A stretch of DNA of 64,000 nucleotides from positions 1 to 64,000 of the IMG/VR virus record IMGVR_UViG_2718218135_000001, one strand, 5' to 3'. A program made the position numbers and the translations under genes. The notes under the pieces were generated by a model. It searched no databases and had not been told where the DNA came from. It saw nothing but the letters and a program-made list of their open reading frames with translations. Positions 1 to 64,000 of the stretch are shown here, in pieces. Numbering within the stretch: position 1 is the first letter of the stretch; the number at the start of each line of letters is the position of its first letter. Source of the stretch: a virus. Lineage: Duplodnaviria; Heunggongvirae; Uroviricota; Caudoviricetes.

Positions 1-5
1 CAATT

Positions 6-3731
<3,726 letters not shown>

Positions 3732-3903
3732 TCTACACTCGCGGCATTGGAAGCAAAGATATGGTCGTCTGGCACCTGATGCACATTGATAAGGCTATCA
3801 ACCACACGCTGGAGAAGTTCTTTCCACCAGCCTGAACACAATGATTGTGCGCCTTATAGCGCCCATTAAGATAGATAAGTACTTACCAACAAGGAGAAAA
3901 CAC

Positions 3904-4179
3904 ATGAAGACTTTGGTTCGCATTTCATCTAGTACCGACTATGACGTTTACCCGTTGTTCATGATCAAGTGCGACGGGCTGAACGATGAAGAAATTCAAG
4001 CGGCAATTGAACGCAATCTAGTTGAATACACAGGAATGGATGCGGATTCTATTTATATCGATGATGACGGTGTTTGTTGGCACAAAGGTAGCTGCTGGTA
4101 CGTCGACGACACAATGCTGGTAAGCGATGAAGACGCGGCCCATCTTGAGCGCATTTTGGGTATCAGCACTTTTGAGTGA
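3904..4179 (+). CDS. hypothetical protein
   Basis: ORF 3841..4179; preferred start is the internal ATG at 3904 preceded by aaggag; a copy of the AAGTACTTACC palindrome lies just upstream. Confidence 0.4.
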   Translation: MKTLVRISSSTDYDVYPLFMIKCDGLNDEEIQAAIERNLVEYTGMDADSIYIDDDGVCWHKGSCWYVDDTMLVSDEDAAHLERILGISTFE

Positions 4180-4218
4180 TATTTACAGCAAAATATATAA
4201 GTTAGCATTTACCTATCA

Positions 4219-4398
4219 TGAAAATTTTATTAGATATCACGTTACTTATTATCTCGATAGCCTTTGTGCTCGACTGCATCTTCACAGGGGCAATCCGTAA
4301 AGCGCTGGCGCCTGTTAATGATGTGATGATCAATGCGCTGGCCGTAGTACTGGTCTTCGACTCAGCATTAGGCGTTTTCAAAGGAGTCGTGGCATGAA
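4219..4398 (+). CDS. small hydrophobic (membrane) protein, 59 aa
   Basis: Read by eye, below the ORF-track size cut-off: MKILLDITLLIISIAFVLDCIF...; its stop overlaps the next ATG (ATGA). Confidence 0.3.
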
Positions 4399-4729
4399 GA
4401 AAACAGCCCTGGTACTGGCGCTGCTCACTCTCCCCGTCTTTGCGGACACACATGTCTATGAGTGCGAAATGTTTGTGGTCGAAGCGAAAAACGGCCTGAT
4501 CCGCAACGTCGTTAAAGCTAATTACGGCGCGATGGTTGTGGACCGCGGCGAACAGTTTTATGTGGTACGCGATGATCGCGTCCTGTCTTCCCCGTTTCTC
4601 ACTAAACGTAACGGCGAACTATCTGGCGTAGGTAAAGATAGGTTCGTTTACAACAAATCGGGTGATGTATACGGCGTTCACGCGAAGAACGACAGCTACC
4701 TTTTCGATGACTGCAAGGAGATTAGTTGA
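4394..4729 (+). CDS. secreted hypothetical protein
   Basis: N-terminal signal-peptide-like segment MKKTALVLALLTLPVFA; RBS ggag upstream. Confidence 0.5.
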   Translation: MKKTALVLALLTLPVFADTHVYECEMFVVEAKNGLIRNVVKANYGAMVVDRGEQFYVVRDDRVLSSPFLTKRNGELSGVGKDRFVYNKSGDVYGVHAKNDSYLFDDCKEIS

Positions 4730-4941
4730 TGGCGGTTACACTGACAGGTCTGGAAATCGAAAAAACAAGCGGCTACTGGCGTGCCAAAGGGTTCAAGCAG
4801 TCCGGCGTACTGGAACGACGGGAACGTGAAGATGGGTATATTGTCCACCAGCGACGTGAATGGCGCATGTACGATCCGGAAACAGGTAAGCTCGCAACGA
4901 AGGCCGGGACACTCTGGGGTCTGCTGAAGAAAATCCACTGA
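4726..4941 (+). CDS. hypothetical protein
   Basis: 71 aa ORF whose start overlaps the preceding stop. Confidence 0.35.
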   Translation: MMAVTLTGLEIEKTSGYWRAKGFKQSGVLERREREDGYIVHQRREWRMYDPETGKLATKAGTLWGLLKKIH

Positions 4942-4944
4942 TAA

Positions 4945-5545
4945 CACTATCCACTGCGGTGAGTAGCCAGCTCACCGCGTGTGAATCCAGCTCATAACCA
5001 CTGTAGCGAGTAGAACACCCTTCAGGTATGCACCCCAACCACTGTAGTGAGCAAACCCTCTGCCACGATATCAACTATCCACTGTAGTGAGTAAATTGGT
5101 GATTATCGGGGTCGCTATACACTGTAGTGAGTAAACAGGCGTTCACTGACTACAAACAACCACTATAGAGAGTGATGGAATGCCCCCTCCAGCGGATATC
5201 CACTATGGAGAGTAAATCTTCGCTGTTTTAAACGGATATCCACTCACTACAGTGGATAGAGGTCAAGTCAGCCAATTCTGCTCTTCACAGTGGATAGTCA
5301 ACAATGAGGAGAGCGACGATAACCGCTGTAGAGAGTAGACTTAACAGAGATACCCAGTGACCGCTAACCTCTCAGCCCTTGTTTTATCTATGTTTGCAAC
5401 CACTAACATTTACTTCGCGATTTGTGCGCACTGCCTACAGTGGTTATTCTTCGGTTTCTTTTACTCACTACAGTGGATATTGCATTTCCGATAAACAAAA
5501 AGGCTCACTACAGTGGATAGTGAGCCTTTTTACTCTCTACAGTGG
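4945..5545. repeat. Iteron array downstream of repA (incA-like), at least 13 copies of a ~17-19 bp repeat in both orientations
   Basis: Repeated ATCCACTGTAGTGAGTA and variants (ccactgcggtgagta, ccactatagagagtga, actcactacagtggata) spaced ~35-45 bp. Confidence 0.8.
5496..5533. terminator. hairpin terminator at the 3' end of repA
   Basis: aggctcact...agtgagcct stem flanked by an A-run and a T-run; the stem is itself built from an iteron. Confidence 0.5.
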
Positions 5546-5550
5546 TTGGG

Positions 5551-6606
5551 CTATTTGCGAGCCTTTGCCTTGCGCAGCTCTTCGAGAATCGCCAGTTCTT
5601 CCTTGCTCAACATGACCATTTCCCCGTCTTTTTCTTCAGGGGCAACATCGATAATGTCCTCCGGATCATCACCTGGCAAGATATCTTCTGGCTCTTCAGG
5701 CGTAGCCATAGATGGCGGCAGTGCCGAACGTAACTTCGGCCGTCTATAGTGGATGACGAAGTAGACCGAGCTGCCGCGTTTCACTTCAGTGTAATCGAGA
5801 TAGCCGATCTCTCGCAGCTGCTCCATCGCCTTCCTGACTGTCGCATTCTGGGTAATGGTGCGGCTGGTTAAGTTAAGTCTGGCGCGTAAGCGAGCCAATG
5901 AGATTGGCGCCGGGTCTGGTGGCAAACTTTCAATGAAGGTGTAGAGCGCCTGCGCGGATTCTTTTCTGGAGAGTTCGTTGATGGCCCGAAGTTGCAAAAG
6001 CACCTTTTTGTCGAACTGGTAAAGTTCGAAAATCTTAGGATCGGCCTTCAGTTCGACCGTGTCATTCTTGGTACTGTACTTTGCCGTCTGCACAAGGTGC
6101 GTAACGTAATACTCTTCAGAGCCTTTGCTGCGGAATGAGATGGTGTTTGTGGCGATACGACTTAGAGAGCTGTCCAGGCGCTTACGTAACTTCGCGGACG
6201 ATCTGGCTGTTGGTATGCCACAAAGTCTGACGAACTCGACGAACGGCAACGTGACGGTGTCACCAACAACCTTGTGCTTGGCGAACGCGTGGATGATGCC
6301 CACCCATGTTTTGAAATCGTTATCCATATCAAGACGAAGACCAGCAATCCTTATATCCTCGTACCCTTCGGCTTTGGCCAGAGACAGCTGTTTGAGTTCA
6401 GCGGAGGCGTCCATAGAGACCATTTGCCCCTTTCTACCCCTGGATGTCGATTTCAGCGTCGGAACGAAGAGACCAAGACGCATCAGAGCAACAGGCTGAA
6501 CTGTGTTGTTGGTGTTAGGAACTAACGTAACAACTTCGCCGGTCTTTTTGTCTGTTTCGGAAAATGCTTCGCTTATCGCAATGTTTTTATTGTCGTTTAC
6601 GCTCAT
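5551..6606 (-). CDS. repA: RepA-like iteron-binding replication initiator
   Basis: 351 aa ORF flanked on both sides by iteron arrays, the classic RepA/incC/incA arrangement of iteron plasmids such as P1; the protein itself was not matched to a family. Confidence 0.6.
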
Positions 6607-6639
6607 TCCAAATGTCTCTTTTTATTCGACGGCTTGGGT

Positions 6640-7165
6640 GCCTTTACTGATTACAGTGGATAGTAGCACCCATCACAGTGGTTATCCTACCGCCTACAGC
6701 GGTTTTTCTACTCTCCATAGTGGTTGATTTACTCTCTATAGTGGTTGTTATTCTCACTATAGTGGATATCGATAACCTCTAAAGCCATGTGGCACAACGG
6801 TTTGCAGGGGCCGGGGATCTCTTTGGGTCTTTGTGGTTCTCTTTGGTTCTAACAGGGATCTGAATTACTGGATCGAGCCTGTGTATAAAAATCAGATAAT
6901 TACAAAATCAGGCATCACTCCCCTTCTGGGGATAATGTGTGATCGAAATAAACACGCCGCAACGCAAAATTTACAATATTTCCAAGAATATCAGCCATCT
7001 GCCGCAGAAAAACAGGCTCGGAGTTATCCAGTTAAAACATTGTCTCCTACTCACTACAGTGGATACCGACTACTCTCCAGAGAGGTTGTTTTGCTCTTCA
7101 TAGCGGTTATTATGCTCTCTACAGTGGTTATTTTGCTCTCTATAGTGGATAGTAACCCCTTCTCA
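6640..7165. repeat. Iteron arrays upstream of repA (origin/incC-like) with GATC clusters
   Basis: About 7 iterons (6650-6780) and about 5 iterons (7048-7160), same family as downstream; GATC-rich blocks lie between and after them. Confidence 0.75.
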
Positions 7166-7348
7166 AGCCAGTAACCGCAAGCGCTGGAGACGATCGGGGA
7201 TCTCTTTTGATCTTCTGTAGGATCTCTCTGGGGATCTAAATATTGGATCGGGCCTGTGAATAAAGTGAATAAGTAAACAGGCATTTGCAAACTCCGGTGC
7301 GCCTTATCCGTTATCGTTGCCCCGGACAAAATTATTTGAACAAGAATT

Positions 7349-7993
7349 ATGGATCTTAAACGCACGCGCTGGGTTCGCCGTCTTGAAGATGGCTCCTACA
7401 CCATTGAATCAAACACTAGTCTGAACAAACAGAAGTTGCTCTGCGACCTTTGCGGCATTGCTTCGAAATGCCCGATTAACGAAACCCGGCTTAAACTCCA
7501 CGACGCCGGTGCGCATTTCCACCTAAACAGCTGCATACGTTACGTGCCACTACTAGCATTTCGTAAACCGATCATCGGATTGGATGCTCCCTACTTCAAC
7601 ACACTGCGCTCTGGTGTCACTTGGCGAGATCGTGTCGAACCTGGCAAACTCGTTTGTCTGGTTGAAGCTGATACCGGAAATGTCATCCGGTTCGGGAGAG
7701 TTGATAAGGTCTACTCAGGCCCGGTGGATGAAATGCTGCGGAAACACAGCCGATTTAACCATCTCTGCATGGGCGGAGAGAAGATTGAGAAGGTTGGCGA
7801 AGTAATTCGCAAATCTTACGGACACTTTCTGAATGATAACAGCCTTCTGACAGCCATTTACATTCGCCATGTCGATCGGGAGTTCGACACGGAGTATCAC
7901 AGTGCTGAAGAGTTGAATCTTGTAGACCCTCGTCCAAAAGCTGGGGTAATAGACATCAGCAGAGCGCGTCAGAAGCCCTCAGAGACGTTTTAA
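7349..7993 (+). CDS. hypothetical protein
   Basis: 214 aa ORF, no motif recognised. Confidence 0.45.
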   Translation: MDLKRTRWVRRLEDGSYTIESNTSLNKQKLLCDLCGIASKCPINETRLKLHDAGAHFHLNSCIRYVPLLAFRKPIIGLDAPYFNTLRSGVTWRDRVEPGKLVCLVEADTGNVIRFGRVDKVYSGPVDEMLRKHSRFNHLCMGGEKIEKVGEVIRKSYGHFLNDNSLLTAIYIRHVDREFDTEYHSAEELNLVDPRPKAGVIDISRARQKPSETF

Positions 7994-8389
7994 AGGCAAA
8001 CTCATGCTTTTTACCGGGCATAAAATATGGTGTCTTAGAAAGACACTGAGAGCTTTAGGGATTAATGCATGAGTGAATTTTATTCAAGAGCAGAAACTGT
8101 GGCCGACGGATGCGTTTGAAGACGACGCACGCAAACGCCGTAAATGTCATCTCACAACTTCACCGTCCGTTCTCCTTTTTCATTTCTTGTCATCAGTAAA
8201 TGACTGCTCTCATAAAATTGCTTGTGACGTTTAGAAATCATTGCTGCCCTATCTGATAGGTATTTACTTACTTATTTTTTTGTCATTATCATGTGCCTTT
8301 ATATTCTTTTGTGTGCCGTGTTGTCTGGGTTGTACGCCTCTTATGCACGCTTAGAATTTGTATCAAAATAACCACAAAGGAAAAGACAC

Positions 8390-9475
8390 ATGACATTGCC
8401 ATACGGGGTAATATCAGATCCCCATTATCATCGTTGGGATGCTTTTGCGACAACAAACGCTGACGGGCTTAACTCTCGGCTGGAGATCCAACTGGACGCT
8501 ACGAAGGAGGCGGCCAAAGCGATGAAAGCTGCTGGCTGTAAGCACATGCTGGTAGCTGGTGATACCTTCCATGTTCGCGGTGCTATATCACCTTCCGTTC
8601 TGCATTTCGTGACCGAAACTTACGAGTGGATCATCAAAGAGTTGGGTCTCAAGGTGGTAATGCTGGCTGGCAACCACGACCTCGAAACCAACGATTCCGT
8701 ATACAGCGCCAATGCAGCAGCCTCTCTGCGCTCAATCGGTGTGGAAATCGTCTGCGGCAAACGTCCTCATTCCATCAAAATGGGCGACGTAACCGTCCAT
8801 CTGATTAGCTGGCGTAATAACCACGCAGAACTTATCAGCGATCTCAAAACGCTGCGTTCCGGGCTGGATGGTGACAACCATGATGTTGTTGTACATACCT
8901 CAATCAACAAAGCGATCCCCACCATGCCCGATGTCGGCATCGACGCACAGGAACTGAAAGATATCGGCTTCCGTTTATTGTTGTCCGGGCACTACCACAA
9001 CCACAAAGAAGTGCTGCCTGGAGTGGTAAGTATCGGGGCGCTGACACACCAGAATTGGGGGGATGTTGGTTCACTGGCCGGCTTCATGATCGTCAAACCG
9101 GACGGCTCATTCACTCACCACGAAACCTCGGCACCTAAATTCGTGAACCTTGAGGACGATGTAGATGACGATCAGATTCGCGGCAACTACGTGCGCTTCC
9201 GTGCCGTTGTTGAGAGCGATGAAGAAGGCATCAAACTTCAGAACGTCCTGAAAACAATGGGCGCGAAGGGTGTCGTCTGCAACTTCATTCGCAAGGCATC
9301 GATGATGGAAGGCGCTGCCAGTACTGCGGAAACCAGCAAAATTGACAGCCTGGGAGAGTCCGTTGCGGCGTACTGCAAGATCGTTCACGACACTGACGGT
9401 GGCTTCGACCTGAGCAAGCTGGACATACTGTGTCAGGAGATCTTGACCGAAGCAGAGAGTGCGGAGGCTGTGTGA
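8390..9475 (+). CDS. sbcD: SbcD/Mre11-like metallophosphoesterase nuclease
   Basis: Calcineurin-like phosphoesterase motifs GDTFH, GNHD, GHYH; paired with a downstream SbcC-like ATPase. Confidence 0.75.
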   Translation: MTLPYGVISDPHYHRWDAFATTNADGLNSRLEIQLDATKEAAKAMKAAGCKHMLVAGDTFHVRGAISPSVLHFVTETYEWIIKELGLKVVMLAGNHDLETNDSVYSANAAASLRSIGVEIVCGKRPHSIKMGDVTVHLISWRNNHAELISDLKTLRSGLDGDNHDVVVHTSINKAIPTMPDVGIDAQELKDIGFRLLLSGHYHNHKEVLPGVVSIGALTHQNWGDVGSLAGFMIVKPDGSFTHHETSAPKFVNLEDDVDDDQIRGNYVRFRAVVESDEEGIKLQNVLKTMGAKGVVCNFIRKASMMEGAASTAETSKIDSLGESVAAYCKIVHDTDGGFDLSKLDILCQEILTEAESAEAV

Positions 9476-9516
9476 GGCAACGTTATTATGGGAGCTTTCG
9501 AGAGTTTGCCATCGTG

Positions 9517-9708
9517 ATGAAAAAACTTCAAAAAGGCCAGACGGTTATGTTTCACAAGCCATACCCTTCAGGAGGAAATCCCGTAGCGTTTTATCTTGGA
9601 AGGCTAACCAGAAAAGGCTTATTGAATCGCAGATCCTTCCCCGCGCATACGGAGTTCAGATTGAAAGATGGTCAAAAGTTAACACACGATATCAGAGGTG
9701 TTATATGA
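9517..9708 (+). CDS. small hypothetical protein between sbcD and sbcC
   Basis: Internal ATG of ORF 9430..9708; stop overlaps the sbcC ATG (ATGA). Confidence 0.25.
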   Translation: MKKLQKGQTVMFHKPYPSGGNPVAFYLGRLTRKGLLNRRSFPAHTEFRLKDGQKLTHDIRGVI

Positions 9709-11621
9709 AGTTTTTAAAGCTCCAGGTTGAAAATTTTATGGCAATCGCCAGCGCAGAAGTCGAGTTAGACCAGCGTGGACTGGTGCTGATCCAGGGTGTG
9801 AACAGTGGCGATACGTCTGCTGCCAGCAATGGCGCCGGGAAATCCACTCTGATGAATAGCTTAATGTGGTGTCTGTATGGTGAGACTGCACATGGCGTCA
9901 AAGGCGATGACGTGCTGTCGACGGGCCATGAGAAGAACTGCCGTGTGATGGTTACAGTTGAAGACGAAGGTAAGAAATACGCGATCATTCGCCATCGTAA
10001 ACACAAAGAGTTCAAGAACCGACTAATCGTCCGTGGTGAAGACGGTGATATGACCAAAGGCAAGGACACGCTGACACAGACGTTCGTAGAACGTCTGATT
10101 GGGGCATCGAAAGAGGTGTTCATGGCGTCCATCTACGCCAGTCAGGAAGCGATGCCAGATCTGCCCGGTATGTCCGACAAGAGCCTCAAAACCATCGTTG
10201 AAGAAGCTGCTGGCGTCGACCGATTGACGCGAGCCTATGCCATTGCCCGCGAGCGTGCTAATGCAGCTGCCGCACGTATGGACGTTACCAAATCCAAAAT
10301 GGACGCCTGTCTCACGCTTATCGAGACTGCACAGTCAGAGATTGAGGCGGCCAAAGCGTCCTCTGAAAGCTGGGAGCGCGATCGCGGCGAGCGTCTGGAC
10401 AAGGCCCGAGCCGATTTGGCTGGCGCGGAGGTAACACTGTCTGAAGTCGAGATGGAAATTCGCTCGCTGCCGGAACAGATCCGTGATACGGAAAACGCGA
10501 TTGCTGGCGAACGCAGCAAGCTGGCCTCCAAAGAAGAGCATGACGCCAAACTGCTGAAGGTGCGCAGTGCTATTACTGAGATCCGCTCAAGCATCCGTAC
10601 TTCAGAAGCGGCACAGAACGAGTCGATAAACCGTGCTCGCTCGTTTAAAACCAAAGCTGAAGAGGTCAGCACAAAGATCGGGGCACCCTGCATTACGTGC
10701 GGAAAGCCCTACTGCGAAGAAGATTTATCCACGGTGAAGGAGAGCTTCATTGAACAAGCGCGCAATGAGATCGGCCTTGCGCAGACATCAGCAGCGGCAG
10801 TGGCTCAACACAAGGCTCGTCTTGAGAAAGCGCTCGGTATCGAGTCTGCACTGGTCGCAGCCACACCCGACGTCTCAGAAATCATCTCCACAATAGAACG
10901 CCTGACCAATGAGCTAAGTGCGCTGCGTCATCGCGAACGTGAAGTTGTGGCCGTCGAAGCGATGGTTGCGCGGGCGCGTACTGAAGTGAATCGCATCATG
11001 GCGGAAGCAAACCCATTTCTGGCCGTTATTAAGCGCCATGAAGACAACCTGGCTGCCAATAAATCTAATCATGCAGTACTTAAAAATGAGTTAAAGAGCA
11101 TTCAGGAACAGGCTCTGTTGCTGGAGAAGGCCCGCCAGGTTTACTCCCCAGCAGGCGTGCGTTCACACATCCTGACCTCCGTTACGCCTTTCCTGAACAT
11201 CAGGACTGCGGAGTATCTCAACACGCTGTCGGACGGCAATATCGTTGCCGAATGGTCGACAATGGAGACAACGAAGAAAGGTGAGTATCGCGACAAATTC
11301 AATATCAGCGTAATCAAAACAGGCTCCAGCAAATCCTTCCAGACTTTGTCTGGTGGTGAGAAGCGTAAGGTACGTATTGCGTGCTCTCTGGCTTTGCAGG
11401 ATCTGGTTGCCAGTCGCGCCAGTAAGAATATCGAGCTATTTATCGGTGATGAAATTGACGACGCGCTCGACACAGCCGGTCTGGAGCGTCTCATGGGGAT
11501 TCTGGAAGCCAAAGCGCGTGAACGTGGCACAGTGATGATCATCTCCCATAAAGAGATGAAATCGTGGTTCCGGGAAATTATCACTGTCGAAGTTAAAGAG
11601 GGGCGCAGCTATGTCGTTTAA
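9705..11621 (+). CDS. sbcC: SbcC/Rad50-like SMC-type ATPase
   Basis: Starts at the internal ATG (MKFLKLQVENF); Walker A GAGKST, long coiled-coil middle, C-terminal signature/Walker B LSGGEKRKV...LFIGDEID. Confidence 0.8.
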   Translation: MKFLKLQVENFMAIASAEVELDQRGLVLIQGVNSGDTSAASNGAGKSTLMNSLMWCLYGETAHGVKGDDVLSTGHEKNCRVMVTVEDEGKKYAIIRHRKHKEFKNRLIVRGEDGDMTKGKDTLTQTFVERLIGASKEVFMASIYASQEAMPDLPGMSDKSLKTIVEEAAGVDRLTRAYAIARERANAAAARMDVTKSKMDACLTLIETAQSEIEAAKASSESWERDRGERLDKARADLAGAEVTLSEVEMEIRSLPEQIRDTENAIAGERSKLASKEEHDAKLLKVRSAITEIRSSIRTSEAAQNESINRARSFKTKAEEVSTKIGAPCITCGKPYCEEDLSTVKESFIEQARNEIGLAQTSAAAVAQHKARLEKALGIESALVAATPDVSEIISTIERLTNELSALRHREREVVAVEAMVARARTEVNRIMAEANPFLAVIKRHEDNLAANKSNHAVLKNELKSIQEQALLLEKARQVYSPAGVRSHILTSVTPFLNIRTAEYLNTLSDGNIVAEWSTMETTKKGEYRDKFNISVIKTGSSKSFQTLSGGEKRKVRIACSLALQDLVASRASKNIELFIGDEIDDALDTAGLERLMGILEAKARERGTVMIISHKEMKSWFREIITVEVKEGRSYVV

Positions 11622-12357
11622 CTTGAGCCGCACGCAGTTTTTGCAGATGTTTGCCGTGATGCAGTCTATAAAGCTGATAAACAACCATACAGCAAAAGTA
11701 ACTCCGCCTGCACTTTTGTGGAAAAACGTAAACATCAGCGACGACCAGTTCTCGGTATTAACCAATCTATTGTCATCGACTCCTTTGATGCCGAGCTTGG
11801 CTAATCTGCCGTCAGGAAGCACTGCGCCGATCCTTATTAATCCATTTACGGAAGGTGGATATCTCCCACATTCTGGGCCGGGGTTCGTTGTGATTCCTGA
11901 AACCGGAACGCTGAACATCCAAGAAAATGCACTCTTCAATGCAATGGAGACGCACATCAGCACCGCATTCACTAATCTGATTCGACACGCTAACGCACGC
12001 GCGGATCACGTTGCAATGCCGGGTGCTGCCTTCGCCAGCTTCTCTGTTGACTATGACCGGCACGCGCCAATTTCAAAGCGGGCGAAACTCTGCTTTTACG
12101 AGAAGGGATGTGAAGTAGCGATTATTGAAGTTCTCCTCCCCCACGTATTCAACGCGAATGAAAAGGCTGCGTGCCAACTTATTGACATCATGCGGCATTT
12201 CATCGGCCAGAGCATGATTGATGCAGATATTGCTGCAGGCGTTCTGATCAACGATGGCATTCACGTAGTTAACGACATTCCGAAGCCGCCAACTCGCGAG
12301 CCGGAGAAGACACTTGAACAGAAACTAATGGAATGCCCAACCTGGGCTACGTGGTAA
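11611..12357 (+). CDS. hypothetical protein
   Basis: 248 aa ORF overlapping the end of sbcC. Confidence 0.45.
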   Translation: MSFNLSRTQFLQMFAVMQSIKLINNHTAKVTPPALLWKNVNISDDQFSVLTNLLSSTPLMPSLANLPSGSTAPILINPFTEGGYLPHSGPGFVVIPETGTLNIQENALFNAMETHISTAFTNLIRHANARADHVAMPGAAFASFSVDYDRHAPISKRAKLCFYEKGCEVAIIEVLLPHVFNANEKAACQLIDIMRHFIGQSMIDADIAAGVLINDGIHVVNDIPKPPTREPEKTLEQKLMECPTWATW

Positions 12358-12691
12358 GGAGACCAAAATTTCCGATACGGAGAGAGTTGTAGAGGGGGTT
12401 ACGCTTGATCGCATCGACTCCAGCAAGGGATATGAACCAGGGAATCTGAGGTGGGCTGACAAGCACGTCCAGAGTGCAAATAAACAAGGGAAAGTGGATG
12501 GTAGTACGTCGAAGTTTACTGGCGTTCATTACTGCAAAACGAACAAGGTTTGGGTTGCTAGAGTTGTGTGGAAAGGAGAGTGTGTCTTCTTGTATCAATG
12601 TCACGATGAATTGGAGGCTTACTTAGCGCGTAAGCGATTTATCGAAGAGCACAATCTACTGCATTTTGTTGAAATGGAGGTCACAGAGTGA
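12329..12691 (+). pseudogene. HNH homing endonuclease remnant (HNH C-terminal motif + AP2 DNA-binding domain)
   Basis: Open frame encodes ...LDRIDSSKGYEPGNLRWADKH... then an AP2-like SKFTGVHYCKTNKVWVARV...ELEAYLARKRF; no N-terminal catalytic half and no in-frame start before 12494. Confidence 0.4.
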
Positions 12692-13257
12692 AAAAAGTAA
12701 TCAAAGTTGCAGGTCTCGATCCATCTCTGTCAAATTTTGGCGTTGCCATCGGAGAAATAGAACTGGATTCAGGTGCATTGCAGGTCAATAAGTTGCATCT
12801 CATTGAGACGAAAGCTGGTGATACGAAAAAGCAAGTTCGCGTTAACAGTGACGATATGCGGCGGTTGAACGAGATTTGGCGTGGTATTAAGCCACTGATT
12901 GACCAAGTTCATTTAGTGTTCTGCGAACTGCCAGTAGGCAGTCAATCTGCTAGAGCGATGGTTTCTTATGGTGGTTGTCTTGGCGTACTGGCGTGTGTGG
13001 ATAAGCCACTGATACAGGTCACGCCAAACGAGATTAAGTACTATGTCGGGAATAAGCTGACTACGTCGAAAGAAGAGATCATTCAGTGGGCTACGCAGAA
13101 GCAGCCAAACGCCCCGTGGTTGCGCCGGAAGCAATCGGGCAAGGAAGTGCTGGTGAATAAAAACGAGCACCTTGCGGACGCTGTCGCATCGATTTACACC
13201 GGTATGCAAACTGATCAATTCCGTCAGGTTCGCGATGTTCTTGCTGGAATTTTATAA
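12688..13257 (+). CDS. RuvC-like Holliday junction resolvase
   Basis: N-terminal VAGLDPSLSNFGVAIGE and C-terminal HLADAVASIY RuvC-type motifs; GTG start. Confidence 0.6.
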   Translation: MKKVIKVAGLDPSLSNFGVAIGEIELDSGALQVNKLHLIETKAGDTKKQVRVNSDDMRRLNEIWRGIKPLIDQVHLVFCELPVGSQSARAMVSYGGCLGVLACVDKPLIQVTPNEIKYYVGNKLTTSKEEIIQWATQKQPNAPWLRRKQSGKEVLVNKNEHLADAVASIYTGMQTDQFRQVRDVLAGIL

Positions 13258-13293
13258 GTTGATAATTGATAGGTAAGTGCTTATCTATTACCA

Positions 13294-13322
13294 TGAGACC
13301 ACTATATATAGTGGTCTTTTTA
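13294..13322 (+). terminator. rho-independent terminator
   Basis: gagaccactatatatagtggtc hairpin followed by TTTTT. Confidence 0.6.
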
Positions 13323-13522
13323 ATTGGGCTACACATAATAAGCATCGTAAAACGTAACGCCCACCGAGCCGCTGCCAGCTGCATGAAGCGCTGACAAAGT
13401 TCGCTGTCGATTGCACTGGCCCGAGCCAGTTCGAATACCTCTAAGCCGAGTTTAACCACTTTGTGGCCTGGCGCTGCTGGGTCAAAATTGGCGTATCAAA
13501 AGAAGTCTAAAGGAAAGAAAAC

Positions 13523-14401
13523 ATGAAATTTACGAAACTGACCGATCATCTGAAACTTGCCGCAGACAAACTCGTGGGGTTTAAACCAGAGCCTTACGAG
13601 TTGAATCCCGGTTTCGGCAAGACAACGGAAAGCATCTACCTGATGGTTGACCAGTTCCACACACTGTTTCAGCACCCACGCCGTGCCATTCCAGATCCGG
13701 CATTACTGCGTCTGCGTGCCAAGCTGATCCACGAAGAAGCAGTTACCGAGGGCATCCCGGCAGCCAAAAATGGGGATATGACGGCACTGCTGGACGCGAT
13801 GGCTGACTTCCTTTACGTGGGCGTCGGCACAATGGTGGCCATCAAAGGCGGCATCTCGACGGGCATGAGTTACTACACCCAAGAGCAGAGTGTTGATTGC
13901 TTCATCCACACCATCATGGTTCCGGGCAACACGGTCTTTGACGATATGGCTATCCCGTTTGAAGAAGCAAAAGAAGCTGCATTAATGCTGAATGCGCTGG
14001 CTGACAAACTTGAAGCGAAGCCGATAAGCGATTCCGAATTGGTGCAGGAGCTGCGCCGCGTGATGAACAAAATCTACGTTGCCTGCATGATGACCTACCG
14101 TCTGGCTGATTTTCTCGGAATCGATATTGTTGAGCTGGTGGCAGAAATCCACCGTTCCAACATGACCAAGCTGTGGCCGGCTGACGCCGAAGAGCGTCGT
14201 GTGGCGGTAGAGAATTGCAAATACGATAAGGAAGATCTGGGGTTCCGCCATGCTGAAGGGACTGACATGATGATCGGCTTCAGGATTTCTGATGGCAAGA
14301 TCCTCAAATCTCCCACCTACAGCGATGTGGATCTGACTTGCTTTGTTGAGAAGGCGAAGTCCTCATCTCTTTACGAGATGGTAAAAAATAATTGTAAGTG
14401 A
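13523..14401 (+). CDS. MazG-like nucleotide pyrophosphohydrolase (putative)
   Basis: N-terminal all-alpha region with EE/D-rich motifs typical of MazG/HisE-type NTP pyrophosphatases; weak, by eye. Confidence 0.35.
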   Translation: MKFTKLTDHLKLAADKLVGFKPEPYELNPGFGKTTESIYLMVDQFHTLFQHPRRAIPDPALLRLRAKLIHEEAVTEGIPAAKNGDMTALLDAMADFLYVGVGTMVAIKGGISTGMSYYTQEQSVDCFIHTIMVPGNTVFDDMAIPFEEAKEAALMLNALADKLEAKPISDSELVQELRRVMNKIYVACMMTYRLADFLGIDIVELVAEIHRSNMTKLWPADAEERRVAVENCKYDKEDLGFRHAEGTDMMIGFRISDGKILKSPTYSDVDLTCFVEKAKSSSLYEMVKNNCK

Positions 14402-14463
14402 GTACTTATCATTATATATTGCCTTGGCGTGTTTTATTGTCCAAGTTCTTAATTGCTCATTGC

Positions 14464-14493
14464 AATGGTGGCCGAAGAGCCACCATTTTTTTT
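14464..14493 (+). terminator. rho-independent terminator
   Basis: aatggtggc-cgaaga-gccaccatt followed by a T-run of 7-8. Confidence 0.7.
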
Positions 14494-14568
14494 ACTCCCC
14501 TCCTAGCCTTACACACTTCTGACAGATAAACTTGTATAAAATAATAGGTATGCACTTACTTATCTTGT

Positions 14569-15684
14569 GTGAGGTTGATTTTGTCTATCCTACTGAATCG
14601 AGACTTTACGAACGGTCAGTTTGCCAGTGGTTCGTATGCCAAAGTGGTTGAAACGGTGCTCAACACTGGCGTTCACGCGGGTGATCGCACCGGAACCGGC
14701 ACAAAAAGTGTTTCATATGTCCCTTCCTACTACATGCTGACGGGCGGATCTGTTCCACTTATCTCCGGAAAAGCCGTCAATCTGAAGCCGTTACTGGTTG
14801 AGCTGGAGTGGTATCTCAAAGGAACAGGCAACATCCAGTTCCTGAAAGACAATGGCGTCAAAATCTGGGATGCCTGGGCCGATGAAAATGGCGATTTAGG
14901 CCCGGTCTATGGCAAGCAATGGCGTCGGTGGGAAGACACTCGCATCGTGAGCCATAGCGAGTATCTGCGCAAAATCGACACGTTCCGTGAGCGCGGGTAC
15001 AAGGTCGAGGGGTATCTGGGCGTAAGTGAAGATCGCGTTGTGTTGTCCCGTGAAATTGACCAGCTACAGCGTATCGTTGACACGCTTCGCACCAACCCTA
15101 CAGATCGTCGCATCCTGCTGAATGCCTGGAATGTTGGCGAACTGGAAGATATGAAGCTGCCGCCATGCCATTTCGTGTTTTCACTGTGGAGTCGCGAGCT
15201 GGACTTTGAGACCCGACTGACTATGGCCACCGACATTGGCATACAGCACAACCGCCACGGCCACGAGTCCATTTACACCCAGATGCTGTGTCTTCTGGAA
15301 AGAGATGGCGGCATTACTGAGAACATGCTGGACGAGCTGGGCATCCCGAAACGCATTCTGAACTCATGCCTGGTTCAACGCAGTGTCGATACCTTTGTTG
15401 GTATGCCGTTCAACATCGCCGGTTACGGCATTCTCACCCACTTCCTCGCGAAGATCACCGGCCACATGGCTGGCGCATTCGTGCATTTTGGCTTTGACGT
15501 TCATCTCTACGACAACCACATGGAAGGCGTTGAGGAACTGATGAAGCGCGAGCCGCCCAAAGAGTCCGACCCGGTTGTCATCTTCCCGCATGAATGGGCC
15601 GAACTGGACGACTTCAAATGGGAAGGTGTGCAGGTGTGCGGCTACAGCCCTCTTCCGTGGATCAAGGTTCCAGTGGCGGTGTGA
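14569..15684 (+). CDS. thyA: Thymidylate synthase (ThyA family) with two large insertions
   Basis: DRTGTGT, WDAWADENGDLGPVYGKQWR, LPPCH catalytic cysteine, PFNIAGY, HLY; 371 aa versus about 264 for canonical ThyA; GTG start. Confidence 0.8.
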   Translation: MRLILSILLNRDFTNGQFASGSYAKVVETVLNTGVHAGDRTGTGTKSVSYVPSYYMLTGGSVPLISGKAVNLKPLLVELEWYLKGTGNIQFLKDNGVKIWDAWADENGDLGPVYGKQWRRWEDTRIVSHSEYLRKIDTFRERGYKVEGYLGVSEDRVVLSREIDQLQRIVDTLRTNPTDRRILLNAWNVGELEDMKLPPCHFVFSLWSRELDFETRLTMATDIGIQHNRHGHESIYTQMLCLLERDGGITENMLDELGIPKRILNSCLVQRSVDTFVGMPFNIAGYGILTHFLAKITGHMAGAFVHFGFDVHLYDNHMEGVEELMKREPPKESDPVVIFPHEWAELDDFKWEGVQVCGYSPLPWIKVPVAV

Positions 15685-15685
15685 T

Positions 15686-16099
15686 ATGGCCAGAGGGATG
15701 TATGTGTTGTGTGAAATTGAAGGTGTGCTGGCGAGAGCCAGCCATCGCAAAGCAGTGCCTGATGCGGATGCAGGCGCTCTCATTGCCGGTGATGAACTCA
15801 TCTTTCCCACCAGCCGCATGTTGCGTGGTTTTGCTCGCTCCGGTGCTGAAGTGGTGCTTATCAGTAGTCGTCCGGAAGCGCTCGAAGGCCCAACCAAGCG
15901 CTGGCTGAAGGACTTCGGCATTGATTATGACTGGCTCCACCTGGTTCCGCGCGGTGTCAGTTTTGAAACCCATATCAAGCGCACGCTGGCAGAGCACAAA
16001 GGCGACTTACTTATCGCCGCACTGGTTCATGATCCGCGTCTGCGTTCTGCGCTGGCAGATTCTCACCAGCGACCAACCATCTATGAGGTAAGCCAATGA
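15686..16099 (+). CDS. hypothetical protein (HAD-like fold suspected)
   Basis: ATG 1 nt after the thyA stop; the position of the HAD DxD motif reads CEIEG, so no catalytic claim is made. Confidence 0.3.
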   Translation: MARGMYVLCEIEGVLARASHRKAVPDADAGALIAGDELIFPTSRMLRGFARSGAEVVLISSRPEALEGPTKRWLKDFGIDYDWLHLVPRGVSFETHIKRTLAEHKGDLLIAALVHDPRLRSALADSHQRPTIYEVSQ

Positions 16100-16572
16100 A
16101 GATGATTGCAGCTGTCGGCCGCAACTATGAAATCGGCATTGGCAACGAACTTCCCTGGCGTTGCCCGACCGATCTGAAACTGTTCAAACAACTCACCAAA
16201 AACGCCACTGTCGTGATGGGACGTAAGACGATGGAAAGTCTCAAACGCCCGCTGCCAGAGCGCCATAACCTCATTTTGACGCGCTCTCGTGGCTATATCC
16301 CCAATGGTTTCTACCCCGCTGGTATCGATGATGTATTGAGACTACCAGATCCTGTCTGGGTGATTGGTGGCGAGCAGATTTATTCGCTATTTCTGCCATA
16401 CGTAGAAGAGATCTGGCTATCGCATATTGGCGTGGATGTGCCGTGCGCGGATGCGTTCTTCCCGGCGCCAATGATGCGTTCTTTAGGGTTCGTACCAGTC
16501 GAAACGACTTATACCCAACGTGCAAATGAGGATGAGCCTGGCTTTTTGCAGATCGTATACAGAAGGTCGTAA
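16096..16572 (+). CDS. folA: Dihydrofolate reductase
   Basis: MIAAVGRNYEIGIGNELPW, VVMGRKT, VIGG motifs, about 158 aa; start overlaps the upstream stop (ATGA). Confidence 0.8.
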   Translation: MKMIAAVGRNYEIGIGNELPWRCPTDLKLFKQLTKNATVVMGRKTMESLKRPLPERHNLILTRSRGYIPNGFYPAGIDDVLRLPDPVWVIGGEQIYSLFLPYVEEIWLSHIGVDVPCADAFFPAPMMRSLGFVPVETTYTQRANEDEPGFLQIVYRRS

Positions 16573-17216
16573 TGGATTACCGGATTGGAATCACTGGCGC
16601 ACAGGGCAGTGGGAAAACAACCCTGGCAAGGTACATCGATGCGCACTATGGCATTCCGTATGTGGATGCCGGTGTTGGCAAGCTGATGAGCAGTCTGGGG
16701 GTGAAGGTTGGCGAGCGTTTGCCCCTTTACGAGCGTCTTCAGGTTCAGATGGAGATTGCCAGACACATCGAGATGATCACCCGCGGCGTTGAAGGTTTTG
16801 TCATCGACCGCACGCCAGCCGATGTCATGGCTTATACGCTTGACCTGGTCGGCCAGACCAACGAAGACCGCTGCATCGAGCTGGCTCTCGACATTGAGCA
16901 GTTTTGCCACAAAGCGGCCATTTCCAACTTTAATGCTATAGCGGGTCTTCGCCCGGGCGTTGATCTTTCCAGCAAAGATCTCGCGCGTCCCCAGCGAGGA
17001 TCGCTTGACCGTCTCTATGTTGCTCGCATCGATGCACTTATGTGTGGCGAGCTGACGAAAATTAGTGCCCTTCCCCATACCGGCGATTTGCAGGTTTTCA
17101 TTATCTCTGAAAAGTGCCGCACGGTTGAGGCGCGAGCCAGATCGGTATTGCGTGTGCTGGAAAGAGCCACTGAAAACATCGAGAGCCGTATAACAGGACG
17201 AGTGACCTTCCACTGA
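16572..17216 (+). CDS. P-loop kinase (deoxynucleoside monophosphate kinase-like)
   Basis: Walker A GAQGSGKTT near the N-terminus, about 214 aa, TAATG overlap with folA. Confidence 0.5.
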   Translation: MDYRIGITGAQGSGKTTLARYIDAHYGIPYVDAGVGKLMSSLGVKVGERLPLYERLQVQMEIARHIEMITRGVEGFVIDRTPADVMAYTLDLVGQTNEDRCIELALDIEQFCHKAAISNFNAIAGLRPGVDLSSKDLARPQRGSLDRLYVARIDALMCGELTKISALPHTGDLQVFIISEKCRTVEARARSVLRVLERATENIESRITGRVTFH

Positions 17217-17264
17217 ATGTTGTTCCCCTGTTGGGCAGTGTGACAATAAGACACGCGAAATGAA

Positions 17265-17699
17265 TTGAGGAAAAACAGAATGATAGATGAACTTCCCCTG
17301 TCGGATGAATTAGATCGCAAAGCGATTGAAGCACTGATCCGTATTGCTGACGAACAATCCCGTTCCTTAATGAGTGAACGTGAAGCACGTCTGGCTATCC
17401 GAGCAGTGTTTGAGTCCGTTCAAGGTCTTGTTGGGGAAGAGGTTGGTGAAGCCATTAATGCGGCGATGTCGCAATTCAATGGCGGCACCAAGCGCTCTCT
17501 GTTTCCTATGCATCTCAAACTCTCGGGCGGTACGGTTTTGTATGTGTCCGTTTGCCTGGAGACTAACCAAATCCAGCTCCTCAACACGTCAACGGGCGAA
17601 TGGCGTGAGCCGGTCGTCTGCGAAAGCGGCGAGGACGCACTAAAAAAGGCTGCTCAGTTTGTGCGTGGCGCACTGCTGAAAGGCGCGAAGAAGCTGTAA
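17265..17699 (+). CDS. hypothetical protein
   Basis: 144 aa ORF in the operon, no motif recognised. Confidence 0.45.
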   Translation: MRKNRMIDELPLSDELDRKAIEALIRIADEQSRSLMSEREARLAIRAVFESVQGLVGEEVGEAINAAMSQFNGGTKRSLFPMHLKLSGGTVLYVSVCLETNQIQLLNTSTGEWREPVVCESGEDALKKAAQFVRGALLKGAKKL

Positions 17700-17708
17700 G
17701 GAGTACCA

Positions 17709-18263
17709 ATGACCACGATTGTCGGTGGCGTCGATATTGAGTCCACGGGGCTGGACTTCACATCCGGCCACAAAATTATCGAAATCGCGATATCTCGTTA
17801 TGAACTGGAAACCCAGAAGCGCATTGACAGCCTTGAGATGCGCTTCAACCCGCGTCGTAGCATCGATCCGAAGGCGCAGGCTGTACATGGTATATCTCTG
17901 GAAGAACTGGCTGCTGAACCGCTGTTGGCTGATCACGCAGGTAAGATTGCTGCATATATGGGGGCATGTAGCGCGTTAGTCGCCCATAACGGGGAGGCTT
18001 TTGACCTTCCGTTCATTCGCCACGAGTTCGGAAGCTATGGAGTGAAATTGCCAGAAATCCCTCTGGTTGACACTCTATTTTCCCTGTGGGCTACCGAGGA
18101 TGGGAAGCGCCCACGCCTGGAAGAGCTGGCATTCTCACTTGGGTTCACTTACGACCGTGAGAAAGCCCACAGTGCTCTCTACGATACTGATCTGATGATG
18201 CAGTGTTTCTTCAAAGCCCGAGAGAAATACGGCTTCTTCAAACTCCCATTCGAAAGCGCCTGA
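17709..18263 (+). CDS. DnaQ-like 3'-5' exonuclease (DEDDh)
   Basis: Exo I DIESTG, Exo II HNGEAFDLPF, Exo III HSALYD. Confidence 0.75.
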   Translation: MTTIVGGVDIESTGLDFTSGHKIIEIAISRYELETQKRIDSLEMRFNPRRSIDPKAQAVHGISLEELAAEPLLADHAGKIAAYMGACSALVAHNGEAFDLPFIRHEFGSYGVKLPEIPLVDTLFSLWATEDGKRPRLEELAFSLGFTYDREKAHSALYDTDLMMQCFFKAREKYGFFKLPFESA

Positions 18264-18279
18264 TGGCGCTTTTTCTTTG
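18253..18279 (+). terminator. rho-independent terminator
   Basis: aaagcgcc-tgat-ggcgcttt followed by a T-run. Confidence 0.6.
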
Positions 18280-18391
18280 TCTCCAGTTCCTTTAACTGCC
18301 TGTAGTTATGACTTTTCTGCCTGATAGGTTTTGCCAGAATAAGCTCAACCAAAACGCGGAAATGCACCAACGAAAACATAAGGAGTTAAAA

Positions 18392-19264
18392 ATGAGCGCA
18401 GTTTCAAACATTGTTAAAAACGATGACCTGGATGAATTGACTGCAATGCTGCAATCTCTCGACGAACCGGTTCAGAAAGCTGCAAAAATGAGCGGTGTCG
18501 ACGAGATCGACGATCTTCTTTCTGGTCTGGATGATGCAATCGCAAAACCAGTCGAGGCGGTGGCAGATGAAGTCATGAATGTCAGCTCTACCGGCGATCT
18601 GAGTGGCGTTCTGGAAGAGCTTGAGATTGCACACGAATCGGTGAAGGTCGAGGAGCCAGAGCGTGGCCCTATTGCGGAGATAGTGGACGAGCCAACACCT
18701 GAACTTGATGCTCGAAGCGCTGAGACCACCGATATAGCTCCAACGCTTTTACCTTCAGTGGAGTCTGGGCCTAAACCTGAAGAAGAGCAGCCAAAACACC
18801 AGAAGGCACAATCAAAGCGTGCGCCGACCAAACCTCGCTTCACGCTGGAGGGTAAGGATGAATCGTTCTATGTGACAGCCGGTCTGGATAGTGAGCGCTT
18901 TACTGCCGCATTCGAAGGCGCGCCGGTCAAAGCGAAAGACAAAATCTTAAACCTCCTGAACTGGTTTAGTGGTGGCCCGGAAATCAGCGTCTACACGGTA
19001 ATCGCAATGCGCCATATTCTTGATACGAACACGGCGACCAGCAATAGCATTAAACTGGCGCTAATGAGCTACCCGGAGAAACCATATCCACTTAACACGG
19101 CTTCGACTCAGGCTGGCCAGATGATGGCTGTGTTTCCGGCCACAGGCATTGCCACCAGAGAAGGTGGAAATCTAACGCTTAATAAAGAGTCGCCGATCGT
19201 CAAAAAATTCATAGCGGAGTATTCCATTGAACAATGTTCCTCTGCACGATCTAAAGCACCCTGA
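18392..19264 (+). CDS. acidic hypothetical protein
   Basis: Internal ATG of ORF 18308..19264 with RBS aaggag; D/E-rich N-terminal half. Confidence 0.45.
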   Translation: MSAVSNIVKNDDLDELTAMLQSLDEPVQKAAKMSGVDEIDDLLSGLDDAIAKPVEAVADEVMNVSSTGDLSGVLEELEIAHESVKVEEPERGPIAEIVDEPTPELDARSAETTDIAPTLLPSVESGPKPEEEQPKHQKAQSKRAPTKPRFTLEGKDESFYVTAGLDSERFTAAFEGAPVKAKDKILNLLNWFSGGPEISVYTVIAMRHILDTNTATSNSIKLALMSYPEKPYPLNTASTQAGQMMAVFPATGIATREGGNLTLNKESPIVKKFIAEYSIEQCSSARSKAP

Positions 19265-19310
19265 GAGCTTTAGGACGCTGGGTAAGCTCATTGCATACCC
19301 AGCATCGATA

Positions 19311-19362
19311 AAACGCGCCAGAGAGCTTCCCGTTTGCGAATCTGGCGCGTTCTTCTTTGTTT
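19311..19362 (+). terminator. rho-independent terminator
   Basis: aacgcgccaga...tctggcgcgtt long hairpin followed by cttctttgtttg. Confidence 0.5.
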
Positions 19363-19388
19363 GCTATCCGTTGGATTAAATGAAAAAA

Positions 19389-19406
19389 TAGGTAAGTATT
19401 TACCTA
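19389..19406. promoter_or_regulatory. Copy of the dispersed 18 bp palindrome TAGGTAAGTA(T/C)TTACCTA, 14 bp upstream of the methyltransferase ATG
   Basis: taggtaagtatttaccta; same motif recurs at a dozen or more intergenic sites. Confidence 0.45.
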
Positions 19407-19419
19407 TCAGAGTAAAGTA

Positions 19420-20013
19420 ATGATCGCAGCCGAAAAAATCAAAAAGCGAGAGCGTGATGCCTCTCTTCGCGGCCTTTGGCGCACACCGCAGTGGTTGTTT
19501 GTCGCCATCCAACGTTACATAGGCGTAAAGTTCGATGTGGACGTCGCCTGCAACAAAGATAATGCTCTCCTGCCGAACTTTATCGGTGTTGAGCGTGATG
19601 CGCTCAAGTGCAGTTGGGGAGAACCTGGCACTGTGGTGTTCCTTAACCCGCCCTACTCCAAAATCACCCCCTGGATAGATGCAGCCATTCGCGAGCAGGC
19701 GCGTGGAGTGACGACGGTCATGCTGATACCACAATCCCTCGATACGCAGTGGTACGAGCGTGCGGCTGAATGCGCCAACGAAACCGTCATCTTGTCTGGC
19801 GGCCGCGTGGCGTTCGTTGAGCCGGATGTTGAACTTGGGCTGGTGGAGGTGAACATCAACCCTGGTGGCAGCATGTTGCTTATCTTCCGTGGCTACTGTC
19901 AGGAAGCTGGGCACACCATCAGCAAGATACCGCTGGCGGTGATGAAAAAGCTGGGTGGTTATGACCCTGCCAATGTAGTCAGGAAGAAGAGACCACGTAA
20001 AAAGGCAGCGTAA
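19420..20013 (+). CDS. DNA N6-adenine methyltransferase (phage Dam family)
   Basis: Catalytic FLNPPYS motif; about 197 aa. Confidence 0.65.
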   Translation: MIAAEKIKKRERDASLRGLWRTPQWLFVAIQRYIGVKFDVDVACNKDNALLPNFIGVERDALKCSWGEPGTVVFLNPPYSKITPWIDAAIREQARGVTTVMLIPQSLDTQWYERAAECANETVILSGGRVAFVEPDVELGLVEVNINPGGSMLLIFRGYCQEAGHTISKIPLAVMKKLGGYDPANVVRKKRPRKKAA

Positions 20014-20017
20014 ACAC

Positions 20018-20133
20018 CAGTCTGGGAGTTAGTTTGAGAACCTGCTTCCGTATATATAAATAACTAAGTACTAATTATTAATATATACAGACGCAGGCTT
20101 TTTAAGAAGTGATTTCCAAACAACTCCCAGACC
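20018..20133. repeat. ~115 bp nested imperfect palindrome (paralogue of 45534-45630)
   Basis: Outer arms agtctgggagtt / aactcccagacc, inner arms aacctgcttccgtatatat / atatatacagacgcaggctt, centre ctaagtactaa. Confidence 0.6.
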
Positions 20134-20215
20134 GTTTTACACCTCCAGAACCCACTGGAACCCCTCTCCAGACGCTCTAGAATCGATTTTATGAACCACA
20201 GTAAGGAAAACTATC

Positions 20216-20446
20216 ATGGTATACCCGACGAACGTCGTAGCGCTCGTTGAGAGCGATTTTCTGGCCACAGTGCGCGACATGATGAAAGATCGCGATAAGG
20301 CTTTCAGTCTCTACGAATGGTCGCTCAAATGTCTTCATTCAGGCGAGCACAAAGAGCTGGTGGAGCAGCTGTTAGGGGAACTCATCAATGAGGTGTTTGC
20401 CCTGAACGTCCAGCTTCATGGGCGAGAAATTAATCAATCAATATAA
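20216..20446 (+). CDS. hypothetical protein
   Basis: 76 aa ORF with RBS aaggaaa; followed by a palindrome copy at 20447-20464. Confidence 0.45.
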   Translation: MVYPTNVVALVESDFLATVRDMMKDRDKAFSLYEWSLKCLHSGEHKELVEQLLGELINEVFALNVQLHGREINQSI

Positions 20447-21160
20447 TAGGTAAGTACTTACCATTCAAAACACCACTAACCAGTGATACAATCTATCCGC
20501 TTCCGGATACTTTCGGCAGCTCGACCTGATGGGTGGGGGACAGCGTCACTGGCGTCAGGTTTAAAAAAGCTCACTACCAGCGTAGAACCGGCACCGTTTA
20601 GGGGTTGGGGAAGGGGGAACCAAAGTGGGCAGAGAGAAGGGTCACTTTATGATTGTCGAGTCTGGAGTGTTTCGAGAGGTTGAATCCAGTACTCCCCTTC
20701 ATAAAGTGTGGGAAGATCTCGGTTCTGGGGTGCTGTCATCCATAACTTCCCAAGCCTAAGCTGGCAGTAGACTTAGGTCATAACTTTTCAGGTTATGAAA
20801 CGACCAGGTTGGTGAGGAAATTTTGTACTCACCTCCCTGGGAGAGTATTACCTGAAAAGACAACCTCTCACTTCGTTCGAGGTGAACTTCACTCACTTCG
20901 TTCGTTCAGTTCAGGTTTTATTAAAACCTGTTCTGGGAAGTAAGTTTTTCTTTTCTAAAAAATTTTTAATATTTACACGCACGCGTACGCGCACAAGCGA
21001 GGGAAAAAAACCTCCCCTTGTAATGTCCTCAATGTGCCAAAAGCGGCCTGTCATGCCTGCTTAAAAGACGGATTTAGCGTAGGATATTTTCCGTCTTCCA
21101 GGCGGGCCCCCACTACGATGACACAAAAGGAATTTTGGATTTAAATATCAAGGGGATCAA

Positions 21161-21337
21161 ATGCCTGATCACGTATTCTCCGGCACAGCATTCAACGTTG
21201 ATGCAGCGGTTCGTTTATTATGGAGTGACGAAAAATGGGGCTTTGTGGATGAGGCCTTTGAGATTACGAATGTAGTGTCTGATATTGATGATGATGGGTA
21301 CGACGAAACTTGGTTTGAAGAAGCTGAAAACATTTAA
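21161..21337 (+). CDS. small acidic hypothetical protein (58 aa)
   Basis: ATG after aagggga, read by eye (below ORF-track cut-off); followed by a gtaggcctgtac...gtacaggcctac hairpin. Confidence 0.3.
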   Translation: MPDHVFSGTAFNVDAAVRLLWSDEKWGFVDEAFEITNVVSDIDDDGYDETWFEEAENI

Positions 21338-21455
21338 TAACAGTAAGTAGGCCTGTACCTAGTACAGGCCTACCATTAAGTATTTTCTGGTCGCCAAAAG
21401 CGCTCAAGAACTCCATCAGGCGAAAACAAAAAACAACGCCGGATCGGGTCTGCGC

Positions 21456-22004
21456 TTACTTTAAGTTACACCCTGCCCGGAAGGCGTTACCAATCTCAAT
21501 ATATTCAGCTCGCGCATAGCCAGCAAGCTTCTGCGCTTCGCTGTTAAATTTGATCTGATCACTGGAACATTTTGACGGTGTAGCCTGATAACCGCGCTGG
21601 CACATGTTTACGATGACCGACGGATCCGCAAATTGTGAGCGCTGGGCATAGGCATTACACACTGCTGATACCCTAGCTTGCTTCTGTCGGGTACTCAGTT
21701 CTGGGGCTGCGGCTGTGGTCGCTGACCTCACCTTGTAGCAATTCAGGTGACGAGAGGCGATCTCCTGCTCTGTTGCCTTATGGAATATCCATTTGTCCTG
21801 GTATTCCGGTCTGTTCGGCCCCATGCCACCCAGTTCTATCGCAGCAGAATACTCAGTATTACAAAGGCGCAGATCGTCATATTTCGCCACCTCTGCTGCT
21901 GCCAGAGCTGTTCTATCCGGCTGCGGTGTTGCGTGTAGTTGGCTGACACAGCCCGCCAGCATAAAGCCAACAGCAAGTGCCAGCGTAGTTTTTAAAATCG
22001 GCAC
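21456..22004 (-). CDS. putative lipoprotein
   Basis: Lipoprotein-type signal sequence MPILKTTLALAVGFMLAGC. Confidence 0.5.
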   Translation of the reverse strand: MPILKTTLALAVGFMLAGCVSQLHATPQPDRTALAAAEVAKYDDLRLCNTEYSAAIELGGMGPNRPEYQDKWIFHKATEQEIASRHLNCYKVRSATTAAAPELSTRQKQARVSAVCNAYAQRSQFADPSVIVNMCQRGYQATPSKCSSDQIKFNSEAQKLAGYARAEYIEIGNAFRAGCNLK

Positions 22005-22018
22005 TAATCGACTCCGTT

Positions 22019-22339
22019 TTAGGTCTTGTCTTTTGGAGGCATGCTGATGAATTCTAGGTATTCCATTTCCGACTCATCGTGGTTCAAGAAAATTGACACG
22101 GGTAGTTCAGGAAAGCGATCCCACTCGTGGTGCATACCGTCCAGGAAACAGAGTTGCTCTTCTGTCACGACCTTTGGGAAAGGCCATTTATCCTACATCC
22201 CGTAGTTACACGCGAAAATAAACGCCTCAGTTGGCTTGTCTTCCTGTGATTTCGGTTCGTCGTAATCGCTGAAAGAGAAATCACCACGCACCTCACGTGA
22301 ATATCCATTCTTCAACTGCCAGTTAACATCTGAACCCAT
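22019..22339 (-). pseudogene. small gene interrupted by an in-frame amber codon
   Basis: Minus frame reads MGSDVNWQLKNGYSREVRGDFSFSDYDEPKSQEDKPTEAFIFACNYGM-TAG-DKWPFPKVVTEEQLCFLDGMHHEWDRFPELPVSIFLNHDESEMEYLEFISMPPKDKT; TAG at 22193-22195. Confidence 0.3.
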
Positions 22340-22741
22340 ACATACCTCACAGATTGGGGTCAGTTTGGATATCGAAAATTATTGTACGTTAAGTAAGAGG
22401 GCTTGTGAACTGCTCCCTGTTGATTAACACGCCACAATGCTAGTAATGCGGCTATCTGGCTACGAGATTAACTGCGAACTTCCGCTCATCGCTCAAAGCC
22501 GACTTAGCGTGTGACCGCCTGGCTAAGATCACCGCCTACTCCGCAGCAGATATGCCTCACAAGCGTGACATTCGATTTTTGTCACAAAATAATAAGTAAG
22601 TATTTACCTACCATTTTAAATCAGGTATCTTATCGCTTGTAAGGATGACGAAGTACCGGTTAGGTACTGTTCCAGGATGGAACGCCAAAAGGCGGCTGGC
22701 TTGGCCAGCCGCAACTCTTTCTGACACTGAATGGAATCCAA

Positions 22742-23248
22742 ATGGCACGTCAAACGCCTTTCACTTCTTTCAATAAACGTCCCCGTTCAATTCGCCTGGT
22801 TCTGGCCGAGCTGTTTAGCGGTCGTGTTTCTGCACGCCTTGCGGAACTGGAAGAACGAGTGTTTGAGCTGGAGAAGCGCATTGATGCGCAAGCTACCGCC
22901 ATAGCAAATCTGGGCGCGACAGTAGGCATGGAGAAGGTGCGTGATTCCGTCGCCTCTCGTGTGTTGCGTGAATCCCGGGCACACAAGGAAAGTTCTCATG
23001 GAAAATTTTCAACGAAATCGACTGAAGCCAATGGCCTACGGAGTAATTTTAGCAACCCTGGCAGCGGTAGCCGTGCCAGCCGGTCAGAGTCTGTTGATAC
23101 CGGACACAACTACTTCCACCACAACCTCGCAGACGACCCCCTGCCAGAACGACCTCCTGTCTCTCTGGATGGGATGCTGCTGGACACGATTCCAGCTCGA
23201 CCTGCAACTCCGGATCTTCCTTCTGCTGTGACTGAGGCTATTGCATGA
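22742..23248 (+). CDS. hypothetical protein
   Basis: 168 aa ORF, coiled-coil-like N-terminus. Confidence 0.45.
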   Translation: MARQTPFTSFNKRPRSIRLVLAELFSGRVSARLAELEERVFELEKRIDAQATAIANLGATVGMEKVRDSVASRVLRESRAHKESSHGKFSTKSTEANGLRSNFSNPGSGSRASRSESVDTGHNYFHHNLADDPLPERPPVSLDGMLLDTIPARPATPDLPSAVTEAIA

Positions 23249-23433
23249 AATTGAGCTTCCAGAAAGTCACCGTCATGATTGTTGGCCTCGCCATTTTTCT
23301 GCTTGGTGGCTGGATCATGAATCTGGTGAAACTCGTGAACGGTGGCGATCTTCATTTTGATGCCGGAATGACACTTGCGCGTGTCGTGGGCATTTTCGTT
23401 GTTCCGGTGGGCAGCATTCTCGGATTTTTTTAA
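23245..23433 (+). CDS. small membrane protein (two predicted TM helices)
   Basis: 62 aa, hydrophobic stretches VTVMIVGLAIFLLGGWI and VVGIFVVPVGSILGFF; overlaps upstream stop. Confidence 0.4.
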   Translation: MKLSFQKVTVMIVGLAIFLLGGWIMNLVKLVNGGDLHFDAGMTLARVVGIFVVPVGSILGFF

Positions 23434-23550
23434 CAATTAATACCTTCAGTGTGGGCGTCCGCCTTTACGTAGCGTTTGCCCACCTTTTCAGTCACGCCAC
23501 AATAACGCCATCGAGAAAACAACTTGTTTAAAAACATAAGGAAAAAACAC

Positions 23551-24123
23551 ATGTGCGAAAAATGCAAAAAAAATAATGCCAAAGTTGAAAGCGTGATTAA
23601 AAAAGTTGGAGCGGCCGAACTGGTTGAGATTATGAGTCTTGTGGTTGGTCACGAAGATGACGCCTCCCCTATCGACCGCCTTTTCAGCGTTCTCAAGTTC
23701 TCAAGCATGATTGATGATCCGATTGAAATTGTGATGCTGGCGCGTCATTTCGGCGAAGCGTATCTGGAAGAGAAAGAACGCGCCGACAAACTTCAGGCAA
23801 CTCTGGAAATGGTAAGCAAGCCGAAGTGCTCACCGGATTCAGTCAAGGCAGATGAAACCAACGCCAGCAAAGATCGTGAAATCGCCGGGTTGAAGTCTTC
23901 TCTGGCGATGTTGCTGGCCGCCTTCAAACTGATGTCTTCCCAGGCTGGATTCAAAATGCCTGAGCTGAACAGCGACGATCCGATGGCCGTTCGCCAGCTG
24001 CTGGGGGCAATGGCCGACCAGCTTGACGACACCAAGAGCCGTCTTGAAGACATGATGCGCGAGCTGACCCATCGCCACGACCTGAACAAACAGCCGCAAA
24101 AGATGCAGCCTTTACATCATTAA
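23551..24123 (+). CDS. hypothetical protein
   Basis: ATG preceded by aaggaaaaaa; the track start at 23524 is a TTG inside the upstream palindrome and is rejected. Confidence 0.5.
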   Translation: MCEKCKKNNAKVESVIKKVGAAELVEIMSLVVGHEDDASPIDRLFSVLKFSSMIDDPIEIVMLARHFGEAYLEEKERADKLQATLEMVSKPKCSPDSVKADETNASKDREIAGLKSSLAMLLAAFKLMSSQAGFKMPELNSDDPMAVRQLLGAMADQLDDTKSRLEDMMRELTHRHDLNKQPQKMQPLHH

Positions 24124-24125
24124 TA

Positions 24126-24156
24126 TATAGGGGGCAAAGCCCCCTATTCTACTTTG
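24126..24156. terminator. bidirectional hairpin terminator
   Basis: atagggggc-aaa-gccccctat between convergent genes. Confidence 0.55.
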
Positions 24157-24568
24157 CGGCGTCTAACAATAAGCCGCAATTTTCGCTCATGTATGCCGCA
24201 GTTGCCGGATTGCCTCTGTCATTATTCGAATTGTTCATTTCAGGGTGAGCGTCCCAGGCCACTGATTCCTGAGATGATAGATAGACGGCAAAGTCGACGA
24301 TTTCATCATCTCCGGTTTTAACGTTGCCAAGCAATTCATTTGCCTTTCTCCAGTGCTTCAGCGCGAGAATTCTGAACTGTTTTGCATTTTCAGCAGGCAC
24401 TGCACTGGATTTGTCTGTGTAGATATTCGATATGTCGGCATAAAGAGCGCATTTAACATAGCTGGTTGCCCTGCCGGTCTCTTTAAAACCTTGCTCTGTG
24501 TTGTTGGCGTAGACATTCACAGCAAAAGCGCTGGCAATTCCCAGCAATATAATTTTCTTCATCATCAT
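24149..24568 (-). CDS. secreted hypothetical protein
   Basis: Signal-peptide-like MMMKKIILLGIASAFAVNVYA. Confidence 0.45.
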   Translation of the reverse strand: MMMKKIILLGIASAFAVNVYANNTEQGFKETGRATSYVKCALYADISNIYTDKSSAVPAENAKQFRILALKHWRKANELLGNVKTGDDEIVDFAVYLSSQESVAWDAHPEMNNSNNDRGNPATAAYMSENCGLLLDAAK

Positions 24569-24714
24569 TACTCAATAAGGAGGCGACAAATATCTTACGT
24601 GTAGTTGTCAGTTGAGTATTAAGCAAACTCAATAAATTTATAAGTATCTCCCTGTGCAGCCTGTGAATCCTTATTTATTACCTACTCAATTTTGAAATAA
24701 TAACACCAACAAGA

Positions 24715-24727
24715 AAACAATTTGTTT
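24715..24727. promoter_or_regulatory. AAACAA-N-TTGTTT palindromic operator-like motif upstream of the large methyltransferase
   Basis: aaacaatttgttt, 13 bp before the ATG, preceded by the conserved block taacaccaacaag; same motif at 12 or more other sites. Confidence 0.45.
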
Positions 24728-24739
24728 AATGGTGCAATC

Positions 24740-26425
24740 ATGAATACAGCCCTTTCCATCATTGACGCTATCACTCCAAACACTGATATCGACTACCGGC
24801 AGGAAATGAACGTTATCCACGAAATTGTGGCCGAGTGCGAGAAAGAGATCGCATTCATGCATCAGGTTCACGACTTCGTTTATGGTGACGAACGCCACAA
24901 CATGATTAACCGCCTGCTGCGACTTAACCACCGGCCGGACGACGAGCGCACACGCTTTAACAGAACCTGGCTGGACAAAGTCGACCTGGAATGGGTGAAA
25001 CAAAATATCTGGGCCGAGTACTGGAAGAAGGTCACGGATATGACCAACGTTCTGCTGATCATGCCAGCATCCCGCCGCGACGAGTGGCGTGAACAGTTTA
25101 TCGAGGGCAAGCAGGAAACGATCAAGACTGACAGAACTGGCTATCAGATGAAGGTTAAAGAGTTCGTTGGTGTACCTGAGTTCAAAGCAGAAACGGTCAT
25201 ACCAACGATGCTTAATTTGCTGAATGACAGGCACAAATATCTCTCTGAGCGCGTGTATGGCTTGTTTAAGGCGTTGAGTCCTGCTCACAAGACCAATAAG
25301 ACGAACGGCTTCAGCGAGCGTCTGATCATCGCCGACTGCATTTCCGATTTCTGGCGGGACAGCGTCAGCGTTAACTACCGGAAAGAGGATTACATAGACG
25401 ACCTGCGCGTCATGTTGCATTTCTTTGCACACAAAGAATTTATCACCATCAACCGCACGGCCGAGATGCTGTCAGCTGCGTATCGAGCAAATGACTGCCA
25501 GACCGGCGACTGGATGAATGTCGACGGAAACCTGATGCGTGTGAAGATGTTTAAGAACGGCAACGTTCACTTTGAAATACATCCTGACGTAGCCTGGAAG
25601 CTGAATGAGGTGCTGGCTTACAGTATGCCCGCTGCAATCCCGGCTCCATGTCGTACTGCGCCCAAAACACGGGCACCAAAACAGTTCGGGTTAATCCAGA
25701 AGACGATCTCCGAGCCGGTGCGTACTGCGCTTCGCGACGGGCGATCTGGCAATGACAAACGCGTATGGTACTTCTCTGATTCCGGTCTCCAGAAGTCACA
25801 GGTGGAAGAGCTGGAGCGTACACTGAGCTTTATTGGCGGCGTGCAGGAGAACAAGCACTGGCAGTTCCCGTATGAGATCGGCCATACGCTCAATACGATT
25901 GTGGCCACCGGCTTAATACCGGATACAAAATCACACCAGTTCTACCCTACCCCGCGTTTGATAGCGGAGTACGTTGCCAGAGCCATCGAGCTGAAGCCAG
26001 GTGAGAAGCTGCTGGAGCCTGAAGCCGGGCGCGGAGATCTGCTGGCCTGCATCGACGCCAACCCGGAAGACGTCACCTGCATAGAAGTCGCGCCTCTCTT
26101 TGCTGATATCCTGCTTGGCAAGGGGTACACAAATACGGTCTGTTGCGACTTCATGAAGTGGTCTGAGGACAACGCAGGCTATCAGTTCGACAAAATCGTC
26201 ATGAACCCACCCTACTCTCTCGGTCGTCACAGAGAGCACACATTGGCCGCGCTGGGACATCTGAAAGTTGGTGGGCGCCTTGTTGCTGTTTTGCCGGGGG
26301 ACTCAACAACACTGAACTGGATGATGCTGGATAATTTCGTCTACGCCAAAGGTAAGTCGTTCACAGGCGAGTTTGATGACACGGGGATAACTGTCAGTGT
26401 ATACGTTTTCAAACGTGTAAAATGA
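24740..26425 (+). CDS. N6-adenine DNA methyltransferase with ~400 aa uncharacterised N-terminal domain
   Basis: C-terminal motif I LLEPEAGRGDL and motif IV IVMNPPYS; N-terminal two-thirds unassigned. Confidence 0.65.
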   Translation: MNTALSIIDAITPNTDIDYRQEMNVIHEIVAECEKEIAFMHQVHDFVYGDERHNMINRLLRLNHRPDDERTRFNRTWLDKVDLEWVKQNIWAEYWKKVTDMTNVLLIMPASRRDEWREQFIEGKQETIKTDRTGYQMKVKEFVGVPEFKAETVIPTMLNLLNDRHKYLSERVYGLFKALSPAHKTNKTNGFSERLIIADCISDFWRDSVSVNYRKEDYIDDLRVMLHFFAHKEFITINRTAEMLSAAYRANDCQTGDWMNVDGNLMRVKMFKNGNVHFEIHPDVAWKLNEVLAYSMPAAIPAPCRTAPKTRAPKQFGLIQKTISEPVRTALRDGRSGNDKRVWYFSDSGLQKSQVEELERTLSFIGGVQENKHWQFPYEIGHTLNTIVATGLIPDTKSHQFYPTPRLIAEYVARAIELKPGEKLLEPEAGRGDLLACIDANPEDVTCIEVAPLFADILLGKGYTNTVCCDFMKWSEDNAGYQFDKIVMNPPYSLGRHREHTLAALGHLKVGGRLVAVLPGDSTTLNWMMLDNFVYAKGKSFTGEFDDTGITVSVYVFKRVK

Positions 26426-26483
26426 TAGGTAAATACTTACCTAATTTATGTAAGAATAGAGCCACTTTATCAGAGGTAAACAC

Positions 26484-26864
26484 ATGAGCGAAAAATCGAG
26501 AATTACATTCGCCAGCGTTGATCAGGCGAAGCTGCCATTTAATTTAGTGCTACAGGGGAATGCAGGAGCGCCTGCCGGAACCATCAAAATCGACAAGGAG
26601 CTTGTGACGTTCGAAGGTAACTTTGATGAATCGGCGCAGGTTTTTATCGACCATCTGGCACGCCGTTGGAGCCAGCAGTGGAGAGACCTTGAGAAACGCG
26701 CCAATGAGTTTGACCGGTTCATGGACGCAATGGACACAGCAAAAGAGGCTCTGGTTGCCGGCACTCCGTTAGATTTGGAGTCTCTGTTTAAAGGTGAAAT
26801 GGCCTCTGCGATGTTCGCAACCATGTTTGCCGGTGAGTTTGTTCGTAGCGGGGCCAGAAACTAA
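26484..26864 (+). CDS. hypothetical protein
   Basis: 126 aa ORF. Confidence 0.45.
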   Translation: MSEKSRITFASVDQAKLPFNLVLQGNAGAPAGTIKIDKELVTFEGNFDESAQVFIDHLARRWSQQWRDLEKRANEFDRFMDAMDTAKEALVAGTPLDLESLFKGEMASAMFATMFAGEFVRSGARN

Positions 26865-26891
26865 CTGGAGCTGGGGTACGACGTTCCTGAA

Positions 26892-27173
26892 ATGGGTGAG
26901 TTTACCGTCACCATTCAACGCAAAGAAGGTAAGACTCCTGGCGAACGTATCGCTGAACTTGAGGCCGTTGTGGATCAGCGTAACGGCGAGTGCGTCCGTT
27001 TGATTAATGAACGTGATGCGCTGCGCGAAGAGCAGCTAAACAAAGGCTCGAACACACGCGCGGCCGCAGACATCTACTTCCAGTTGGTTGAGGAATGCCA
27101 GATCCCGCCAGGTGGCTCTTTGGTCGAGTTCGTTCGCGAATTGCAGGAGAAAGCAGAGAGGTGCGCGGCATGA
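26892..27173 (+). CDS. hypothetical protein
   Basis: 93 aa ORF, coiled-coil-like. Confidence 0.4.
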   Translation: MGEFTVTIQRKEGKTPGERIAELEAVVDQRNGECVRLINERDALREEQLNKGSNTRAAADIYFQLVEECQIPPGGSLVEFVRELQEKAERCAA

Positions 27174-27409
27174 ATGATCTGCTTGTCGAGCGAGTCTCCG
27201 CTTTTGTTAAGTCCCCGCTGAATAATCCCCTCACCCGCGGTGAGCAGATGGAGCTGGCAAGGTGGTTTCTGCGTATCCATGAGCAGATGGAAGTTTTTAA
27301 ACAGTTGCCGGATCTGCCCATTACAGACGGCCAAATTCAGTGTGCCACTTCAGTACGGTCGACGATGACAACGACGCAAACCTGCTTTTCGTCAAATCCG
27401 AAATCATAA
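27170..27409 (+). CDS. hypothetical protein
   Basis: Internal ATG of ORF 27095..27409, ATGA overlap with the upstream stop. Confidence 0.35.
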   Translation: MNDLLVERVSAFVKSPLNNPLTRGEQMELARWFLRIHEQMEVFKQLPDLPITDGQIQCATSVRSTMTTTQTCFSSNPKS

Positions 27410-27455
27410 AGTTGCGCAGGGAGAGAGAGAAATCGACGCAGAGCAGGCCCGCAAT

Positions 27456-27671
27456 ATGTGGGACGAGGCAGAAAACGCTGATGACGTAAAAGAAAGTTGC
27501 TGCTGTTTCGGTGTCGGTAACGAACTGCTGAGTCTGTTTGGTGACGATCCGTGGTATGCCGGTTGGCCAACGGTGCCAAACCCCAGATACCAATACCTGG
27601 AACGTATTATGTACGCGGTACGTGATGGGCTGAAAGAGCTTCACAATCAGATGAGAGAAGAAATCGGTTAA
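27456..27671 (+). CDS. hypothetical protein
   Basis: 71 aa ORF. Confidence 0.3.
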   Translation: MWDEAENADDVKESCCCFGVGNELLSLFGDDPWYAGWPTVPNPRYQYLERIMYAVRDGLKELHNQMREEIG

Positions 27672-27703
27672 GTGCTATAGTCAGGCGCTTTTATATTTAT
27701 GGA

Positions 27704-28408
27704 GTGAATATGAAAAATATCCTACTGGCATCATTGTTGGTGGCATCGCCGGCTGTATTTGCAGCCAGCTTTGACTGCCAAAAGGCTTCGGCAGAAATCG
27801 AACACAAAATCTGCGATAACGAACGCCTGTCAAAATTAGACGAACAACTTAGCTCTACCTATTCTAACGCACTCAAAGCAAACCCGGGGGACGCAGACGC
27901 CTTAAAGACGGTTCAGCGTCAATGGGTAAGTATGCGTGGAAAACTCACTGGTGATAAGGCTCTGGAGCTGGCTTATCTAATCCAAATTAATGGCCTCAAG
28001 AGTTTGGATGGTTCGGCCAGCACAGCGGTGGTCAATGAGACACCGAAGCCGGTGCAGAAACAGCCTGAAGTTCAGGAAAAGACAAGTAAGGCAGACACAA
28101 AGCCGGCTAAGAGCGGTAATGAGCTAACTCTGGAGTCATTCCGAGCTAAGTATATTGAGATTGATGGTGAGTACTACAGCACAACATCTCTTCCTAGAGG
28201 GAGTTCGTTCTTATTCACCTGCGCCAGTCGCATTGCCGATGACCAAGTTAATGTCTGGAAGAAGCACGCGGCAAAAGAGGGCAAGATCGACCTTTTCTTT
28301 GAGCTTGAGAGCCGAATACACACCGCGATGCTGAATGCCAATTTTCAGAAGCTGAATAGTGATTTAACTAAAACAGGCATTTGCGATCTGATTACCGCTG
28401 TTCCGTAA
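27704..28408 (+). CDS. secreted protein with DUF1311/LprI-like N-terminal domain
   Basis: Signal peptide, then FDCQKASAEIEHKICDNERLSKLDEQLSSTYSNAL, a pattern I associate with the lysozyme-inhibitor LprI family. Confidence 0.4.
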   Translation: MNMKNILLASLLVASPAVFAASFDCQKASAEIEHKICDNERLSKLDEQLSSTYSNALKANPGDADALKTVQRQWVSMRGKLTGDKALELAYLIQINGLKSLDGSASTAVVNETPKPVQKQPEVQEKTSKADTKPAKSGNELTLESFRAKYIEIDGEYYSTTSLPRGSSFLFTCASRIADDQVNVWKKHAAKEGKIDLFFELESRIHTAMLNANFQKLNSDLTKTGICDLITAVP

Positions 28409-28463
28409 GCCAGATAAGGCCACTAGTTGTGGCCTTAAACAATTTGTTTTATAGATGGTGAAA

Positions 28464-28667
28464 TTAATGGAACCCCAGGCGAACCAAATCCATTGGGCAG
28501 AATAGACCTTCCACACCTTCGATAGACACGCAGTCAGAGCGGCGTAATTGTTCTTCTGATTTGCCTTCTCCGCAGATTTCCTTGATGACTCCCGTTGCAC
28601 CATTCGTTGCCACCATCACTCGGCTGCCGGTAGTGATAGCGTTACGGTTGCGATCATAGGTCTTCAT
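28464..28667 (-). CDS. small hypothetical protein
   Basis: 67 aa, RBS aaaggagga; flanked on both sides by AAACAA-N-TTGTTT motifs (28437, 28752). Confidence 0.4.
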   Translation of the reverse strand: MKTYDRNRNAITTGSRVMVATNGATGVIKEICGEGKSEEQLRRSDCVSIEGVEGLFCPMDLVRLGFH

Positions 28668-28818
28668 CGTTTCCTCCTTTCACATGGGTCAAATCAGGTT
28701 TCAAAAATTGCCGTTTTCCATGTAGGTGCGATTTGCAAAATCTCAAGTGCCAAAACAAATTGTTTTCACCATCTTGTTATTCAATTAACCCGTAAAGTTG
28801 ACCAGTACCGTAATAAAT

Positions 28819-30168
28819 AATACTGTTTATATGTGGGTCTTCCCCGATCATGGTGGGAAGGCTCAGAACTCCATATTCAGCTTACCGTAGTGGAACATCA
28901 CTCCCAGTTTAAAGCGCTCCCGGTTTCGGTATCCCCTGGCTTTTATTCTCAGCAACCTTATCTTGCTGTTAAGTGCCTCCGCATTTCCGTTTGAGACACT
29001 GTGTCGCATCGCATTCAGGATCCCGTACAGCCTTTTTCCTATCGTTTTCGCAGCATTTTTCATCATGGGAACGTCACTGTTAGCCGCCAGCGCCAGCCAT
29101 CTCTGCCAGTCACTCCGCCTTTCCTCGCTCCATGGCCTGTTCCAGATATCCTTTGCCAGCTCTTTCAGCGCCCAGCACTGGCTCGTCAGCTTCATCTGTG
29201 CACGCAGCCACATCAGCTTTTCCTGCCGGGATTCAGTCATCCACTTATCACTGTACTGCCACAGGAAGCGGGTTCCTTTTGCCTGGCGTCGGCTTTCAAC
29301 AGGGAGGTGCGGATGTTCATTCTGACGGGTTTTATCAACTACCTCGCCCAGTTGCTTCGCCACATGGAAGCGGTCAAAGGCGATTTTCTCAACCGCGCTG
29401 GGTAAGTGGATGCGCGCTGCTCTTATATAGCCCGCGTTCATGTCCATTGAGAGCGTTTTGATAGCCAGCAACTGCCCATCAGTGAGTGTGCGAAGATAGC
29501 CGGCAAGACTCTCTGTGCCGCGATCATCCGTTAAGGCCAGCGCCCGACCATCGCGATCGGAGATCACCGTTATGTAACGATGTCCTTTTTTAAAGGCGAC
29601 CTCATCCACATTCATATGACGGGCGGATAATGGCTTTTTTATCCGGGCAAGACCTCGCTTAACTGCCCGGGTCATAATGCCGTCAACCGCATTCCAGCTG
29701 AGCTTAAGTTGCTTCCTGACAGCATCAACGGTGCTGATTTTCAGCCATGAGAGAACGAACAATTCGAACAGCAACGTATACCGGCTTCCGGGGCCAGCCC
29801 ACGGAACAGGCAACGTCTGACAGCCATGCTCCGGACACATAATTCGTGGAACATCGGCTTCAACAATAGTGGTGAACTGGCAGGTATCAAGATGGCGCCA
29901 TTTACGATGACGGTGATCGTGAACAGAACAGGATTTACCGCAGGCCGGACAGGCTAGCCGGGTGTTTTCAGCGATCTCAATAGTGACAGTAACAGAACCG
30001 GCATTTTCATCGAGAGAAAGGGACTTTACCTGCCACGGATCGGACAGGTTGAGAATATGAGCGTAGAGGGACTTTTCGTCCATGGCGGTGACCTCTGGCG
30101 ATTAAATACACCATTATCATGCCTTCAGCCACCACAACAAGGGAAGACCCTTATATGTACAGTATTGC
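28819..30168 (-). mobile_element. ISL3-family insertion sequence (apparently intact)
   Basis: Imperfect ~27 bp terminal inverted repeats (aatactgtttatatgtgggtcttcccc / gggaagacccttatatgtacagtattg) bracket one transposase gene; target-site duplication not evident by eye. Confidence 0.7.
28863..30083 (-). CDS. ISL3-family transposase
   Basis: 406 aa; N-terminal zinc-finger CPACG...H..HRHRKWRHLD and DDE-type core. Confidence 0.8.
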   Translation of the reverse strand: MDEKSLYAHILNLSDPWQVKSLSLDENAGSVTVTIEIAENTRLACPACGKSCSVHDHRHRKWRHLDTCQFTTIVEADVPRIMCPEHGCQTLPVPWAGPGSRYTLLFELFVLSWLKISTVDAVRKQLKLSWNAVDGIMTRAVKRGLARIKKPLSARHMNVDEVAFKKGHRYITVISDRDGRALALTDDRGTESLAGYLRTLTDGQLLAIKTLSMDMNAGYIRAARIHLPSAVEKIAFDRFHVAKQLGEVVDKTRQNEHPHLPVESRRQAKGTRFLWQYSDKWMTESRQEKLMWLRAQMKLTSQCWALKELAKDIWNRPWSEERRSDWQRWLALAANSDVPMMKNAAKTIGKRLYGILNAMRHSVSNGNAEALNSKIRLLRIKARGYRNRERFKLGVMFHYGKLNMEF

Positions 30169-30178
30169 GAGGCGAGCA

Positions 30179-30445
30179 ATGGGCAGCAAGAATTCTAAAT
30201 ATGTGATCGTCTATAGGGGCGAAGCACTCAAGCACCTAATACCCGGACAGTTCGTTTTCTTCCAACGTGAAAAAGAATACGGTGGGGGGTTCTGGCTTGG
30301 TAAAACGCATGAGGATGGGTTCGAATTTGTGCTGGAGCAACCCACTTCACTAAGTTACGGGCTTGCGTATCTGATCAGATTGTCGAGTGTCGAAGCCAGG
30401 TATATGGAGTTTGTTGATGACATAGACGACTTCAAACTCACCTAG
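30179..30445 (+). CDS. hypothetical protein (N-terminus abuts the ISL3 right end)
   Basis: ORF 30119..30445 opens inside the IS inverted repeat; first ATG outside the element is 30179. Confidence 0.35.
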   Translation: MGSKNSKYVIVYRGEALKHLIPGQFVFFQREKEYGGGFWLGKTHEDGFEFVLEQPTSLSYGLAYLIRLSSVEARYMEFVDDIDDFKLT

Positions 30446-30530
30446 TCATCCCTTAAACATTTTGTTTTCTAACTTTTGTTATTTGAGATAATAACACAAA
30501 TAAGAAAATAAATTGTTTAAGGAGTTGATC

Positions 30531-30767
30531 ATGTTCGGAACCGCAAAAGACATCATCGAAAAGCTGGAGAACTACCCAGAAGACGAGCCGCTGCTGATGG
30601 TGATGTGGCACAAGGAAGATGTAGGTGAAGTGCGACCAGACCTGACTGACGAACAGTGCGTTCAGGTTTTGCGAAAAATCAAAGAGTGCCATGACACCAG
30701 CGTCGGCGTGAATTGGGATGTCATTTCTGACACGGCCAACATTCTGTTTCCAAAGGAGAAGGCATGA
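30531..30767 (+). CDS. hypothetical protein
   Basis: ATG after RBS aaggag; two motif copies upstream (30455, 30506). Confidence 0.45.
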   Translation: MFGTAKDIIEKLENYPEDEPLLMVMWHKEDVGEVRPDLTDEQCVQVLRKIKECHDTSVGVNWDVISDTANILFPKEKA

Positions 30768-31084
30768 TGCTGAAAATCACCGAATCGTATAAGACGGCGG
30801 TGATCAGCACCGCCCACGTAACGGCAGCGGATTCAGAACGGCTACCCATTGCCTGCTTCGACCCACTTACTGATCGCGGGTTGAATTGGGTACACGGTAC
30901 ACAGTACGGCTGGATTGTTCGTGCTGGAATGCGAGGGAATGACTGGAAGGAAGAACTGCGTGAGTACGGCATTTCCCAAGAGGCGATCTCCAACATACAG
31001 ACCATACTGGATGACGGCTTTGACGTGGTTCACTTCGATTGCGACGCCGAGCTGGTGGATGGGCTACCTGCATGGGAATGGTGA
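30764..31084 (+). CDS. hypothetical protein
   Basis: 106 aa, ATGA overlap with the upstream gene. Confidence 0.45.
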   Translation: MMLKITESYKTAVISTAHVTAADSERLPIACFDPLTDRGLNWVHGTQYGWIVRAGMRGNDWKEELREYGISQEAISNIQTILDDGFDVVHFDCDAELVDGLPAWEW

Positions 31085-31160
31085 TCGCCCACTCGTTGAG
31101 TAATCATGTCATATAAGCGAAGAAAATTGGTAACATAGTACCGCTTTTTAATCTGATGGA

Positions 31161-31730
31161 ATGGATGTGATGGAAACCCAGAACCAACAAACAAAACCTC
31201 TGAATAATGCTTATGCGTGGCTTCTAGCTTTACTGCCTCTCTTCTTTGGAGCACCGCCAGATGAGTATTTGAATTATGCAATAGTGATAGGTGGAGTCGC
31301 TGGACTCGGCTTTCTGGTGGCTGACAGAATGGCATTGTCTGATGCAGGGTATGAACCACCGGCCATCCTGTGGGGAGTATTTCTCCTTCCGGTCTATCTC
31401 TGGAAACGTGCCACCGTTACAAAAGGCAGTCGACTTCCTTTTATCGTAATCGTCGCGTTGCTTGCTGGTAACATCTTCATCGGTATCCCACACCAGGAAG
31501 AGGTTGCTCTTGAAGAAGCGGCTTGTCCTCTCGTAACGACCATTCTGAAAGAGAATAACGGAACCACAGCGCCGAAATGTATGAAGGTGACAATTCAGGA
31601 CAAGGTGACGGACAAGTTCTATAAAGCGACGGCTACGCTGGATAACGGCAACGACATAAACGTTACTCTGGAACTGACCGGCGAAAGAAACTTTTATGTG
31701 CGCGTTCCGGATGCCTATCTGAACAACTAA
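31161..31730 (+). CDS. membrane protein (multiple predicted TM helices)
   Basis: Hydrophobic segments AWLLALLPLFFG, AIVIGGVAGLGFLV, ILWGVFLLPVYLW, FIVIVALLAGNIFIGI; preferred over the overlapping minus-strand ORF 31230..31883. Confidence 0.45.
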   Translation: MDVMETQNQQTKPLNNAYAWLLALLPLFFGAPPDEYLNYAIVIGGVAGLGFLVADRMALSDAGYEPPAILWGVFLLPVYLWKRATVTKGSRLPFIVIVALLAGNIFIGIPHQEEVALEEAACPLVTTILKENNGTTAPKCMKVTIQDKVTDKFYKATATLDNGNDINVTLELTGERNFYVRVPDAYLNN

Positions 31731-31739
31731 CGGCTGCAA

Positions 31740-33300
31740 CTCGTTGATATTGGCGGTCACAAATTGAGGATTTCTATAAGAGTCCGTTGATCGCCACTTT
31801 CCCCACCACCCTACCCCACTCAATCCCAGGCGTGACAAGGCATTTAAGCCAATTACACCCATAAGAAAACAAATAAATAACACATCAACGTAAAGTCAAC
31901 GCTTTCCCCTGATTTGGTCTAAAAAGTTGATGTTTTCGCACGCCATCTCTTATACCCAAATCCAGCGTACCAGAATCCATCTCCCTGCGACCAAAACGTC
32001 AAAAACGACTCGTGATACCACCCAAAAACAGACACGCTCAGAAGCGCTCCCGTTGCGTTATATTGGACATCTAAACAAGTTGTTTTCAGACACAAGAAAA
32101 CAAGCTAACCACACCCACAGGAAACCCAGAGACGCCATTACCCACATTCCCAAAAACAACCAACCTCTTTATGGCAGGCTACTGAAAAGACCCACCTCTT
32201 CTTCCCAGGCTACCGGACAACCAACCTAACTTTCACAGGCAACTCGAAACATTCATACATGCGATACCCACTACACGCCATTCCCCAAACAGCGAATAAA
32301 CACCAGAACCACTGAAACTCTAACGAAGCCTGTTACCGCAAGGACTCCCTCAATCCCCAAAGACACGAAACAGAACATTCGCGGGGAAACGCCATTACTC
32401 AATACACAAATAACCACAAAAGCCTTTCACGCTCTCAAGACAAACAACTCAAATACAATAACGAAAGGAATCGCCCACCTGCCATTACTCCATACACAGA
32501 GAAGAACAATCACCAAAACAACGAGAACAACCCTGACGAAAACACAGAGAAGAACCACCTCAAGAAGAACGAAACCACATATGCCGGTAGAAAGAACAAA
32601 CCACCCATTTCACCCACAGGAATAGTCGCCGTATTGAGCGTTATCAGAGAGAAGGTTTATGCCCACATAAGAGAGAAAATTCGTGGGAGGTATAAGTGGG
32701 AAGGGAAGGAGGGGTATCGCCACTTTCTTCGTATAAATTCAAGCCATAGTTTTCATCCCCCGTAACGTCCCTATCCACCCCTTCGGTCAGCCTTCGGGCC
32801 ATCCAGGGAAAAGGCCATGTCCCTTTTCAGAAACGGGAGCGTCGCCGCAGGGAAAAGGCTGGAGGTTTTCAGGGAAACGGTGGGAATCCCGCTATACGAA
32901 CCGGGAAAAGGCTGGCTGCCGGTCGGGAAACGGGTACATCCCGGTACAGAGCGAGGGACGACTGCGGGAGCGGTGCGGGAAATCTTCGGGAATGCGCCTT
33001 GCTCTTCGCTCGCCTGAAAATCGCGAGGGAGTGTCGTTCCCTCTCGTGCAGCTGCTGAACTCCATTCTGCCAGACCATCCTCGGGTCTCAAGCGATTTCA
33101 GTAGGTTTTCGGGGAGAAGAAAATTCTGCCCACCAGCCCTGCGGCGCGCGTAGAGCAGAATATCGTAAATACTGGTTCCCGTGTCGTTCCCGGATATTCA
33201 CTGCCCAGCCTGGCTTTCACGACATAAAATCCTTTTTCGCCTTTGTCTTATTGCGACAATAACACCAACAAGTAAACAACATGTTTAGACGTTATATAAA
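31740..33300. other. ~1.5 kb ORF-poor tract: CA-rich/G-poor half followed by phased GGGAAA(A/C)GG repeats
   Basis: No convincing ORF; strong strand skew 31900-32700; GGGAAA(A/C)GG repeats 32800-33000; one AAACAAGTTGTTT copy at 32073. Confidence 0.5.
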
Positions 33301-33318
33301 CGAAGTGAGGATGAAGAG

Positions 33319-33537
33319 ATGATTAAGATGCCTGTGACGGTTGAGGTGTGGGGCGTGGATTCCCTGGCTGAGTGTCTGGATGCAGTGGGGCCGGAGTTGT
33401 ACCGCAAGTTGTGGTCGTTCGTCCCGGCAGAAGGGGAATCGCCCAAAGGGAAGGATATCTGGCACCTGCTTAGTGAAGATGAAAAGCGGGAGCTGGTGGA
33501 CGCGGTACACAGCGAGTTCCCGGACGACGAAGATTAA
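33319..33537 (+). CDS. hypothetical protein
   Basis: 72 aa acidic ORF, RBS gtgagga; motif at 33274 upstream, hairpin at ~33544-33566 downstream. Confidence 0.45.
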   Translation: MIKMPVTVEVWGVDSLAECLDAVGPELYRKLWSFVPAEGESPKGKDIWHLLSEDEKRELVDAVHSEFPDDED

Positions 33538-33676
33538 GAGTGAGACCACCAGCACGGTGGCTTTTGTCGCTATTAACCTCCGGGGCAGCGCAGCACCGTA
33601 ACGATATACTTTGTGGCCGTTTTCTTACTGGTATTGTTTACGCAATTCAGAAAACAACATGTTTAAGGATTGCTTT

Positions 33677-34006
33677 ATGTTTGCAAATATCGACATCAAC
33701 CAAATCAAGAAAATGACTCAAAAAGAGTTTGACCAGTTTTATGAGTTAGAAGGTTGGTCTTCCACGCTGATCAATTCGCGCTGGGTGCTTGAGCTGATGA
33801 CTCGTGATGATGCTCCTGCTTTGATTATTTGCGACATGGGTGAAGATGCTGACTTTATGGATATGAGCGAATTTTGTGTGGACACATACAACCGCAGCCA
33901 GAAGTACTACTTCACATGCGATAGCGAGAATGACGTGATTTCTAAGCTCTATCTTCACCTTGTCCAGCATTGGGACGTGCAGGAATTCCTTGAGTTATTC
34001 GCGTAA
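33677..34006 (+). CDS. hypothetical protein
   Basis: ATG after aagga; motif 33652-33664 upstream; hairpin 34016-34038 downstream. Confidence 0.45.
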   Translation: MFANIDINQIKKMTQKEFDQFYELEGWSSTLINSRWVLELMTRDDAPALIICDMGEDADFMDMSEFCVDTYNRSQKYYFTCDSENDVISKLYLHLVQHWDVQEFLELFA

Positions 34007-34142
34007 GCCCAACCAAAGCCAGCACCGCCTGCTGGCTTAACTTCTCTGTAGCCGCAGGGAAGAACCACCTTTAGATAATTCATGTGCCTGAGCAATATGC
34101 TTTGTAGCCGTTTTTACACTGGTATTATTTACGCCATTGAGA

Positions 34143-34155
34143 AAACAATTTGTTT
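34143..34155. promoter_or_regulatory. AAACAA-N-TTGTTT palindromic motif (representative copy)
   Basis: aaacaatttgttt 12 bp upstream of the ATG at 34167; upstream block tggtattatttacgccattgag is paralogous to the block before 33652. Confidence 0.45.
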
Positions 34156-34166
34156 ACGGAGTGGTG

Positions 34167-34478
34167 ATGAATACTTCATTGGTGCTGGGTCTTGCTGAAG
34201 GCCAGGAGAGAAAAGAAAAACCAACCTTAATGGGGCATCTCACATTGCTGGATATCGTAGCGAATGGGACTTCTATCCGTCTGTTTCGTGAAAAAGCCAT
34301 TACCTTCGACGCGGGCAATTTTACGCGCTATGTGATGGTAGTTCGTCGCCAGCGTGGAAGAGGGTGGATGTCGGTCCAGAAAATGTGGCCAGAGGACCAG
34401 CTTGAACTGGCGCTGATGGAAGCCAACCGTGTCGCCCAACAAGAGATCCAACGAGCGTCTGTTCAGGCGGTAGCTTAA
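34167..34478 (+). CDS. hypothetical protein
   Basis: ATG after ggag; 104 aa. Confidence 0.45.
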   Translation: MNTSLVLGLAEGQERKEKPTLMGHLTLLDIVANGTSIRLFREKAITFDAGNFTRYVMVVRRQRGRGWMSVQKMWPEDQLELALMEANRVAQQEIQRASVQAVA

Positions 34479-34512
34479 ACATGTGCAAGCAGTAGTTAGT
34501 CGAATGTACGAC

Positions 34513-34541
34513 AGCCCCGCCAATCCTTCGGGGCTTTTTTG
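34513..34541 (+). terminator. rho-independent terminator
   Basis: gccccg-ccaatcctt-cggggc followed by TTTTTT. Confidence 0.7.
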
Positions 34542-34599
34542 TATTGTAAGTACTTACTTATGATAATAAAATTAAAAATTAAACACTAAGGAGAGTGAA

Positions 34600-34995
34600 A
34601 TGACCGTTAAACGCGAAAATCTGACCCTGGATATGTATTATGCATCAGAGACGGAAAATGGAGACAAAGTTGCAAAAATTACAATTGTGCTACGCGATAA
34701 TACCTCCGGCGAAGAAGTTCACACCAGTACCTTAACTCGCACCGGCGAGGCCACAAAGGGGAAATATTCGGTGCGTTACCAAAGCATCAGTAATGCTTCT
34801 GACCCTTTACTGATAAAACTGGAAACTCATTTCCGTGGCGCGGATCAGACGTTGTTTGAAAATTTGATGAAAAAGGTCGATACGGTTTATACATCGAGTT
34901 TAAATACCAATAGTACCTGGATGGGACAACACGGTCTGCGAATAATCTCCGGCGAAAAGATCGACACCATTGTCCCTGAAAGCGTATTCGCTTAA
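34600..34995 (+). CDS. hypothetical protein
   Basis: 131 aa, RBS aaggagag. Confidence 0.5.
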   Translation: MTVKRENLTLDMYYASETENGDKVAKITIVLRDNTSGEEVHTSTLTRTGEATKGKYSVRYQSISNASDPLLIKLETHFRGADQTLFENLMKKVDTVYTSSLNTNSTWMGQHGLRIISGEKIDTIVPESVFA

Positions 34996-35003
34996 TCCTC
35001 TTT

Positions 35004-35033
35004 GAATGGCGCGTAAACCGCGCCATTTTCTTA
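35004..35033 (+). terminator. rho-independent terminator
   Basis: aatggcgcg-taaac-cgcgccatt followed by ttctt. Confidence 0.6.
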
Positions 35034-35112
35034 TGCCCGATAACAATTTGTTTTCTGCCTTATCTGATTTGTGAAAATGATTTCACTGAAGCAACTTAAT
35101 AAGGAAACCATC

Positions 35113-35487
35113 ATGGGACTTGATATCTATATCGAGACGCAGCCTAAAAACGATCTGAATAACGAGGCATCCAGAAAGCAGGTTGCTTACTTCCGTAAGT
35201 TCAATGCGCTCGTTGGGTGGATGGAGCGCAACGTAGGTGAAGTCGAAAATTGTGAGCTTTTAGAATTAACGATGAATGACATTTGTTTTCTGAAGGCTCA
35301 TTTGATGCACATAAACGAAAGTAATTGCGAAGAGTACTTGCCTACCCAGGAAGGTTTTTTCTTCGGCAGTCAGGAGTACGATGAAGGTTACTGGCATGAC
35401 GTGGATAAGCTGAAAAAACTTGTGGAAGACCTGATCAGGAACCACGACTTTCACAATAACAGACTGACGTTCCGTGCCTGGTGGTAA
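35113..35487 (+). CDS. hypothetical protein
   Basis: ATG after aaggaaacc; motif at 35042 upstream. Confidence 0.45.
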   Translation: MGLDIYIETQPKNDLNNEASRKQVAYFRKFNALVGWMERNVGEVENCELLELTMNDICFLKAHLMHINESNCEEYLPTQEGFFFGSQEYDEGYWHDVDKLKKLVEDLIRNHDFHNNRLTFRAWW

Positions 35488-35837
35488 ATATGGGCGATTT
35501 CAAGAAACGCCTGAAGGAAAGAGCCGAGATGGTCAGAAATCAAAACGCATCTTCTGTCATCAGATACGCAAGGCAGTTTAGTCGCAACAACAAATCAGTT
35601 GAGGAAAAGATCCTTAGCGCAATCGGGCGATAATTATTAAGGCCACCAGCAGTGGTGGCCTTAAATGACCATCCTGTTTCCCGCAGGCTAAAAACACCAA
35701 CCTCTTACCTCCAGGCAACCGACAAACCCACCTGTTCCCGTCCGGCTACCGCAACTTTCCACTTTGACGCCTTATTCGTACAACGATAATTAACACCAAC
35801 AAGAAAACAATTTGTTATTTACGATAAGGAATTAATC

Positions 35838-36320
35838 ATGAATTTTATCGCTACTGTAAACGCACCCGCACATGGCAATATCGCTGTAACGTTCTCTGAC
35901 ATTGAAAAACGAGTACTTGGTGCATGGCGCGACAATGAGACGGTAGAACTGTCAGCACAAGAAAAATGCATTATTGCACGCGACATCATTGGCAATCGTC
36001 GTTACTCGCGGGTATTTGAGAAAGCATATGTGGTAAATTCTGGATTCGGAACGTTCGTCTTTCCGGTGCGCTCCGGGCGATTCTGCCAGTCCAAGCTGAT
36101 TGAGTTCGCTACGCAGATTTCTGTCTGGATTAAAACTCAATCGTCGTTCAAATTTTCCGACGATGAAGCAGTATCGCAGGGGATGCGGATCGCCAACAAT
36201 GCAATAAAATGCAAAAACATTACGTATGCCGCTGGCGTTGACACATGGAAACTGTTTTGCGCTAACTTTATGCTGAATGTATACGCAAGCAACCGCATCC
36301 ACATCCTTGATGGCGTGTAA
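35838..36320 (+). CDS. hypothetical protein
   Basis: 160 aa, RBS aaggaa; motif at 35805 preceded by taacaccaacaag; hairpin 36327-36352 downstream. Confidence 0.5.
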   Translation: MNFIATVNAPAHGNIAVTFSDIEKRVLGAWRDNETVELSAQEKCIIARDIIGNRRYSRVFEKAYVVNSGFGTFVFPVRSGRFCQSKLIEFATQISVWIKTQSSFKFSDDEAVSQGMRIANNAIKCKNITYAAGVDTWKLFCANFMLNVYASNRIHILDGV

Positions 36321-36867
36321 CTGAGAAGAGGGCCAGAAACGGCCCTTTCTCTATAGCCACCAGCTGCCGCAGGGAAATTTTCAGAAACGGCGAGGAACGC
36401 ATTCATGAGCCGAAGGGAAACGACCATGAAATTTTCTGGAAACGGCGGGGGTCGCCTTTATGTAGAAAACTGAGCGGGAGAAACCCGGAATCGCGCCAGA
36501 AATTGCATAGCGGCGCTGGGTAGTTGCTGGTGGGCTTTCAGCCCCTGGGCCATCCAGATAGCTTTCGCTATGTGATTATGTGAATCCGTGGGTAAATCAC
36601 TGTAAGCGCGTACACGTTGCCCAACGTGGCAATCATATGCGAGCGGATACAAAACAACACAAAGAGCCGATCCGCGCCGACAAATAAACGCGGATCACAT
36701 AGCAAGACTAAAAGCCAATGATTAACCATACTCTATAGCGCAATATAACGCGTTTTAAGCGCGTTAATGTGTTAAGTAATGGGTATGTACTGACAAGGAT
36801 ATAAAAGCGCGTCTATGGCGTTATTTTGGTGCTTATTTTTATGTTGTTGGAGTGAGTTAAAGACAAT

Positions 36868-37216
36868 AAAAAACGCGCCATCATTGGCGCGTTATGGTGG
36901 GAGTATTGGAAACGAAAAAAGCGCCCATAGTGGGCGCTCGATTTTATTTGTGTAAACTGATTTCAAATCCTATTTCTACAAACGCTTTCAACATTAAAAA
37001 GATATCAGCGTCATTCACGTCTGCTTTTTTTCGCTCCTGGTCGTTCAATAAGTCAATTTTGCGCGTTGTTTCATTTATAAACTCGACTGCGCGCCCAGCG
37101 ATCCCAGCGATCCCAGCGATGCGATTAACATAATATTCATTATGGACGTTAACGCCAGCGATAAGAACAAACATGATTAAGCTCCTTAAAACTAGCGCCC
37201 ATAGTGGGCGCTATAT
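36868..37216. repeat. Hairpin cluster: two identical GCGCCCATAGTGGGCGC palindromes, a third GC hairpin and a 9 bp tandem repeat
   Basis: acgcgccatcattggcgcgt (~36870-36892); gcgcccatagtgggcgc at ~36922-36940 and ~37197-37215; (agcgatccc) x3 at ~37095-37125. Confidence 0.6.
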
Positions 37217-37224
37217 CCATCTAA

Positions 37225-37875
37225 TTACGCTTTGAAAGCATCAGCCAGATAGTTATAAAAATCATTTTTAACGAAGCGATATTGCTGTGATCCGTTTTTC
37301 GCTGCACCCATTCCTTTGATTTTTTCGACCAGTCCCAGACGTTCGCAAAGATTGATAAGCTGGTTGGCTTGAGTGTATCCAGCGTCTAATTTTATTTCGT
37401 TGGCTTTTTTCGCTTCATTCATTAAATCGAAAACAGCGCCATTAGTGAACGTCTCGATCTCGTCGTTAATCATATCGATTAGAGCGAATACGCGAGATCC
37501 GGACATATCAGCGACGGAATAAACGCATTTACCAGACTTAATGGATTTAACCAGATAAACCAATTTTTCCAGTGAATAACTATTAGTCATTGCTTCGCGG
37601 AAAAATGCTTCAGGTGCTTGTTTGCTTGCTTTAATCGCGTAGTAAAACACGCCAGCTAATTTTTCATCATTAACAGCGTTTAAAACGTTGTTCGTGAAAT
37701 AAGCTAATTTAGTAGACGCTGCAAGCATGTTAGCTTTATCCGCTTTTGTGTGTGTACCATTTTTATAATGATTGTTATAAGTCTGGGTAGCGTTGTTGGC
37801 TGCAACTTGTAACTCATTAGCGATAACCACAGCAGCGTCGATGATAGCTTTTTTAGAAATGGTAACGTTAGACAT
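37225..37875 (-). CDS. hypothetical protein (low-GC island)
   Basis: 216 aa; low GC relative to flanks; terminator hairpin just downstream, own promoter region upstream. Confidence 0.5.
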   Translation of the reverse strand: MSNVTISKKAIIDAAVVIANELQVAANNATQTYNNHYKNGTHTKADKANMLAASTKLAYFTNNVLNAVNDEKLAGVFYYAIKASKQAPEAFFREAMTNSYSLEKLVYLVKSIKSGKCVYSVADMSGSRVFALIDMINDEIETFTNGAVFDLMNEAKKANEIKLDAGYTQANQLINLCERLGLVEKIKGMGAAKNGSQQYRFVKNDFYNYLADAFKA

Positions 37876-38189
37876 GATGTTAATCCTTAATAAGAGTAAA
37901 AATAAAATTCTTGTATCGTTAGCGTGTTCGCTTTCGATGTGAGTAATTATCGATATGCAGAAATTAAAATCAAGAGTTTTTTACGCGGGAGCGAAAAAAT
38001 TTTTATTCAATAAAAATCAAAGTCTTAGAAATAAAACGCGTTTTCTCGAAGGTGTTGCCTAAATAAATTCCCTATTCGGTCAATCACCCTTATATATTTA
38101 AAGTGAAATCGGGATTAGGGAAAATAAATATAACGGGAAGTGACACATAAAATAATAACCGGACTTAGCCGGTTATCACCCTTATAGAT

Positions 38190-38714
38190 TTAAAACGGTA
38201 AAATCCGTTCGACCCAATCGAAGAGAACTATCGTTCGTCCGCGCTCGCCAACTCTCATTGCGACCTGACAGGCATCAACGCCTAACGAACACCCCTCAAT
38301 TTCACGGCCATCCGCCATGTAGACCCTTATAGACTTTTGCGCCTCATGAGCTTGACGACAAATTTTGAAGAAATCGCGGCGAGATGGCCGATTGTCCACA
38401 TAGTCAGGGTGTACAGTGAGCCTACCTGTAAACATCTTGTCCACTTCGACAGGTGTAATTGTTTCTATGGTGCTAACTCGCTCCAATGGAAGACGAACAC
38501 GATGTTCTTTACTTCCTATAACGGGAGAAAGATCTAGCTTATTGCGTGCGGTAAGCAGACCAATAACGTAAAGACAAAACGTCTGACCATCATCGATCGT
38601 GACCCTTACAGGTATATTCCTTGCCCGTAGGAACTGCAAACTAAACTCCACGTTAGAGTAGTCGCGGGGCCAGACCTCTGCTGGGATGCCGTATGTAATG
38701 TCTGTGATCGTCAT
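38190..38714 (-). CDS. hypothetical protein (low-GC island)
   Basis: 174 aa; start overlaps the upstream stop; aaccggacttagccggtt hairpin downstream. Confidence 0.5.
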   Translation of the reverse strand: MTITDITYGIPAEVWPRDYSNVEFSLQFLRARNIPVRVTIDDGQTFCLYVIGLLTARNKLDLSPVIGSKEHRVRLPLERVSTIETITPVEVDKMFTGRLTVHPDYVDNRPSRRDFFKICRQAHEAQKSIRVYMADGREIEGCSLGVDACQVAMRVGERGRTIVLFDWVERILPF

Positions 38715-39304
38715 TAGTCTACCTTAAGTGGCGTGTCGAGAAGCCCAAACTTAAACTGCTTGCTACCTGCCACGAGGAAGGGGGCTTCGATGTAAATGGT
38801 TTTGTTGTCGATATCTGATTTTGCGGTCTTTTTGATGTCTTTTAGAAGCCTAATTGTTGCTGCGTTGTCCAGAACAAGTACTTTGCCGGTCGCATCATTG
38901 CCGATTTTGCCGTATGTCGTGAACGATTCATTACTGCCAACGCGGATATTAATCGGGCAACCGCTCTTGGCGATCTCATCACAGTACATAGTTCCATCAA
39001 TCACATTTAGTAGACCGTAGGTTGGAACAAGAGCCTTGCCAGAGTTGGTGCTTGTTCCTTCTTTGACAGCTGTACCCATGATTTGAAGGCGCATATGTTC
39101 TGATTCACCGGAAATCAGTGTTTCTTCCGCGTTATCGGAATACCTGAACCATACAGGTTGAACTGTTCCTCTGGCCTCGTATTTTACATTGTCTAGGGTA
39201 GTGAACTTGCTGTACGTTTTTTGCATGTCAGCAACCATATCTGACACTGCATTGGCAGAGAATGATAGAATATAGGTGGTTACTAAGATGGCTAAACGAG
39301 TCAT
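38714..39304 (-). CDS. secreted hypothetical protein (low-GC island)
   Basis: 196 aa with signal peptide MTRLAILVTTYILSFSANA. Confidence 0.5.
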   Translation of the reverse strand: MTRLAILVTTYILSFSANAVSDMVADMQKTYSKFTTLDNVKYEARGTVQPVWFRYSDNAEETLISGESEHMRLQIMGTAVKEGTSTNSGKALVPTYGLLNVIDGTMYCDEIAKSGCPINIRVGSNESFTTYGKIGNDATGKVLVLDNAATIRLLKDIKKTAKSDIDNKTIYIEAPFLVAGSKQFKFGLLDTPLKVD

Positions 39305-39602
39305 TCTGACCTCAAATTAACGATATGCTATTTCCAACAGAAGATGCTGCTTATAAACGCCTCAAGATGAAATCTGAATAATTTGTCTTTGAAAAAATTT
39401 CTCGCCATGAGTGATTTTACGCTCTAGCGAATTAAGAATTTCGTTAATGAAAATATTCATCCACCACCTCTGGCTCAAATTCCTCGGTTGTGAAGCCTAC
39501 AAATATTCGTCAACCGATCAAGAACTTTTTTTTCAGCCGGAGGTGTGCGAAATTGTGATATAAATCACATGCTGACATCTACAGACGCCAGCATATTGAT
39601 GA

Positions 39603-40142
39603 TTATTTGTCCAGCACTTTGTACTTGTTCGTAATCAAACGCTCACCCTTTCTGGTAACTGTAAAACCAAACGGCGCTTTGCTGTTTTTACGTAACACGC
39701 TTTCAGCGAGCGCTTCATCGGTAGGTTGTATAGTTGAATTGTCTATCCAGTCGATGAGGGTAAGAAAGTTTAAAAGTTTCATGCTCGTGACGCCCATCTT
39801 ACAGGCTATGTCACGGACGGTACGAATCTGCCTGCATTTTGTTTCATGTGCTGCGATAGGTGTCTTTGAATTGTTTGGTGTCAGTAACGTATCCAGTGTA
39901 TTAAAGAACCCCCTTGCGGATTCAGACTTAATAAGACCTGAGTCGCTCATATCACACGCGATACGGTACAGAATATTGCTGTTGTTCATGAAGGGATAGT
40001 TCTCAACGAATCTGACGAATGCTTGTGCATTTTTCTCTCCGCATTTGTAATCCAGCGGATTATCTACGCGCCAGAAAAATGCACTGTTGTTTTTTGCGTC
40101 AAAGATATCAACAAATGGTAGTTCAGCTAAATAGTTCATCAT
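39603..40142 (-). CDS. hypothetical protein (low-GC island)
   Basis: 179 aa, no motif recognised. Confidence 0.45.
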   Translation of the reverse strand: MMNYLAELPFVDIFDAKNNSAFFWRVDNPLDYKCGEKNAQAFVRFVENYPFMNNSNILYRIACDMSDSGLIKSESARGFFNTLDTLLTPNNSKTPIAAHETKCRQIRTVRDIACKMGVTSMKLLNFLTLIDWIDNSTIQPTDEALAESVLRKNSKAPFGFTVTRKGERLITNKYKVLDK

Positions 40143-40204
40143 GTGCTCCTTTGTAACTTGACGAGCACATGATGAACTACGAAATAAGGGGAAAAAGTGG
40201 AAGA

Positions 40205-40483
40205 TTACGGCAGCCGTTTGAGAATATCGGCCAGATCTTCTTTGGTCATACCCGAGTTTTCGTAAATCTTCATGACCTTTTCACGAGCCTTTGCAGTAGT
40301 CTCTAATGACGTAGCTATCTTATCAAAATCACCCATCGTCATATTGGACAGCACCAGATTGATGATGTCTGCCTTTGACAGTTTTATGCTGCGTTCACGC
40401 AGTCGATTCTGAAAGGTCTCTAGTTTATCGTTTGCTTTTTCGGTTAACTTAACCTGGCAGTTAATAGCGCGTTTCTCGCTCAT
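40205..40483 (-). CDS. small protein downstream of the helicase (UvsW.1-like position)
   Basis: 92 aa, coupled to the helicase gene (3 nt gap). Confidence 0.4.
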   Translation of the reverse strand: MSEKRAINCQVKLTEKANDKLETFQNRLRERSIKLSKADIINLVLSNMTMGDFDKIATSLETTAKAREKVMKIYENSGMTKEDLADILKRLP

Positions 40484-40485
40484 GC

Positions 40486-42045
40486 TTACTCTCTATCCAA
40501 AACAGTGAAATCGAATGTGCTGCCAACCGGCAAGACCCCCTCGGCAAACCCAGGCGTCGTGTCGATAATGTGTTTCCGCTCATATGAATGCGACATGAGG
40601 TATTTGTTGCTCACGTCGATGAAGTCGGTAATAAAGCACACGTTAGCCTGATTTTTCTTGGCTCGTAAGCCACGACCGACACGCTGTCTCATTTCAACTT
40701 CTGCTTTCCCGCCACCACCCAGAATCACCGCGCCTACGCTTGGAACGTCGACACCAACATCCAGAATGGTTGAACCAATGAGAACATCTATCTTGCCTGC
40801 CGCCAGACTATTAAGTTTTGCTTGTCGGGTAGTCTGGTTTGATTCTCCGTAGATGAAATCGACCTTGAGGCCACTCTCTTTCATCATTTCCATCAAGATC
40901 TGACCATGACGCTTCAGACGAACCAATGTCATACAGTTCAGACCGTGACTCTTGTACATTAGCGCTTCACGCACAATAGCTTCGTTGCGGCCCAGATTAT
41001 AGACGATGCCTAACTGATAGGCTTTCTGGTAAGCCGTGCTCATTCCAACCCTAAAATTCAGGTGTTTTGAAGCAAGTTCGGCTCTAATCCGCGTCTCATC
41101 TGGAGTGTACGCGATTTTATGATATAAAAAGTATGGTTTCGCTAAAATACCTCTGTCGATCAAATATTTCTCCGTTACTTTTATCTCGATGCGACCCGCA
41201 ACGGCCATGAGACGCATATTTGCTTCAGTCGAGTCCTTCATGAACGGCGTAGCTGTCAGCGCCAGACGGTAGTCGGCATTGGTACACAACCGGGCTATAT
41301 CGTAGAAGTTTGAGCCGGATGATTCGTGCGCTTCTTCCAGAATCAGCAGAGAAACGCTGGACAGGAAGCGCTTAACCAATTCCCGGCGTTTCAGGTGATA
41401 CTGTTTTTTCTCTGGAGATGCGTCGCGCGACGGCTCTTCGAGAAAACTAGCAAGGGTCTGAACCGTGGCAACGTTGATATGGCGCGATACCTGAAACTCA
41501 CCAGATCCAATCACCCCAACTTTCTGACCTTTCAGCCACGGCTCGCCATTCTTCGCGCGGTAGTCGATGGATTTCTGGAAGTTCTCTGCCATCTGGAACA
41601 TCAGAACCGAGCGCGTGGTTAAAAACAGCGTCATACGACCAATGCGAGCTGCTGCCTTACACGCTACGTTCGATTTACCGCCACCCGTCGCAATCTGGGC
41701 AATCATCATCCCTTCGCGCACCAGTGTTTCCACTGTCTGATCCTGATACGCGTAGTCCGGGTTATACGGGAATGGATTAACCACCGGATTCGGCTTACCC
41801 AGCGCGGGAGCTTTTTCCTTGCGAACATGCACGCATTTGATGCCAGCTTTCAGAAGATTGGTCGCAACTGGCTTCGCAAACCCAGCCGGGAACGCGTTTT
41901 TACTCCAGTTGAACATCGTGCTGGTCCCTTTCCAGTCACCAGCCTCCACTTCATAGCTCAACATCTCCTGAACAAGCCGTTTCACGTTGTCATCAGCGCC
42001 AGAAATCAGCGCATTGACTGCATTTGATACAATCCGAACAGTCAT
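40486..42045 (-). CDS. SF2 DEAD/DEAH-box helicase (UvsW-like)
   Basis: Motif I ATGGGKS, II LEEAH, III LTATP, VI QRVGRGLR; 519 aa. Confidence 0.7.
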   Translation of the reverse strand: MTVRIVSNAVNALISGADDNVKRLVQEMLSYEVEAGDWKGTSTMFNWSKNAFPAGFAKPVATNLLKAGIKCVHVRKEKAPALGKPNPVVNPFPYNPDYAYQDQTVETLVREGMMIAQIATGGGKSNVACKAAARIGRMTLFLTTRSVLMFQMAENFQKSIDYRAKNGEPWLKGQKVGVIGSGEFQVSRHINVATVQTLASFLEEPSRDASPEKKQYHLKRRELVKRFLSSVSLLILEEAHESSGSNFYDIARLCTNADYRLALTATPFMKDSTEANMRLMAVAGRIEIKVTEKYLIDRGILAKPYFLYHKIAYTPDETRIRAELASKHLNFRVGMSTAYQKAYQLGIVYNLGRNEAIVREALMYKSHGLNCMTLVRLKRHGQILMEMMKESGLKVDFIYGESNQTTRQAKLNSLAAGKIDVLIGSTILDVGVDVPSVGAVILGGGGKAEVEMRQRVGRGLRAKKNQANVCFITDFIDVSNKYLMSHSYERKHIIDTTPGFAEGVLPVGSTFDFTVLDRE

Positions 42046-42109
42046 AAACCTCTTTCCTTCGTGCCTTTTGTATGGTAATTGGCTATTATGTTAAGTAAGT
42101 ACTTACACA

Positions 42110-42808
42110 ATGGATTGTATCAAAAATATGGATGTGAAAATTACGATTCTACAGGTGGAAGTCGCGAACCTGCGTCCGAACCCCTGGAATACCAACTCCG
42201 TTGGGGCGCAAAACTTCGAAAAACTGAAAGGTTCCATCGAAAAGTTGGGCTTTTTTAAGCCAATTCTGGCGCGAGAGCTGGACGGCGGCATTTTTGAGAT
42301 TCTCGGTGGCGAACATCGCTGGCGTGCCGCGATGGAGCAGGGCATTTCAACGGTTCCCGTAATGTCGGTGGGAAAAATTAACGACCTGGTGGCCAAACAG
42401 ATGTCTCTCGTCGATAACGAGCGCTACGGCGAAGACGATCAGATCGCTTTGCAACGCTTAATCGAAGAAATTCAGTCTGAAATTGACTACCGGTTGTCTG
42501 ATATCGCCCCGTATGACGACGAAATGGCGGCAACGCTCGCCAAAGCATCCGTTATCGATCTTGAAGCGCTGGAAGCGCTCTCCCGCGGCGATGACGAGCC
42601 GGTCGGTGAGGACAAACGCGAGAAAATCGAGCGAGTCGGTGCTGAACACCAGACGATGCGCTTCAAGGTGACGTTCGATGCGTCAGATCGCGTCGCCGAT
42701 ACCATCAAAACCATCATCAAAGAGCAGGGAATCAATACCGGTAACGAAATGGAGAACGCCGGGGAAGCCTTGGTGTGGCTGGTCGACTACTACAAGGAGC
42801 GTATGTAA
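42110..42808 (+). CDS. ParB N-terminal-domain (ParB/sulfiredoxin-like) protein
   Basis: LRPNPWNTN and ILGGEHRWRAA motifs of the ParB nuclease-like fold; acidic C-terminal half. Confidence 0.55.
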   Translation: MDCIKNMDVKITILQVEVANLRPNPWNTNSVGAQNFEKLKGSIEKLGFFKPILARELDGGIFEILGGEHRWRAAMEQGISTVPVMSVGKINDLVAKQMSLVDNERYGEDDQIALQRLIEEIQSEIDYRLSDIAPYDDEMAATLAKASVIDLEALEALSRGDDEPVGEDKREKIERVGAEHQTMRFKVTFDASDRVADTIKTIIKEQGINTGNEMENAGEALVWLVDYYKERM

Positions 42809-43476
42809 TGACCAAGAACTTTGAAATCGTATATCGAAACCCGGCAGAACTTATCCCGTATGAGATGAACGCCAAAAAACATGACGAACAGCAGATCCAC
42901 GACCTGGCGGCTGCCATCAAAAAGCGCGGTTTTGACCAGCCGATCACGGTCGACAAGCACGACGTCATCATTACTGGTCACGGTCGTCGCGAGGCGGCAC
43001 TTCTGGCTGGTCTGGAGCGTGTGCCTGTCATCGTTCGCGACGATCTGAGCGAAGAAGAAGTGAAGGCGAAGCGTCTTGAAGACAACCGCCTGGCCAGTAT
43101 TGACTACGACGCCATCAAATTGCAGCAGGAACTGGAGTCCCTGGTGCTGGGTGACGTTGAGGTCTTTGGTTTTGAAGAGCGAGAGCTGAACGTGCTTGTT
43201 GGCAGCATGACCGAAGAGATGGAAACAGGCTCTCTGGTGCTCGATCTGGGTGAAGAGACGGAACGCCAGAAAGAAGAGCACACCGAGATCAGTCGCGAAG
43301 TGGCCTCTGAAGAAGTCCGAGTCATCGACGTATTGGGCTTTAAAACGCTCCCTGCTGGCTCTGCCATTGTGGTTGGGGATTTGCTTGCCCACATGGAAGA
43401 AATTACGGGAGAAAGCGGGGTAGACGCTTTCGTGGCGTATGCGGAGAAAGTTTCCTCTGGGGAGCTGGCTGCATGA
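42808..43476 (+). CDS. ParB N-terminal-domain protein (second paralogue)
   Basis: ITGHGRREAA motif; start overlaps the upstream stop (TAATG). Confidence 0.5.
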   Translation: MTKNFEIVYRNPAELIPYEMNAKKHDEQQIHDLAAAIKKRGFDQPITVDKHDVIITGHGRREAALLAGLERVPVIVRDDLSEEEVKAKRLEDNRLASIDYDAIKLQQELESLVLGDVEVFGFEERELNVLVGSMTEEMETGSLVLDLGEETERQKEEHTEISREVASEEVRVIDVLGFKTLPAGSAIVVGDLLAHMEEITGESGVDAFVAYAEKVSSGELAA

Positions 43477-44111
43477 GCAAATACACCATCAACGTATCGT
43501 TTCAGACCCGCGTGAACAAAACCACGCGCACGCTGGAGATTGCCGAATCGTTCGGTCTTGGCCTGGACGAAAAAGAGTGGACGCTTTACGACAATCTGGA
43601 GCTGGAAGTGAAGCAGGGCGATGTGGTGTACATCACCGGCCAATCCGGTTCCGGTAAATCCGTTGTGCTGCGCGAGCTGCAACGCCAGATGAAGGATGAA
43701 GGGCTTTCTGTAGCCTCCATCGATGACTTTGCCTTCGACAATGAGGTTAACGTCATTGACCAGCTGGGCAAAACCACCAGCGAAGCGCTGGGGCTGCTGT
43801 CTATGGCCGGATTGAATGACGCCTATCTCTTTGTGCGTAAGCCATTCGAGATGTCTGACGGCCAGAAATACCGTCTCAAGATCGCCAAGCTGATCGAGTC
43901 CGGCGCGAAAGTCTGGGCTGCCGACGAATTTGGCGCTGTTCTCGACCGTGTAACCGCCCAGGTTGTGGCGTCGAACCTCCAGCGTGCCGCCCGTAAGGTT
44001 GGTGCGACGGTAATGGTGGCGACGACCCACGAAGACCTGAAGAACGCGCTGCGCCCGGATATGCAGATCACCAAGCACTACAAAGAACGCGTGAAGGTGG
44101 AATATGCCTGA
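43473..44111 (+). CDS. compact ABC-type ATPase
   Basis: Walker A GQSGSGKS, signature-like SDGQKYRLKIA, Walker B VWAADEFGAVLD, H-loop-like TTHE; 212 aa. Confidence 0.55.
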   Translation: MSKYTINVSFQTRVNKTTRTLEIAESFGLGLDEKEWTLYDNLELEVKQGDVVYITGQSGSGKSVVLRELQRQMKDEGLSVASIDDFAFDNEVNVIDQLGKTTSEALGLLSMAGLNDAYLFVRKPFEMSDGQKYRLKIAKLIESGAKVWAADEFGAVLDRVTAQVVASNLQRAARKVGATVMVATTHEDLKNALRPDMQITKHYKERVKVEYA

Positions 44112-44358
44112 TTTGAAGATCGTAGAGCTGAAGCCATCGAAAGAGGCTGACAACAACAACGTTGAAGTCATCCGCCTGCTGGAAGAAGCACTCCAGTACG
44201 CCAGAGAAGGCAAAAGCCAGAGCCTGGCACTGCTGATGATCAACAACGACGGCAGTGTGCTGGATTGCTGGCATAACGGTGGGCGTCCATACGTCATGGT
44301 TGGGGCGATAGAATCGCTTCGCCTGGACTTCATCAATGCCAATATCGAGCGTAGGTGA
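44104..44358 (+). CDS. hypothetical protein
   Basis: 84 aa ORF overlapping both neighbours. Confidence 0.4.
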   Translation: MPDLKIVELKPSKEADNNNVEVIRLLEEALQYAREGKSQSLALLMINNDGSVLDCWHNGGRPYVMVGAIESLRLDFINANIERR

Positions 44359-45254
44359 TCGACATGACAGGCATCATCATCAAACGCTACCGCCCGGAAG
44401 AGTTCCCGCGTCATCTGGACTTTCTGGAGCGTATGACCGTTACCAAAGGCACGGTTGAAGACTGGCACGCGCTGAAGTCGCTGCACTACAAGACGGATGG
44501 TAAGCCGTTTGCGCCAACGTATTATCGCTGCGAACTGGACGACCGGCTGGTGGGCGTCGTGGTTATGGCTTACCCGAAACTGCTGCTGGCGCCTCGCCAT
44601 CGCATGTTTCCTAAGCTGAAGCCAACCACCAATACCACCGTGGCCAACCAGTATTGGGGGCGGTACGTGAACAACAACTTTGCGGTGATCAGCCGTTCCG
44701 TTGTGGACACTCAGTACCGCGGTGTCGGCGTCTCCTATCGAATGATTAACCTGGTTAGCAGGATGCATAACCGGCCAATCATCGAGATTCAGTCGTCCAT
44801 GAGCAAATACAACCCGTTCGCCATGAAAGCAGGGTTCCAGTTCATACGTCCGGAGCGTCCGAAGAGCTATGAGAGTGCGTTGCGTGTTTTCCAGCGCCAT
44901 TTTCGCTCCGACCCTGGAGACAACGAAGCGATCGTCAAAGAGCTGTTCGCCATGAGTGAGTCTCGCCGTCGTCGTGCGCTGCGCGATCTGGTCGCGGACT
45001 ACCACAAGAACAGTTCCCTGGCCAAAGCCGGGCGTAATCGTGGCACGACGATTCAGGATATTGCCGACAGTCTGGTGGACGAGGCCAGCATCGTGAAGTT
45101 GCTCAAGGATATTCACAACCTGAGCTTCACGTCTCCGCTGTATGGCGTGTATCGAAACCCGGACTTCGGTCGTCAGTTGCCTGACACGCTGCCACTGCTG
45201 GCATTCGATAAGCAGCCTTTGAATAAACCTCTTGAAATTGCATTACCGGCATAA
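44355..45254 (+). CDS. GNAT-like acetyltransferase-fold protein (putative)
   Basis: Motif A-like YRGVGVSYRMINLV and motif B-like NPFAMKAGFQF; start may be GTG 44355 or ATG 44364. Confidence 0.4.
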   Translation: MIDMTGIIIKRYRPEEFPRHLDFLERMTVTKGTVEDWHALKSLHYKTDGKPFAPTYYRCELDDRLVGVVVMAYPKLLLAPRHRMFPKLKPTTNTTVANQYWGRYVNNNFAVISRSVVDTQYRGVGVSYRMINLVSRMHNRPIIEIQSSMSKYNPFAMKAGFQFIRPERPKSYESALRVFQRHFRSDPGDNEAIVKELFAMSESRRRRALRDLVADYHKNSSLAKAGRNRGTTIQDIADSLVDEASIVKLLKDIHNLSFTSPLYGVYRNPDFGRQLPDTLPLLAFDKQPLNKPLEIALPA

Positions 45255-45263
45255 GGATTTGCC

Positions 45264-45530
45264 ATGACGTTGACCGATAAACAAAAAGACATCATCAAAA
45301 CCATCAATTTAGGCCATGAGCGTGGGTATCTGCTCGATCTGGACGAGCTGCTTGAGGTTCTGCCGTACAAAACGACCAAACAGAGTATGCAGTTCTCTAT
45401 CCGCGCACTGGTGAAAAAGGGGCTGGTGGAGAAGGGAATGTGCCGCCAGCGCGGCGATTCAGGTTATCACCGTCGCACGCTGGGACTGACCACGTTAGGT
45501 CGTGCAAGAGCCAAATTACTGGTGATGTAA
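45264..45530 (+). CDS. small winged-helix-like DNA-binding protein (putative)
   Basis: 88 aa, basic C-terminus; weak assignment. Confidence 0.3.
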   Translation: MTLTDKQKDIIKTINLGHERGYLLDLDELLEVLPYKTTKQSMQFSIRALVKKGLVEKGMCRQRGDSGYHRRTLGLTTLGRARAKLLVM

Positions 45531-45533
45531 ACC

Positions 45534-45630
45534 GGTCTGGGAGCCAGATTAAGAACCTGCTTCCGTATATATAATTAACTAAGTGATTAATTAAATATAT
45601 ACGGAAGCAGGTTCTGAAGGCTCCCCAGCC
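45534..45630. repeat. ~97 bp nested palindrome (paralogue of 20018-20133) just upstream of terS
   Basis: Perfect 20 bp inverted repeat gaacctgcttccgtatatat / atatatacggaagcaggttc around a 22 bp AT-rich centre; outer arms ggtctgggagcc / ggctccccagcc. Confidence 0.65.
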
Positions 45631-45726
45631 CGATTTTAAACACCCAGAAAACAAATTGGTTAGGCACAGAATTAAACAAGTTGTTTAGGAGCGCAAGGAT
45701 GCGCTCTGAGTGTTTTAGAGGGACCT

Positions 45727-46368
45727 ATGACTGTAGAAAAAGACGAGAGCAAAACTCGCCTGACACCAGCTGAGTGGGCAGAAGCCGAAGCGAAATGGAC
45801 TTCTGGCGAATACACACTCTCCAGGCTGGAGGAAGAGTACGGCATTCGTCGTGAAACGCTCTCCAGACATTTCAAAAAGCGTGGATTAGAGAAAGGCGCG
45901 GACTCCGTTGGGAAGATGGTGCGCGAGTCGCTCAAATCCGACGCAGAGCTGCGTGCGAAGGCGCGTGCAGAGAAAATCGAAGAGCGCCGGACTCGTTACG
46001 ACGATTGGGCGTTCGCACTCGGTCGTATGGTGATGCATGAGGTGGCCATAGCCAAGAAGGACGGCAGGCCACTGGCAGCCATCGAAGATGACCTGAAGAG
46101 TCTCCAGCGTGCCAGCGGCACACTTGCTAAGTGCTTCGAAATATCGTCGAAAGCGCTCGGTATGGATCGCGTGGAGAACGAGGACGACGAAATCCCGAAC
46201 CTGGTATTTGGCGAACTTACGCCTTCCCAGGTGGCGCAGCTGCGTAAGGAAGATGATGAGCCGGATCTGATTGATGACGATCTGCTTGAGTCACTCGAAG
46301 AGGAAGCACTGAGCGAAGCTGAGGGCGATTCTGAAGCGTCTGGTGATGAAAGTGATGGGAGCGTCTGA
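45727..46368 (+). CDS. terminase small subunit (putative)
   Basis: Position immediately before TerL; HTH-like N-terminus, acidic C-terminus; two AAACAA-N-TTGTTT motifs upstream. Confidence 0.5.
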   Translation: MTVEKDESKTRLTPAEWAEAEAKWTSGEYTLSRLEEEYGIRRETLSRHFKKRGLEKGADSVGKMVRESLKSDAELRAKARAEKIEERRTRYDDWAFALGRMVMHEVAIAKKDGRPLAAIEDDLKSLQRASGTLAKCFEISSKALGMDRVENEDDEIPNLVFGELTPSQVAQLRKEDDEPDLIDDDLLESLEEEALSEAEGDSEASGDESDGSV

Positions 46369-46370
46369 CT

Positions 46371-47627
46371 ATGGCCATCCCGTCGTCTCTGAGTCTCGTA
46401 CAGCTGCATTCTGGGCAGATGCAAGTCTTCCAGTCGCCACATCGTTTCAAAGTGGTGTGTGCGGGTCGACGCTGGGGTAAATCCCGGTTGTCGATCTCCA
46501 CCATCATCCGCGCGGCAGCCAAAGAGAAGAAGCAACGTGTCTGGTATGTCGCACCGACTTACCAGATGGCTCGCCAGATCTTGTGGGATGACCTGCAGGA
46601 AGTTCTGCCGCGCAAATGGGTTCGTAAGAAAAACGACACCACGATGACCATCGTGCTGAAGAACGGCTCTGAAATCGCGCTGAAAGGTGCGGATAAGCCC
46701 GATACGCTTCGTGGTGTGGCACTGCACTTTGTGGTGCTCGATGAATTTCAGGATATGAAGCCTGACACCTGGTACAAGGTACTGCGTCCGACACTGTCCT
46801 CCACCCGTGGCGGTGCGCTGATCATCGGTACGCCAAAAGGCTTCTCCGAGTTCCACAAGCTGTGGACTATCGGTCAGAACAAAGATTTGCAACGCAAGGG
46901 GCAGTGGAAGAGCTGGCAGTTCGTTACGGCCGATTCTCCGTTCGTACCGAGCGCGGAAATCGAAGCAGCGAAGAACGATATGGACCCTAAATCGTTCGCA
47001 CAGGAATACCTGGCCAGCTTCGAAAACATGTCCGGACGCGTTTACTACCCGTTCGACCGCAATGTGCATGTGAAGCCACTCCAGTTCAATCCGAAACTGC
47101 CGATCTGGGTTGGTCAGGACTTCAACATCGACCCTATGTCATCGGTCATCCTGCAACCGCAGCCAAATGGTGAACTGTGGGCTGTGGACGAATTGGTGTT
47201 GTTCTCTTCTAACACGGCTGAAGTGTGTGACGAGCTGGAGCGTCGATACTGGCGCTGGAAATCTCAGGTCACTATCTTTCCTGACCCGGCAGGTGCGTAT
47301 CGCCAGCACGCACGCGGCGAATCTGACGTCGACATCTTCAAAGAGAAAGGTTTCCTTCGAGTCGATTATCCGAAGAAGCACCCGCCGATCGCAGACCGTG
47401 TTAACGCAGTGAACCGCATGTTGATGAGTGCCTCGGGCGAAACCCGGTTGTACATCGATCCGAAGTGCAAACACCTCATCGACTCGCTGGAGAAGGTGAT
47501 CTACAAGCCAGGCTCACGCGATATGGATAAGACTGGCGGCATCGAACACAGTGCGGATGCGTTGGGTTATCCGGTTCATCGTAGGTATCCGGTGAAAAAT
47601 CGTGTTATTCTTGGTGGATCTAGATAG
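46371..47627 (+). CDS. terminase large subunit
   Basis: Walker A VVCAGRRWGKS, Walker B HFVVLDEFQDM, C-terminal RNaseH-like acidic motifs (GQDFNID, VDEL, FPDPAG). Confidence 0.75.
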   Translation: MAIPSSLSLVQLHSGQMQVFQSPHRFKVVCAGRRWGKSRLSISTIIRAAAKEKKQRVWYVAPTYQMARQILWDDLQEVLPRKWVRKKNDTTMTIVLKNGSEIALKGADKPDTLRGVALHFVVLDEFQDMKPDTWYKVLRPTLSSTRGGALIIGTPKGFSEFHKLWTIGQNKDLQRKGQWKSWQFVTADSPFVPSAEIEAAKNDMDPKSFAQEYLASFENMSGRVYYPFDRNVHVKPLQFNPKLPIWVGQDFNIDPMSSVILQPQPNGELWAVDELVLFSSNTAEVCDELERRYWRWKSQVTIFPDPAGAYRQHARGESDVDIFKEKGFLRVDYPKKHPPIADRVNAVNRMLMSASGETRLYIDPKCKHLIDSLEKVIYKPGSRDMDKTGGIEHSADALGYPVHRRYPVKNRVILGGSR

Positions 47628-47642
47628 GTAAGTACTTACCTA
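47625..47642. promoter_or_regulatory. Perfect 18 bp palindrome TAGGTAAGTACTTACCTA between terL and the portal gene
   Basis: Exact palindrome directly after the terL stop, 19 bp before the portal ATG. Confidence 0.5.
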
Positions 47643-47660
47643 AGCGGAAAGGAAAATCAA

Positions 47661-49235
47661 ATGGAATTGACTGACAAGCAAATCAAAGACCTTGTGGCAC
47701 GACGCCACCCTGAATATGAGAAGAAAAAAGAACATTGGGACTTCCTCGCCAGCACCTACGCTGGCGGGCGTGCCTGGTTCAACGACAATATCTTCCGTTA
47801 CTTCAAAGAGGGCGATCAGGAGTTCAAAGAGCGCCTGGAACGCGCTTATCGCTTCAACCATACGCGCGAAGTGGTAAACCTCATCAACAAATACCTCTTC
47901 AAAGAGGTCATTCACCGCAACACTGATGAAGCACCGGAGCAGATCCGCAATTTCTGGAAGCGAGCCACGCGCCAGAACGCCTCCATCGATGCGTTTATGG
48001 CGGCTATCGATCTGCAATCATCCATTTATGGCCGTATCTGGGTTGTCGTGGATAGCACGATGAACGTCGATGTTGAGTCTGTTGCAGACGAGAAGAAAAA
48101 TGATGCGCGTGCCTACGCTTACTGGATTTCGCCGCAGCAGCTGCTTGATGTTGCCTGGGATGAAGACGGCAATATGTTGTGGGCGCTGATTGTTGAAATC
48201 GCGCGCGACGACGAAGATCCGTTCACTTCAACCGGGCAGGAATACCAGCGTTACCGTCTGTGGACGCAAAACGAGTGGTATCTGTTCCGTGAAGAAGTGA
48301 AGAAGGGTTCCGGAAATAGCGGTCGCCGTCAGGCCAAAGTCGTTCTGGAGGATAGCGGCCAGCATAATCTGGGCGTGGTGCCGGTGTTCCCGGTGGATTG
48401 CATTGGTGAAAGCGAGTCTCCGTATTTTAGCCCGTCGTTGATTGACGATATTGCCTATCTTGATCGCGCCGTGGCCAACTACCTGTCGAACCTTGACGCG
48501 ATTATTCAGGATCAGACATTCAGCCAGTTAGCGATTCCGGTTCAGTCCCTGCTGCCGGGCGATGAAAACCACACCAAAGTGCTCGAAATGGGGACAAAAC
48601 GTGTCTTCACCTTCGATTCTGAGAGCGGTAATCAGCCATTCTATCTGTCTCCAGACCCGAAACAGGCTCAGATGATCATCACCACGATTAAGACGGTGAT
48701 TAATGAGATCTACCATTCCGTTGGTGTGGCTGGTGAGCGAACCAAGCAGGATAACGCGCAGGGTATCGACAACTCTTCGGGGGCAGCGAAGATGTACGAC
48801 TTCCAACGTATTAACAGTCTGCTGGTGACAAAAGCAGAGCGCCTCGAAAGGGCAGAACGCCAAATGATGGAGTTGGCTGCGAAATGGATGGGCATCGAAT
48901 TGGATGAAGACCACTCTCTGATCGCTTACCCGGAGAGTTTCGATATTCGTGGTCTGACTGACGAATTTGCCGTCGCTGAGAAATTGTCGCTGTTACAGGC
49001 GCCTGATTCTGTACGTCGTCATCAGATGGAAATGCTCATAGAAAAGATCTTCCCGAATATTTCCGAAGCGATGCAAAAGGAATTTAAAAAAGATCTCTTG
49101 AAATTTCCTCTAAAAAATGCTCCTGATGCCCTTGAAAATAAGTTAGTACTTACTTATGATCGCGATACAGTCCAAGGAAGCGGACAAGATCAACCCCGAG
49201 GGAATGGGGACTCATCTACTCAAGAGACCGAGTGA
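47661..49235 (+). CDS. portal protein (putative)
   Basis: 524 aa ORF directly after TerL, no NTPase motifs; assignment by position and size. Confidence 0.55.
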   Translation: MELTDKQIKDLVARRHPEYEKKKEHWDFLASTYAGGRAWFNDNIFRYFKEGDQEFKERLERAYRFNHTREVVNLINKYLFKEVIHRNTDEAPEQIRNFWKRATRQNASIDAFMAAIDLQSSIYGRIWVVVDSTMNVDVESVADEKKNDARAYAYWISPQQLLDVAWDEDGNMLWALIVEIARDDEDPFTSTGQEYQRYRLWTQNEWYLFREEVKKGSGNSGRRQAKVVLEDSGQHNLGVVPVFPVDCIGESESPYFSPSLIDDIAYLDRAVANYLSNLDAIIQDQTFSQLAIPVQSLLPGDENHTKVLEMGTKRVFTFDSESGNQPFYLSPDPKQAQMIITTIKTVINEIYHSVGVAGERTKQDNAQGIDNSSGAAKMYDFQRINSLLVTKAERLERAERQMMELAAKWMGIELDEDHSLIAYPESFDIRGLTDEFAVAEKLSLLQAPDSVRRHQMEMLIEKIFPNISEAMQKEFKKDLLKFPLKNAPDALENKLVLTYDRDTVQGSGQDQPRGNGDSSTQETE

Positions 49236-49257
49236 TAAGTAACGAAAAGGTATTTCT

Positions 49258-50154
49258 ATGAATCTGTGGCAAATGCTTATGGCCCGTCGTGGCCTGATGG
49301 ATGTAGCCGAAGCGCATGAGCGCGGCGGCGCTGGTGGCGGTGCTCCTGCTGGAGACAATGAGCAGAGCATTCAAGACCCAGGCAAACAGGGCGAGCAAAA
49401 AGAGCAACCGAAGGGTGACGACGACGAGTATGCCGGTATGACTCAGGAAGAGTTGCTGGCAGAACTGCGTAAGTCTAAGAAAGCCGGTGCTGATCTGTTG
49501 AAAGAGAATATGAAGCGCAAGGAGAAAGAGCGCACATTGGCCGATCAGCTGGCTCAGTACGGTGATATTGACCCGACGCGTGCTCGTCAGCTTCTCGAAG
49601 CTGAACAAGCCGCAGAAACCGCACGTCGGGAGGCGGAGCAGGCTGAACTGGAACGTCGTGGTGAGTTCGATGCTGTGAAAAAGCAGATGATCGAAGCACA
49701 CCAGACTGAACTGGCACAGCGCGACGAACGCTACGCCGCTCTGGAGAGCGAGAACGCCGCACTGAAGGCTCAACTGGTCGAAATGACTGTTGGTGTTTCC
49801 TTCAGCAGTTCTGCTTTCCTGCGTGACAAAGTTCTGATGACTCCGGCTAAGGCACGCGTTATCTACGGCTCTCATTTCGAAGTGGGTGAAGACGGTAGTG
49901 TTGTGGGCTTTGATAAGCCAGCCGGTCAGAAAGAACGTGCAGTTCTGGTTGACGGTGAAGGCAAGCCGTTACCGTTCGAATCCGCGATTGAGCGCATTCT
50001 GCGTGCAGATCCGGAAGCTGACGCACTGTTGCGTAGCGAAGCCAAGCAGGGTGCTGGTTCCAATAGCAAACCGCCCCACAAAGTAAGCCAGCCGAAGAGC
50101 AAGTCGACTATGGATAAGTTGACCTCCGGTCTGGGAAAAATCGGACTCAAGTAA
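49258..50154 (+). CDS. scaffolding protein (putative)
   Basis: Charged, coiled-coil-rich 298 aa protein between portal and capsid genes. Confidence 0.5.
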   Translation: MNLWQMLMARRGLMDVAEAHERGGAGGGAPAGDNEQSIQDPGKQGEQKEQPKGDDDEYAGMTQEELLAELRKSKKAGADLLKENMKRKEKERTLADQLAQYGDIDPTRARQLLEAEQAAETARREAEQAELERRGEFDAVKKQMIEAHQTELAQRDERYAALESENAALKAQLVEMTVGVSFSSSAFLRDKVLMTPAKARVIYGSHFEVGEDGSVVGFDKPAGQKERAVLVDGEGKPLPFESAIERILRADPEADALLRSEAKQGAGSNSKPPHKVSQPKSKSTMDKLTSGLGKIGLK

Positions 50155-50180
50155 CATCTTAAATCATAGGGAAATGAAAG

Positions 50181-51056
50181 ATGCCATTACTGCGTGATGA
50201 AGCTGAAAAGCTGTCTAATAACGAACTTGAGCAGGGTGTGATCGAGACCATCATCGATCGCGATGATCTGTTCGCTATTCTGCCTTTCATGAAGATTAAT
50301 TCTAAGGCATACCTTTACAACCGCGAAGCTACCCTGAGCGAAGCTACCTTCATTGATGTGAACGACACCATCACTGAAGGCGCAGCAACCTTCAGCGAAC
50401 ACGTTGCGAAGCTACGTATCCTGGCAGGCGACGTAGACGTCGACAAATTCCTGGCGACCACTATGTCCGACACCAACAACCAGCTGGCAATCCAGGTTCG
50501 TCAGAAGGTGAAAGGTCTGGCTCGCGCATTCCGCCGCAACCTGATTCTGGGCGACTCCAGCACCAACACCAAAGCGTTCGACGGTATTCCGAAACTGATG
50601 CACGACGATCAGAAGATCGACATCGAAGGCGCTTCCATGACCTTCTCCATGTTCGACGAACTGGTCGACGCGGTGAAAGATCTGGGTGCGGACTGCATCA
50701 TGATGCGCTCCGAGCATCTGCGTGCTTATCGCGCTCTGCTGCGTACCGTTAATATCGGCCCGTCCGAAATTATGATGGAAAACTTCGGTCGACCGATGTT
50801 GTGCCACAACGGTGTACCTTTCATCGTGAACGACTTCATCCCGACTGACGCGGGCAAAGCAAGCATCTATTGTCTGCACCTGTCCGAAGAGAACGGTGTG
50901 ACCGGTCTGTATGGCGGTGAAAACGCTGGTATCGTTGTTGAGAACATCGGTACTGTTCAGAACAAAGACGCAACCCGTACCCGCGTTAAGTGGTACTGCT
51001 CTCTGGCGAACAAGCACGACAAAGCTATCGCCGCGCTGACCAATGTAAAAATTTGA
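50181..51056 (+). CDS. major capsid protein (putative)
   Basis: 291 aa ORF after the scaffold gene, followed by a strong terminator; position-based. Confidence 0.5.
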   Translation: MPLLRDEAEKLSNNELEQGVIETIIDRDDLFAILPFMKINSKAYLYNREATLSEATFIDVNDTITEGAATFSEHVAKLRILAGDVDVDKFLATTMSDTNNQLAIQVRQKVKGLARAFRRNLILGDSSTNTKAFDGIPKLMHDDQKIDIEGASMTFSMFDELVDAVKDLGADCIMMRSEHLRAYRALLRTVNIGPSEIMMENFGRPMLCHNGVPFIVNDFIPTDAGKASIYCLHLSEENGVTGLYGGENAGIVVENIGTVQNKDATRTRVKWYCSLANKHDKAIAALTNVKI

Positions 51057-51091
51057 TCAGAATACTAGGTAAGTAGTTATCTACTTAATAT

Positions 51092-51118
51092 GGGTGGGCT
51101 ATACGCCCACCTTTTTTG
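51092..51118 (+). terminator. rho-independent terminator
   Basis: ggtgggc-tatac-gcccacc followed by TTTTTT. Confidence 0.7.
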
Positions 51119-51130
51119 TAGGAGCGATAA

Positions 51131-51559
51131 ATGCCAGAACAAAAGATGAAAATCATGGAGGAGACGTTTGCGGATTTCACAGGGCATATGTGCCGTGCCG
51201 GATTCACCAACTCCGTCTCCAACGAGCCTCTGAGCGAGCGCCAGCAGAACCATCTTGCGGCTTGCTTCCGGACAGTTCCGTTCACGCAGTCTGTCAGCGT
51301 GGAGTCTGTTGCTCTGACTCCTGATTCTGTCTCTGTTGAGAAGGGGAAGTCAGTCAAATTGCGAGTTGATGTGCAACCGTCAAACGCAACCAATCAAAAA
51401 GTCACCTGGACTTCTCAAAATAGCGACAAAGCGACCGTGGATCAGAACGGTAACGTAGTTGGCGTAGCCGTTGGTACGGCAACCATTGAAGTGGCTTCAC
51501 ATGATGGCAGTCACAAAGCGACTGCGACCGTTGAAGTGACCGCAGCACCGGCTGCGTAA
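51131..51559 (+). CDS. Ig-like (Big_2-type) domain protein, probable head decoration protein
   Basis: C-terminal VKLRVDVQPSNATNQKVTWTSQNSDKATVDQNGNVVGVAVGTATIEVAS, typical bacterial Ig-like group 2 pattern. Confidence 0.55.
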   Translation: MPEQKMKIMEETFADFTGHMCRAGFTNSVSNEPLSERQQNHLAACFRTVPFTQSVSVESVALTPDSVSVEKGKSVKLRVDVQPSNATNQKVTWTSQNSDKATVDQNGNVVGVAVGTATIEVASHDGSHKATATVEVTAAPAA

Positions 51560-51590
51560 CCAACATATGGGCAGCATAGCTGTCCATTAA

Positions 51591-52037
51591 GTGAGAAGAA
51601 AAATGAAACCAGCAAAAATTCGTTTATTGGAGCCTCAATTTTTGGGGTACACGGGGATTCTCTGCGGTATCAAGTTTGTAGACGGTATCTCAGTTGCTGA
51701 ACTGCCATTCGTCGATCAGCAGCGGATTTGTGCTTCCATGCGTGCGACTACCGTTGAAGGTAAAAATGTATCTCCTTCTGCCGCGTACAGTAGCCGCAAT
51801 AACTTGACTGCGGAAGACATTGTCGAGACGCCAGCCCCGGATATTGTGCCAATGAAACGTGGTGCGGCTGAAACAAAGCCCAAACCGGTACAGCGCTTTA
51901 CTCGTGAAGAACTGGAGTCGATTGCGGACTGTGAAGGTATTGCGGGTCTTCGTCAGATCGGCAACCAAATTGGCGTGAAAGCCAAAGGCATCGTTGAAAT
52001 GATCGAGGGTATCCTGAAAGCACAGGGCGGTGAGTAA
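51591..52037 (+). CDS. virion structural protein (hypothetical)
   Basis: 148 aa ORF in the head module. Confidence 0.4.
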   Translation: MRRKMKPAKIRLLEPQFLGYTGILCGIKFVDGISVAELPFVDQQRICASMRATTVEGKNVSPSAAYSSRNNLTAEDIVETPAPDIVPMKRGAAETKPKPVQRFTREELESIADCEGIAGLRQIGNQIGVKAKGIVEMIEGILKAQGGE

Positions 52038-52870
52038 TGGCACAGATCGACACGTACCGTAGCGGGGAAGCCGTTTCCCTGTCGTTTGCATTTAACGTTC
52101 TGGATATTGAGTCGGCAACGTATACCGTCAGAGATGGCGCGGGTTCGATCATCGTTGATAACGAACCTCTCGATATTACTGAGGGGCAGATGTCCATTCC
52201 GGTTGTCGTGTCGGCCGAACACAACCTGCTTGCCGACAAAGAGCGCGATCTGCGTTACGTCCTCGTCAAAGCGGTGGCATCCGGTCTGACGCATGAAGAG
52301 CGCAAGATGTACGTTCTGCTAAATAGCTTCGAGCTGTCTATCCCAGGCCAGTCATTCGCAACGGTCGCAGACGCCCAGATGCAAGCCATCGACATGCTGA
52401 ACGGCGACACTCTGTTGGCTGATGGTGACGGGCTGATGCGCAAACGTCTCATTGAGGCCACCAGACGCGTCAAAACGCTGCCGTTTTCAATCCGCAAAGT
52501 CCTTCGTATCGATTTCGATCGGTACGACCGTCCACAAAACATGCTGAACGTATATGACGTACCGTGGGGTGCTGACGGGGCATATCGTCACGATCTGATT
52601 GATTGGGAGAAGATGACGCAGGATAAATTCGACGAATTCCCTGACTACTTCAAACAGACATTAATGCTGGCCGTGGTTAATGAAGCCTGCGAAATCGCTA
52701 ACGGCAATGACGTAGCGGCAGCTCGCGAGGACGGCATCCTGTCTGAATCCATTGGTGAAACGACAAATATGTACCGCACCGGCAAAGCGGCAAATTTACA
52801 TGTGGCTCGCAGTACCTGGAGACTGCTGGTCAGCTACATCAACAACCGCATGATTGTTCGCCGTGCGTAA
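52037..52870 (+). CDS. virion structural protein (hypothetical)
   Basis: 277 aa ORF, ATGA-coupled to the upstream gene. Confidence 0.45.
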   Translation: MAQIDTYRSGEAVSLSFAFNVLDIESATYTVRDGAGSIIVDNEPLDITEGQMSIPVVVSAEHNLLADKERDLRYVLVKAVASGLTHEERKMYVLLNSFELSIPGQSFATVADAQMQAIDMLNGDTLLADGDGLMRKRLIEATRRVKTLPFSIRKVLRIDFDRYDRPQNMLNVYDVPWGADGAYRHDLIDWEKMTQDKFDEFPDYFKQTLMLAVVNEACEIANGNDVAAAREDGILSESIGETTNMYRTGKAANLHVARSTWRLLVSYINNRMIVRRA

Positions 52871-52967
52871 CGCCAGTCGCATTATTTACTTCTGGTCGAA
52901 AGGCTCAAGACGCACAATCGCGCCTTCGCCTGGTAATGCGTGCGGATGCCAACCACAGGGAGAGTGC

Positions 52968-53312
52968 ATGAACATTTCATGGCAAGCAGAGATGGCGATT
53001 TACCGTCTGGGTTCGAAGAATGTCTACGGTGAAGCGCAATTGCAGTTCGTCAGGAAGACGAACGTCGGTGTCGTTAAGTTTGAACAAAGTAATGAGAAGT
53101 CATCGGTACGTGCGGACAGCTCCGGCAGTCGCGGAAAAGCCAATATGGAATTGTTCGATGTCGTTCTGGTGGTCCCACTTGAGGCCGCAGTGCAACTTGA
53201 TGACGTTCTTATTCTGGAGGGGCTAAAGCTGAAGGTATCCAGTGTGCATCGTCGTTGGGGGTTACGTGGACGCCCTGGTCATCTGGAAGTAGGGGCAAAC
53301 ATATGGGCCTGA
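52968..53312 (+). CDS. head-tail joining protein (hypothetical)
   Basis: Internal ATG of ORF 52854..53312 with RBS agggagag. Confidence 0.4.
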   Translation: MNISWQAEMAIYRLGSKNVYGEAQLQFVRKTNVGVVKFEQSNEKSSVRADSSGSRGKANMELFDVVLVVPLEAAVQLDDVLILEGLKLKVSSVHRRWGLRGRPGHLEVGANIWA

Positions 53313-53776
53313 AGTATGACTCGCATCAGTTTAAGCGTGCTGGCGACAGACTCAATAACAGCCAGAAAGCCTTTAAGCGTTATCTCATTCGTGACATGGA
53401 GAAGCTGGCGCGTCTGGTTGAGCGTCTGGCGCGGGCAATGGCTCCGCTGGAGACTGGCTCACTCGAAAGCGCGATTTTCGCGAGAGTTGTCAAAGAGGGC
53501 TATACGGGGCTGCGTATTGAGTTATCGGTGTCTGGGGCTAAACCGCGCGAAGGGAACCCTGGTGTTGAGGTTGGCGATTATGCGGAGTACATGGAGTTGG
53601 GCAAGTATCGTCTCGGCTATCTCTCCCGCATGAAGAGCGTCACCAACCCGCCAGTTGCTGGTGTGAAGCCACGCGTTGGGCCTTTGTTCCTTGAAAGAGC
53701 GGCACAGGTCAGTGAGAAACAGTTCGCTCAGACGATAGCTGAAGCAGCAAGGAAAGCAGGTTTTACGAGAGGTTGA
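53303..53776 (+). CDS. head-tail joining protein (hypothetical)
   Basis: Internal ATG of ORF 53255..53776, overlapping the upstream stop. Confidence 0.4.
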   Translation: MGLKYDSHQFKRAGDRLNNSQKAFKRYLIRDMEKLARLVERLARAMAPLETGSLESAIFARVVKEGYTGLRIELSVSGAKPREGNPGVEVGDYAEYMELGKYRLGYLSRMKSVTNPPVAGVKPRVGPLFLERAAQVSEKQFAQTIAEAARKAGFTRG

Positions 53777-53777
53777 T

Positions 53778-54161
53778 GTGTTTATTGAAGCATTTGCGAG
53801 CCTGATGCAGAAGGCGAAGATCGGCACACTCGGCACTGACATTTTCTGTCACTACATGCCAGCCAATGTGAAGTCCGGCATCCTGTTGGTTACTCCCAAT
53901 ACGGGGATCGCCATTGACCATGAGTTAAAAGGTTTTTATCACGACTCTTTTACCGTCATCGTGCGTAATGCGACGATCACAAAGGCGGTGGCGAAAGCCA
54001 ATAAGATCATGGACATGTTTCCGGTCGAGGAAACCGTGTCAGATGGCGTTTACTTCCGGTTGGTACGACCAATGTCGATGCCGATAACTTATCCAAAAAA
54101 CGAAGGCTCGTTGATTGAAGCGGGCATCCCGATTGAATTTGCGGGCTATTTGTTGAATTAA
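53778..54161 (+). CDS. tail-completion/terminator-like protein (hypothetical)
   Basis: 127 aa ORF immediately before the major tail gene; GTG start. Confidence 0.35.
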   Translation: MFIEAFASLMQKAKIGTLGTDIFCHYMPANVKSGILLVTPNTGIAIDHELKGFYHDSFTVIVRNATITKAVAKANKIMDMFPVEETVSDGVYFRLVRPMSMPITYPKNEGSLIEAGIPIEFAGYLLN

Positions 54162-54235
54162 CAAAATAAGTAAATATATACTTACTATTGGCGCCATGAA
54201 GGTGCTGATTTAACGGAAAAAGGAGTTTTCCAACA

Positions 54236-54982
54236 ATGTCCAATACCCATGTAAAAAACATCAAACTTGGCGCCTGCAAAGTGTCGTTTGGTGGTGTTGA
54301 TCTGGGTTACACCAAAGGCGGTGTTCAGGTTGAGGTTGCGACCGAAACTCTGAAAGTTACCGTAGACCAGCTAGGGCAAACCACCATCTCCGAGCTGGTA
54401 CAGGGCCGTAACATCACTATCACTGCGCCGCTGGCCGAGTCTGTGTTGCAGAATATGGTCGATCTGATGCCGGGTTCTACCCTGAGTGAAGAAGATAACT
54501 CTGTGACCATCACTTCCGCACAGGGCGTCAACCTGATCGACGTAGCTAAAGAGCTGGTTCTGACCCCGCAGGATACCACCGACTACGTTCTGACCATCCC
54601 GAAAGCTGCGACCGCAGGTAACTTCACCATGACCTACCAGTCTGATGATGTTCGCGTGTTCTCGGTTCAGTTCACCGCTTACCCGGATGACGACGGTATT
54701 CTGGGGAAAATGAGCGGCCCAAAGCCGGTTAAATCCGTCTCTATCTCTCCGGATTCTCCGGAAGTTAAAGCCGGTGAGAGCGTGCAGCTGGCAGCCCAGA
54801 TCACACCTGCAGATGCCGGCGACAAAACCGGTGTGTGGGAGTCCGACAATCAGGAGAAGGCTACCGTTGATCAGACTGGTCTGGTTCGCGGAGTAGCTGA
54901 AGGTTCGGCAAATATCTCCTTCACCAGCAATAGCGGCGGCAAGAAAGCGACCAAAGCTGTAACGGTTAATTCTGCCGAATAA
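54236..54982 (+). CDS. major tail protein with C-terminal Ig-like (Big_2) domain
   Basis: 248 aa; C-terminal VKSVSISPDSPEVKAGESVQLAAQITPADAGDKTGVWESDNQEKATVDQTGLVRGVAEGSANISFT; strong RBS aaaggag; terminator follows. Confidence 0.6.
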   Translation: MSNTHVKNIKLGACKVSFGGVDLGYTKGGVQVEVATETLKVTVDQLGQTTISELVQGRNITITAPLAESVLQNMVDLMPGSTLSEEDNSVTITSAQGVNLIDVAKELVLTPQDTTDYVLTIPKAATAGNFTMTYQSDDVRVFSVQFTAYPDDDGILGKMSGPKPVKSVSISPDSPEVKAGESVQLAAQITPADAGDKTGVWESDNQEKATVDQTGLVRGVAEGSANISFTSNSGGKKATKAVTVNSAE

Positions 54983-54998
54983 TCGTGACGTGACTAAG

Positions 54999-55026
54999 CA
55001 GAGGCTCAGGAAGAGCCTCTCTTTTA
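54999..55026 (+). terminator. rho-independent terminator
   Basis: agaggctc-agga-agagcctct followed by cttttaaaa. Confidence 0.6.
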
Positions 55027-55041
55027 AAAGGATTTTAACCA

Positions 55042-55359
55042 ATGACCAAATTACTCGATCTCGACTCCATTCTACCTCCGAAGAAAAGTATCAAGTTCGG
55101 CGGTCAGGAATACCCCATCGTTGAAATGACAGTTGGTCTGTTCGTCTCCATCAAGCAGATGGAAGGCAAAGATCTTCAGAACATGTCTCCTGTAGAGCAG
55201 GTTACTGCTTACGCCGACCTGGTTCGCAAGGTCATCCCATCCGTGCCGGACGCTGTACTGGAAAAACTGACTGTTCCGCAGCTTCAGCAAATCTTCACCT
55301 TCGCTATGGAAGTGATTGATGAAGAGAACGAAAAAGCGGCTGGTGAAGGGGCAAAGTAA
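55042..55359 (+). CDS. tail assembly chaperone (lambda G-like)
   Basis: 105 aa acidic protein between major tail and tape-measure genes. Confidence 0.55.
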   Translation: MTKLLDLDSILPPKKSIKFGGQEYPIVEMTVGLFVSIKQMEGKDLQNMSPVEQVTAYADLVRKVIPSVPDAVLEKLTVPQLQQIFTFAMEVIDEENEKAAGEGAK

Positions 55360-55709
55360 TTTCCCGCGATGAATCCGGGGTAAAGACCGTATCGATAGAT
55401 CTCGGATTCTATTTCAGTCGTGTAGTTGCTCACTACGCCGTGTCGCCATTAGAGCTGCTGGGCGTCCCTCTAACGATGTTCTGGATGCTCAGTCGCAACA
55501 TCGACCGTCTACGTGCGGAAGAGGATGTCCGCAACCTGCAAGTCGCTCGCGCTGCCCAGGCAGATGGCGAGGGCGTGAAGGCGTTCATGGAGGGTTTGCA
55601 ACTCAGGATTGGAAGACCAGTCGTAACCGATAAAGTCTACGATCCGCGCAAGGATAAGGCAGACCCTGACGCCAAAGAGCAACTGATGCAAATTTTTGGC
55701 AGAGGATGA
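55347..55709 (+). CDS. tail assembly chaperone extension (lambda T-like), probably made as a G-T fusion by -1 frameshift
   Basis: -1 frame is open from 55347 across the G stop to 55709, overlapping the tape-measure start; no canonical slippery heptamer identified. Confidence 0.4.
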   Translation, partial: RGKVISRDESGVKTVSIDLGFYFSRVVAHYAVSPLELLGVPLTMFWMLSRNIDRLRAEEDVRNLQVARAAQADGEGVKAFMEGLQLRIGRPVVTDKVYDPRKDKADPDAKEQLMQIFGRG

Positions 55710-55716
55710 CAAGGGA

Positions 55717-58700
55717 ATGTCACAAAACGTAGAGTTTGTCCTGTCGCTGGAAGACAAGCAGTTTACAGCGTCAATCGACCGGGCGGGTAAGCTACTTACC
55801 AGATTCGGGGAGCAGGCCACAAAACCAGCTCAGAAAATTAACAATCTGGAACGCTCGTTGGGTTCGGTCTCCCGCATCATCGGCGTTCTGGAGTCCAAGC
55901 TCGATGCCACGGCAGACAAACTACAGGATGTAGCTGCCGGCTTCGAACTTGTGTCTGATGTTTCGCGCAAGACGCGAGGCAACATTACCAGCCTCAATTC
56001 AGGTCTCAAAACCCTGATTGAGCGCGTCGACACAACCACCTCTTCCGTTAATAAGCTCACCACATCGTTGCGCAAGGTTCAGTCTGAACTCAATGAGTTT
56101 TCCGATTGGGCAACGTTCGCTGGTAAGAGCGCCAGCCGCTTCGGTACGGAGGTAAAAGAAGCCTCTACATCTGTGAGTGGTATGAATACGCGCCTTAACA
56201 CCACGACGAAGCGTCTCAGTAATTGGGGTGTCACAACGAACCAGGCTGCCGAGGGGCTGAAGAAAGTCCGCGATCAGATGGATGCGGTGATTGGCCGCCA
56301 GCAGCTGATCAGCAAGCCGGTGCGTGTGCGCACCAGCGGCTACGGTGAGGGCGGTGGTAATGGCGGTGGCGGTCGACACAGCGGTTCCTATGGCCACGGC
56401 GGGCGCGGTGCTGAAAATGGCGTGTTCTCTGGTCTGCGCGGCAATATTTTCCTGCTGGGCGAGATTGGTGATGCGGCAAGAACGGTAACTGACATCCTGT
56501 TCGGCTGGCAGAAGCCAATCGTCGAAGCTGCCTCCAAAATGGAGCGTATGTGCGTCATGTTGCGCGGGCTGAACAAGGACAAGGCCAACCCTGGCAAAGC
56601 AGCCGCAGAGGATATGCAGTACATCGTGGATATGGCGCAAAACGCCCCGTTTGCGATGCAGGCGCTGACCGATTCCTTCGTTAAATTCCGCTCGGCAGGT
56701 CTCGATCCTACTGACGGATCGCTGAAAGCATTGGTGGACTCTGTTGCACGCTTCGGCGGCGATAGTGAACTGCTAAAACGCGCAGCAGTGGCCGTCCAGC
56801 AGATGTCCGGTAAGGGCGTCGTTTCGATGGAAGAACTGCGTCAGCAATTAGGTGAAGCCGTTCCTAACGCGATGAAAGCGATGGCAGACGCTGCCGGCAT
56901 TACTATGGGGGAACTGACCAAAGCAGTCTCCAGCGGTACTGTGGAAGCGAAACAGGCGTTATCGCTGATGTTCGTTGGTCTGCGTGCAGAGAACGAAAAC
57001 GCCGCCAAAGACATGATGCAAACCTACACCGGTGCGCTGGCGCAACTACAAACCTCCTTTACGTTGTTCGCCGATCGTGTCGGTCAGACGGGCTATCTGG
57101 ATTCTCTCTCTAAGGGAATGAAAGAACTAGCCTCCATCATGAATAGCGCAGAAGGGATTTCGTTTGCTAATTCTTTAGGTTCGGGGTTAACGACGGCAAT
57201 CGATGGGTTGCGTCAGCTTGCTCAATGGTTAGCAAAGAACCAAGAGCTGGTAATTAATCTTGGTAAGGTCGTGGCCGCGATGGTTGCGTTCAAACTGATG
57301 CGAGCAGGGATCATGGGGGTAGTTGGCGCTGGGAGCCAGATGGTTAGCACCTTTGCCACGATGGCGACCGCCATACAGACTCCATTTAACCTCGGCGCTA
57401 CAGCAGTAACTCGATTCAATCGTGCGGCACGTATGGGGCTGGCTCCGATCCCCTCTCTTATTTTCGCCATCCGTGGGGCGATTACGGGGCTTAAAGGCGC
57501 TTTTGCTGGATTAACGGCGTTCATTGCAGCAAATCCAATTGGCGCTGCGTTTACCGTGGCAACCGTGGCCGTGGCCGGGTTGATCACGTATATGACCATG
57601 CTTCGCAGCGAAACGTCAAAAGTCGTTGACGAGATTAGGAAAATACCAGAGGCGATGACGGCGGCCAAACGTGCACAAATGGCGGAGTATAAAGCGCGTC
57701 TTGAGCAACAAATCACGCAAAAGGAACAAGAGTTAAAATCTGGCGAAAAGGTGGTTTATGGGCCGGGTATGGCCGGAACTGCAGTAAAGATTAATCAGGA
57801 TGAACGTAAGCGTATAGAAAATGAGCTAAATGACCTTCGTGAGAAACGCGATAAAACTACTGGGGCAATTGAACGCGGAGACACTGCTGTAGCCAAACGT
57901 CTTGCAAAAGATGCGGCAGAATCACAGATAGAGAAAATACGGGAAGAGAATAGAGACTTTGCGGCAACATTCGCTAAAGCTCGTCAAGAGGCTCTGGAGA
58001 AGATCCAAAAAATCAATGATGACGATTCACTTTCTGATGACGAAAAGAACAAACTATTGGCACCGTTACGTGAAACGGTAAACAAAAGCTATCTGGAGCC
58101 TGCGCAAAAACTGGTTGATTCACTTTCTTCTCGTAAGAATGCGACCGAGAAGCAAATCGCGACTCTTAATGATCAGCTTGAAAAAGCCAAAAAAGATGGC
58201 AATACCGAGCAGATCCAGAAACTGCAAGGCAGTATTCGTGGTTATCAGGAGCATTTGGAAGCCGTTGCTCAGGAGCTGACTCAGGCAGAGTTCGAGAGAG
58301 ATAATGCGGCCAAAACTGGTAAGGGCGTAATGTCAAACCAGGGGACTGTTCTTGGGTTAGGTACAACTGATAAAGCTGCTCAGAAGGCGCTGGCGCAATA
58401 TATGCGAAACCAGATGGATTCTGCGACTTATCAGCGTACTTTGCCTGACGGCACTCCGATGATGGACTTCGAAGGTAAGCCGATTATTGGGCCTAAACAA
58501 CTCAAGACGCAGCTTAATTTGCAGAAAGCATCCAGTGCCAGCTCTCTGGAGAAAATGAGCGATGCGGAACGCGCCGCAGCCATTGCAGCGCTGACCAAAG
58601 CGCGCGAACAGGATGCCGCAGCAGCGGAAAAAGCCGGGCGACGTACAGCCAATGCTTCTCAGCGTGCGGCCAAGAAAGAACAGGCAGCGCAACAGAAACT

Positions 58701-60288
58701 GGCGGCCGGATATCAGAAGGCTCTGGATAAAGCCGATCAGCTTATGGGGCAAATGGGTGAAAGCTCTAAGGCTACGGTATCGTTTGATCAGTCTCTTCGC
58801 GATACAACGAAATCGCTGACTGATTTGGCTAATGCGGTTCCTAACGAGTTCATCACTCAAGAGATGATCGACAAGGCGAAAAAACGTCTTGAAGACCTTA
58901 AAAATGCGACACCTGAATATCGCGAGATGTTTAATCGCCGCAATGTTGAGCAGATGATCTCCACTTGGGCACCGGAGGCGGATTCCATTATTAGTGCTGG
59001 CTATACGCCGTCTCGCGAAGAGAAAGTTGCTGATTTCGAAGACACCTACAACCGCAATCTCAAAGCGTTGATAGAACTTCGTGATAAGGCGTCTGATCCT
59101 AAAGTTGTGGCGCTTTATACAAAGAAAATCAATCAACTGATTGCTGCTGGCAATACCGCGCTTATTAAAGAGACGGGGACTGCGACGCAGAAGTTGGCAC
59201 TGGAATACGAAAACCTGGCAGAGCAGATCGAAAGCACCTGGACTGATTTGTTTAGTGGCTTAACTGATGTTCTGACTGATTTCGTTATTAACGGGAAGAT
59301 GAGCTTCTCCAGCCTGTCCCAGTCCATTTTGAAAGATATCACCAATATGGTCGTGAAGTCGCAGATCACGCTGCCTCTAATGAACATGTTGGGGATGGGA
59401 ACCACCGCAGTTGGTAGTTCACAGAGTGGTAATTTGCTCACCGGGGTTGCTTCCGCAGTTGCCAATCAAGGTGTGCGCATAAGCAACACTGTTAATGGCG
59501 ACAAGTCGGTAGGAGAAGCCACGAAGGAGACGTCCAGTTCGGTAACTGGATTGGGGCAAACGACACAGCAGACCACCAGCGCAATTGGCACAGCAACAAA
59601 TGCGATTGGTAGCTGGGTATCAGGGCTATTTGATAGCACCGAAGCCAAAGATGCTGAGACAAAAGCAGTGAAGGATTCCATCTTCTCGATGCAGAACCTC
59701 AGCTCTGTTACCGGTGCTCTGTCTGCCGCGTTCGCAATGCTTGGAGCTAATGCTTCCGGCTCTGGTAATAAGTGGTTGAATTTCGGCGCGACAGTTGCAT
59801 CTGGGTTGGTTTCAGTATGGGCAGGTGGTGGTTTCGACAGCGCGACATCAAACTCTGCTAAAACCGCAACCAGCAGTGTGGCTGACGGAACTAAAGGCAT
59901 TCCTGCAATCCCGAAGTTTGCAAATGGAGGAATATTCGGAAAAGACGGCGTGATCCCGCTCCGGGCATACCAGAAAGGCGGTATTGCTAACTCGCCTCAA
60001 TTAGCGTTGTTTGGGGAAGGTTCTATGAATGAGGCGTATGTTCCATTGCCTGATGGTCGAACAATCCCTGTAACGCTCAGTACCGATGGTATGAGTGGAG
60101 GAGGAAATGTTCTTTCTCCGGTATCAATTGAGATCAACGTCCATAGTGACGGTAGCACAACTGAATCCGGCGATACAGAAAGCATATGGAACAATGCCGC
60201 TCAACGGATGAAAGCAATCGCGCTTGAGACTATCGCTCAAGAGAAACGCCCTGGCGGATCACTCAACCCAAACACTCAACGTAACTAA
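55717..60288 (+). CDS. tail tape measure protein
   Basis: About 1520 aa, coiled-coil/alpha-rich with glycine-rich and TM-like central segments; first ATG with RBS aaggga (track start 55696 is TTG). Confidence 0.8.
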   Translation: MSQNVEFVLSLEDKQFTASIDRAGKLLTRFGEQATKPAQKINNLERSLGSVSRIIGVLESKLDATADKLQDVAAGFELVSDVSRKTRGNITSLNSGLKTLIERVDTTTSSVNKLTTSLRKVQSELNEFSDWATFAGKSASRFGTEVKEASTSVSGMNTRLNTTTKRLSNWGVTTNQAAEGLKKVRDQMDAVIGRQQLISKPVRVRTSGYGEGGGNGGGGRHSGSYGHGGRGAENGVFSGLRGNIFLLGEIGDAARTVTDILFGWQKPIVEAASKMERMCVMLRGLNKDKANPGKAAAEDMQYIVDMAQNAPFAMQALTDSFVKFRSAGLDPTDGSLKALVDSVARFGGDSELLKRAAVAVQQMSGKGVVSMEELRQQLGEAVPNAMKAMADAAGITMGELTKAVSSGTVEAKQALSLMFVGLRAENENAAKDMMQTYTGALAQLQTSFTLFADRVGQTGYLDSLSKGMKELASIMNSAEGISFANSLGSGLTTAIDGLRQLAQWLAKNQELVINLGKVVAAMVAFKLMRAGIMGVVGAGSQMVSTFATMATAIQTPFNLGATAVTRFNRAARMGLAPIPSLIFAIRGAITGLKGAFAGLTAFIAANPIGAAFTVATVAVAGLITYMTMLRSETSKVVDEIRKIPEAMTAAKRAQMAEYKARLEQQITQKEQELKSGEKVVYGPGMAGTAVKINQDERKRIENELNDLREKRDKTTGAIERGDTAVAKRLAKDAAESQIEKIREENRDFAATFAKARQEALEKIQKINDDDSLSDDEKNKLLAPLRETVNKSYLEPAQKLVDSLSSRKNATEKQIATLNDQLEKAKKDGNTEQIQKLQGSIRGYQEHLEAVAQELTQAEFERDNAAKTGKGVMSNQGTVLGLGTTDKAAQKALAQYMRNQMDSATYQRTLPDGTPMMDFEGKPIIGPKQLKTQLNLQKASSASSLEKMSDAERAAAIAALTKAREQDAAAAEKAGRRTANASQRAAKKEQAAQQKLAAGYQKALDKADQLMGQMGESSKATVSFDQSLRDTTKSLTDLANAVPNEFITQEMIDKAKKRLEDLKNATPEYREMFNRRNVEQMISTWAPEADSIISAGYTPSREEKVADFEDTYNRNLKALIELRDKASDPKVVALYTKKINQLIAAGNTALIKETGTATQKLALEYENLAEQIESTWTDLFSGLTDVLTDFVINGKMSFSSLSQSILKDITNMVVKSQITLPLMNMLGMGTTAVGSSQSGNLLTGVASAVANQGVRISNTVNGDKSVGEATKETSSSVTGLGQTTQQTTSAIGTATNAIGSWVSGLFDSTEAKDAETKAVKDSIFSMQNLSSVTGALSAAFAMLGANASGSGNKWLNFGATVASGLVSVWAGGGFDSATSNSAKTATSSVADGTKGIPAIPKFANGGIFGKDGVIPLRAYQKGGIANSPQLALFGEGSMNEAYVPLPDGRTIPVTLSTDGMSGGGNVLSPVSIEINVHSDGSTTESGDTESIWNNAAQRMKAIALETIAQEKRPGGSLNPNTQRN

Positions 60289-60330
60289 CTATCGACTGCC
60301 CCGACCGGGGCAGTCTCACAAGGATGTGAG

Positions 60331-60666
60331 ATGGAAAGACAAACGTTTAATTGGTATCCAGATTACGAATCTGAAAAAAGCGTAAAACCGAATGTAACGG
60401 TACTTAATTTTGGTGATGACTACGAGCAGCGACAGGCTCAAGGTCTTAATCGTATTAAAGAAGAATGGTCGTTAACCTTTACCAGATCATACAACGAAAT
60501 TAATGCAATCGATGACTTCCTGACTGAGCGATCAGGCGTTGAATCGTTCTATTGGGTTAATCCAAGAGGCAAGCAGATTGTAGTTGTATGTGACAGTCAT
60601 ACGGTCAAGCGATATCAGGGGTACTGTGTCTTAACTGCTACATTCAGACAAGTATTTGAGGCTTAA
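60331..60666 (+). CDS. minor tail protein (lambda gpM-like)
   Basis: 111 aa, co-linear with lambda M by recalled sequence (FGDDYEQRQAQGLN...). Confidence 0.6.
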   Translation: MERQTFNWYPDYESEKSVKPNVTVLNFGDDYEQRQAQGLNRIKEEWSLTFTRSYNEINAIDDFLTERSGVESFYWVNPRGKQIVVVCDSHTVKRYQGYCVLTATFRQVFEA

Positions 60667-60748
60667 GTATCTGGATAAGTAAGTACTAATTTACTATCAT
60701 TGTGGCGCTGACAGGATGTTGGCGCCTTTTTATTTCAAGGAAGAAACA

Positions 60749-61450
60749 ATGGGTATTAAAGCTGATATTCAGAGCTTGTCGCCCTCCGCGCTCATTGAAC
60801 TGTTCGAACTTGATATGTCGAACACCACCTCTGGAGGCAAGCTATATTTCCACGCTGGTACAAACGAGCTGATGGAGCCGGTTGTTTGGCAAGGCGTGTC
60901 CTACGAACCGTGGCCAATCAAAGCGTCAGGCTTTGATAAGACTGGTCAGGGTACTTTGCCTCGTCCAAAAATCCAGGTCTCCAACTTTGCCGGAACTGTC
61001 TCCGCTGAAGTTCAGGCAAACGACGATCTGGTAGGTTGCCGCATCATCCGCAAGATGACACTGGCGCGTTTTCTCGACGAGGCCAACTTCAAAGACGGTA
61101 ATCCAACCGCAGATCCAAATCAGCACTTCCCGGATGAGATGTGGTTCATCGAACAGAAGACTCTCGAAACCCATGAGGTCGTCGAGTTTGAGCTGTCGAG
61201 TGTGTTCGATCTGATGGGCGTGCAGCTGCCGTACCGCCAGATCATCAAAAACACCTGCCCGTGGAAATACCGCGGCCCAGAGTGCGGCTACACCGGCCCA
61301 TATTTCGACAAAAACAACCAGCAAACCACCATGTCTGGCGCGGATTACTGCACGAAACGCTACGACTCATGCAACGCACGGCGCAACTACTTTGCCAATG
61401 GCGTAATCCACTTTGGCGGGTTCATTGGGGCAACGCGTTATGGGCAATAG
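60749..61450 (+). CDS. minor tail protein (lambda gpL-like)
   Basis: Matches recalled lambda L blocks: VVWQGVSYEPWPIKASGF, RIIRKMTLARFLD, CPWKYRGPECGY, FGGF. Confidence 0.75.
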   Translation: MGIKADIQSLSPSALIELFELDMSNTTSGGKLYFHAGTNELMEPVVWQGVSYEPWPIKASGFDKTGQGTLPRPKIQVSNFAGTVSAEVQANDDLVGCRIIRKMTLARFLDEANFKDGNPTADPNQHFPDEMWFIEQKTLETHEVVEFELSSVFDLMGVQLPYRQIIKNTCPWKYRGPECGYTGPYFDKNNQQTTMSGADYCTKRYDSCNARRNYFANGVIHFGGFIGATRYGQ

Positions 61451-62237
61451 AGTATTCCCGGAGCTTGGTTCGGACGTTATGCAGGAAATCTATCTGACAG
61501 CCATTAAACGTTACCCGAACGAAGCGTGTGGCTTTCTGGTGCGTACCACTGGCGAGAAATATCGCTTCATTGAAGCCCGGAACGTGTCGGAGCACCCGGA
61601 AAACACGTTTGTTATGCACGCTGACGACATTATCACTGCGGAAGATGCGGGAGACGTGGTTGCCATCTGGCACTCCCATACTGACGAATCTGCTGATGCG
61701 TCAGACGCCGACCGCGCCGGATGTGAGGCAACGGAAGTTCCGTGGCTGATTCTGGCTGTTCGCAAGAACATCGAGGGCGATGCGCCATTTCACTTCAGTG
61801 AAATGAATGTGATCACCCCAGACGGCTTTGAGATGCCTTATCTGGGCCGACCCTATGTGTTCGGCGTCTTCGACTGCTGGATGCTTTGTCGCGACTATCT
61901 GAAACGAGAGTTTGGTGTCGAGCTGAACCCGAATGCGCATCTGCATATTCCGTTATGGTACACGGGTGATGATGACATTCTCGACCATAACTATCGAAAT
62001 GAAGGGCTTGTGCGTCTTGCGCCAGGGACGGAGCCGCAGCGCGGCGATGTCTTCTTCATCCAGTACGGGAAAATGCCTGATCACTGCGCGGTGTATATCG
62101 GAGACGGCATGATCCTGCATCACCAAATCGACCGCCTGAGTTGTCGCGCTTATTACGGCGGCATGTACCAGAAACATACGACGCACCATCTGCGTCACAG
62201 AGACTTACTCAAGGGTGATGAAAAGTGTCTGAGTTAG
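61440..62237 (+). CDS. tail assembly protein (lambda gpK-like; JAMM/MPN + NlpC/P60 domains)
   Basis: JAMM-like AIWHSHTDESADASDAD and NlpC/P60-like Cys/His (FDCWMLCRDY...HCAVYIGDGMILHH); start overlaps the L stop (alternative ATG 61479). Confidence 0.7.
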   Translation: MGNRVFPELGSDVMQEIYLTAIKRYPNEACGFLVRTTGEKYRFIEARNVSEHPENTFVMHADDIITAEDAGDVVAIWHSHTDESADASDADRAGCEATEVPWLILAVRKNIEGDAPFHFSEMNVITPDGFEMPYLGRPYVFGVFDCWMLCRDYLKREFGVELNPNAHLHIPLWYTGDDDILDHNYRNEGLVRLAPGTEPQRGDVFFIQYGKMPDHCAVYIGDGMILHHQIDRLSCRAYYGGMYQKHTTHHLRHRDLLKGDEKCLS

Positions 62238-62818
62238 TTCATGTGCAACTTGGCGGCCCTATGGCCAAACATTTTGGTCGTCACTGGCATTTGAAAGTTC
62301 GCAACACCAAGCAGGCTCTGGATTTGATTGAGGCTAATCGCCCCGGATTCAAAGCCTGGATGAAGCGAAATCTCAAAACCTACGACAAATACCACATCCA
62401 GATCACCAATAAACAGGGCTACAAGTGGTCTGTGGACGAGAGTGAATATCAGATGATGGGGCAGTCTGACAACATAGCCAAAATCCGCATTACCCCTGTT
62501 CCGCGAGGAAGCGGCGGTTCTGCTTTTGGGTGGTTTCAGACGGTAGTAGGAGCCGCTTTGTTGGTTGTATCGGCGGTAATGATGCCTGCTTTAGCACCTC
62601 TCGGTTTGTCACTGATGATGGGCGGTATAGCGCAAATCATATCTCCGCAAGCCACTAACGAAAGTGTAAGACAGGCAGATAACTCCGACTCGTTCTATTT
62701 CGACGGCCCTCAAAATACAGAAAACCAGGGCAACCCAGTACAACTTATCTATGGCGAGGAAATTCTGGTTGGCTCACAGGTTGTGAGTTCTTCAATCACG
62801 ATTGACCAGCTAATGTAA
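62225..62818 (+). CDS. tail assembly protein (lambda gpI-like)
   Basis: C-terminal hydrophobic glycine-rich segment and LIYGEEILVGSQVVSS, resembling lambda I. Confidence 0.65.
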   Translation: MSELVHVQLGGPMAKHFGRHWHLKVRNTKQALDLIEANRPGFKAWMKRNLKTYDKYHIQITNKQGYKWSVDESEYQMMGQSDNIAKIRITPVPRGSGGSAFGWFQTVVGAALLVVSAVMMPALAPLGLSLMMGGIAQIISPQATNESVRQADNSDSFYFDGPQNTENQGNPVQLIYGEEILVGSQVVSSSITIDQLM

Positions 62819-62836
62819 ACAAGGATTTTTTGAACA

Positions 62837-64000
62837 TGGAACAGTTCAAGAAGAAAAAGTTACCGCTGTTTATTGCCGGTGCGGGTGGTAAAAAAAGTAG
62901 CAAAAGCTCCAGCCGTACACCGGTTGAAGCCGACGATACCGTAAATTCTCGTGCAATGGCCGCTATCCTCGATCTTCTTGGGGAAGGGGTAATTGGCGGC
63001 TTAGTAAATGGCGCAAGATCTATTTTTATCGACGATCTGCCGATTGTAAATGAAGACGGTTCCTCCAACTTCAGCGGAATCACATGGGATTTTCGCGACG
63101 GTTCACAAGACCAGACTCCAATGTCTGGCTTTGATTTCGTTGAAACGCCTAAATCCGTCAATATCCAGTTAAAAAAAACGCATTATGTAACGGTTTCAAT
63201 CGATAACGATGAAGCTGATCGGGTTCGTGTCATCATGAAGTTTCCTTCTTTGCGAAGCATAGATAAAAAAACTGGTGACACGAACGGTACGACTGTTGAG
63301 TACAAGTTCCAGATAGCAAATGGCGACTCAACATTTGTAGATGTGGTCGCGGAAGGTGAAAAAAGCGTTGGCATTAAGCTAACAGCAAAGAAGACCGGCG
63401 TTTATTACCGTAGCTATGAGCTGAAGCTGCCTAAGCCTGGACGAGCATACAAGGTTCGTGTAGTCCGTATTACCGATGATAACAGTAGCCAGTATCTCTA
63501 TAACGATACATGGGTGGATTCAATCGGGGAAATTGTCGATACACCGATGAACTATCCAAACTCTGTTTTGGTTGGATTGAAGGTAAACTCTGAGCAATTC
63601 GGCAGCACCATGCCATCTCGCTCTTATCTGGTGCGTGGCCTAAAAATTCGAGTACCTTCAAACTATAACGAGTCCAGTAACACTTACGCTGGGGTATGGG
63701 ATGGCACTTTTAAGCTGTTGTCTTCTTCGAACCCCGCGTGGATTCTCTTTGATTTGCTGACCAATGCTCGATATGGCCTTGGTCAGTATGTGTCGGAATC
63801 TATGATTGACCTTGGCCAGTTGTACCAGATTGGTCGATATTGTGACGAAGAGGTCGATGATGGCTTTGGTGGCAAAGAGAAACGCTTTGCAATCAATACG
63901 CAGATCACCAGTCGACAGGACGCATACCGGCTAATTCAGGATATTGCTGGAGCATTCCGCGGCATGGTGTTTTGGGCTGGTGGGATGGTTAACATCATGC
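62837..64000 (+). CDS. host-specificity/central tail fibre protein (lambda gpJ-like), N-terminal part only
   Basis: Open to the window edge (absent from the ORF track); blocks LVGLKVNSEQFGS...LVRGLKIRVPSNYN...YAGVWDGTFK...CDEEVDDGFGG are co-linear with lambda J. Confidence 0.75.

Follow-up and report, generated by a model that had tools for sequence, protein, structure and literature searches.

A predicted ABC-GNAT enzyme split into two genes and teamed with two ParB-like proteins beside the terminase genes of SSU5-type phage-plasmids

Gene content and conservation of the locus

We analysed a window of 64,000 nucleotides from a tailed virus (IMG/VR record IMGVR_UViG_2718218135_000001), which belongs to an SSU5/pHCM2-type phage-plasmid of E. 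coli. Positions 42110-45530 of its plus strand form one operon of real genes, deeply conserved in SSU5-type phage-plasmids. The core of this operon comprises five genes, which encode two ParB-like proteins (ParB1 and ParB2), an ABC ATPase, a GNAT subunit and a small basic protein. The locus and its flanks contain the following features:

40486-42045, minus strand: UvsW-like SF2 helicase (flank, outside the module); Pfam DEAD/ResIII/Helicase_C, PHROG DNA helicase
42095-42106: 12-bp palindrome GTAAGTACTTAC, 3 nt upstream of the ParB1 ATG; candidate operator/promoter element
42110-42808, plus strand: ParB-like protein 1 (ParB1), 232 aa, pI 4.6; PF02195 E 1.1e-13, phrog_723 E 1e-84
42808-43476, plus strand: ParB-like protein 2 (ParB2), 222 aa, pI 4.55; PF02195 E 8.5e-9, phrog_930 E 9e-115
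43473-44111, plus strand: compact soluble ABC ATPase, 212 aa; PF00005 E 1.3e-12, 48.9 bits against a cut-off of 25
44104-44358, plus strand: 84-aa ORF; phrog_796 E 4e-46, 8-nt overlap with the ABC gene
44364-45254, plus strand: predicted GNAT-fold acyl-CoA transferase subunit, 296 aa, pI 9.9
45264-45530, plus strand: 88-aa basic protein, last gene of the operon, pI 10; phrog_900 E 5e-48, weak LexA_DNA_bind-type matches
45549-45618: large near-perfect palindrome with AT-rich centre, 24-nt arms, 96% complementary, in the gap between the operon and the TerS-like gene
45727-46368, plus strand: TerS-like DNA-binding protein (flank, outside the module)
46371-47627, plus strand: terminase large subunit, TerL (flank, outside the module); phrog_867, Terminase_6N and PHROG terminase large subunit jointly for this and the TerS-like gene

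The genes overlap tightly at the junctions of ParB1 with ParB2, of ParB2 with the ABC gene (as ATGA) and of the ABC gene with the 84-aa ORF. We place the ParB2 start at ATG 42808 and not at GTG 42775, because this ATG overlaps the ParB1 stop codon as TAATG and is preceded by an AAGGAG Shine-Dalgarno sequence. For the GNAT gene, ATG 44364 is the likely start, with GTG 44355 as the alternative; the resulting length of 296 aa is also that of cluster P0001, which has 1192 members. All five ORFs of the preliminary description of this DNA are present on the plus strand where it had located them, but it left out a sixth conserved operon gene, that of the 88-aa protein. The operon genes are under purifying selection: the DNA of the region is about 84% identical in Klebsiella relatives, while the GNAT protein is 96% identical.

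The operon occupies a constant slot across the SSU5-like lineage of tailed phages and phage-plasmids (roughly 100-120 kb), with the UvsW-like helicase on one side and the terminase genes on the other. The helicase gene is transcribed divergently from the operon, and this order of helicase (minus) and ParB1 (plus) recurs in most of 80 related loci and also in L003-L007. ParB1, ParB2, ABC and GNAT genes occur together in 64 of 65 related viral loci, and this four-gene core holds a single position across a lineage that spans 37% to 100% identity.

The 84-aa ORF does not share this constancy. Phage Cyrano has nothing at its position, Klebsiella phages carry a 183-aa ORF there, and the other relatives examined have one to three unrelated ORFs, so that the distance from the ABC to the GNAT gene ranges from -9 to about 1540 nt. 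Contrary to its earlier listing as a component of the cluster, this ORF is a variable accessory insert at the split point of the enzyme described below. The 88-aa protein is probably a winged-helix protein, to judge from its profile matches. Its homologues lie downstream of the GNAT gene in distant relatives too, and most related loci have an ORF of about 83-134 aa after this gene.

One enzyme in two genes and its fused relatives

The ATPase carries all six ABC motifs, namely Walker A (GQSGSGKS), Q-loop (DQLG), signature (SDGQK), Walker B (VWAADE), D-loop (LD) and H-loop (TTH), and most of these residues are invariant in an alignment of split and fused homologues. Its nucleotide-binding domain is closest in sequence to those of transporters and has no coiled-coil insert. 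In the IMG/JGI annotation it is named 'ABC-type ATPase with predicted acetyltransferase domain'.

The GNAT subunit shows the fold order beta1-alpha1-alpha2-beta2-4-alpha3-beta5-alpha4-beta6-7, with a helical insertion of roughly 90 residues between alpha4 and beta6. A putative acyl-CoA pyrophosphate-binding loop (Q/R-x-x-G-x-G/A) lies at R122-G-V-G125-V-S, in which 40 sequences all keep R122 and G125 and have S, A or G as the sixth residue. The Pfam GNAT model scores 13.8 bits against this protein, below its gathering score of 23.6, but distant fused homologues reach the gathering score of PF00583 and one falls just below the PF13673 cut-off. The GNAT part is basic: the median net charge of 40 split members is +10, and 15 of 16 fused members carry charges of +8 to +28. 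We agree with the preliminary description that the ATPase is of the classical ABC type and not a deviant-Walker ParA, that the last of its five proteins is GNAT-like, in spite of the subthreshold Pfam score, and that the first two are ParB-like, with a ParB/Srx N-domain.

By homology, the ABC ATPase and the GNAT protein are the N- and C-terminal halves of one enzyme, because single-chain ABC-GNAT proteins exist that match both. Over its full length, the ABC half shares 43-49% identity with the N-terminal part of these fused proteins, and a family-specific N-terminal FGLG motif is common to split and fused forms. The GNAT profile matches residues of about 200-480 in fused proteins of 450-500 aa, with E-values down to 1e-29, and Pfam finds both ABC and GNAT domains in the proteins so matched. 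Split and fused GNAT halves also have in common an H-Y-K/R motif, the acyl-CoA loop and a C-terminal YxxWxNP motif. The predicted catalytic motifs are intact in both halves of the enzyme, which is encoded by two genes and not as a single polypeptide throughout the SSU5-like lineage.

Members of the ABC-GNAT family are found widely among bacterial and archaeal viruses, including those of Bathyarchaeia, Firmicutes and Proteobacteria, and outside the SSU5-like lineage the enzyme occurs as a single polypeptide. Phage annotations name the fused form 'MK0520 protein', and we take the family to be COG2401. A literature search under the family names, 'COG2401' and 'MK0520' included, returned nothing relevant. 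The fused relatives, both halves of which are homologous to the SSU5-type proteins, are single chains without a ParB neighbour, as opposed to split genes with a variable insert and two ParB-like proteins. ParB genes neighboured fused genes in 1 of 90 and 0 of 80 loci. The genes of our operon indeed stand together, but the preliminary description, which had called the combination unusual, treated them as a single module, and this part does not hold, since the ABC-GNAT enzyme occurs without ParB in other viruses.

Fused genes either neighbour TerL, as in Bathyarchaeia proviruses and Firmicutes prophages, or lie within viral replication modules. TerL is the gene immediately upstream in 47 of 80 viral contigs and 23 of 55 genome loci; in two Firmicutes prophages the fused gene precedes TerL by a few genes, with DNA methyltransferase genes nearby. 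Other neighbours include DnaB, RNase H and GyrB, and elsewhere RadA, RFC, RNR, Mre11-like and PolB genes. In 35 blocks of the collection the enzyme is itself fused to a family-B DNA polymerase (PolB-ABC-GNAT). The PolB fusion, the replication-gene neighbours and the adjacency to TerL link the enzyme to DNA.

The ParB-like pair and comparable gene teams

ParB1 and ParB2 are paralogous along their full length. Both exceed the Pfam gathering cut-off of ParB_N (PF02195, 26.3 bits), with 51.5 and 35.8 bits, respectively, and both align to the N-domains of Spo0J, ParB, Noc and PadC in PDB alignments. ParB1 consists of a ParB/Srx N-terminal domain of the NTP-binding type, an acidic linker and a small C-terminal domain, and aligns with the CTP-binding N-domain of Spo0J/ParB/Noc, its GGEHRWRAA corresponding to the GERRxRA box. 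The putative NTP pocket would be formed by GGEHRWRAA and VDNER in ParB1 and by TGHGRREAA and EDNR in ParB2; G67, R70 and N103 are invariant throughout both paralogue families. In Pfam, NCBIfam and PDB alignments only this N-domain was matched, and neither an HTH nor the ParB C-terminal dimerisation domain was found. The rest of each protein is an acidic linker and a small domain of no recognised type, and both proteins are strongly acidic (pI 4.3-4.8). The pair is a lineage-specific partner of the ABC-GNAT enzyme. It may also be functionally separate and merely syntenic, since fused ABC-GNAT genes occur without a ParB neighbour.

Similar N-domains occur in the ParB_N-methyltransferase fusions of phages (for ParB2, phrog_498 and PDLC03229), but our operon has no methyltransferase domain. 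ParB-like cofactors are also found in the DNA-modification systems Dpd (DpdB with DpdA) and Dnd (DndB with the ABC ATPase DndD), which thus resemble the operon in having a ParB/Srx NTPase-type domain in the gene team and, in Dnd, an ABC ATPase as well (PMC12839542, PMC10853773). This likeness is one of architecture only. The modifying enzyme would here be a GNAT; searches of Pfam and NCBIfam found no DndA/C/E, DpdA (TGT), DpdC or methyltransferase domain in the operon.

Possible substrates of the enzyme

Our best guess, which we hold tentatively, is that the enzyme transfers acyl groups onto phage nucleic acid in an ATP-gated manner at the stage between replication and packaging. ATP binding would dimerise the ABC subunits, as in all ABC ATPases, and the dimer would position the basic GNAT subunits bound to it, or gate them, on a polyanion. 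The likeliest such substrate would be phage DNA in late replication or just before packaging. The GNAT subunits would then move an acyl group from acyl-CoA, which would make the enzyme an ABC-driven counterpart of the helicase-driven RNA acetyltransferase TmcA. The acidic, HTH-less ParB/Srx pair could form an NTP-binding heterodimer that assists the enzyme by targeting or regulating it, like DpdB and DndB, and the small basic protein together with the adjacent palindrome may provide site recognition. In its genome position the enzyme would recall enzymes of late DNA modification, among them Mom and the ParB-methyltransferase fusions upstream of terminases.

More broadly, though this is doubtful, ABC-GNAT proteins could be an unrecognised class of ATP-driven nucleic-acid acyltransferases with which tailed viruses of bacteria and archaea acyl-mark their own DNA, for example by base N-acetylation during late replication or packaging. 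In the SSU5 type, loading or gating of the enzyme would fall to a heterodimer of ParB/Srx proteins that bind NTP and lack an HTH. If true, the mark would be a viral DNA modification of a new kind, whose chemical lability would make it easy to miss. We know of no DNA acylation by an ABC-GNAT-like enzyme. The phage shows no hypermodification pathway, and its ThyA and DHFR look canonical, which speaks against DNA acylation, as does a similarity to Mom barely above that of other GNATs. Mom, the GNAT-fold DNA adenine modification enzyme of phage Mu, has no sequence similarity to the GNAT subunit and no ATPase or ParB partner, and in structural comparison its score is not clearly better than that of ordinary GNATs. 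The basic charge of the GNAT part could, moreover, equally serve RNA binding or binding to the acidic ParB-like proteins.

A protein could be the acceptor instead, with an ATP-gated acetyltransferase acting on a phage or host protein such as terminase, portal, SSB or nucleoid proteins between replication and packaging and the ParB-like pair as its adaptor or regulator. We consider this rather unlikely, since viruses of Bathyarchaeia, Firmicutes and Proteobacteria share the enzyme although nucleoid and replication proteins differ among these groups, since the high positive charge of the GNAT part is conserved, and since the PolB fusion indicates DNA and not one particular protein.

Alternatively, the enzyme could be part of a conflict module for anti-defence or superinfection exclusion, in which an ABC sensor is coupled to a GNAT effector acting, for example, on aminoacyl-tRNA, a signalling nucleotide or an antiviral small molecule, with a logic like that of OLD, Gabija or PARIS. 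Such a role would fit the tendency of fused genes to sit at the predicted edge of a provirus (of 80 contigs, 32 end no more than 600 nt downstream of the gene and none ends within 1500 nt upstream, and many contigs are trimmed exactly at the stop codon of the fused gene), the OLD-like, PIN and SocA_Panacea genes near fused genes in Firmicutes prophages and weak generic matches to defence ATPases. However, this contig-end bias stems from IMG/VR provirus trimming and not from a physical genome end. The ABC part is a compact transporter-type domain and not of the AAA_15/21 OLD type, and the PolB fusion and replication-module contexts are further points against a conflict role. PADLOC 2.0 matched no system: its hits were limited to the ParB_N part of MTase_II models and generic P-loop matches (mad3, mad8, PtuA), with none for the GNAT subunit or the small ORFs. 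The four genes are fixed and syntenic in 64 of 65 loci rather than a sporadic island, and the defence module suggested in the preliminary description is therefore unsupported; we regard the wider conflict reading as unlikely. The provirus-edge location in archaeal loci and the OLD-like, PIN and Panacea neighbours in Firmicutes also fit an accessory or defence role.

The closest mechanistic analogues of the enzyme are the ATP-dependent RNA cytidine acetyltransferases TmcA/NAT10, in which a P-loop NTPase is likewise coupled to a GNAT domain, there with a nucleic acid as its target. From this precedent, an NTPase-coupled GNAT that acts on RNA, the operon could encode a tRNA or rRNA acetyltransferase that reprogrammes translation during infection. 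The basic GNAT part is in line with an RNA target, as are tRNA genes near the module in relatives and ASCH-domain genes that lie no further than two genes downstream in 8 loci of archaeal proviruses, the ASCH family including an N4-acetylcytidine amidohydrolase. TmcA/NAT10, however, combine a helicase-type NTPase with TmcA_N and tRNA-binding domains, unlike the ABC-type ATPase of the window, and a search of the GNAT profile against PDB detected no sequence relationship to them, nor any other PDB match. As the genomic links are to polymerase, terminase and ParB-like proteins and not to translation genes, an RNA target seems quite improbable.

In a further reading, the ParB-like pair would segregate the phage-plasmid, with the ABC ATPase replacing ParA. 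The ParB_N domain with its GxxR-type and DN-R boxes is shared with ParABS, public records label the genes as ParB or chromosome-partitioning proteins, and a ParA-like gene lies a few kb away in Rhizobium relatives. Yet the acidic pair lacks the HTH and dimerisation domains of ParB, and the adjacent ATPase is of the ABC type and pairs with the GNAT subunit. About 34 kb from the operon, SSU5 encodes a separate ParA, after which comes a small ORF sized like a centromere-binding partner, and Pseudomonas phage nickie retains the operon with PhoH and hypothetical proteins, and no annotated ParA, in the syntenic slot. No canonical parS was found; of two palindromes seen, one recurs in front of numerous operons, in the manner of an operator, and the other occurs just twice. 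Partition is thus largely refuted and to our mind very improbable, in agreement with the earlier view that this is not a standard partition operon.

An ABC transporter or auxiliary metabolic gene, as read from PHROGs and the GenBank name 'ABC transporter ATP-binding subunit' and from the transporter-like nucleotide-binding domain, deserves next to no credence and is refuted by the absence of a transmembrane partner from this operon and from its syntenic counterparts in relatives, while the 'ATP-binding subunit' phrog_886 has no P-loop and is the GNAT, and every NCBIfam transporter model scores far under its cut-off.

Searches against known packaging families (Pfam, PHROG, NCBIfam) gave no match for the five proteins beyond generic P-loop noise, and none is homologous to a characterised terminase accessory such as the HNH endonuclease of HK97-like phages. 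The operon may nevertheless act as a packaging accessory or in anti-defence, two roles that the preliminary description had also suggested. The 12-bp palindrome upstream of ParB1 has nine copies in the window (at most one mismatch; 0.06 expected), mostly intergenic and 10-150 nt upstream of plus-strand starts, and is a candidate operator or promoter element common to several operons. The large palindrome at 45549-45618, whose second copy lies at 20041-20097, is a candidate protein-binding, pac or regulatory site. In four of five relatives examined, the interval from the operon to the TerS-like gene also carries inverted repeats, but their sequence differs. The SSU5 record and contig L123 both end within the large palindrome.

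An operon fixed at the helicase–terminase junction

Our analysis shows a core lytic-cycle operon organized around a split ATPase-acyltransferase, for which the public labels as partition genes and ABC transporters are wrong. All parts of this operon come from known superfamilies and the genes are already annotated publicly, in a misleading way; phage-plasmid papers list them merely as 'parB, parB-like'. We classify the locus as an NTPase-coupled GNAT with ParB-type accessories. New within the literature and databases searched are an ABC-GNAT enzyme split in two, its constant association with a pair of ParB proteins that lack an HTH, and the distribution of the fused family among viruses.

The genes named in the preliminary description are exactly those of the ORF list, all on the plus strand. 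For ParB2, the listed GTG start at 42775 gives way to the ATG at 42808, which is favoured by a TAATG overlap with the ParB1 stop codon and by an AAGGAG Shine-Dalgarno sequence ahead of it. An 88-aa gene belongs to the operon as its sixth member, and a 196-bp gap separates the operon from the TerS-like gene, TerL and the portal gene.

Genes of the operon and its divergent neighbour (window coordinates)
40486-42045, minus strand, UvsW-like helicase, divergent from the operon
42110-42808, plus strand, ParB1, as in the ORF list
From ATG 42808, plus strand, ParB2
43473-44111, plus strand, ABC ATPase, with an ATGA overlap on ParB2
44104-44358, plus strand, 84-aa ORF, overlapping the ABC gene by 8 nt
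44364-45254, plus strand, GNAT-like gene, likely ATG start as in the 296-aa cluster representative (alternative GTG at 44355)
45264-45530, plus strand, 88-aa gene, beginning 9 nt past the GNAT gene

A 670-aa stop-free antisense ORF (43104-45116, minus strand) runs across ParB2, the ABC gene, the 84-aa ORF and the GNAT gene. We consider it a spurious shadow ORF, because it is broken into pieces of 405 aa or 232 aa in relatives of about 90% identity.

In DNA comparisons, positions 42000-47700 are about 84% identical to phage-plasmids of Klebsiella and E. coli, and 42000-45593 shares 96% identity with Salmonella phage SSU5; the nearest plasmid records are E. coli SSU5/pHCM2-type phage-plasmids with 97-98% identity. 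Such elements abound in Klebsiella, E. coli and Salmonella, and some of them bear resistance genes such as CTX-M-15 (PMC8085198). Near-identical E. coli variants (P0027 and P0030), with part of the GNAT protein joined to a ParB_N or ABC segment, probably arose from the operon by deletion or frameshift.

Throughout the SSU5-like lineage the gene order reads helicase (minus strand), ParB1, ParB2, ABC, optional inserts, GNAT, an ORF of about 90 aa, TerS-like, TerL and portal. This order is maintained at about 44% protein identity in distant relatives, namely an Ectothiorhodospira element, marine contigs, Pseudomonas phage nickie, Rhizobium RHEph10-type phages and one Xanthomonas phage; for Stenotrophomonas phages, the presence of the GNAT gene was recorded. 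Retrieval with ParB2 yielded 80 viral contigs, 65 of them with sufficient flanking sequence, and all four genes (ParB1, ParB2, ABC and GNAT) were found in 64 of these 65 loci, in most of them in the same order. The 88-aa protein, which is basic, is conserved as well. The operon is shown to be a unit fixed at the helicase-terminase junction. Purifying selection is indicated by the Klebsiella relatives, since their DNA is about 84% identical compared to 96% for the GNAT protein. At least 1000 contigs carry the ABC cluster, and 1192 sequences are members of the GNAT cluster.

The 84-aa ORF, which had been counted as a cluster member, sits precisely at the split between the ABC and GNAT genes and has to be removed from the set. 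Phage Cyrano carries no insert at this position, Klebsiella phages have a 183-aa ORF instead (locus L001, 6092-6643), and distant relatives hold one to three unrelated ORFs there, for example Phage_gp49_66, RyR and DUF2829 (related loci L003, 6961-7999, and L007, 5052-5907), with an ABC-to-GNAT gap that ranges from -9 to about 1540 nt. This ORF is therefore an accessory insert rather than a component, and the ABC/GNAT junction is a hotspot for small accessory genes.

The split ABC-GNAT enzyme and its fused relatives

As previously proposed, the 212-aa protein is an ABC-type ATPase, built as a compact nucleotide-binding domain. It has the full set of motifs (Walker A, Q-loop, the signature SDGQK, Walker B, D-loop and H-loop), with most of their residues unchanged across the alignment. 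Judged by these motifs, it is shown to be catalytically intact, and its GNAT counterpart is a basic and catalytically plausible subunit. A search of 1.8 billion representatives with the GNAT-family profile matched many proteins 450-500 aa long, at residues ~200-480; in these, Pfam placed an ABC domain in front of the matched region, and in several of them it recognized bona fide GNAT domains. The window ABC protein is 43-49% identical to four of these fused proteins over its whole length, including a family-specific N-terminal F-G-L-G motif. On this sequence evidence, ABC ATPase and GNAT protein make up one split enzyme, and the fused proteins lead us to predict that the C-terminal end of the former meets the N-terminal end of the latter. 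Homologues of both proteins carry the same IMG/JGI label, 'ABC-type ATPase with predicted acetyltransferase domain', and one phage record names the GNAT gene 'MK0520 protein'; we take the ABC-GNAT family to be COG2401. The ABC part is roughly neutral in charge, and the GNAT part is strongly basic, with a median net charge of +10 and a pI of 9.4 in 40 split members and a net charge of +8 to +28 in 15 of 16 fused members. The GNAT profile matched no PDB sequence, and our literature searches on the ABC-GNAT family, and on ABC ATPases or acetyltransferases together with ParB and phages, terminases or archaeal viruses, found no functional study.

The fused family, with at least 2244 matches, is widespread across archaeal proviruses, those of Bathyarchaeia included, as well as Firmicutes prophages and uncultured viruses. 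TerL of the Terminase_6N type lies immediately upstream of the fused gene in 47 of the best 80 IMG/VR matches; in 80 species-representative genomes, mostly of Bathyarchaeia, 55 loci were informative, and TerL is directly upstream of the fused gene in 23 of these and no farther than 7 kb away in 40. ParB-like genes are essentially absent from the surroundings of fused genes (1/90 and 0/80 loci). One uncultured virus holds the fused gene in a replication module amid DnaB, DHH phosphoesterase, RNase H and GyrB, and another between class II RNR and the genes for an Mre11-like protein and PolB, with RadA and RFC close by. An in-frame PolB-ABC-GNAT fusion with a family-B DNA polymerase (1260 aa; loci L013/L014, 7001-10783; representative P0312) occurs in 35 blocks of the collection. 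One fused representative (P0285) contains an intein with a LAGLIDADG domain within its ABC domain, and another (P0274) a C-terminal TFIIB repeat. In two Firmicutes prophages, of Desulfofarcimen and Heliorestis, the fused gene is located a few genes upstream of TerL, with DNA methyltransferase genes in the vicinity. It is followed there, just upstream of TerL, by genes for Amidoligase_2 and GGACT, a gamma-glutamyl cyclotransferase-like protein (L018, 10542-12328; L019, 10534-12338), which may form another modification cassette.

Contigs end within 600 nt downstream of the fused gene in 32 of 80 cases and within 1500 nt upstream of it in none. We rejected a physical genome terminus as the cause, because many viral contigs stop exactly at the stop codon of the fused gene, which reflects IMG/VR provirus trimming. 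The bias shows only that the fused gene is the outermost recognizably viral gene, as in a Nitrososphaerota provirus.

The ParB-like pair, the target and competing readings

Both ParB-like proteins pass the Pfam ParB_N threshold in the profile search, which bears out their earlier naming. They align with the CTP-binding N-terminal domain of Spo0J, ParB, Noc and PadC and keep the arginine box (GGEHRWRAA and TGHGRREAA) and the D-N-x-R box; neither matches the HTH or C-terminal dimerization domains of partition ParBs. By profile and alignment, both are shown to be ParB/Srx NTP-pocket proteins. They are paralogues along their full length and strongly acidic throughout the lineage, with a pI of 4.3-4.8. 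Further matches of the two N-domains are to the corresponding N-terminal part of phage ParB-methyltransferase fusions (phrog_498, PADLOC MTase_II), so that the pair resembles the targeting domain of these enzymes, and ParB-like cofactors are known from the Dpd and Dnd DNA-modification systems (PMC12839542, PMC10853773). Based on the polymerase fusion, the adjacency to terminase and replication genes, the ParB-methyltransferase likeness and the Dpd/Dnd precedent, our best guess is that the target is nucleic acid, most likely DNA.

We tentatively favour, as a possible reading, ABC-gated GNAT acylation of DNA with the ParB-like pair targeting or restraining the enzyme. The ABC subunits would dimerize upon ATP binding and thereby position or gate the GNAT subunits on DNA; these subunits would then transfer an acyl group from acyl-CoA to it. 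The acidic ParB-like proteins might use NTP binding to target or restrain the enzyme, and site recognition could perhaps come from the 88-aa protein and the adjacent palindrome. Once established, the substrate would provide an annotation for thousands of viral genes and possibly a new nucleic-acid or protein modification in viruses of two domains of life. It would also reveal a second NTPase-gated GNAT, TmcA being the first, and a non-partition, non-nuclease role for HTH-less ParB/Srx proteins.

Acetylation of a protein, instead of the nucleic acid to which the polymerase fusion points, appears unlikely. A conflict or anti-defence role, for which the OLD-like ATPase, PIN and Panacea genes in the vicinity of the fused gene in Desulfofarcimen and Heliorestis prophages might speak, seems quite unlikely; the PADLOC scan for known defence systems was negative and yielded generic matches only, so that the earlier option of a defence module is not supported. 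Acetylation of RNA is a little less likely still. In eight archaeal provirus loci (L077, L084, L053 and related ones), a gene with an ASCH domain is found on the opposite strand, at most two genes downstream of the fused gene; in one Firmicutes prophage (L018, 2216-2629) such a gene is within 7 kb of it. An N4-acetylcytidine amidohydrolase belongs to the ASCH proteins, which are also predicted to read modified bases, and their proximity is a weak lead to the substrate.

Partition and transport are essentially excluded. The preliminary description was right that this is not a standard partition operon: the ParB-like pair has no match to the HTH and dimerization domains, and SSU5 encodes a small ParA elsewhere, about 34 kb from the operon, with a 96-aa ORF next after it, presumably a type Ib-like cassette. 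In phage nickie, which is syntenic with SSU5, PhoH and hypothetical proteins occupy the ParA slot, and Pseudomonas was not among the commoner hosts listed in a tblastn search with SSU5 ParA. The same search gave matches in roughly half of the Rhizobium relatives. Some of the latter may thus be phage-plasmids too, and we therefore do not claim a purely lytic life for all relatives. In RHEph10-type Rhizobium phages, a ParA-like gene lies about 1.4 kb beyond the UvsW-like helicase (RHEph10, 102550-103179; RHph_N1_15, 13062-13691); these phages, isolated as lytic-looking, may also be phage-plasmids. We rejected the transporter reading because a membrane partner is lacking: the operon and its relatives encode no membrane subunit. 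Under the name 'ABC transporter ATP-binding subunit', the PHROG family phrog_886 in fact represents the GNAT protein. Thymidine hypermodification was dismissed as well, as the window showed no sign of such a pathway and its ThyA homologue (266 bits) lies upstream of an ORF in the position of the annotated DHFR of SSU5, so the dTMP pathway looks ordinary.

Palindromes at the operon borders

A palindrome at 45549-45618, between the 88-aa gene and the TerS-like gene, is nearly perfect, its arms of 24 nt flanking an AT-rich centre; a second copy lies about 25 kb away (20041-20097). The same gap holds inverted repeats of other sequence in four of five relatives examined. Both the SSU5 GenBank record and an IMG/VR contig (L123) end inside this palindrome. 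It may serve as a pac or cos site or in regulation, or it may just be a hairpin that breaks assemblies.

A 12-bp palindrome, GTAAGTACTTAC (extended form TAGGTAAGTACTTACCTA), occurs in the window in nine copies with at most one mismatch, compared to 0.06 expected (positions 3875, 19392, 20450, 22596, 26429, 34546, 42095, 47628 and 49142). The copies are mostly intergenic, preceded by A/T-rich sequence and situated upstream of plus-strand gene starts, one of them 3 nt ahead of the ParB1 ATG. This distribution is more like that of an operator or promoter for lytic operons than that of a centromere, and the element is a candidate for such a role.

Follow-up and report, generated by a model that had tools for sequence, protein, structure and literature searches.

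Did the virion region of this element arise by the joining of a lambda-like tail tip to an unrelated head? The first-pass annotation of the window (the whole stretch of viral DNA analyzed here, 64,000 nucleotides) had proposed modular recombination between positions 45727 and 64000, where genes resembling lambda M, L, K, I, and J follow a terminase, portal, scaffold, and capsid that it found unlike those of lambda. We find that the region holds the conserved array of structural genes from an E. coli member of the SSU5 phage-plasmid supergroup and that it encodes the virion of a large-headed siphovirus. Its mosaicism is very probably explained by two layers, an ancient, family-wide pairing of head and tip and a recent exchange of alleles within the family.

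The region is an SSU5-type virion gene block

By megablast, Salmonella phage SSU5 was collinear with the region across 18.3 kb (99% coverage, 90.9% nucleotide identity). The region also matched 795 plasmid records, with at least 80% of the query covered in 577 and a best match of 98.5% nucleotide identity over 100% of its length. The whole module was present at ≥95% identity in 33 independent plasmid records (11 of these at ≥99%), among which were many complete closed plasmids from various hosts and countries. The collinearity with SSU5 and the plasmid matches identify the element as a known phage-plasmid of the SSU5 supergroup, which comprises the SSU5_pHCM2, pMT1, pKpn, and pSLy3 groups (Pfeifer et al. 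2021, PMC7969092). In the preceding part of the window (positions 1 to 45726), 34.3 of 45.7 kb aligned in order to SSU5 positions 57.6 to 103.3 kb at 69 to 97% nucleotide identity; the nonstructural backbone is thus collinear with SSU5, as expected for an SSU5_pHCM2-like phage-plasmid. The nearest plasmid overall, CP099103, is typed in PLSDB as IncFIB and nonmobilizable. The persistent "phage-array" of SSU5, whose tail genes are homologous to genes of lambdoid siphoviruses (PMC7969092), is present here as co-localized terminase, capsid, and tail genes in the SSU5 order. This virion gene block is already known and ordinary for its family, and at this shallow level head and tip have their nearest relatives in common, an outcome that the first-pass annotation had named as counting against its proposal: those of both are SSU5-like phage-plasmids, collinear over the full 18.3 kb.

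Gene content of the virion operon

The region is a single co-oriented operon on the + strand that runs in order from the small terminase gene to J. Pfam and PHROGs served to assign the protein families, and the gene positions and protein sizes of the first-pass annotation proved correct. The first gene encodes a 213-amino-acid DNA-binding protein, probably the small terminase subunit (TerS; 45727 to 46368; phrog_867, E = 1e-105). It had no Pfam match, its syntenic counterpart in phage Cyrano is annotated "Terminase small subunit," and its SSU5 counterpart is 99% identical in amino acid sequence. It is followed by the large terminase (TerL; 418 amino acids; 46371 to 47627; Pfam Terminase_6N and Terminase_3; phrog_2 and phrog_10250), the portal (524 amino acids; 47661 to 49235; phrog_145, E = 1e-139), a head scaffolding protein (298 amino acids; 49258 to 50154; phrog_206, Pfam DUF6651), and the major capsid protein (291 amino acids; 50181 to 51056; phrog_212, E = 1e-107), which also has weak Pfam matches to SrpI-like, GP7, and SU10_MCP. 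The next gene encodes an Ig-like virion protein (51131 to 51559; Pfam Big_2, E = 5e-25) in a short allele of 142 amino acids, a form also found in pJN2-26 and CP099103; the alleles of SSU5 and Cyrano have ∼300 amino acids.

The head-completion and neck genes (51591 to 53776; phrog_916, phrog_912, and phrog_911; start codons uncertain) are 92 to 96% identical to SSU5 at the amino acid level. After a first head-completion/neck gene (51591 to 52037) come an Ad1 adaptor (52037 to 52870), an Hc1 head closure protein (52854 to 53312), and an Ne1 neck protein (53255 to 53776), three roles assigned from how the syntenic genes are annotated in Cyrano. The tail terminator (53778 to 54161; Pfam Phage_tail_terminator_6, E = 5e-21) precedes the major tail tube protein (54236 to 54982), which carries a C-terminal Big_2 domain at amino acids 164 to 242. 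A pair of tail assembly chaperones (55042 to 55709) was recognized from its place after the tube protein and before the tape measure. The G-like open reading frame extends from 55042 to 55359, and the T-like −1 frame is open from 55347 to 55709, an overlap of just 12 nucleotides. This arrangement suggests a G/T frameshift, and a search for a canonical slippery heptamer found none. The tape measure protein (55696 to 60288; Pfam TMP_3 and Tape_meas_lam_C) has ∼1,525 to 1,530 amino acids.

The tail tip, and not the head, resembles that of lambda

Downstream of the tape measure lies a tip cassette of the lambda type. It consists of a gpM-type protein (60331 to 60666; Pfam Phage_min_tail, E = 3e-35; 31% identical to lambda M, E = 6e-16), a gpL-type protein (60716 to 61450; Pfam Phage_tail_L, E = 4e-96; 40% to lambda L, E = 5e-52), a gpK-type protein with JAB/MPN and NlpC/P60 domains (61413 to 62237; Pfam Prok-JAB and NLPC_P60; 34% to lambda K, E = 2e-22), a gpI-type tail assembly protein without a Pfam match (62225 to 62818; 29% to lambda I, E = 4e-18), and a gpJ-type central tail fiber or host specificity protein (62836 to 64000; Pfam FNIII-A_GpJ, E = 1e-30; 38% to lambda J by BLASTP, E = 6e-77). 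The end of the window cuts J, leaving its first 388 codons inside and the receptor-binding C terminus outside. The Pfam scores for M, L, K, and J exceed the gathering score, and in BLASTP each gene matched its lambda counterpart at the reciprocal position. Four C-terminal cysteines of the L protein (in NTC, PEC, DYC, and DSC) align with those of lambda gpL, in which the conserved C-terminal cysteines are ligands of an Fe-S cluster.

The same comparison upstream of M gave a different picture. TerL, portal, capsid, and terminator had no BLASTP match to gpA, gpB, gpE, and gpU, respectively (E = 0.26 to 34), and neither BLASTP nor tblastn detected similarity in the window to the lambda head and packaging set, which comprises the gpNu1/gpA terminase, gpB portal, gpC/Nu3 protease-scaffold, gpD decoration protein, and gpE capsid. 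Similarity between the tube protein and gpV was confined to the C-terminal Big_2 Ig domain, and the tape measure matched gpH only at E = 0.05. The first-pass reading of a lambda-like tip (28 to 40% amino acid identity by BLASTP) behind a terminase, portal, and capsid without lambda resemblance is therefore confirmed.

The pairing of head and tip is ancient

The genes upstream of M have distant relatives in siphoviruses of ∼105 to 122 kb, which have Pseudomonas, Xanthomonas, Stenotrophomonas, and Rhizobium as hosts and share the head-to-tape-measure block. We compared Pseudomonas phage nickie (Nickievirus), Stenotrophomonas phage ANB28, Xanthomonas phage JGB6, Rhizobium phages RHph_N1_10/RHEph10, and B1VFA. 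The order helicase-ParB-ParB-ATPase-TerS-TerL-portal-scaffold-capsid-neck-tube-tape measure was syntenic in five phages at 24 to 62% amino acid identity, with several neck and chaperone genes lacking a match in individual phages of the five. Per-gene tblastn against nickie, ANB28, JGB6, RHph_N1_10, and B1VFA yielded 39 to 62% for TerL, portal, scaffold, and capsid and just 28 to 34% for TerS; the upstream helicase, ParB, and ATPase genes were 33 to 58% identical in the same phages. TerL reached 57 to 62% with nickie, RHph_N1_10, ANB28, and JGB6, the capsid protein 41 to 54% with nickie, JGB6, ANB28, and the Rhizobium phages, and the N-terminal part of the tube protein 42 to 52% with nickie, ANB28, and the Rhizobium phages. 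Two parts of the tape measure (amino acids ∼250 to 610 and ∼1340 to 1530) matched nickie, ANB28, and JGB6 and had no match in lambda, Dina, HK97, or T1. The synteny from TerS to the tape measure with nickie- and RHEph10-like phages is module homology and not membership in those genera.

Four of the five phages (ANB28, JGB6, RHph_N1_10, and B1VFA) also carry M-L-K-I-J at 26 to 45% identity, although tblastn found no I match in B1VFA and no match for at least one of the M-to-J genes in the frameshifted JGB6. In nickie, BLAST does not detect M, L, or K, and the J open reading frame contains an I-like stretch. Lambda, Dina, HK97, and T1 have only M to J in common with the window. The deep module boundary is the junction between tape measure and M. 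On its upstream side, the helicase/ParB/ATPase genes through the end of the tape measure constitute the block shared with the ∼105- to 122-kb siphoviruses, and M-L-K-I-J represent the ubiquitous lambda-type tip cassette found with many head types.

Separate neighbor-joining trees for head and tip, simple ones with 8 to 12 taxa and long branches, disagreed at depth, while the best matches of both modules are shared at the shallow level. In the head tree, the SSU5 group was split from nickie, ANB28, and the Rhizobium phages with 100% support. The tips of these head-sharing siphoviruses do not group with that of the window: the tip tree joined ANB28 with Dina (84%), placed both in a cluster with HHU4, HK97, and T1 (89%), and united RHph, B1VFA, and lambda (71%). 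This incongruence has the signature of classic ancient modular exchange.

A graft of a lambda-like tip onto an unrelated head and packaging set, made recently in the element or its immediate ancestors, would also account for M to J matching lambda where the head genes do not, as well as for the rarity of the portal family (44 phage records by tblastn) relative to the L and J families (∼1,750). We nevertheless regard it as very unlikely. SSU5, Cyrano, Klebsiella phage-plasmids, Yersinia pestis pMT1-type plasmids, and the 795 plasmid records all show an identical arrangement, and since the distant ANB28, JGB6, RHph_N1_10, and B1VFA also pair this head with M-L-K-I-J, the join long predates the element. 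Among phage records, L and J have no match at 60 to 80% identity, which argues against a recent lambdoid donor; after the SSU5 family, the next-best matches come from Ralstonia prophages and reach ∼51% (L) and ∼43% (J). We found no sign of a recent join between head and tip, and the nearest neighbor is continuous across the tape measure-M junction, barring an allele switch within the family. The pairing of a non-lambda head with a lambda-type tip was already present in the ancestor of the entire SSU5 supergroup, and thus is not peculiar to this element, and it is probably older still. Modular recombination stands as an ancient event, indicated by the incongruent trees and the unequal family sizes, and not as a recent union of head and tip.

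Recent recombination within the family

To describe the recent layer, we used two reference genomes, so that "SSU5-type" and "Cyrano-type" are defined by them and the true parents may be other members of the SSU5 family. The 3,314 informative sites fell into four clean blocks with reciprocal identity profiles. Segment A (45732 to 57135), from TerS to tape measure codon ∼480, is of the SSU5/pHCM2/pMT1 type (1,766 of 1,923 informative sites favor SSU5 over Cyrano; 93 to 100% nucleotide identity to SSU5 versus 71 to 93%, mostly 75 to 87%, to Cyrano). Segment B (57144 to 60703), delimited by informative-site segmentation and covering the C-terminal two-thirds of the tape measure and M, is of the E. 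coli pLF82/Cyrano type (90 to 100% to Cyrano and PhiR41_1 versus 70 to 86% to SSU5), with short SSU5-type patches at 57522 to 57621, 58316 to 58346, and 58596 to 58659. Segment C (60721 to 62389), with L, K, and the first 55 to 60 codons of I, returns to the SSU5 type (234 of 260 sites; 92 to 98% versus 79 to 89% to Cyrano), and segment D (62410 to 64000), with the rest of I and the N-terminal part of J, is Cyrano-type (309 of 318 sites).

The breakpoints accordingly lie in the tape measure (57135/57144), in the M-L intergenic gap, and in I (62389/62410), and the proteins switch with them. Amino acid identities to SSU5 and Cyrano are 98% and 88% for the N-terminal part of the tape measure and 84% and 95% for its C-terminal part; M is closer to Cyrano (98% versus 86%), L is 99% identical to SSU5, I changes from 98% and 93% in its N-terminal part to 87% and 96% in its C-terminal part, and the J part is 100% identical to Cyrano J versus 90.5% to that of SSU5. 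Recombination sites within the virion region are thus real, but they do not separate lambda-like from non-lambda genes; the demonstrable recent recombination joined two lineages of one family, and a lambda-like phage was not one of the partners. The element is a hybrid of two SSU5-supergroup lineages, and the block pattern suggests homologous recombination between coresident or coinfecting relatives as its simplest origin.

Vertical inheritance of the region as one unit, with its uneven similarity to SSU5 reflecting faster evolution of tail genes, would fit the invariant gene order across the family and the generally faster evolution of tail and host range genes. This reading is extremely unlikely and is refuted by the informative-site pattern, as rate differences cannot yield a reciprocal switch: segments at 70 to 86% identity to SSU5 rise to 90 to 100% against Cyrano and vice versa, the boundaries are sharp, and L and K return to SSU5-type identity between divergent blocks. 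CP099103, moreover, shares the block pattern over segments A to C and is 98 to 100% identical throughout except at 62527 to 63726 (79 to 89%). An assembly chimera of two SSU5-like plasmids coresident in the sequenced sample, which could coassemble and would leave breakpoints in regions of shared homology such as those seen here, has a negligible chance of being correct given the 33 independent records of the whole module and the same pattern in CP099103.

Hosts of the alleles

The head allele has counterparts of ≥95% identity in 241 plasmids, which come from Enterobacter, Salmonella, Citrobacter, Y. pestis, and, in a few cases, E. coli. Segment D is present at ≥95% nucleotide identity in 95 plasmid records, all from E. 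coli among the matches listed, and at 77 to 80% in Enterobacter, Yersinia, Salmonella, and Citrobacter plasmids. Acquisition of an E. coli-type J allele, with the partners that need to fit J, may have adapted a virion of the SSU5 type to E. coli as its host; this host range rationale draws on the first 388 codons of J, upstream of its receptor-binding C terminus.

Comparison with known systems

From TerS to J, SSU5 has its genes in the order seen here, with 85 to 100% amino acid identity per gene except for the variable Ig-like protein (∼300 versus 142 amino acids). It differs in that the alleles of the tape measure C-terminal part and M, and of the I C-terminal part and J, are 14 to 30% divergent in nucleotide sequence, and the window lacks the nrdAB genes of SSU5. 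The Escherichia phage-plasmid Cyrano (pLF82 of E. coli LF82) and PhiR41_1 share the architecture and are 90 to 100% identical to the window in segments B and D, but only 71 to 93% (mostly 75 to 89%) in the head, neck, tube, tape measure N-terminal part, and L-K. Cyrano virions have been reported to have a head of ∼76 nm and a tail of ∼259 nm (PMC9928086).

Outside the family, the closest tip in the phage collection belongs to Ralstonia phage Dina and its prophage relatives in Ralstonia (50% for L, 37% for K, 32% for I, and 43% for J). Unlike the window element, Dina is a 39-kb integrating phage with an HK97-type head with a protease and another terminase and portal, and it has no match upstream of M. 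The tips of ANB28, JGB6, RHph_N1_10, and B1VFA are no closer to that of the window than those of lambda and Dina (L, 33 to 45% versus 40 to 50%). In lambda, M-L-K-I-J likewise directly follow the tape measure, at 28 to 40% amino acid identity, and M, L, K, and J fall into the Pfam families found here. Upstream of M, lambda differs at the family level in terminase (gpA versus the Terminase_6N type), portal, capsid, terminator, and tube N-terminal domain, it has a C/Nu3/D system where the window has a scaffold, and the tape measure of the window is nearly twice as long as that of lambda.

Identity and gene content of the virion module

Pfam and PHROGs assignments resolved positions 45727-64000 into an uninterrupted virion operon, with every gene on the plus strand. 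It opens with a 213-aa DNA-binding protein (phrog_867), whose counterpart in the relative Cyrano is annotated as the small terminase (TerS), followed by the large terminase (TerL; 418 aa; Terminase_6N, Terminase_3), the portal (524 aa; phrog_145), the scaffold (298 aa; phrog_206, DUF6651), and the major capsid protein (291 aa; phrog_212). A Big_2 Ig-like protein and four neck genes precede the tail terminator (PF12691), a tube protein with a Big_2 domain at its C terminus, a G/T-like chaperone pair, a tape measure of ∼1530 aa (TMP_3 and Tape_meas_lam_C), M (Phage_min_tail), L (Phage_tail_L), K (JAB and NlpC/P60), I, and J (FNIII-A_GpJ), which extends past the window after its first 388 codons. 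Within the head region, the gene of the Ig-like protein (51131-51559) varies most, with 51 to 65% amino acid identity to SSU5, Cyrano, and pJN2-26; its 142-aa allele is likewise found in pJN2-26 and CP099103, whereas the alleles of SSU5 and Cyrano are ∼300 aa long. In the chaperone pair (55340-55445), the T-like frame, shifted by −1 from that of G, does not open until 55347, and the G stop ends at 55359, leaving a 12-nt overlap. No canonical XXXYYYZ slippery heptamer for a G/T frameshift was found in this overlap, and the sole candidate slip site is GGGGCAAAG (GCA AAG to GGC AAA).

Salmonella phage SSU5 is collinear with the entire 18.3 kb (99% coverage, 90.9% nucleotide identity), as are the Escherichia phage-plasmids Cyrano, CMS-2020a, and PhiR41_1 with the module at 84 to 86% and Klebsiella phage-plasmids at about 79%. 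In the plasmid collection, 795 records from Klebsiella, Escherichia, Enterobacter, Yersinia, Salmonella, and Citrobacter matched the module; 577 of these matches spanned 80% or more of it, and the best was the E. coli plasmid CP099103 (98.5% over 100%). The rest of the window (∼45.6 kb) is collinear with the other arm of SSU5. From this collinearity and the plasmid matches, we assign the window, as a member from E. coli, to the SSU5 supergroup of phage-plasmids. At 13378-13402, the window lacks the ∼3.5 kb at SSU5 67886-71364, which carries nrdA- and nrdB-like ribonucleotide reductase genes, and the flanks are otherwise collinear. Four stretches of at least 1.3 kb (1-3730, 21011-22508, 28833-30150, and 38715-40211) have no counterpart in SSU5 55000-103299 and presumably represent accessory cargo.

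A lambda-type tip beside a head of another sequence family

The first-pass annotation had described this region as a lambda-like tail tip joined to a non-lambda head and attributed the combination to modular recombination. BLASTP bore out the description at the coordinates given: M (31%; 6e-16), L (40%; 5e-52), K (34%; 2e-22), I (29%; 4e-18), and the first 388 codons of J (38%; 6e-77) matched their lambda namesakes, whereas TerL, portal, capsid, and terminator had no match to gpA, gpB, gpE, and gpU, respectively, "non-lambda" here meaning a different sequence family. The tube protein and gpV share only a promiscuous Ig domain, and the tape measure gave a marginal match to a C-terminal motif. 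At the fold level, the terminases of all tailed phages are related, as are all HK97-fold capsids.

The recombination claim depends on how deep in the tree one looks. Among phage records, those exceeding 60% identity to the capsid, portal, L, and J were the same 12 SSU5-like records only. A tblastn search of L and the N-terminal part of J against 50,697 phage records returned zero matches at 60 to 80% identity; a recent lambdoid donor of the tip was rejected on this empty band, and nothing in the phage records points to a recent lambdoid graft. Beyond the family, the neighbors of head and tip diverge. The capsid and portal led to a small set of 105- to 122-kb siphoviruses at 41 to 54% identity (Pseudomonas phage nickie and relatives, Xanthomonas JGB6, Stenotrophomonas ANB28 and BUCTxx99, and Rhizobium RHph/RHEph10 and B1VFA), the portal being present in 44 phage records in total, against ∼1750 for L and J. 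The closest relatives of L (about 50%) and J (about 43%) outside the family were Ralstonia prophages and phage Dina, which, unlike the window, have an HK97-type head.

Head and tip were also compared in neighbor-joining trees with bootstraps (12 taxa), although these distance-based trees are crude and the direction of transfer lies beyond their reach. The TerL-portal-capsid tree separated the SSU5 group from nickie, ANB28, and the Rhizobium phages at 100%. In the L-K-J tree, the head-sharing phages were not monophyletic: ANB28 grouped with Dina (84%) within a clade of ANB28, Dina, HHU4, HK97, and T1 (89%), lambda paired with the Rhizobium phages (71%), and the SSU5 group formed a long, unplaced branch. 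Incongruence of this kind is the hallmark of an ancient modular exchange in which siphoviruses that differ in their heads traded tip cassettes. Modular recombination thus survives in its weakest, textbook form, in which the tip trees disagree with the head tree and the two sets of distant relatives differ; as a recent join it fails, head and tail sharing their nearest relatives within the family. "Lambda-like" is here the name of a ubiquitous tip cassette and not of a donor.

Extent and boundary of the ancient block

Per-gene tblastn against fetched loci showed that the head-sharing phages have the genes from TerS to the end of the tape measure in common with the window (24 to 62% amino acid identity), with several neck and chaperone genes lacking a match in individual phages. 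Directly upstream of TerS (40486-45530), a DEAD-box helicase on the minus strand, two ParB_N proteins, an ABC-type ATPase, and a 299-aa protein are syntenic in nickie, ANB28, JGB6, RHph_N1_10, and B1VFA (33 to 58%), so the conserved ancient block exceeds the virion genes. Lambda, Dina, HK97, and T1 share only M to J with the window by the same comparison. Together, these two patterns place the deep boundary at the tape-measure/M junction (60288/60331). Travel of the tape-measure C terminus with the lambda-type tip at this depth was ruled out, as it matches nickie, ANB28, and JGB6 only; the generic Tape_meas_lam_C motif was detected by Pfam in the tape measures of both the window and nickie.

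ANB28, JGB6, RHph_N1_10, and B1VFA also carry M-L-K-I-J 3′ of the tape measure (L, 33 to 45%; J, 37 to 40%), and nickie retains an NlpC peptidase, though diverged, along with a protein of the gpJ type. A lambda-type tip was therefore already combined with this head in the ancestor of a group much wider than the SSU5 family. The M, L, and K of nickie gave no BLAST match to the window genes. Taking nickie as evidence that the ancestral tip of the family was non-lambda was rejected, given the M-L-K-I-J of the other four phages and its own gpJ and NlpC domains. Residues 130 to 184 of the window I protein match nickie 23027-23206, within the 5′ part of its J ORF (22625-26557), and a separate I gene is absent from the nickie annotation, which suggests an I-J fusion or misannotation. 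In the JGB6 record, the capsid, terminase, tape-measure, and J genes are each broken into several short CDSs, a pattern typical of uncorrected frameshift sequencing errors, and its identities consequently derive from partial HSPs.

Recent allele exchange within the family

Sliding-window identity to five family members and 3314 sites discriminating SSU5 from Cyrano in a five-way alignment divided the module into four blocks of alleles nearer one or the other. Block A (45732-57135; TerS to tape-measure codon ∼480) is SSU5 type at 1766 of 1923 informative sites, with 93 to 100% nucleotide identity to SSU5 and 71 to 93% (mostly 75 to 87%) to Cyrano. Block B (57144-60703; the C-terminal two-thirds of the tape measure, and M) is Cyrano/PhiR41_1 type (Cyrano, 90 to 100%; SSU5, 70 to 86%). 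Block C (60721-62389; L, K, and the first ∼55 to 60 codons of I) reverts to SSU5 type (234/260 sites; SSU5, 92 to 98%; Cyrano, 79 to 89%), and block D (62410-63994; the remainder of I, and J) is again Cyrano type (309/318 sites; Cyrano, 96 to 100%; SSU5, 77 to 81%), its J being 100% identical to that of Cyrano in amino acids. Amino acid identities of the split genes are consistent with these blocks. Uneven similarity through rate variation is excluded because it cannot fit a reciprocal SSU5/Cyrano switch, and recurrence of the mosaic in 33 plasmid records (≥95% identity) excludes an assembly artifact. Within the tape-measure part of block B, three short SSU5-type patches of ∼30 to 100 nt (57522-57621, 58316-58346, and 58596-58659) look like gene-conversion tracts or more complex parentage.

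The alleles also differ in their hosts. In 241 plasmids, the head allele (47661-51056) has ≥95% identity; these come from Enterobacter, Salmonella, Citrobacter, and Y. pestis (pMT1 type, 95%), together with a minority of the E. coli plasmids. Identity is about 84.5% in most E. coli plasmids, pLF82 included, and 83% in Klebsiella plasmids. For the allele of the I C-terminal part and J (62410-64000), 95 plasmids reach ≥95% identity, all from E. coli among the matches listed, and Enterobacter, Yersinia, Salmonella, and Citrobacter plasmids are at 77 to 80%. By homologous recombination, tail parts of the E. coli lineage would thus have entered an SSU5/pHCM2/pMT1-type virion module. CP099103, 98 to 100% identical elsewhere, differs only at 62527-63726 (79 to 89%), which points to one more swap, a very recent one, of the allele of the I C-terminal part and J among close relatives; J alleles are therefore still swapping among near-identical plasmids.

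Recent exchange moved two split-gene units, the tape-measure C-terminal part with M and the I C-terminal part with J, and L, K, and the I N-terminal part stayed. A host-range rationale for J exchange seems plausible, because J is the host-specificity protein of lambda-type tips. It is possible, if doubtful, that the moved pairs are coadapted interaction units of the tip or, also speculatively, that an SSU5 backbone entered E. coli by gaining the resident J allele. Were the pairs coadapted, they would provide a natural map of the tip contacts that tolerate mixing. In this family, whose members often carry resistance genes, host range could plausibly change through shuffling of tape measure/M and I/J alleles between lineages, which correlates with host genus.

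Comparison with described phage-plasmids

The recent mosaicism is intrafamily and sited away from the head/tip join, which is itself ancient, family-wide, and already in the literature (PMC7969092). Nothing in the module is new in kind, its sequence being 98.5% identical to deposited plasmids; the main value of the analysis is correct annotation, with little significance beyond. SSU5, pHCM2, pMT1, and pLF82 are among the members of the large enterobacterial phage-plasmid family, already described, to which the window belongs. For this supergroup, Pfeifer et al. reported a persistent "phage-array" of terminase, capsid, and tail genes, as well as similar tail genes in lambdoid siphoviruses (PMC7969092). 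Cyrano is reported to form siphovirus particles whose head measures ∼76 nm and whose tail measures ∼259 nm (PMC9928086), and its 1525-aa tape measure fits a tail of that length.
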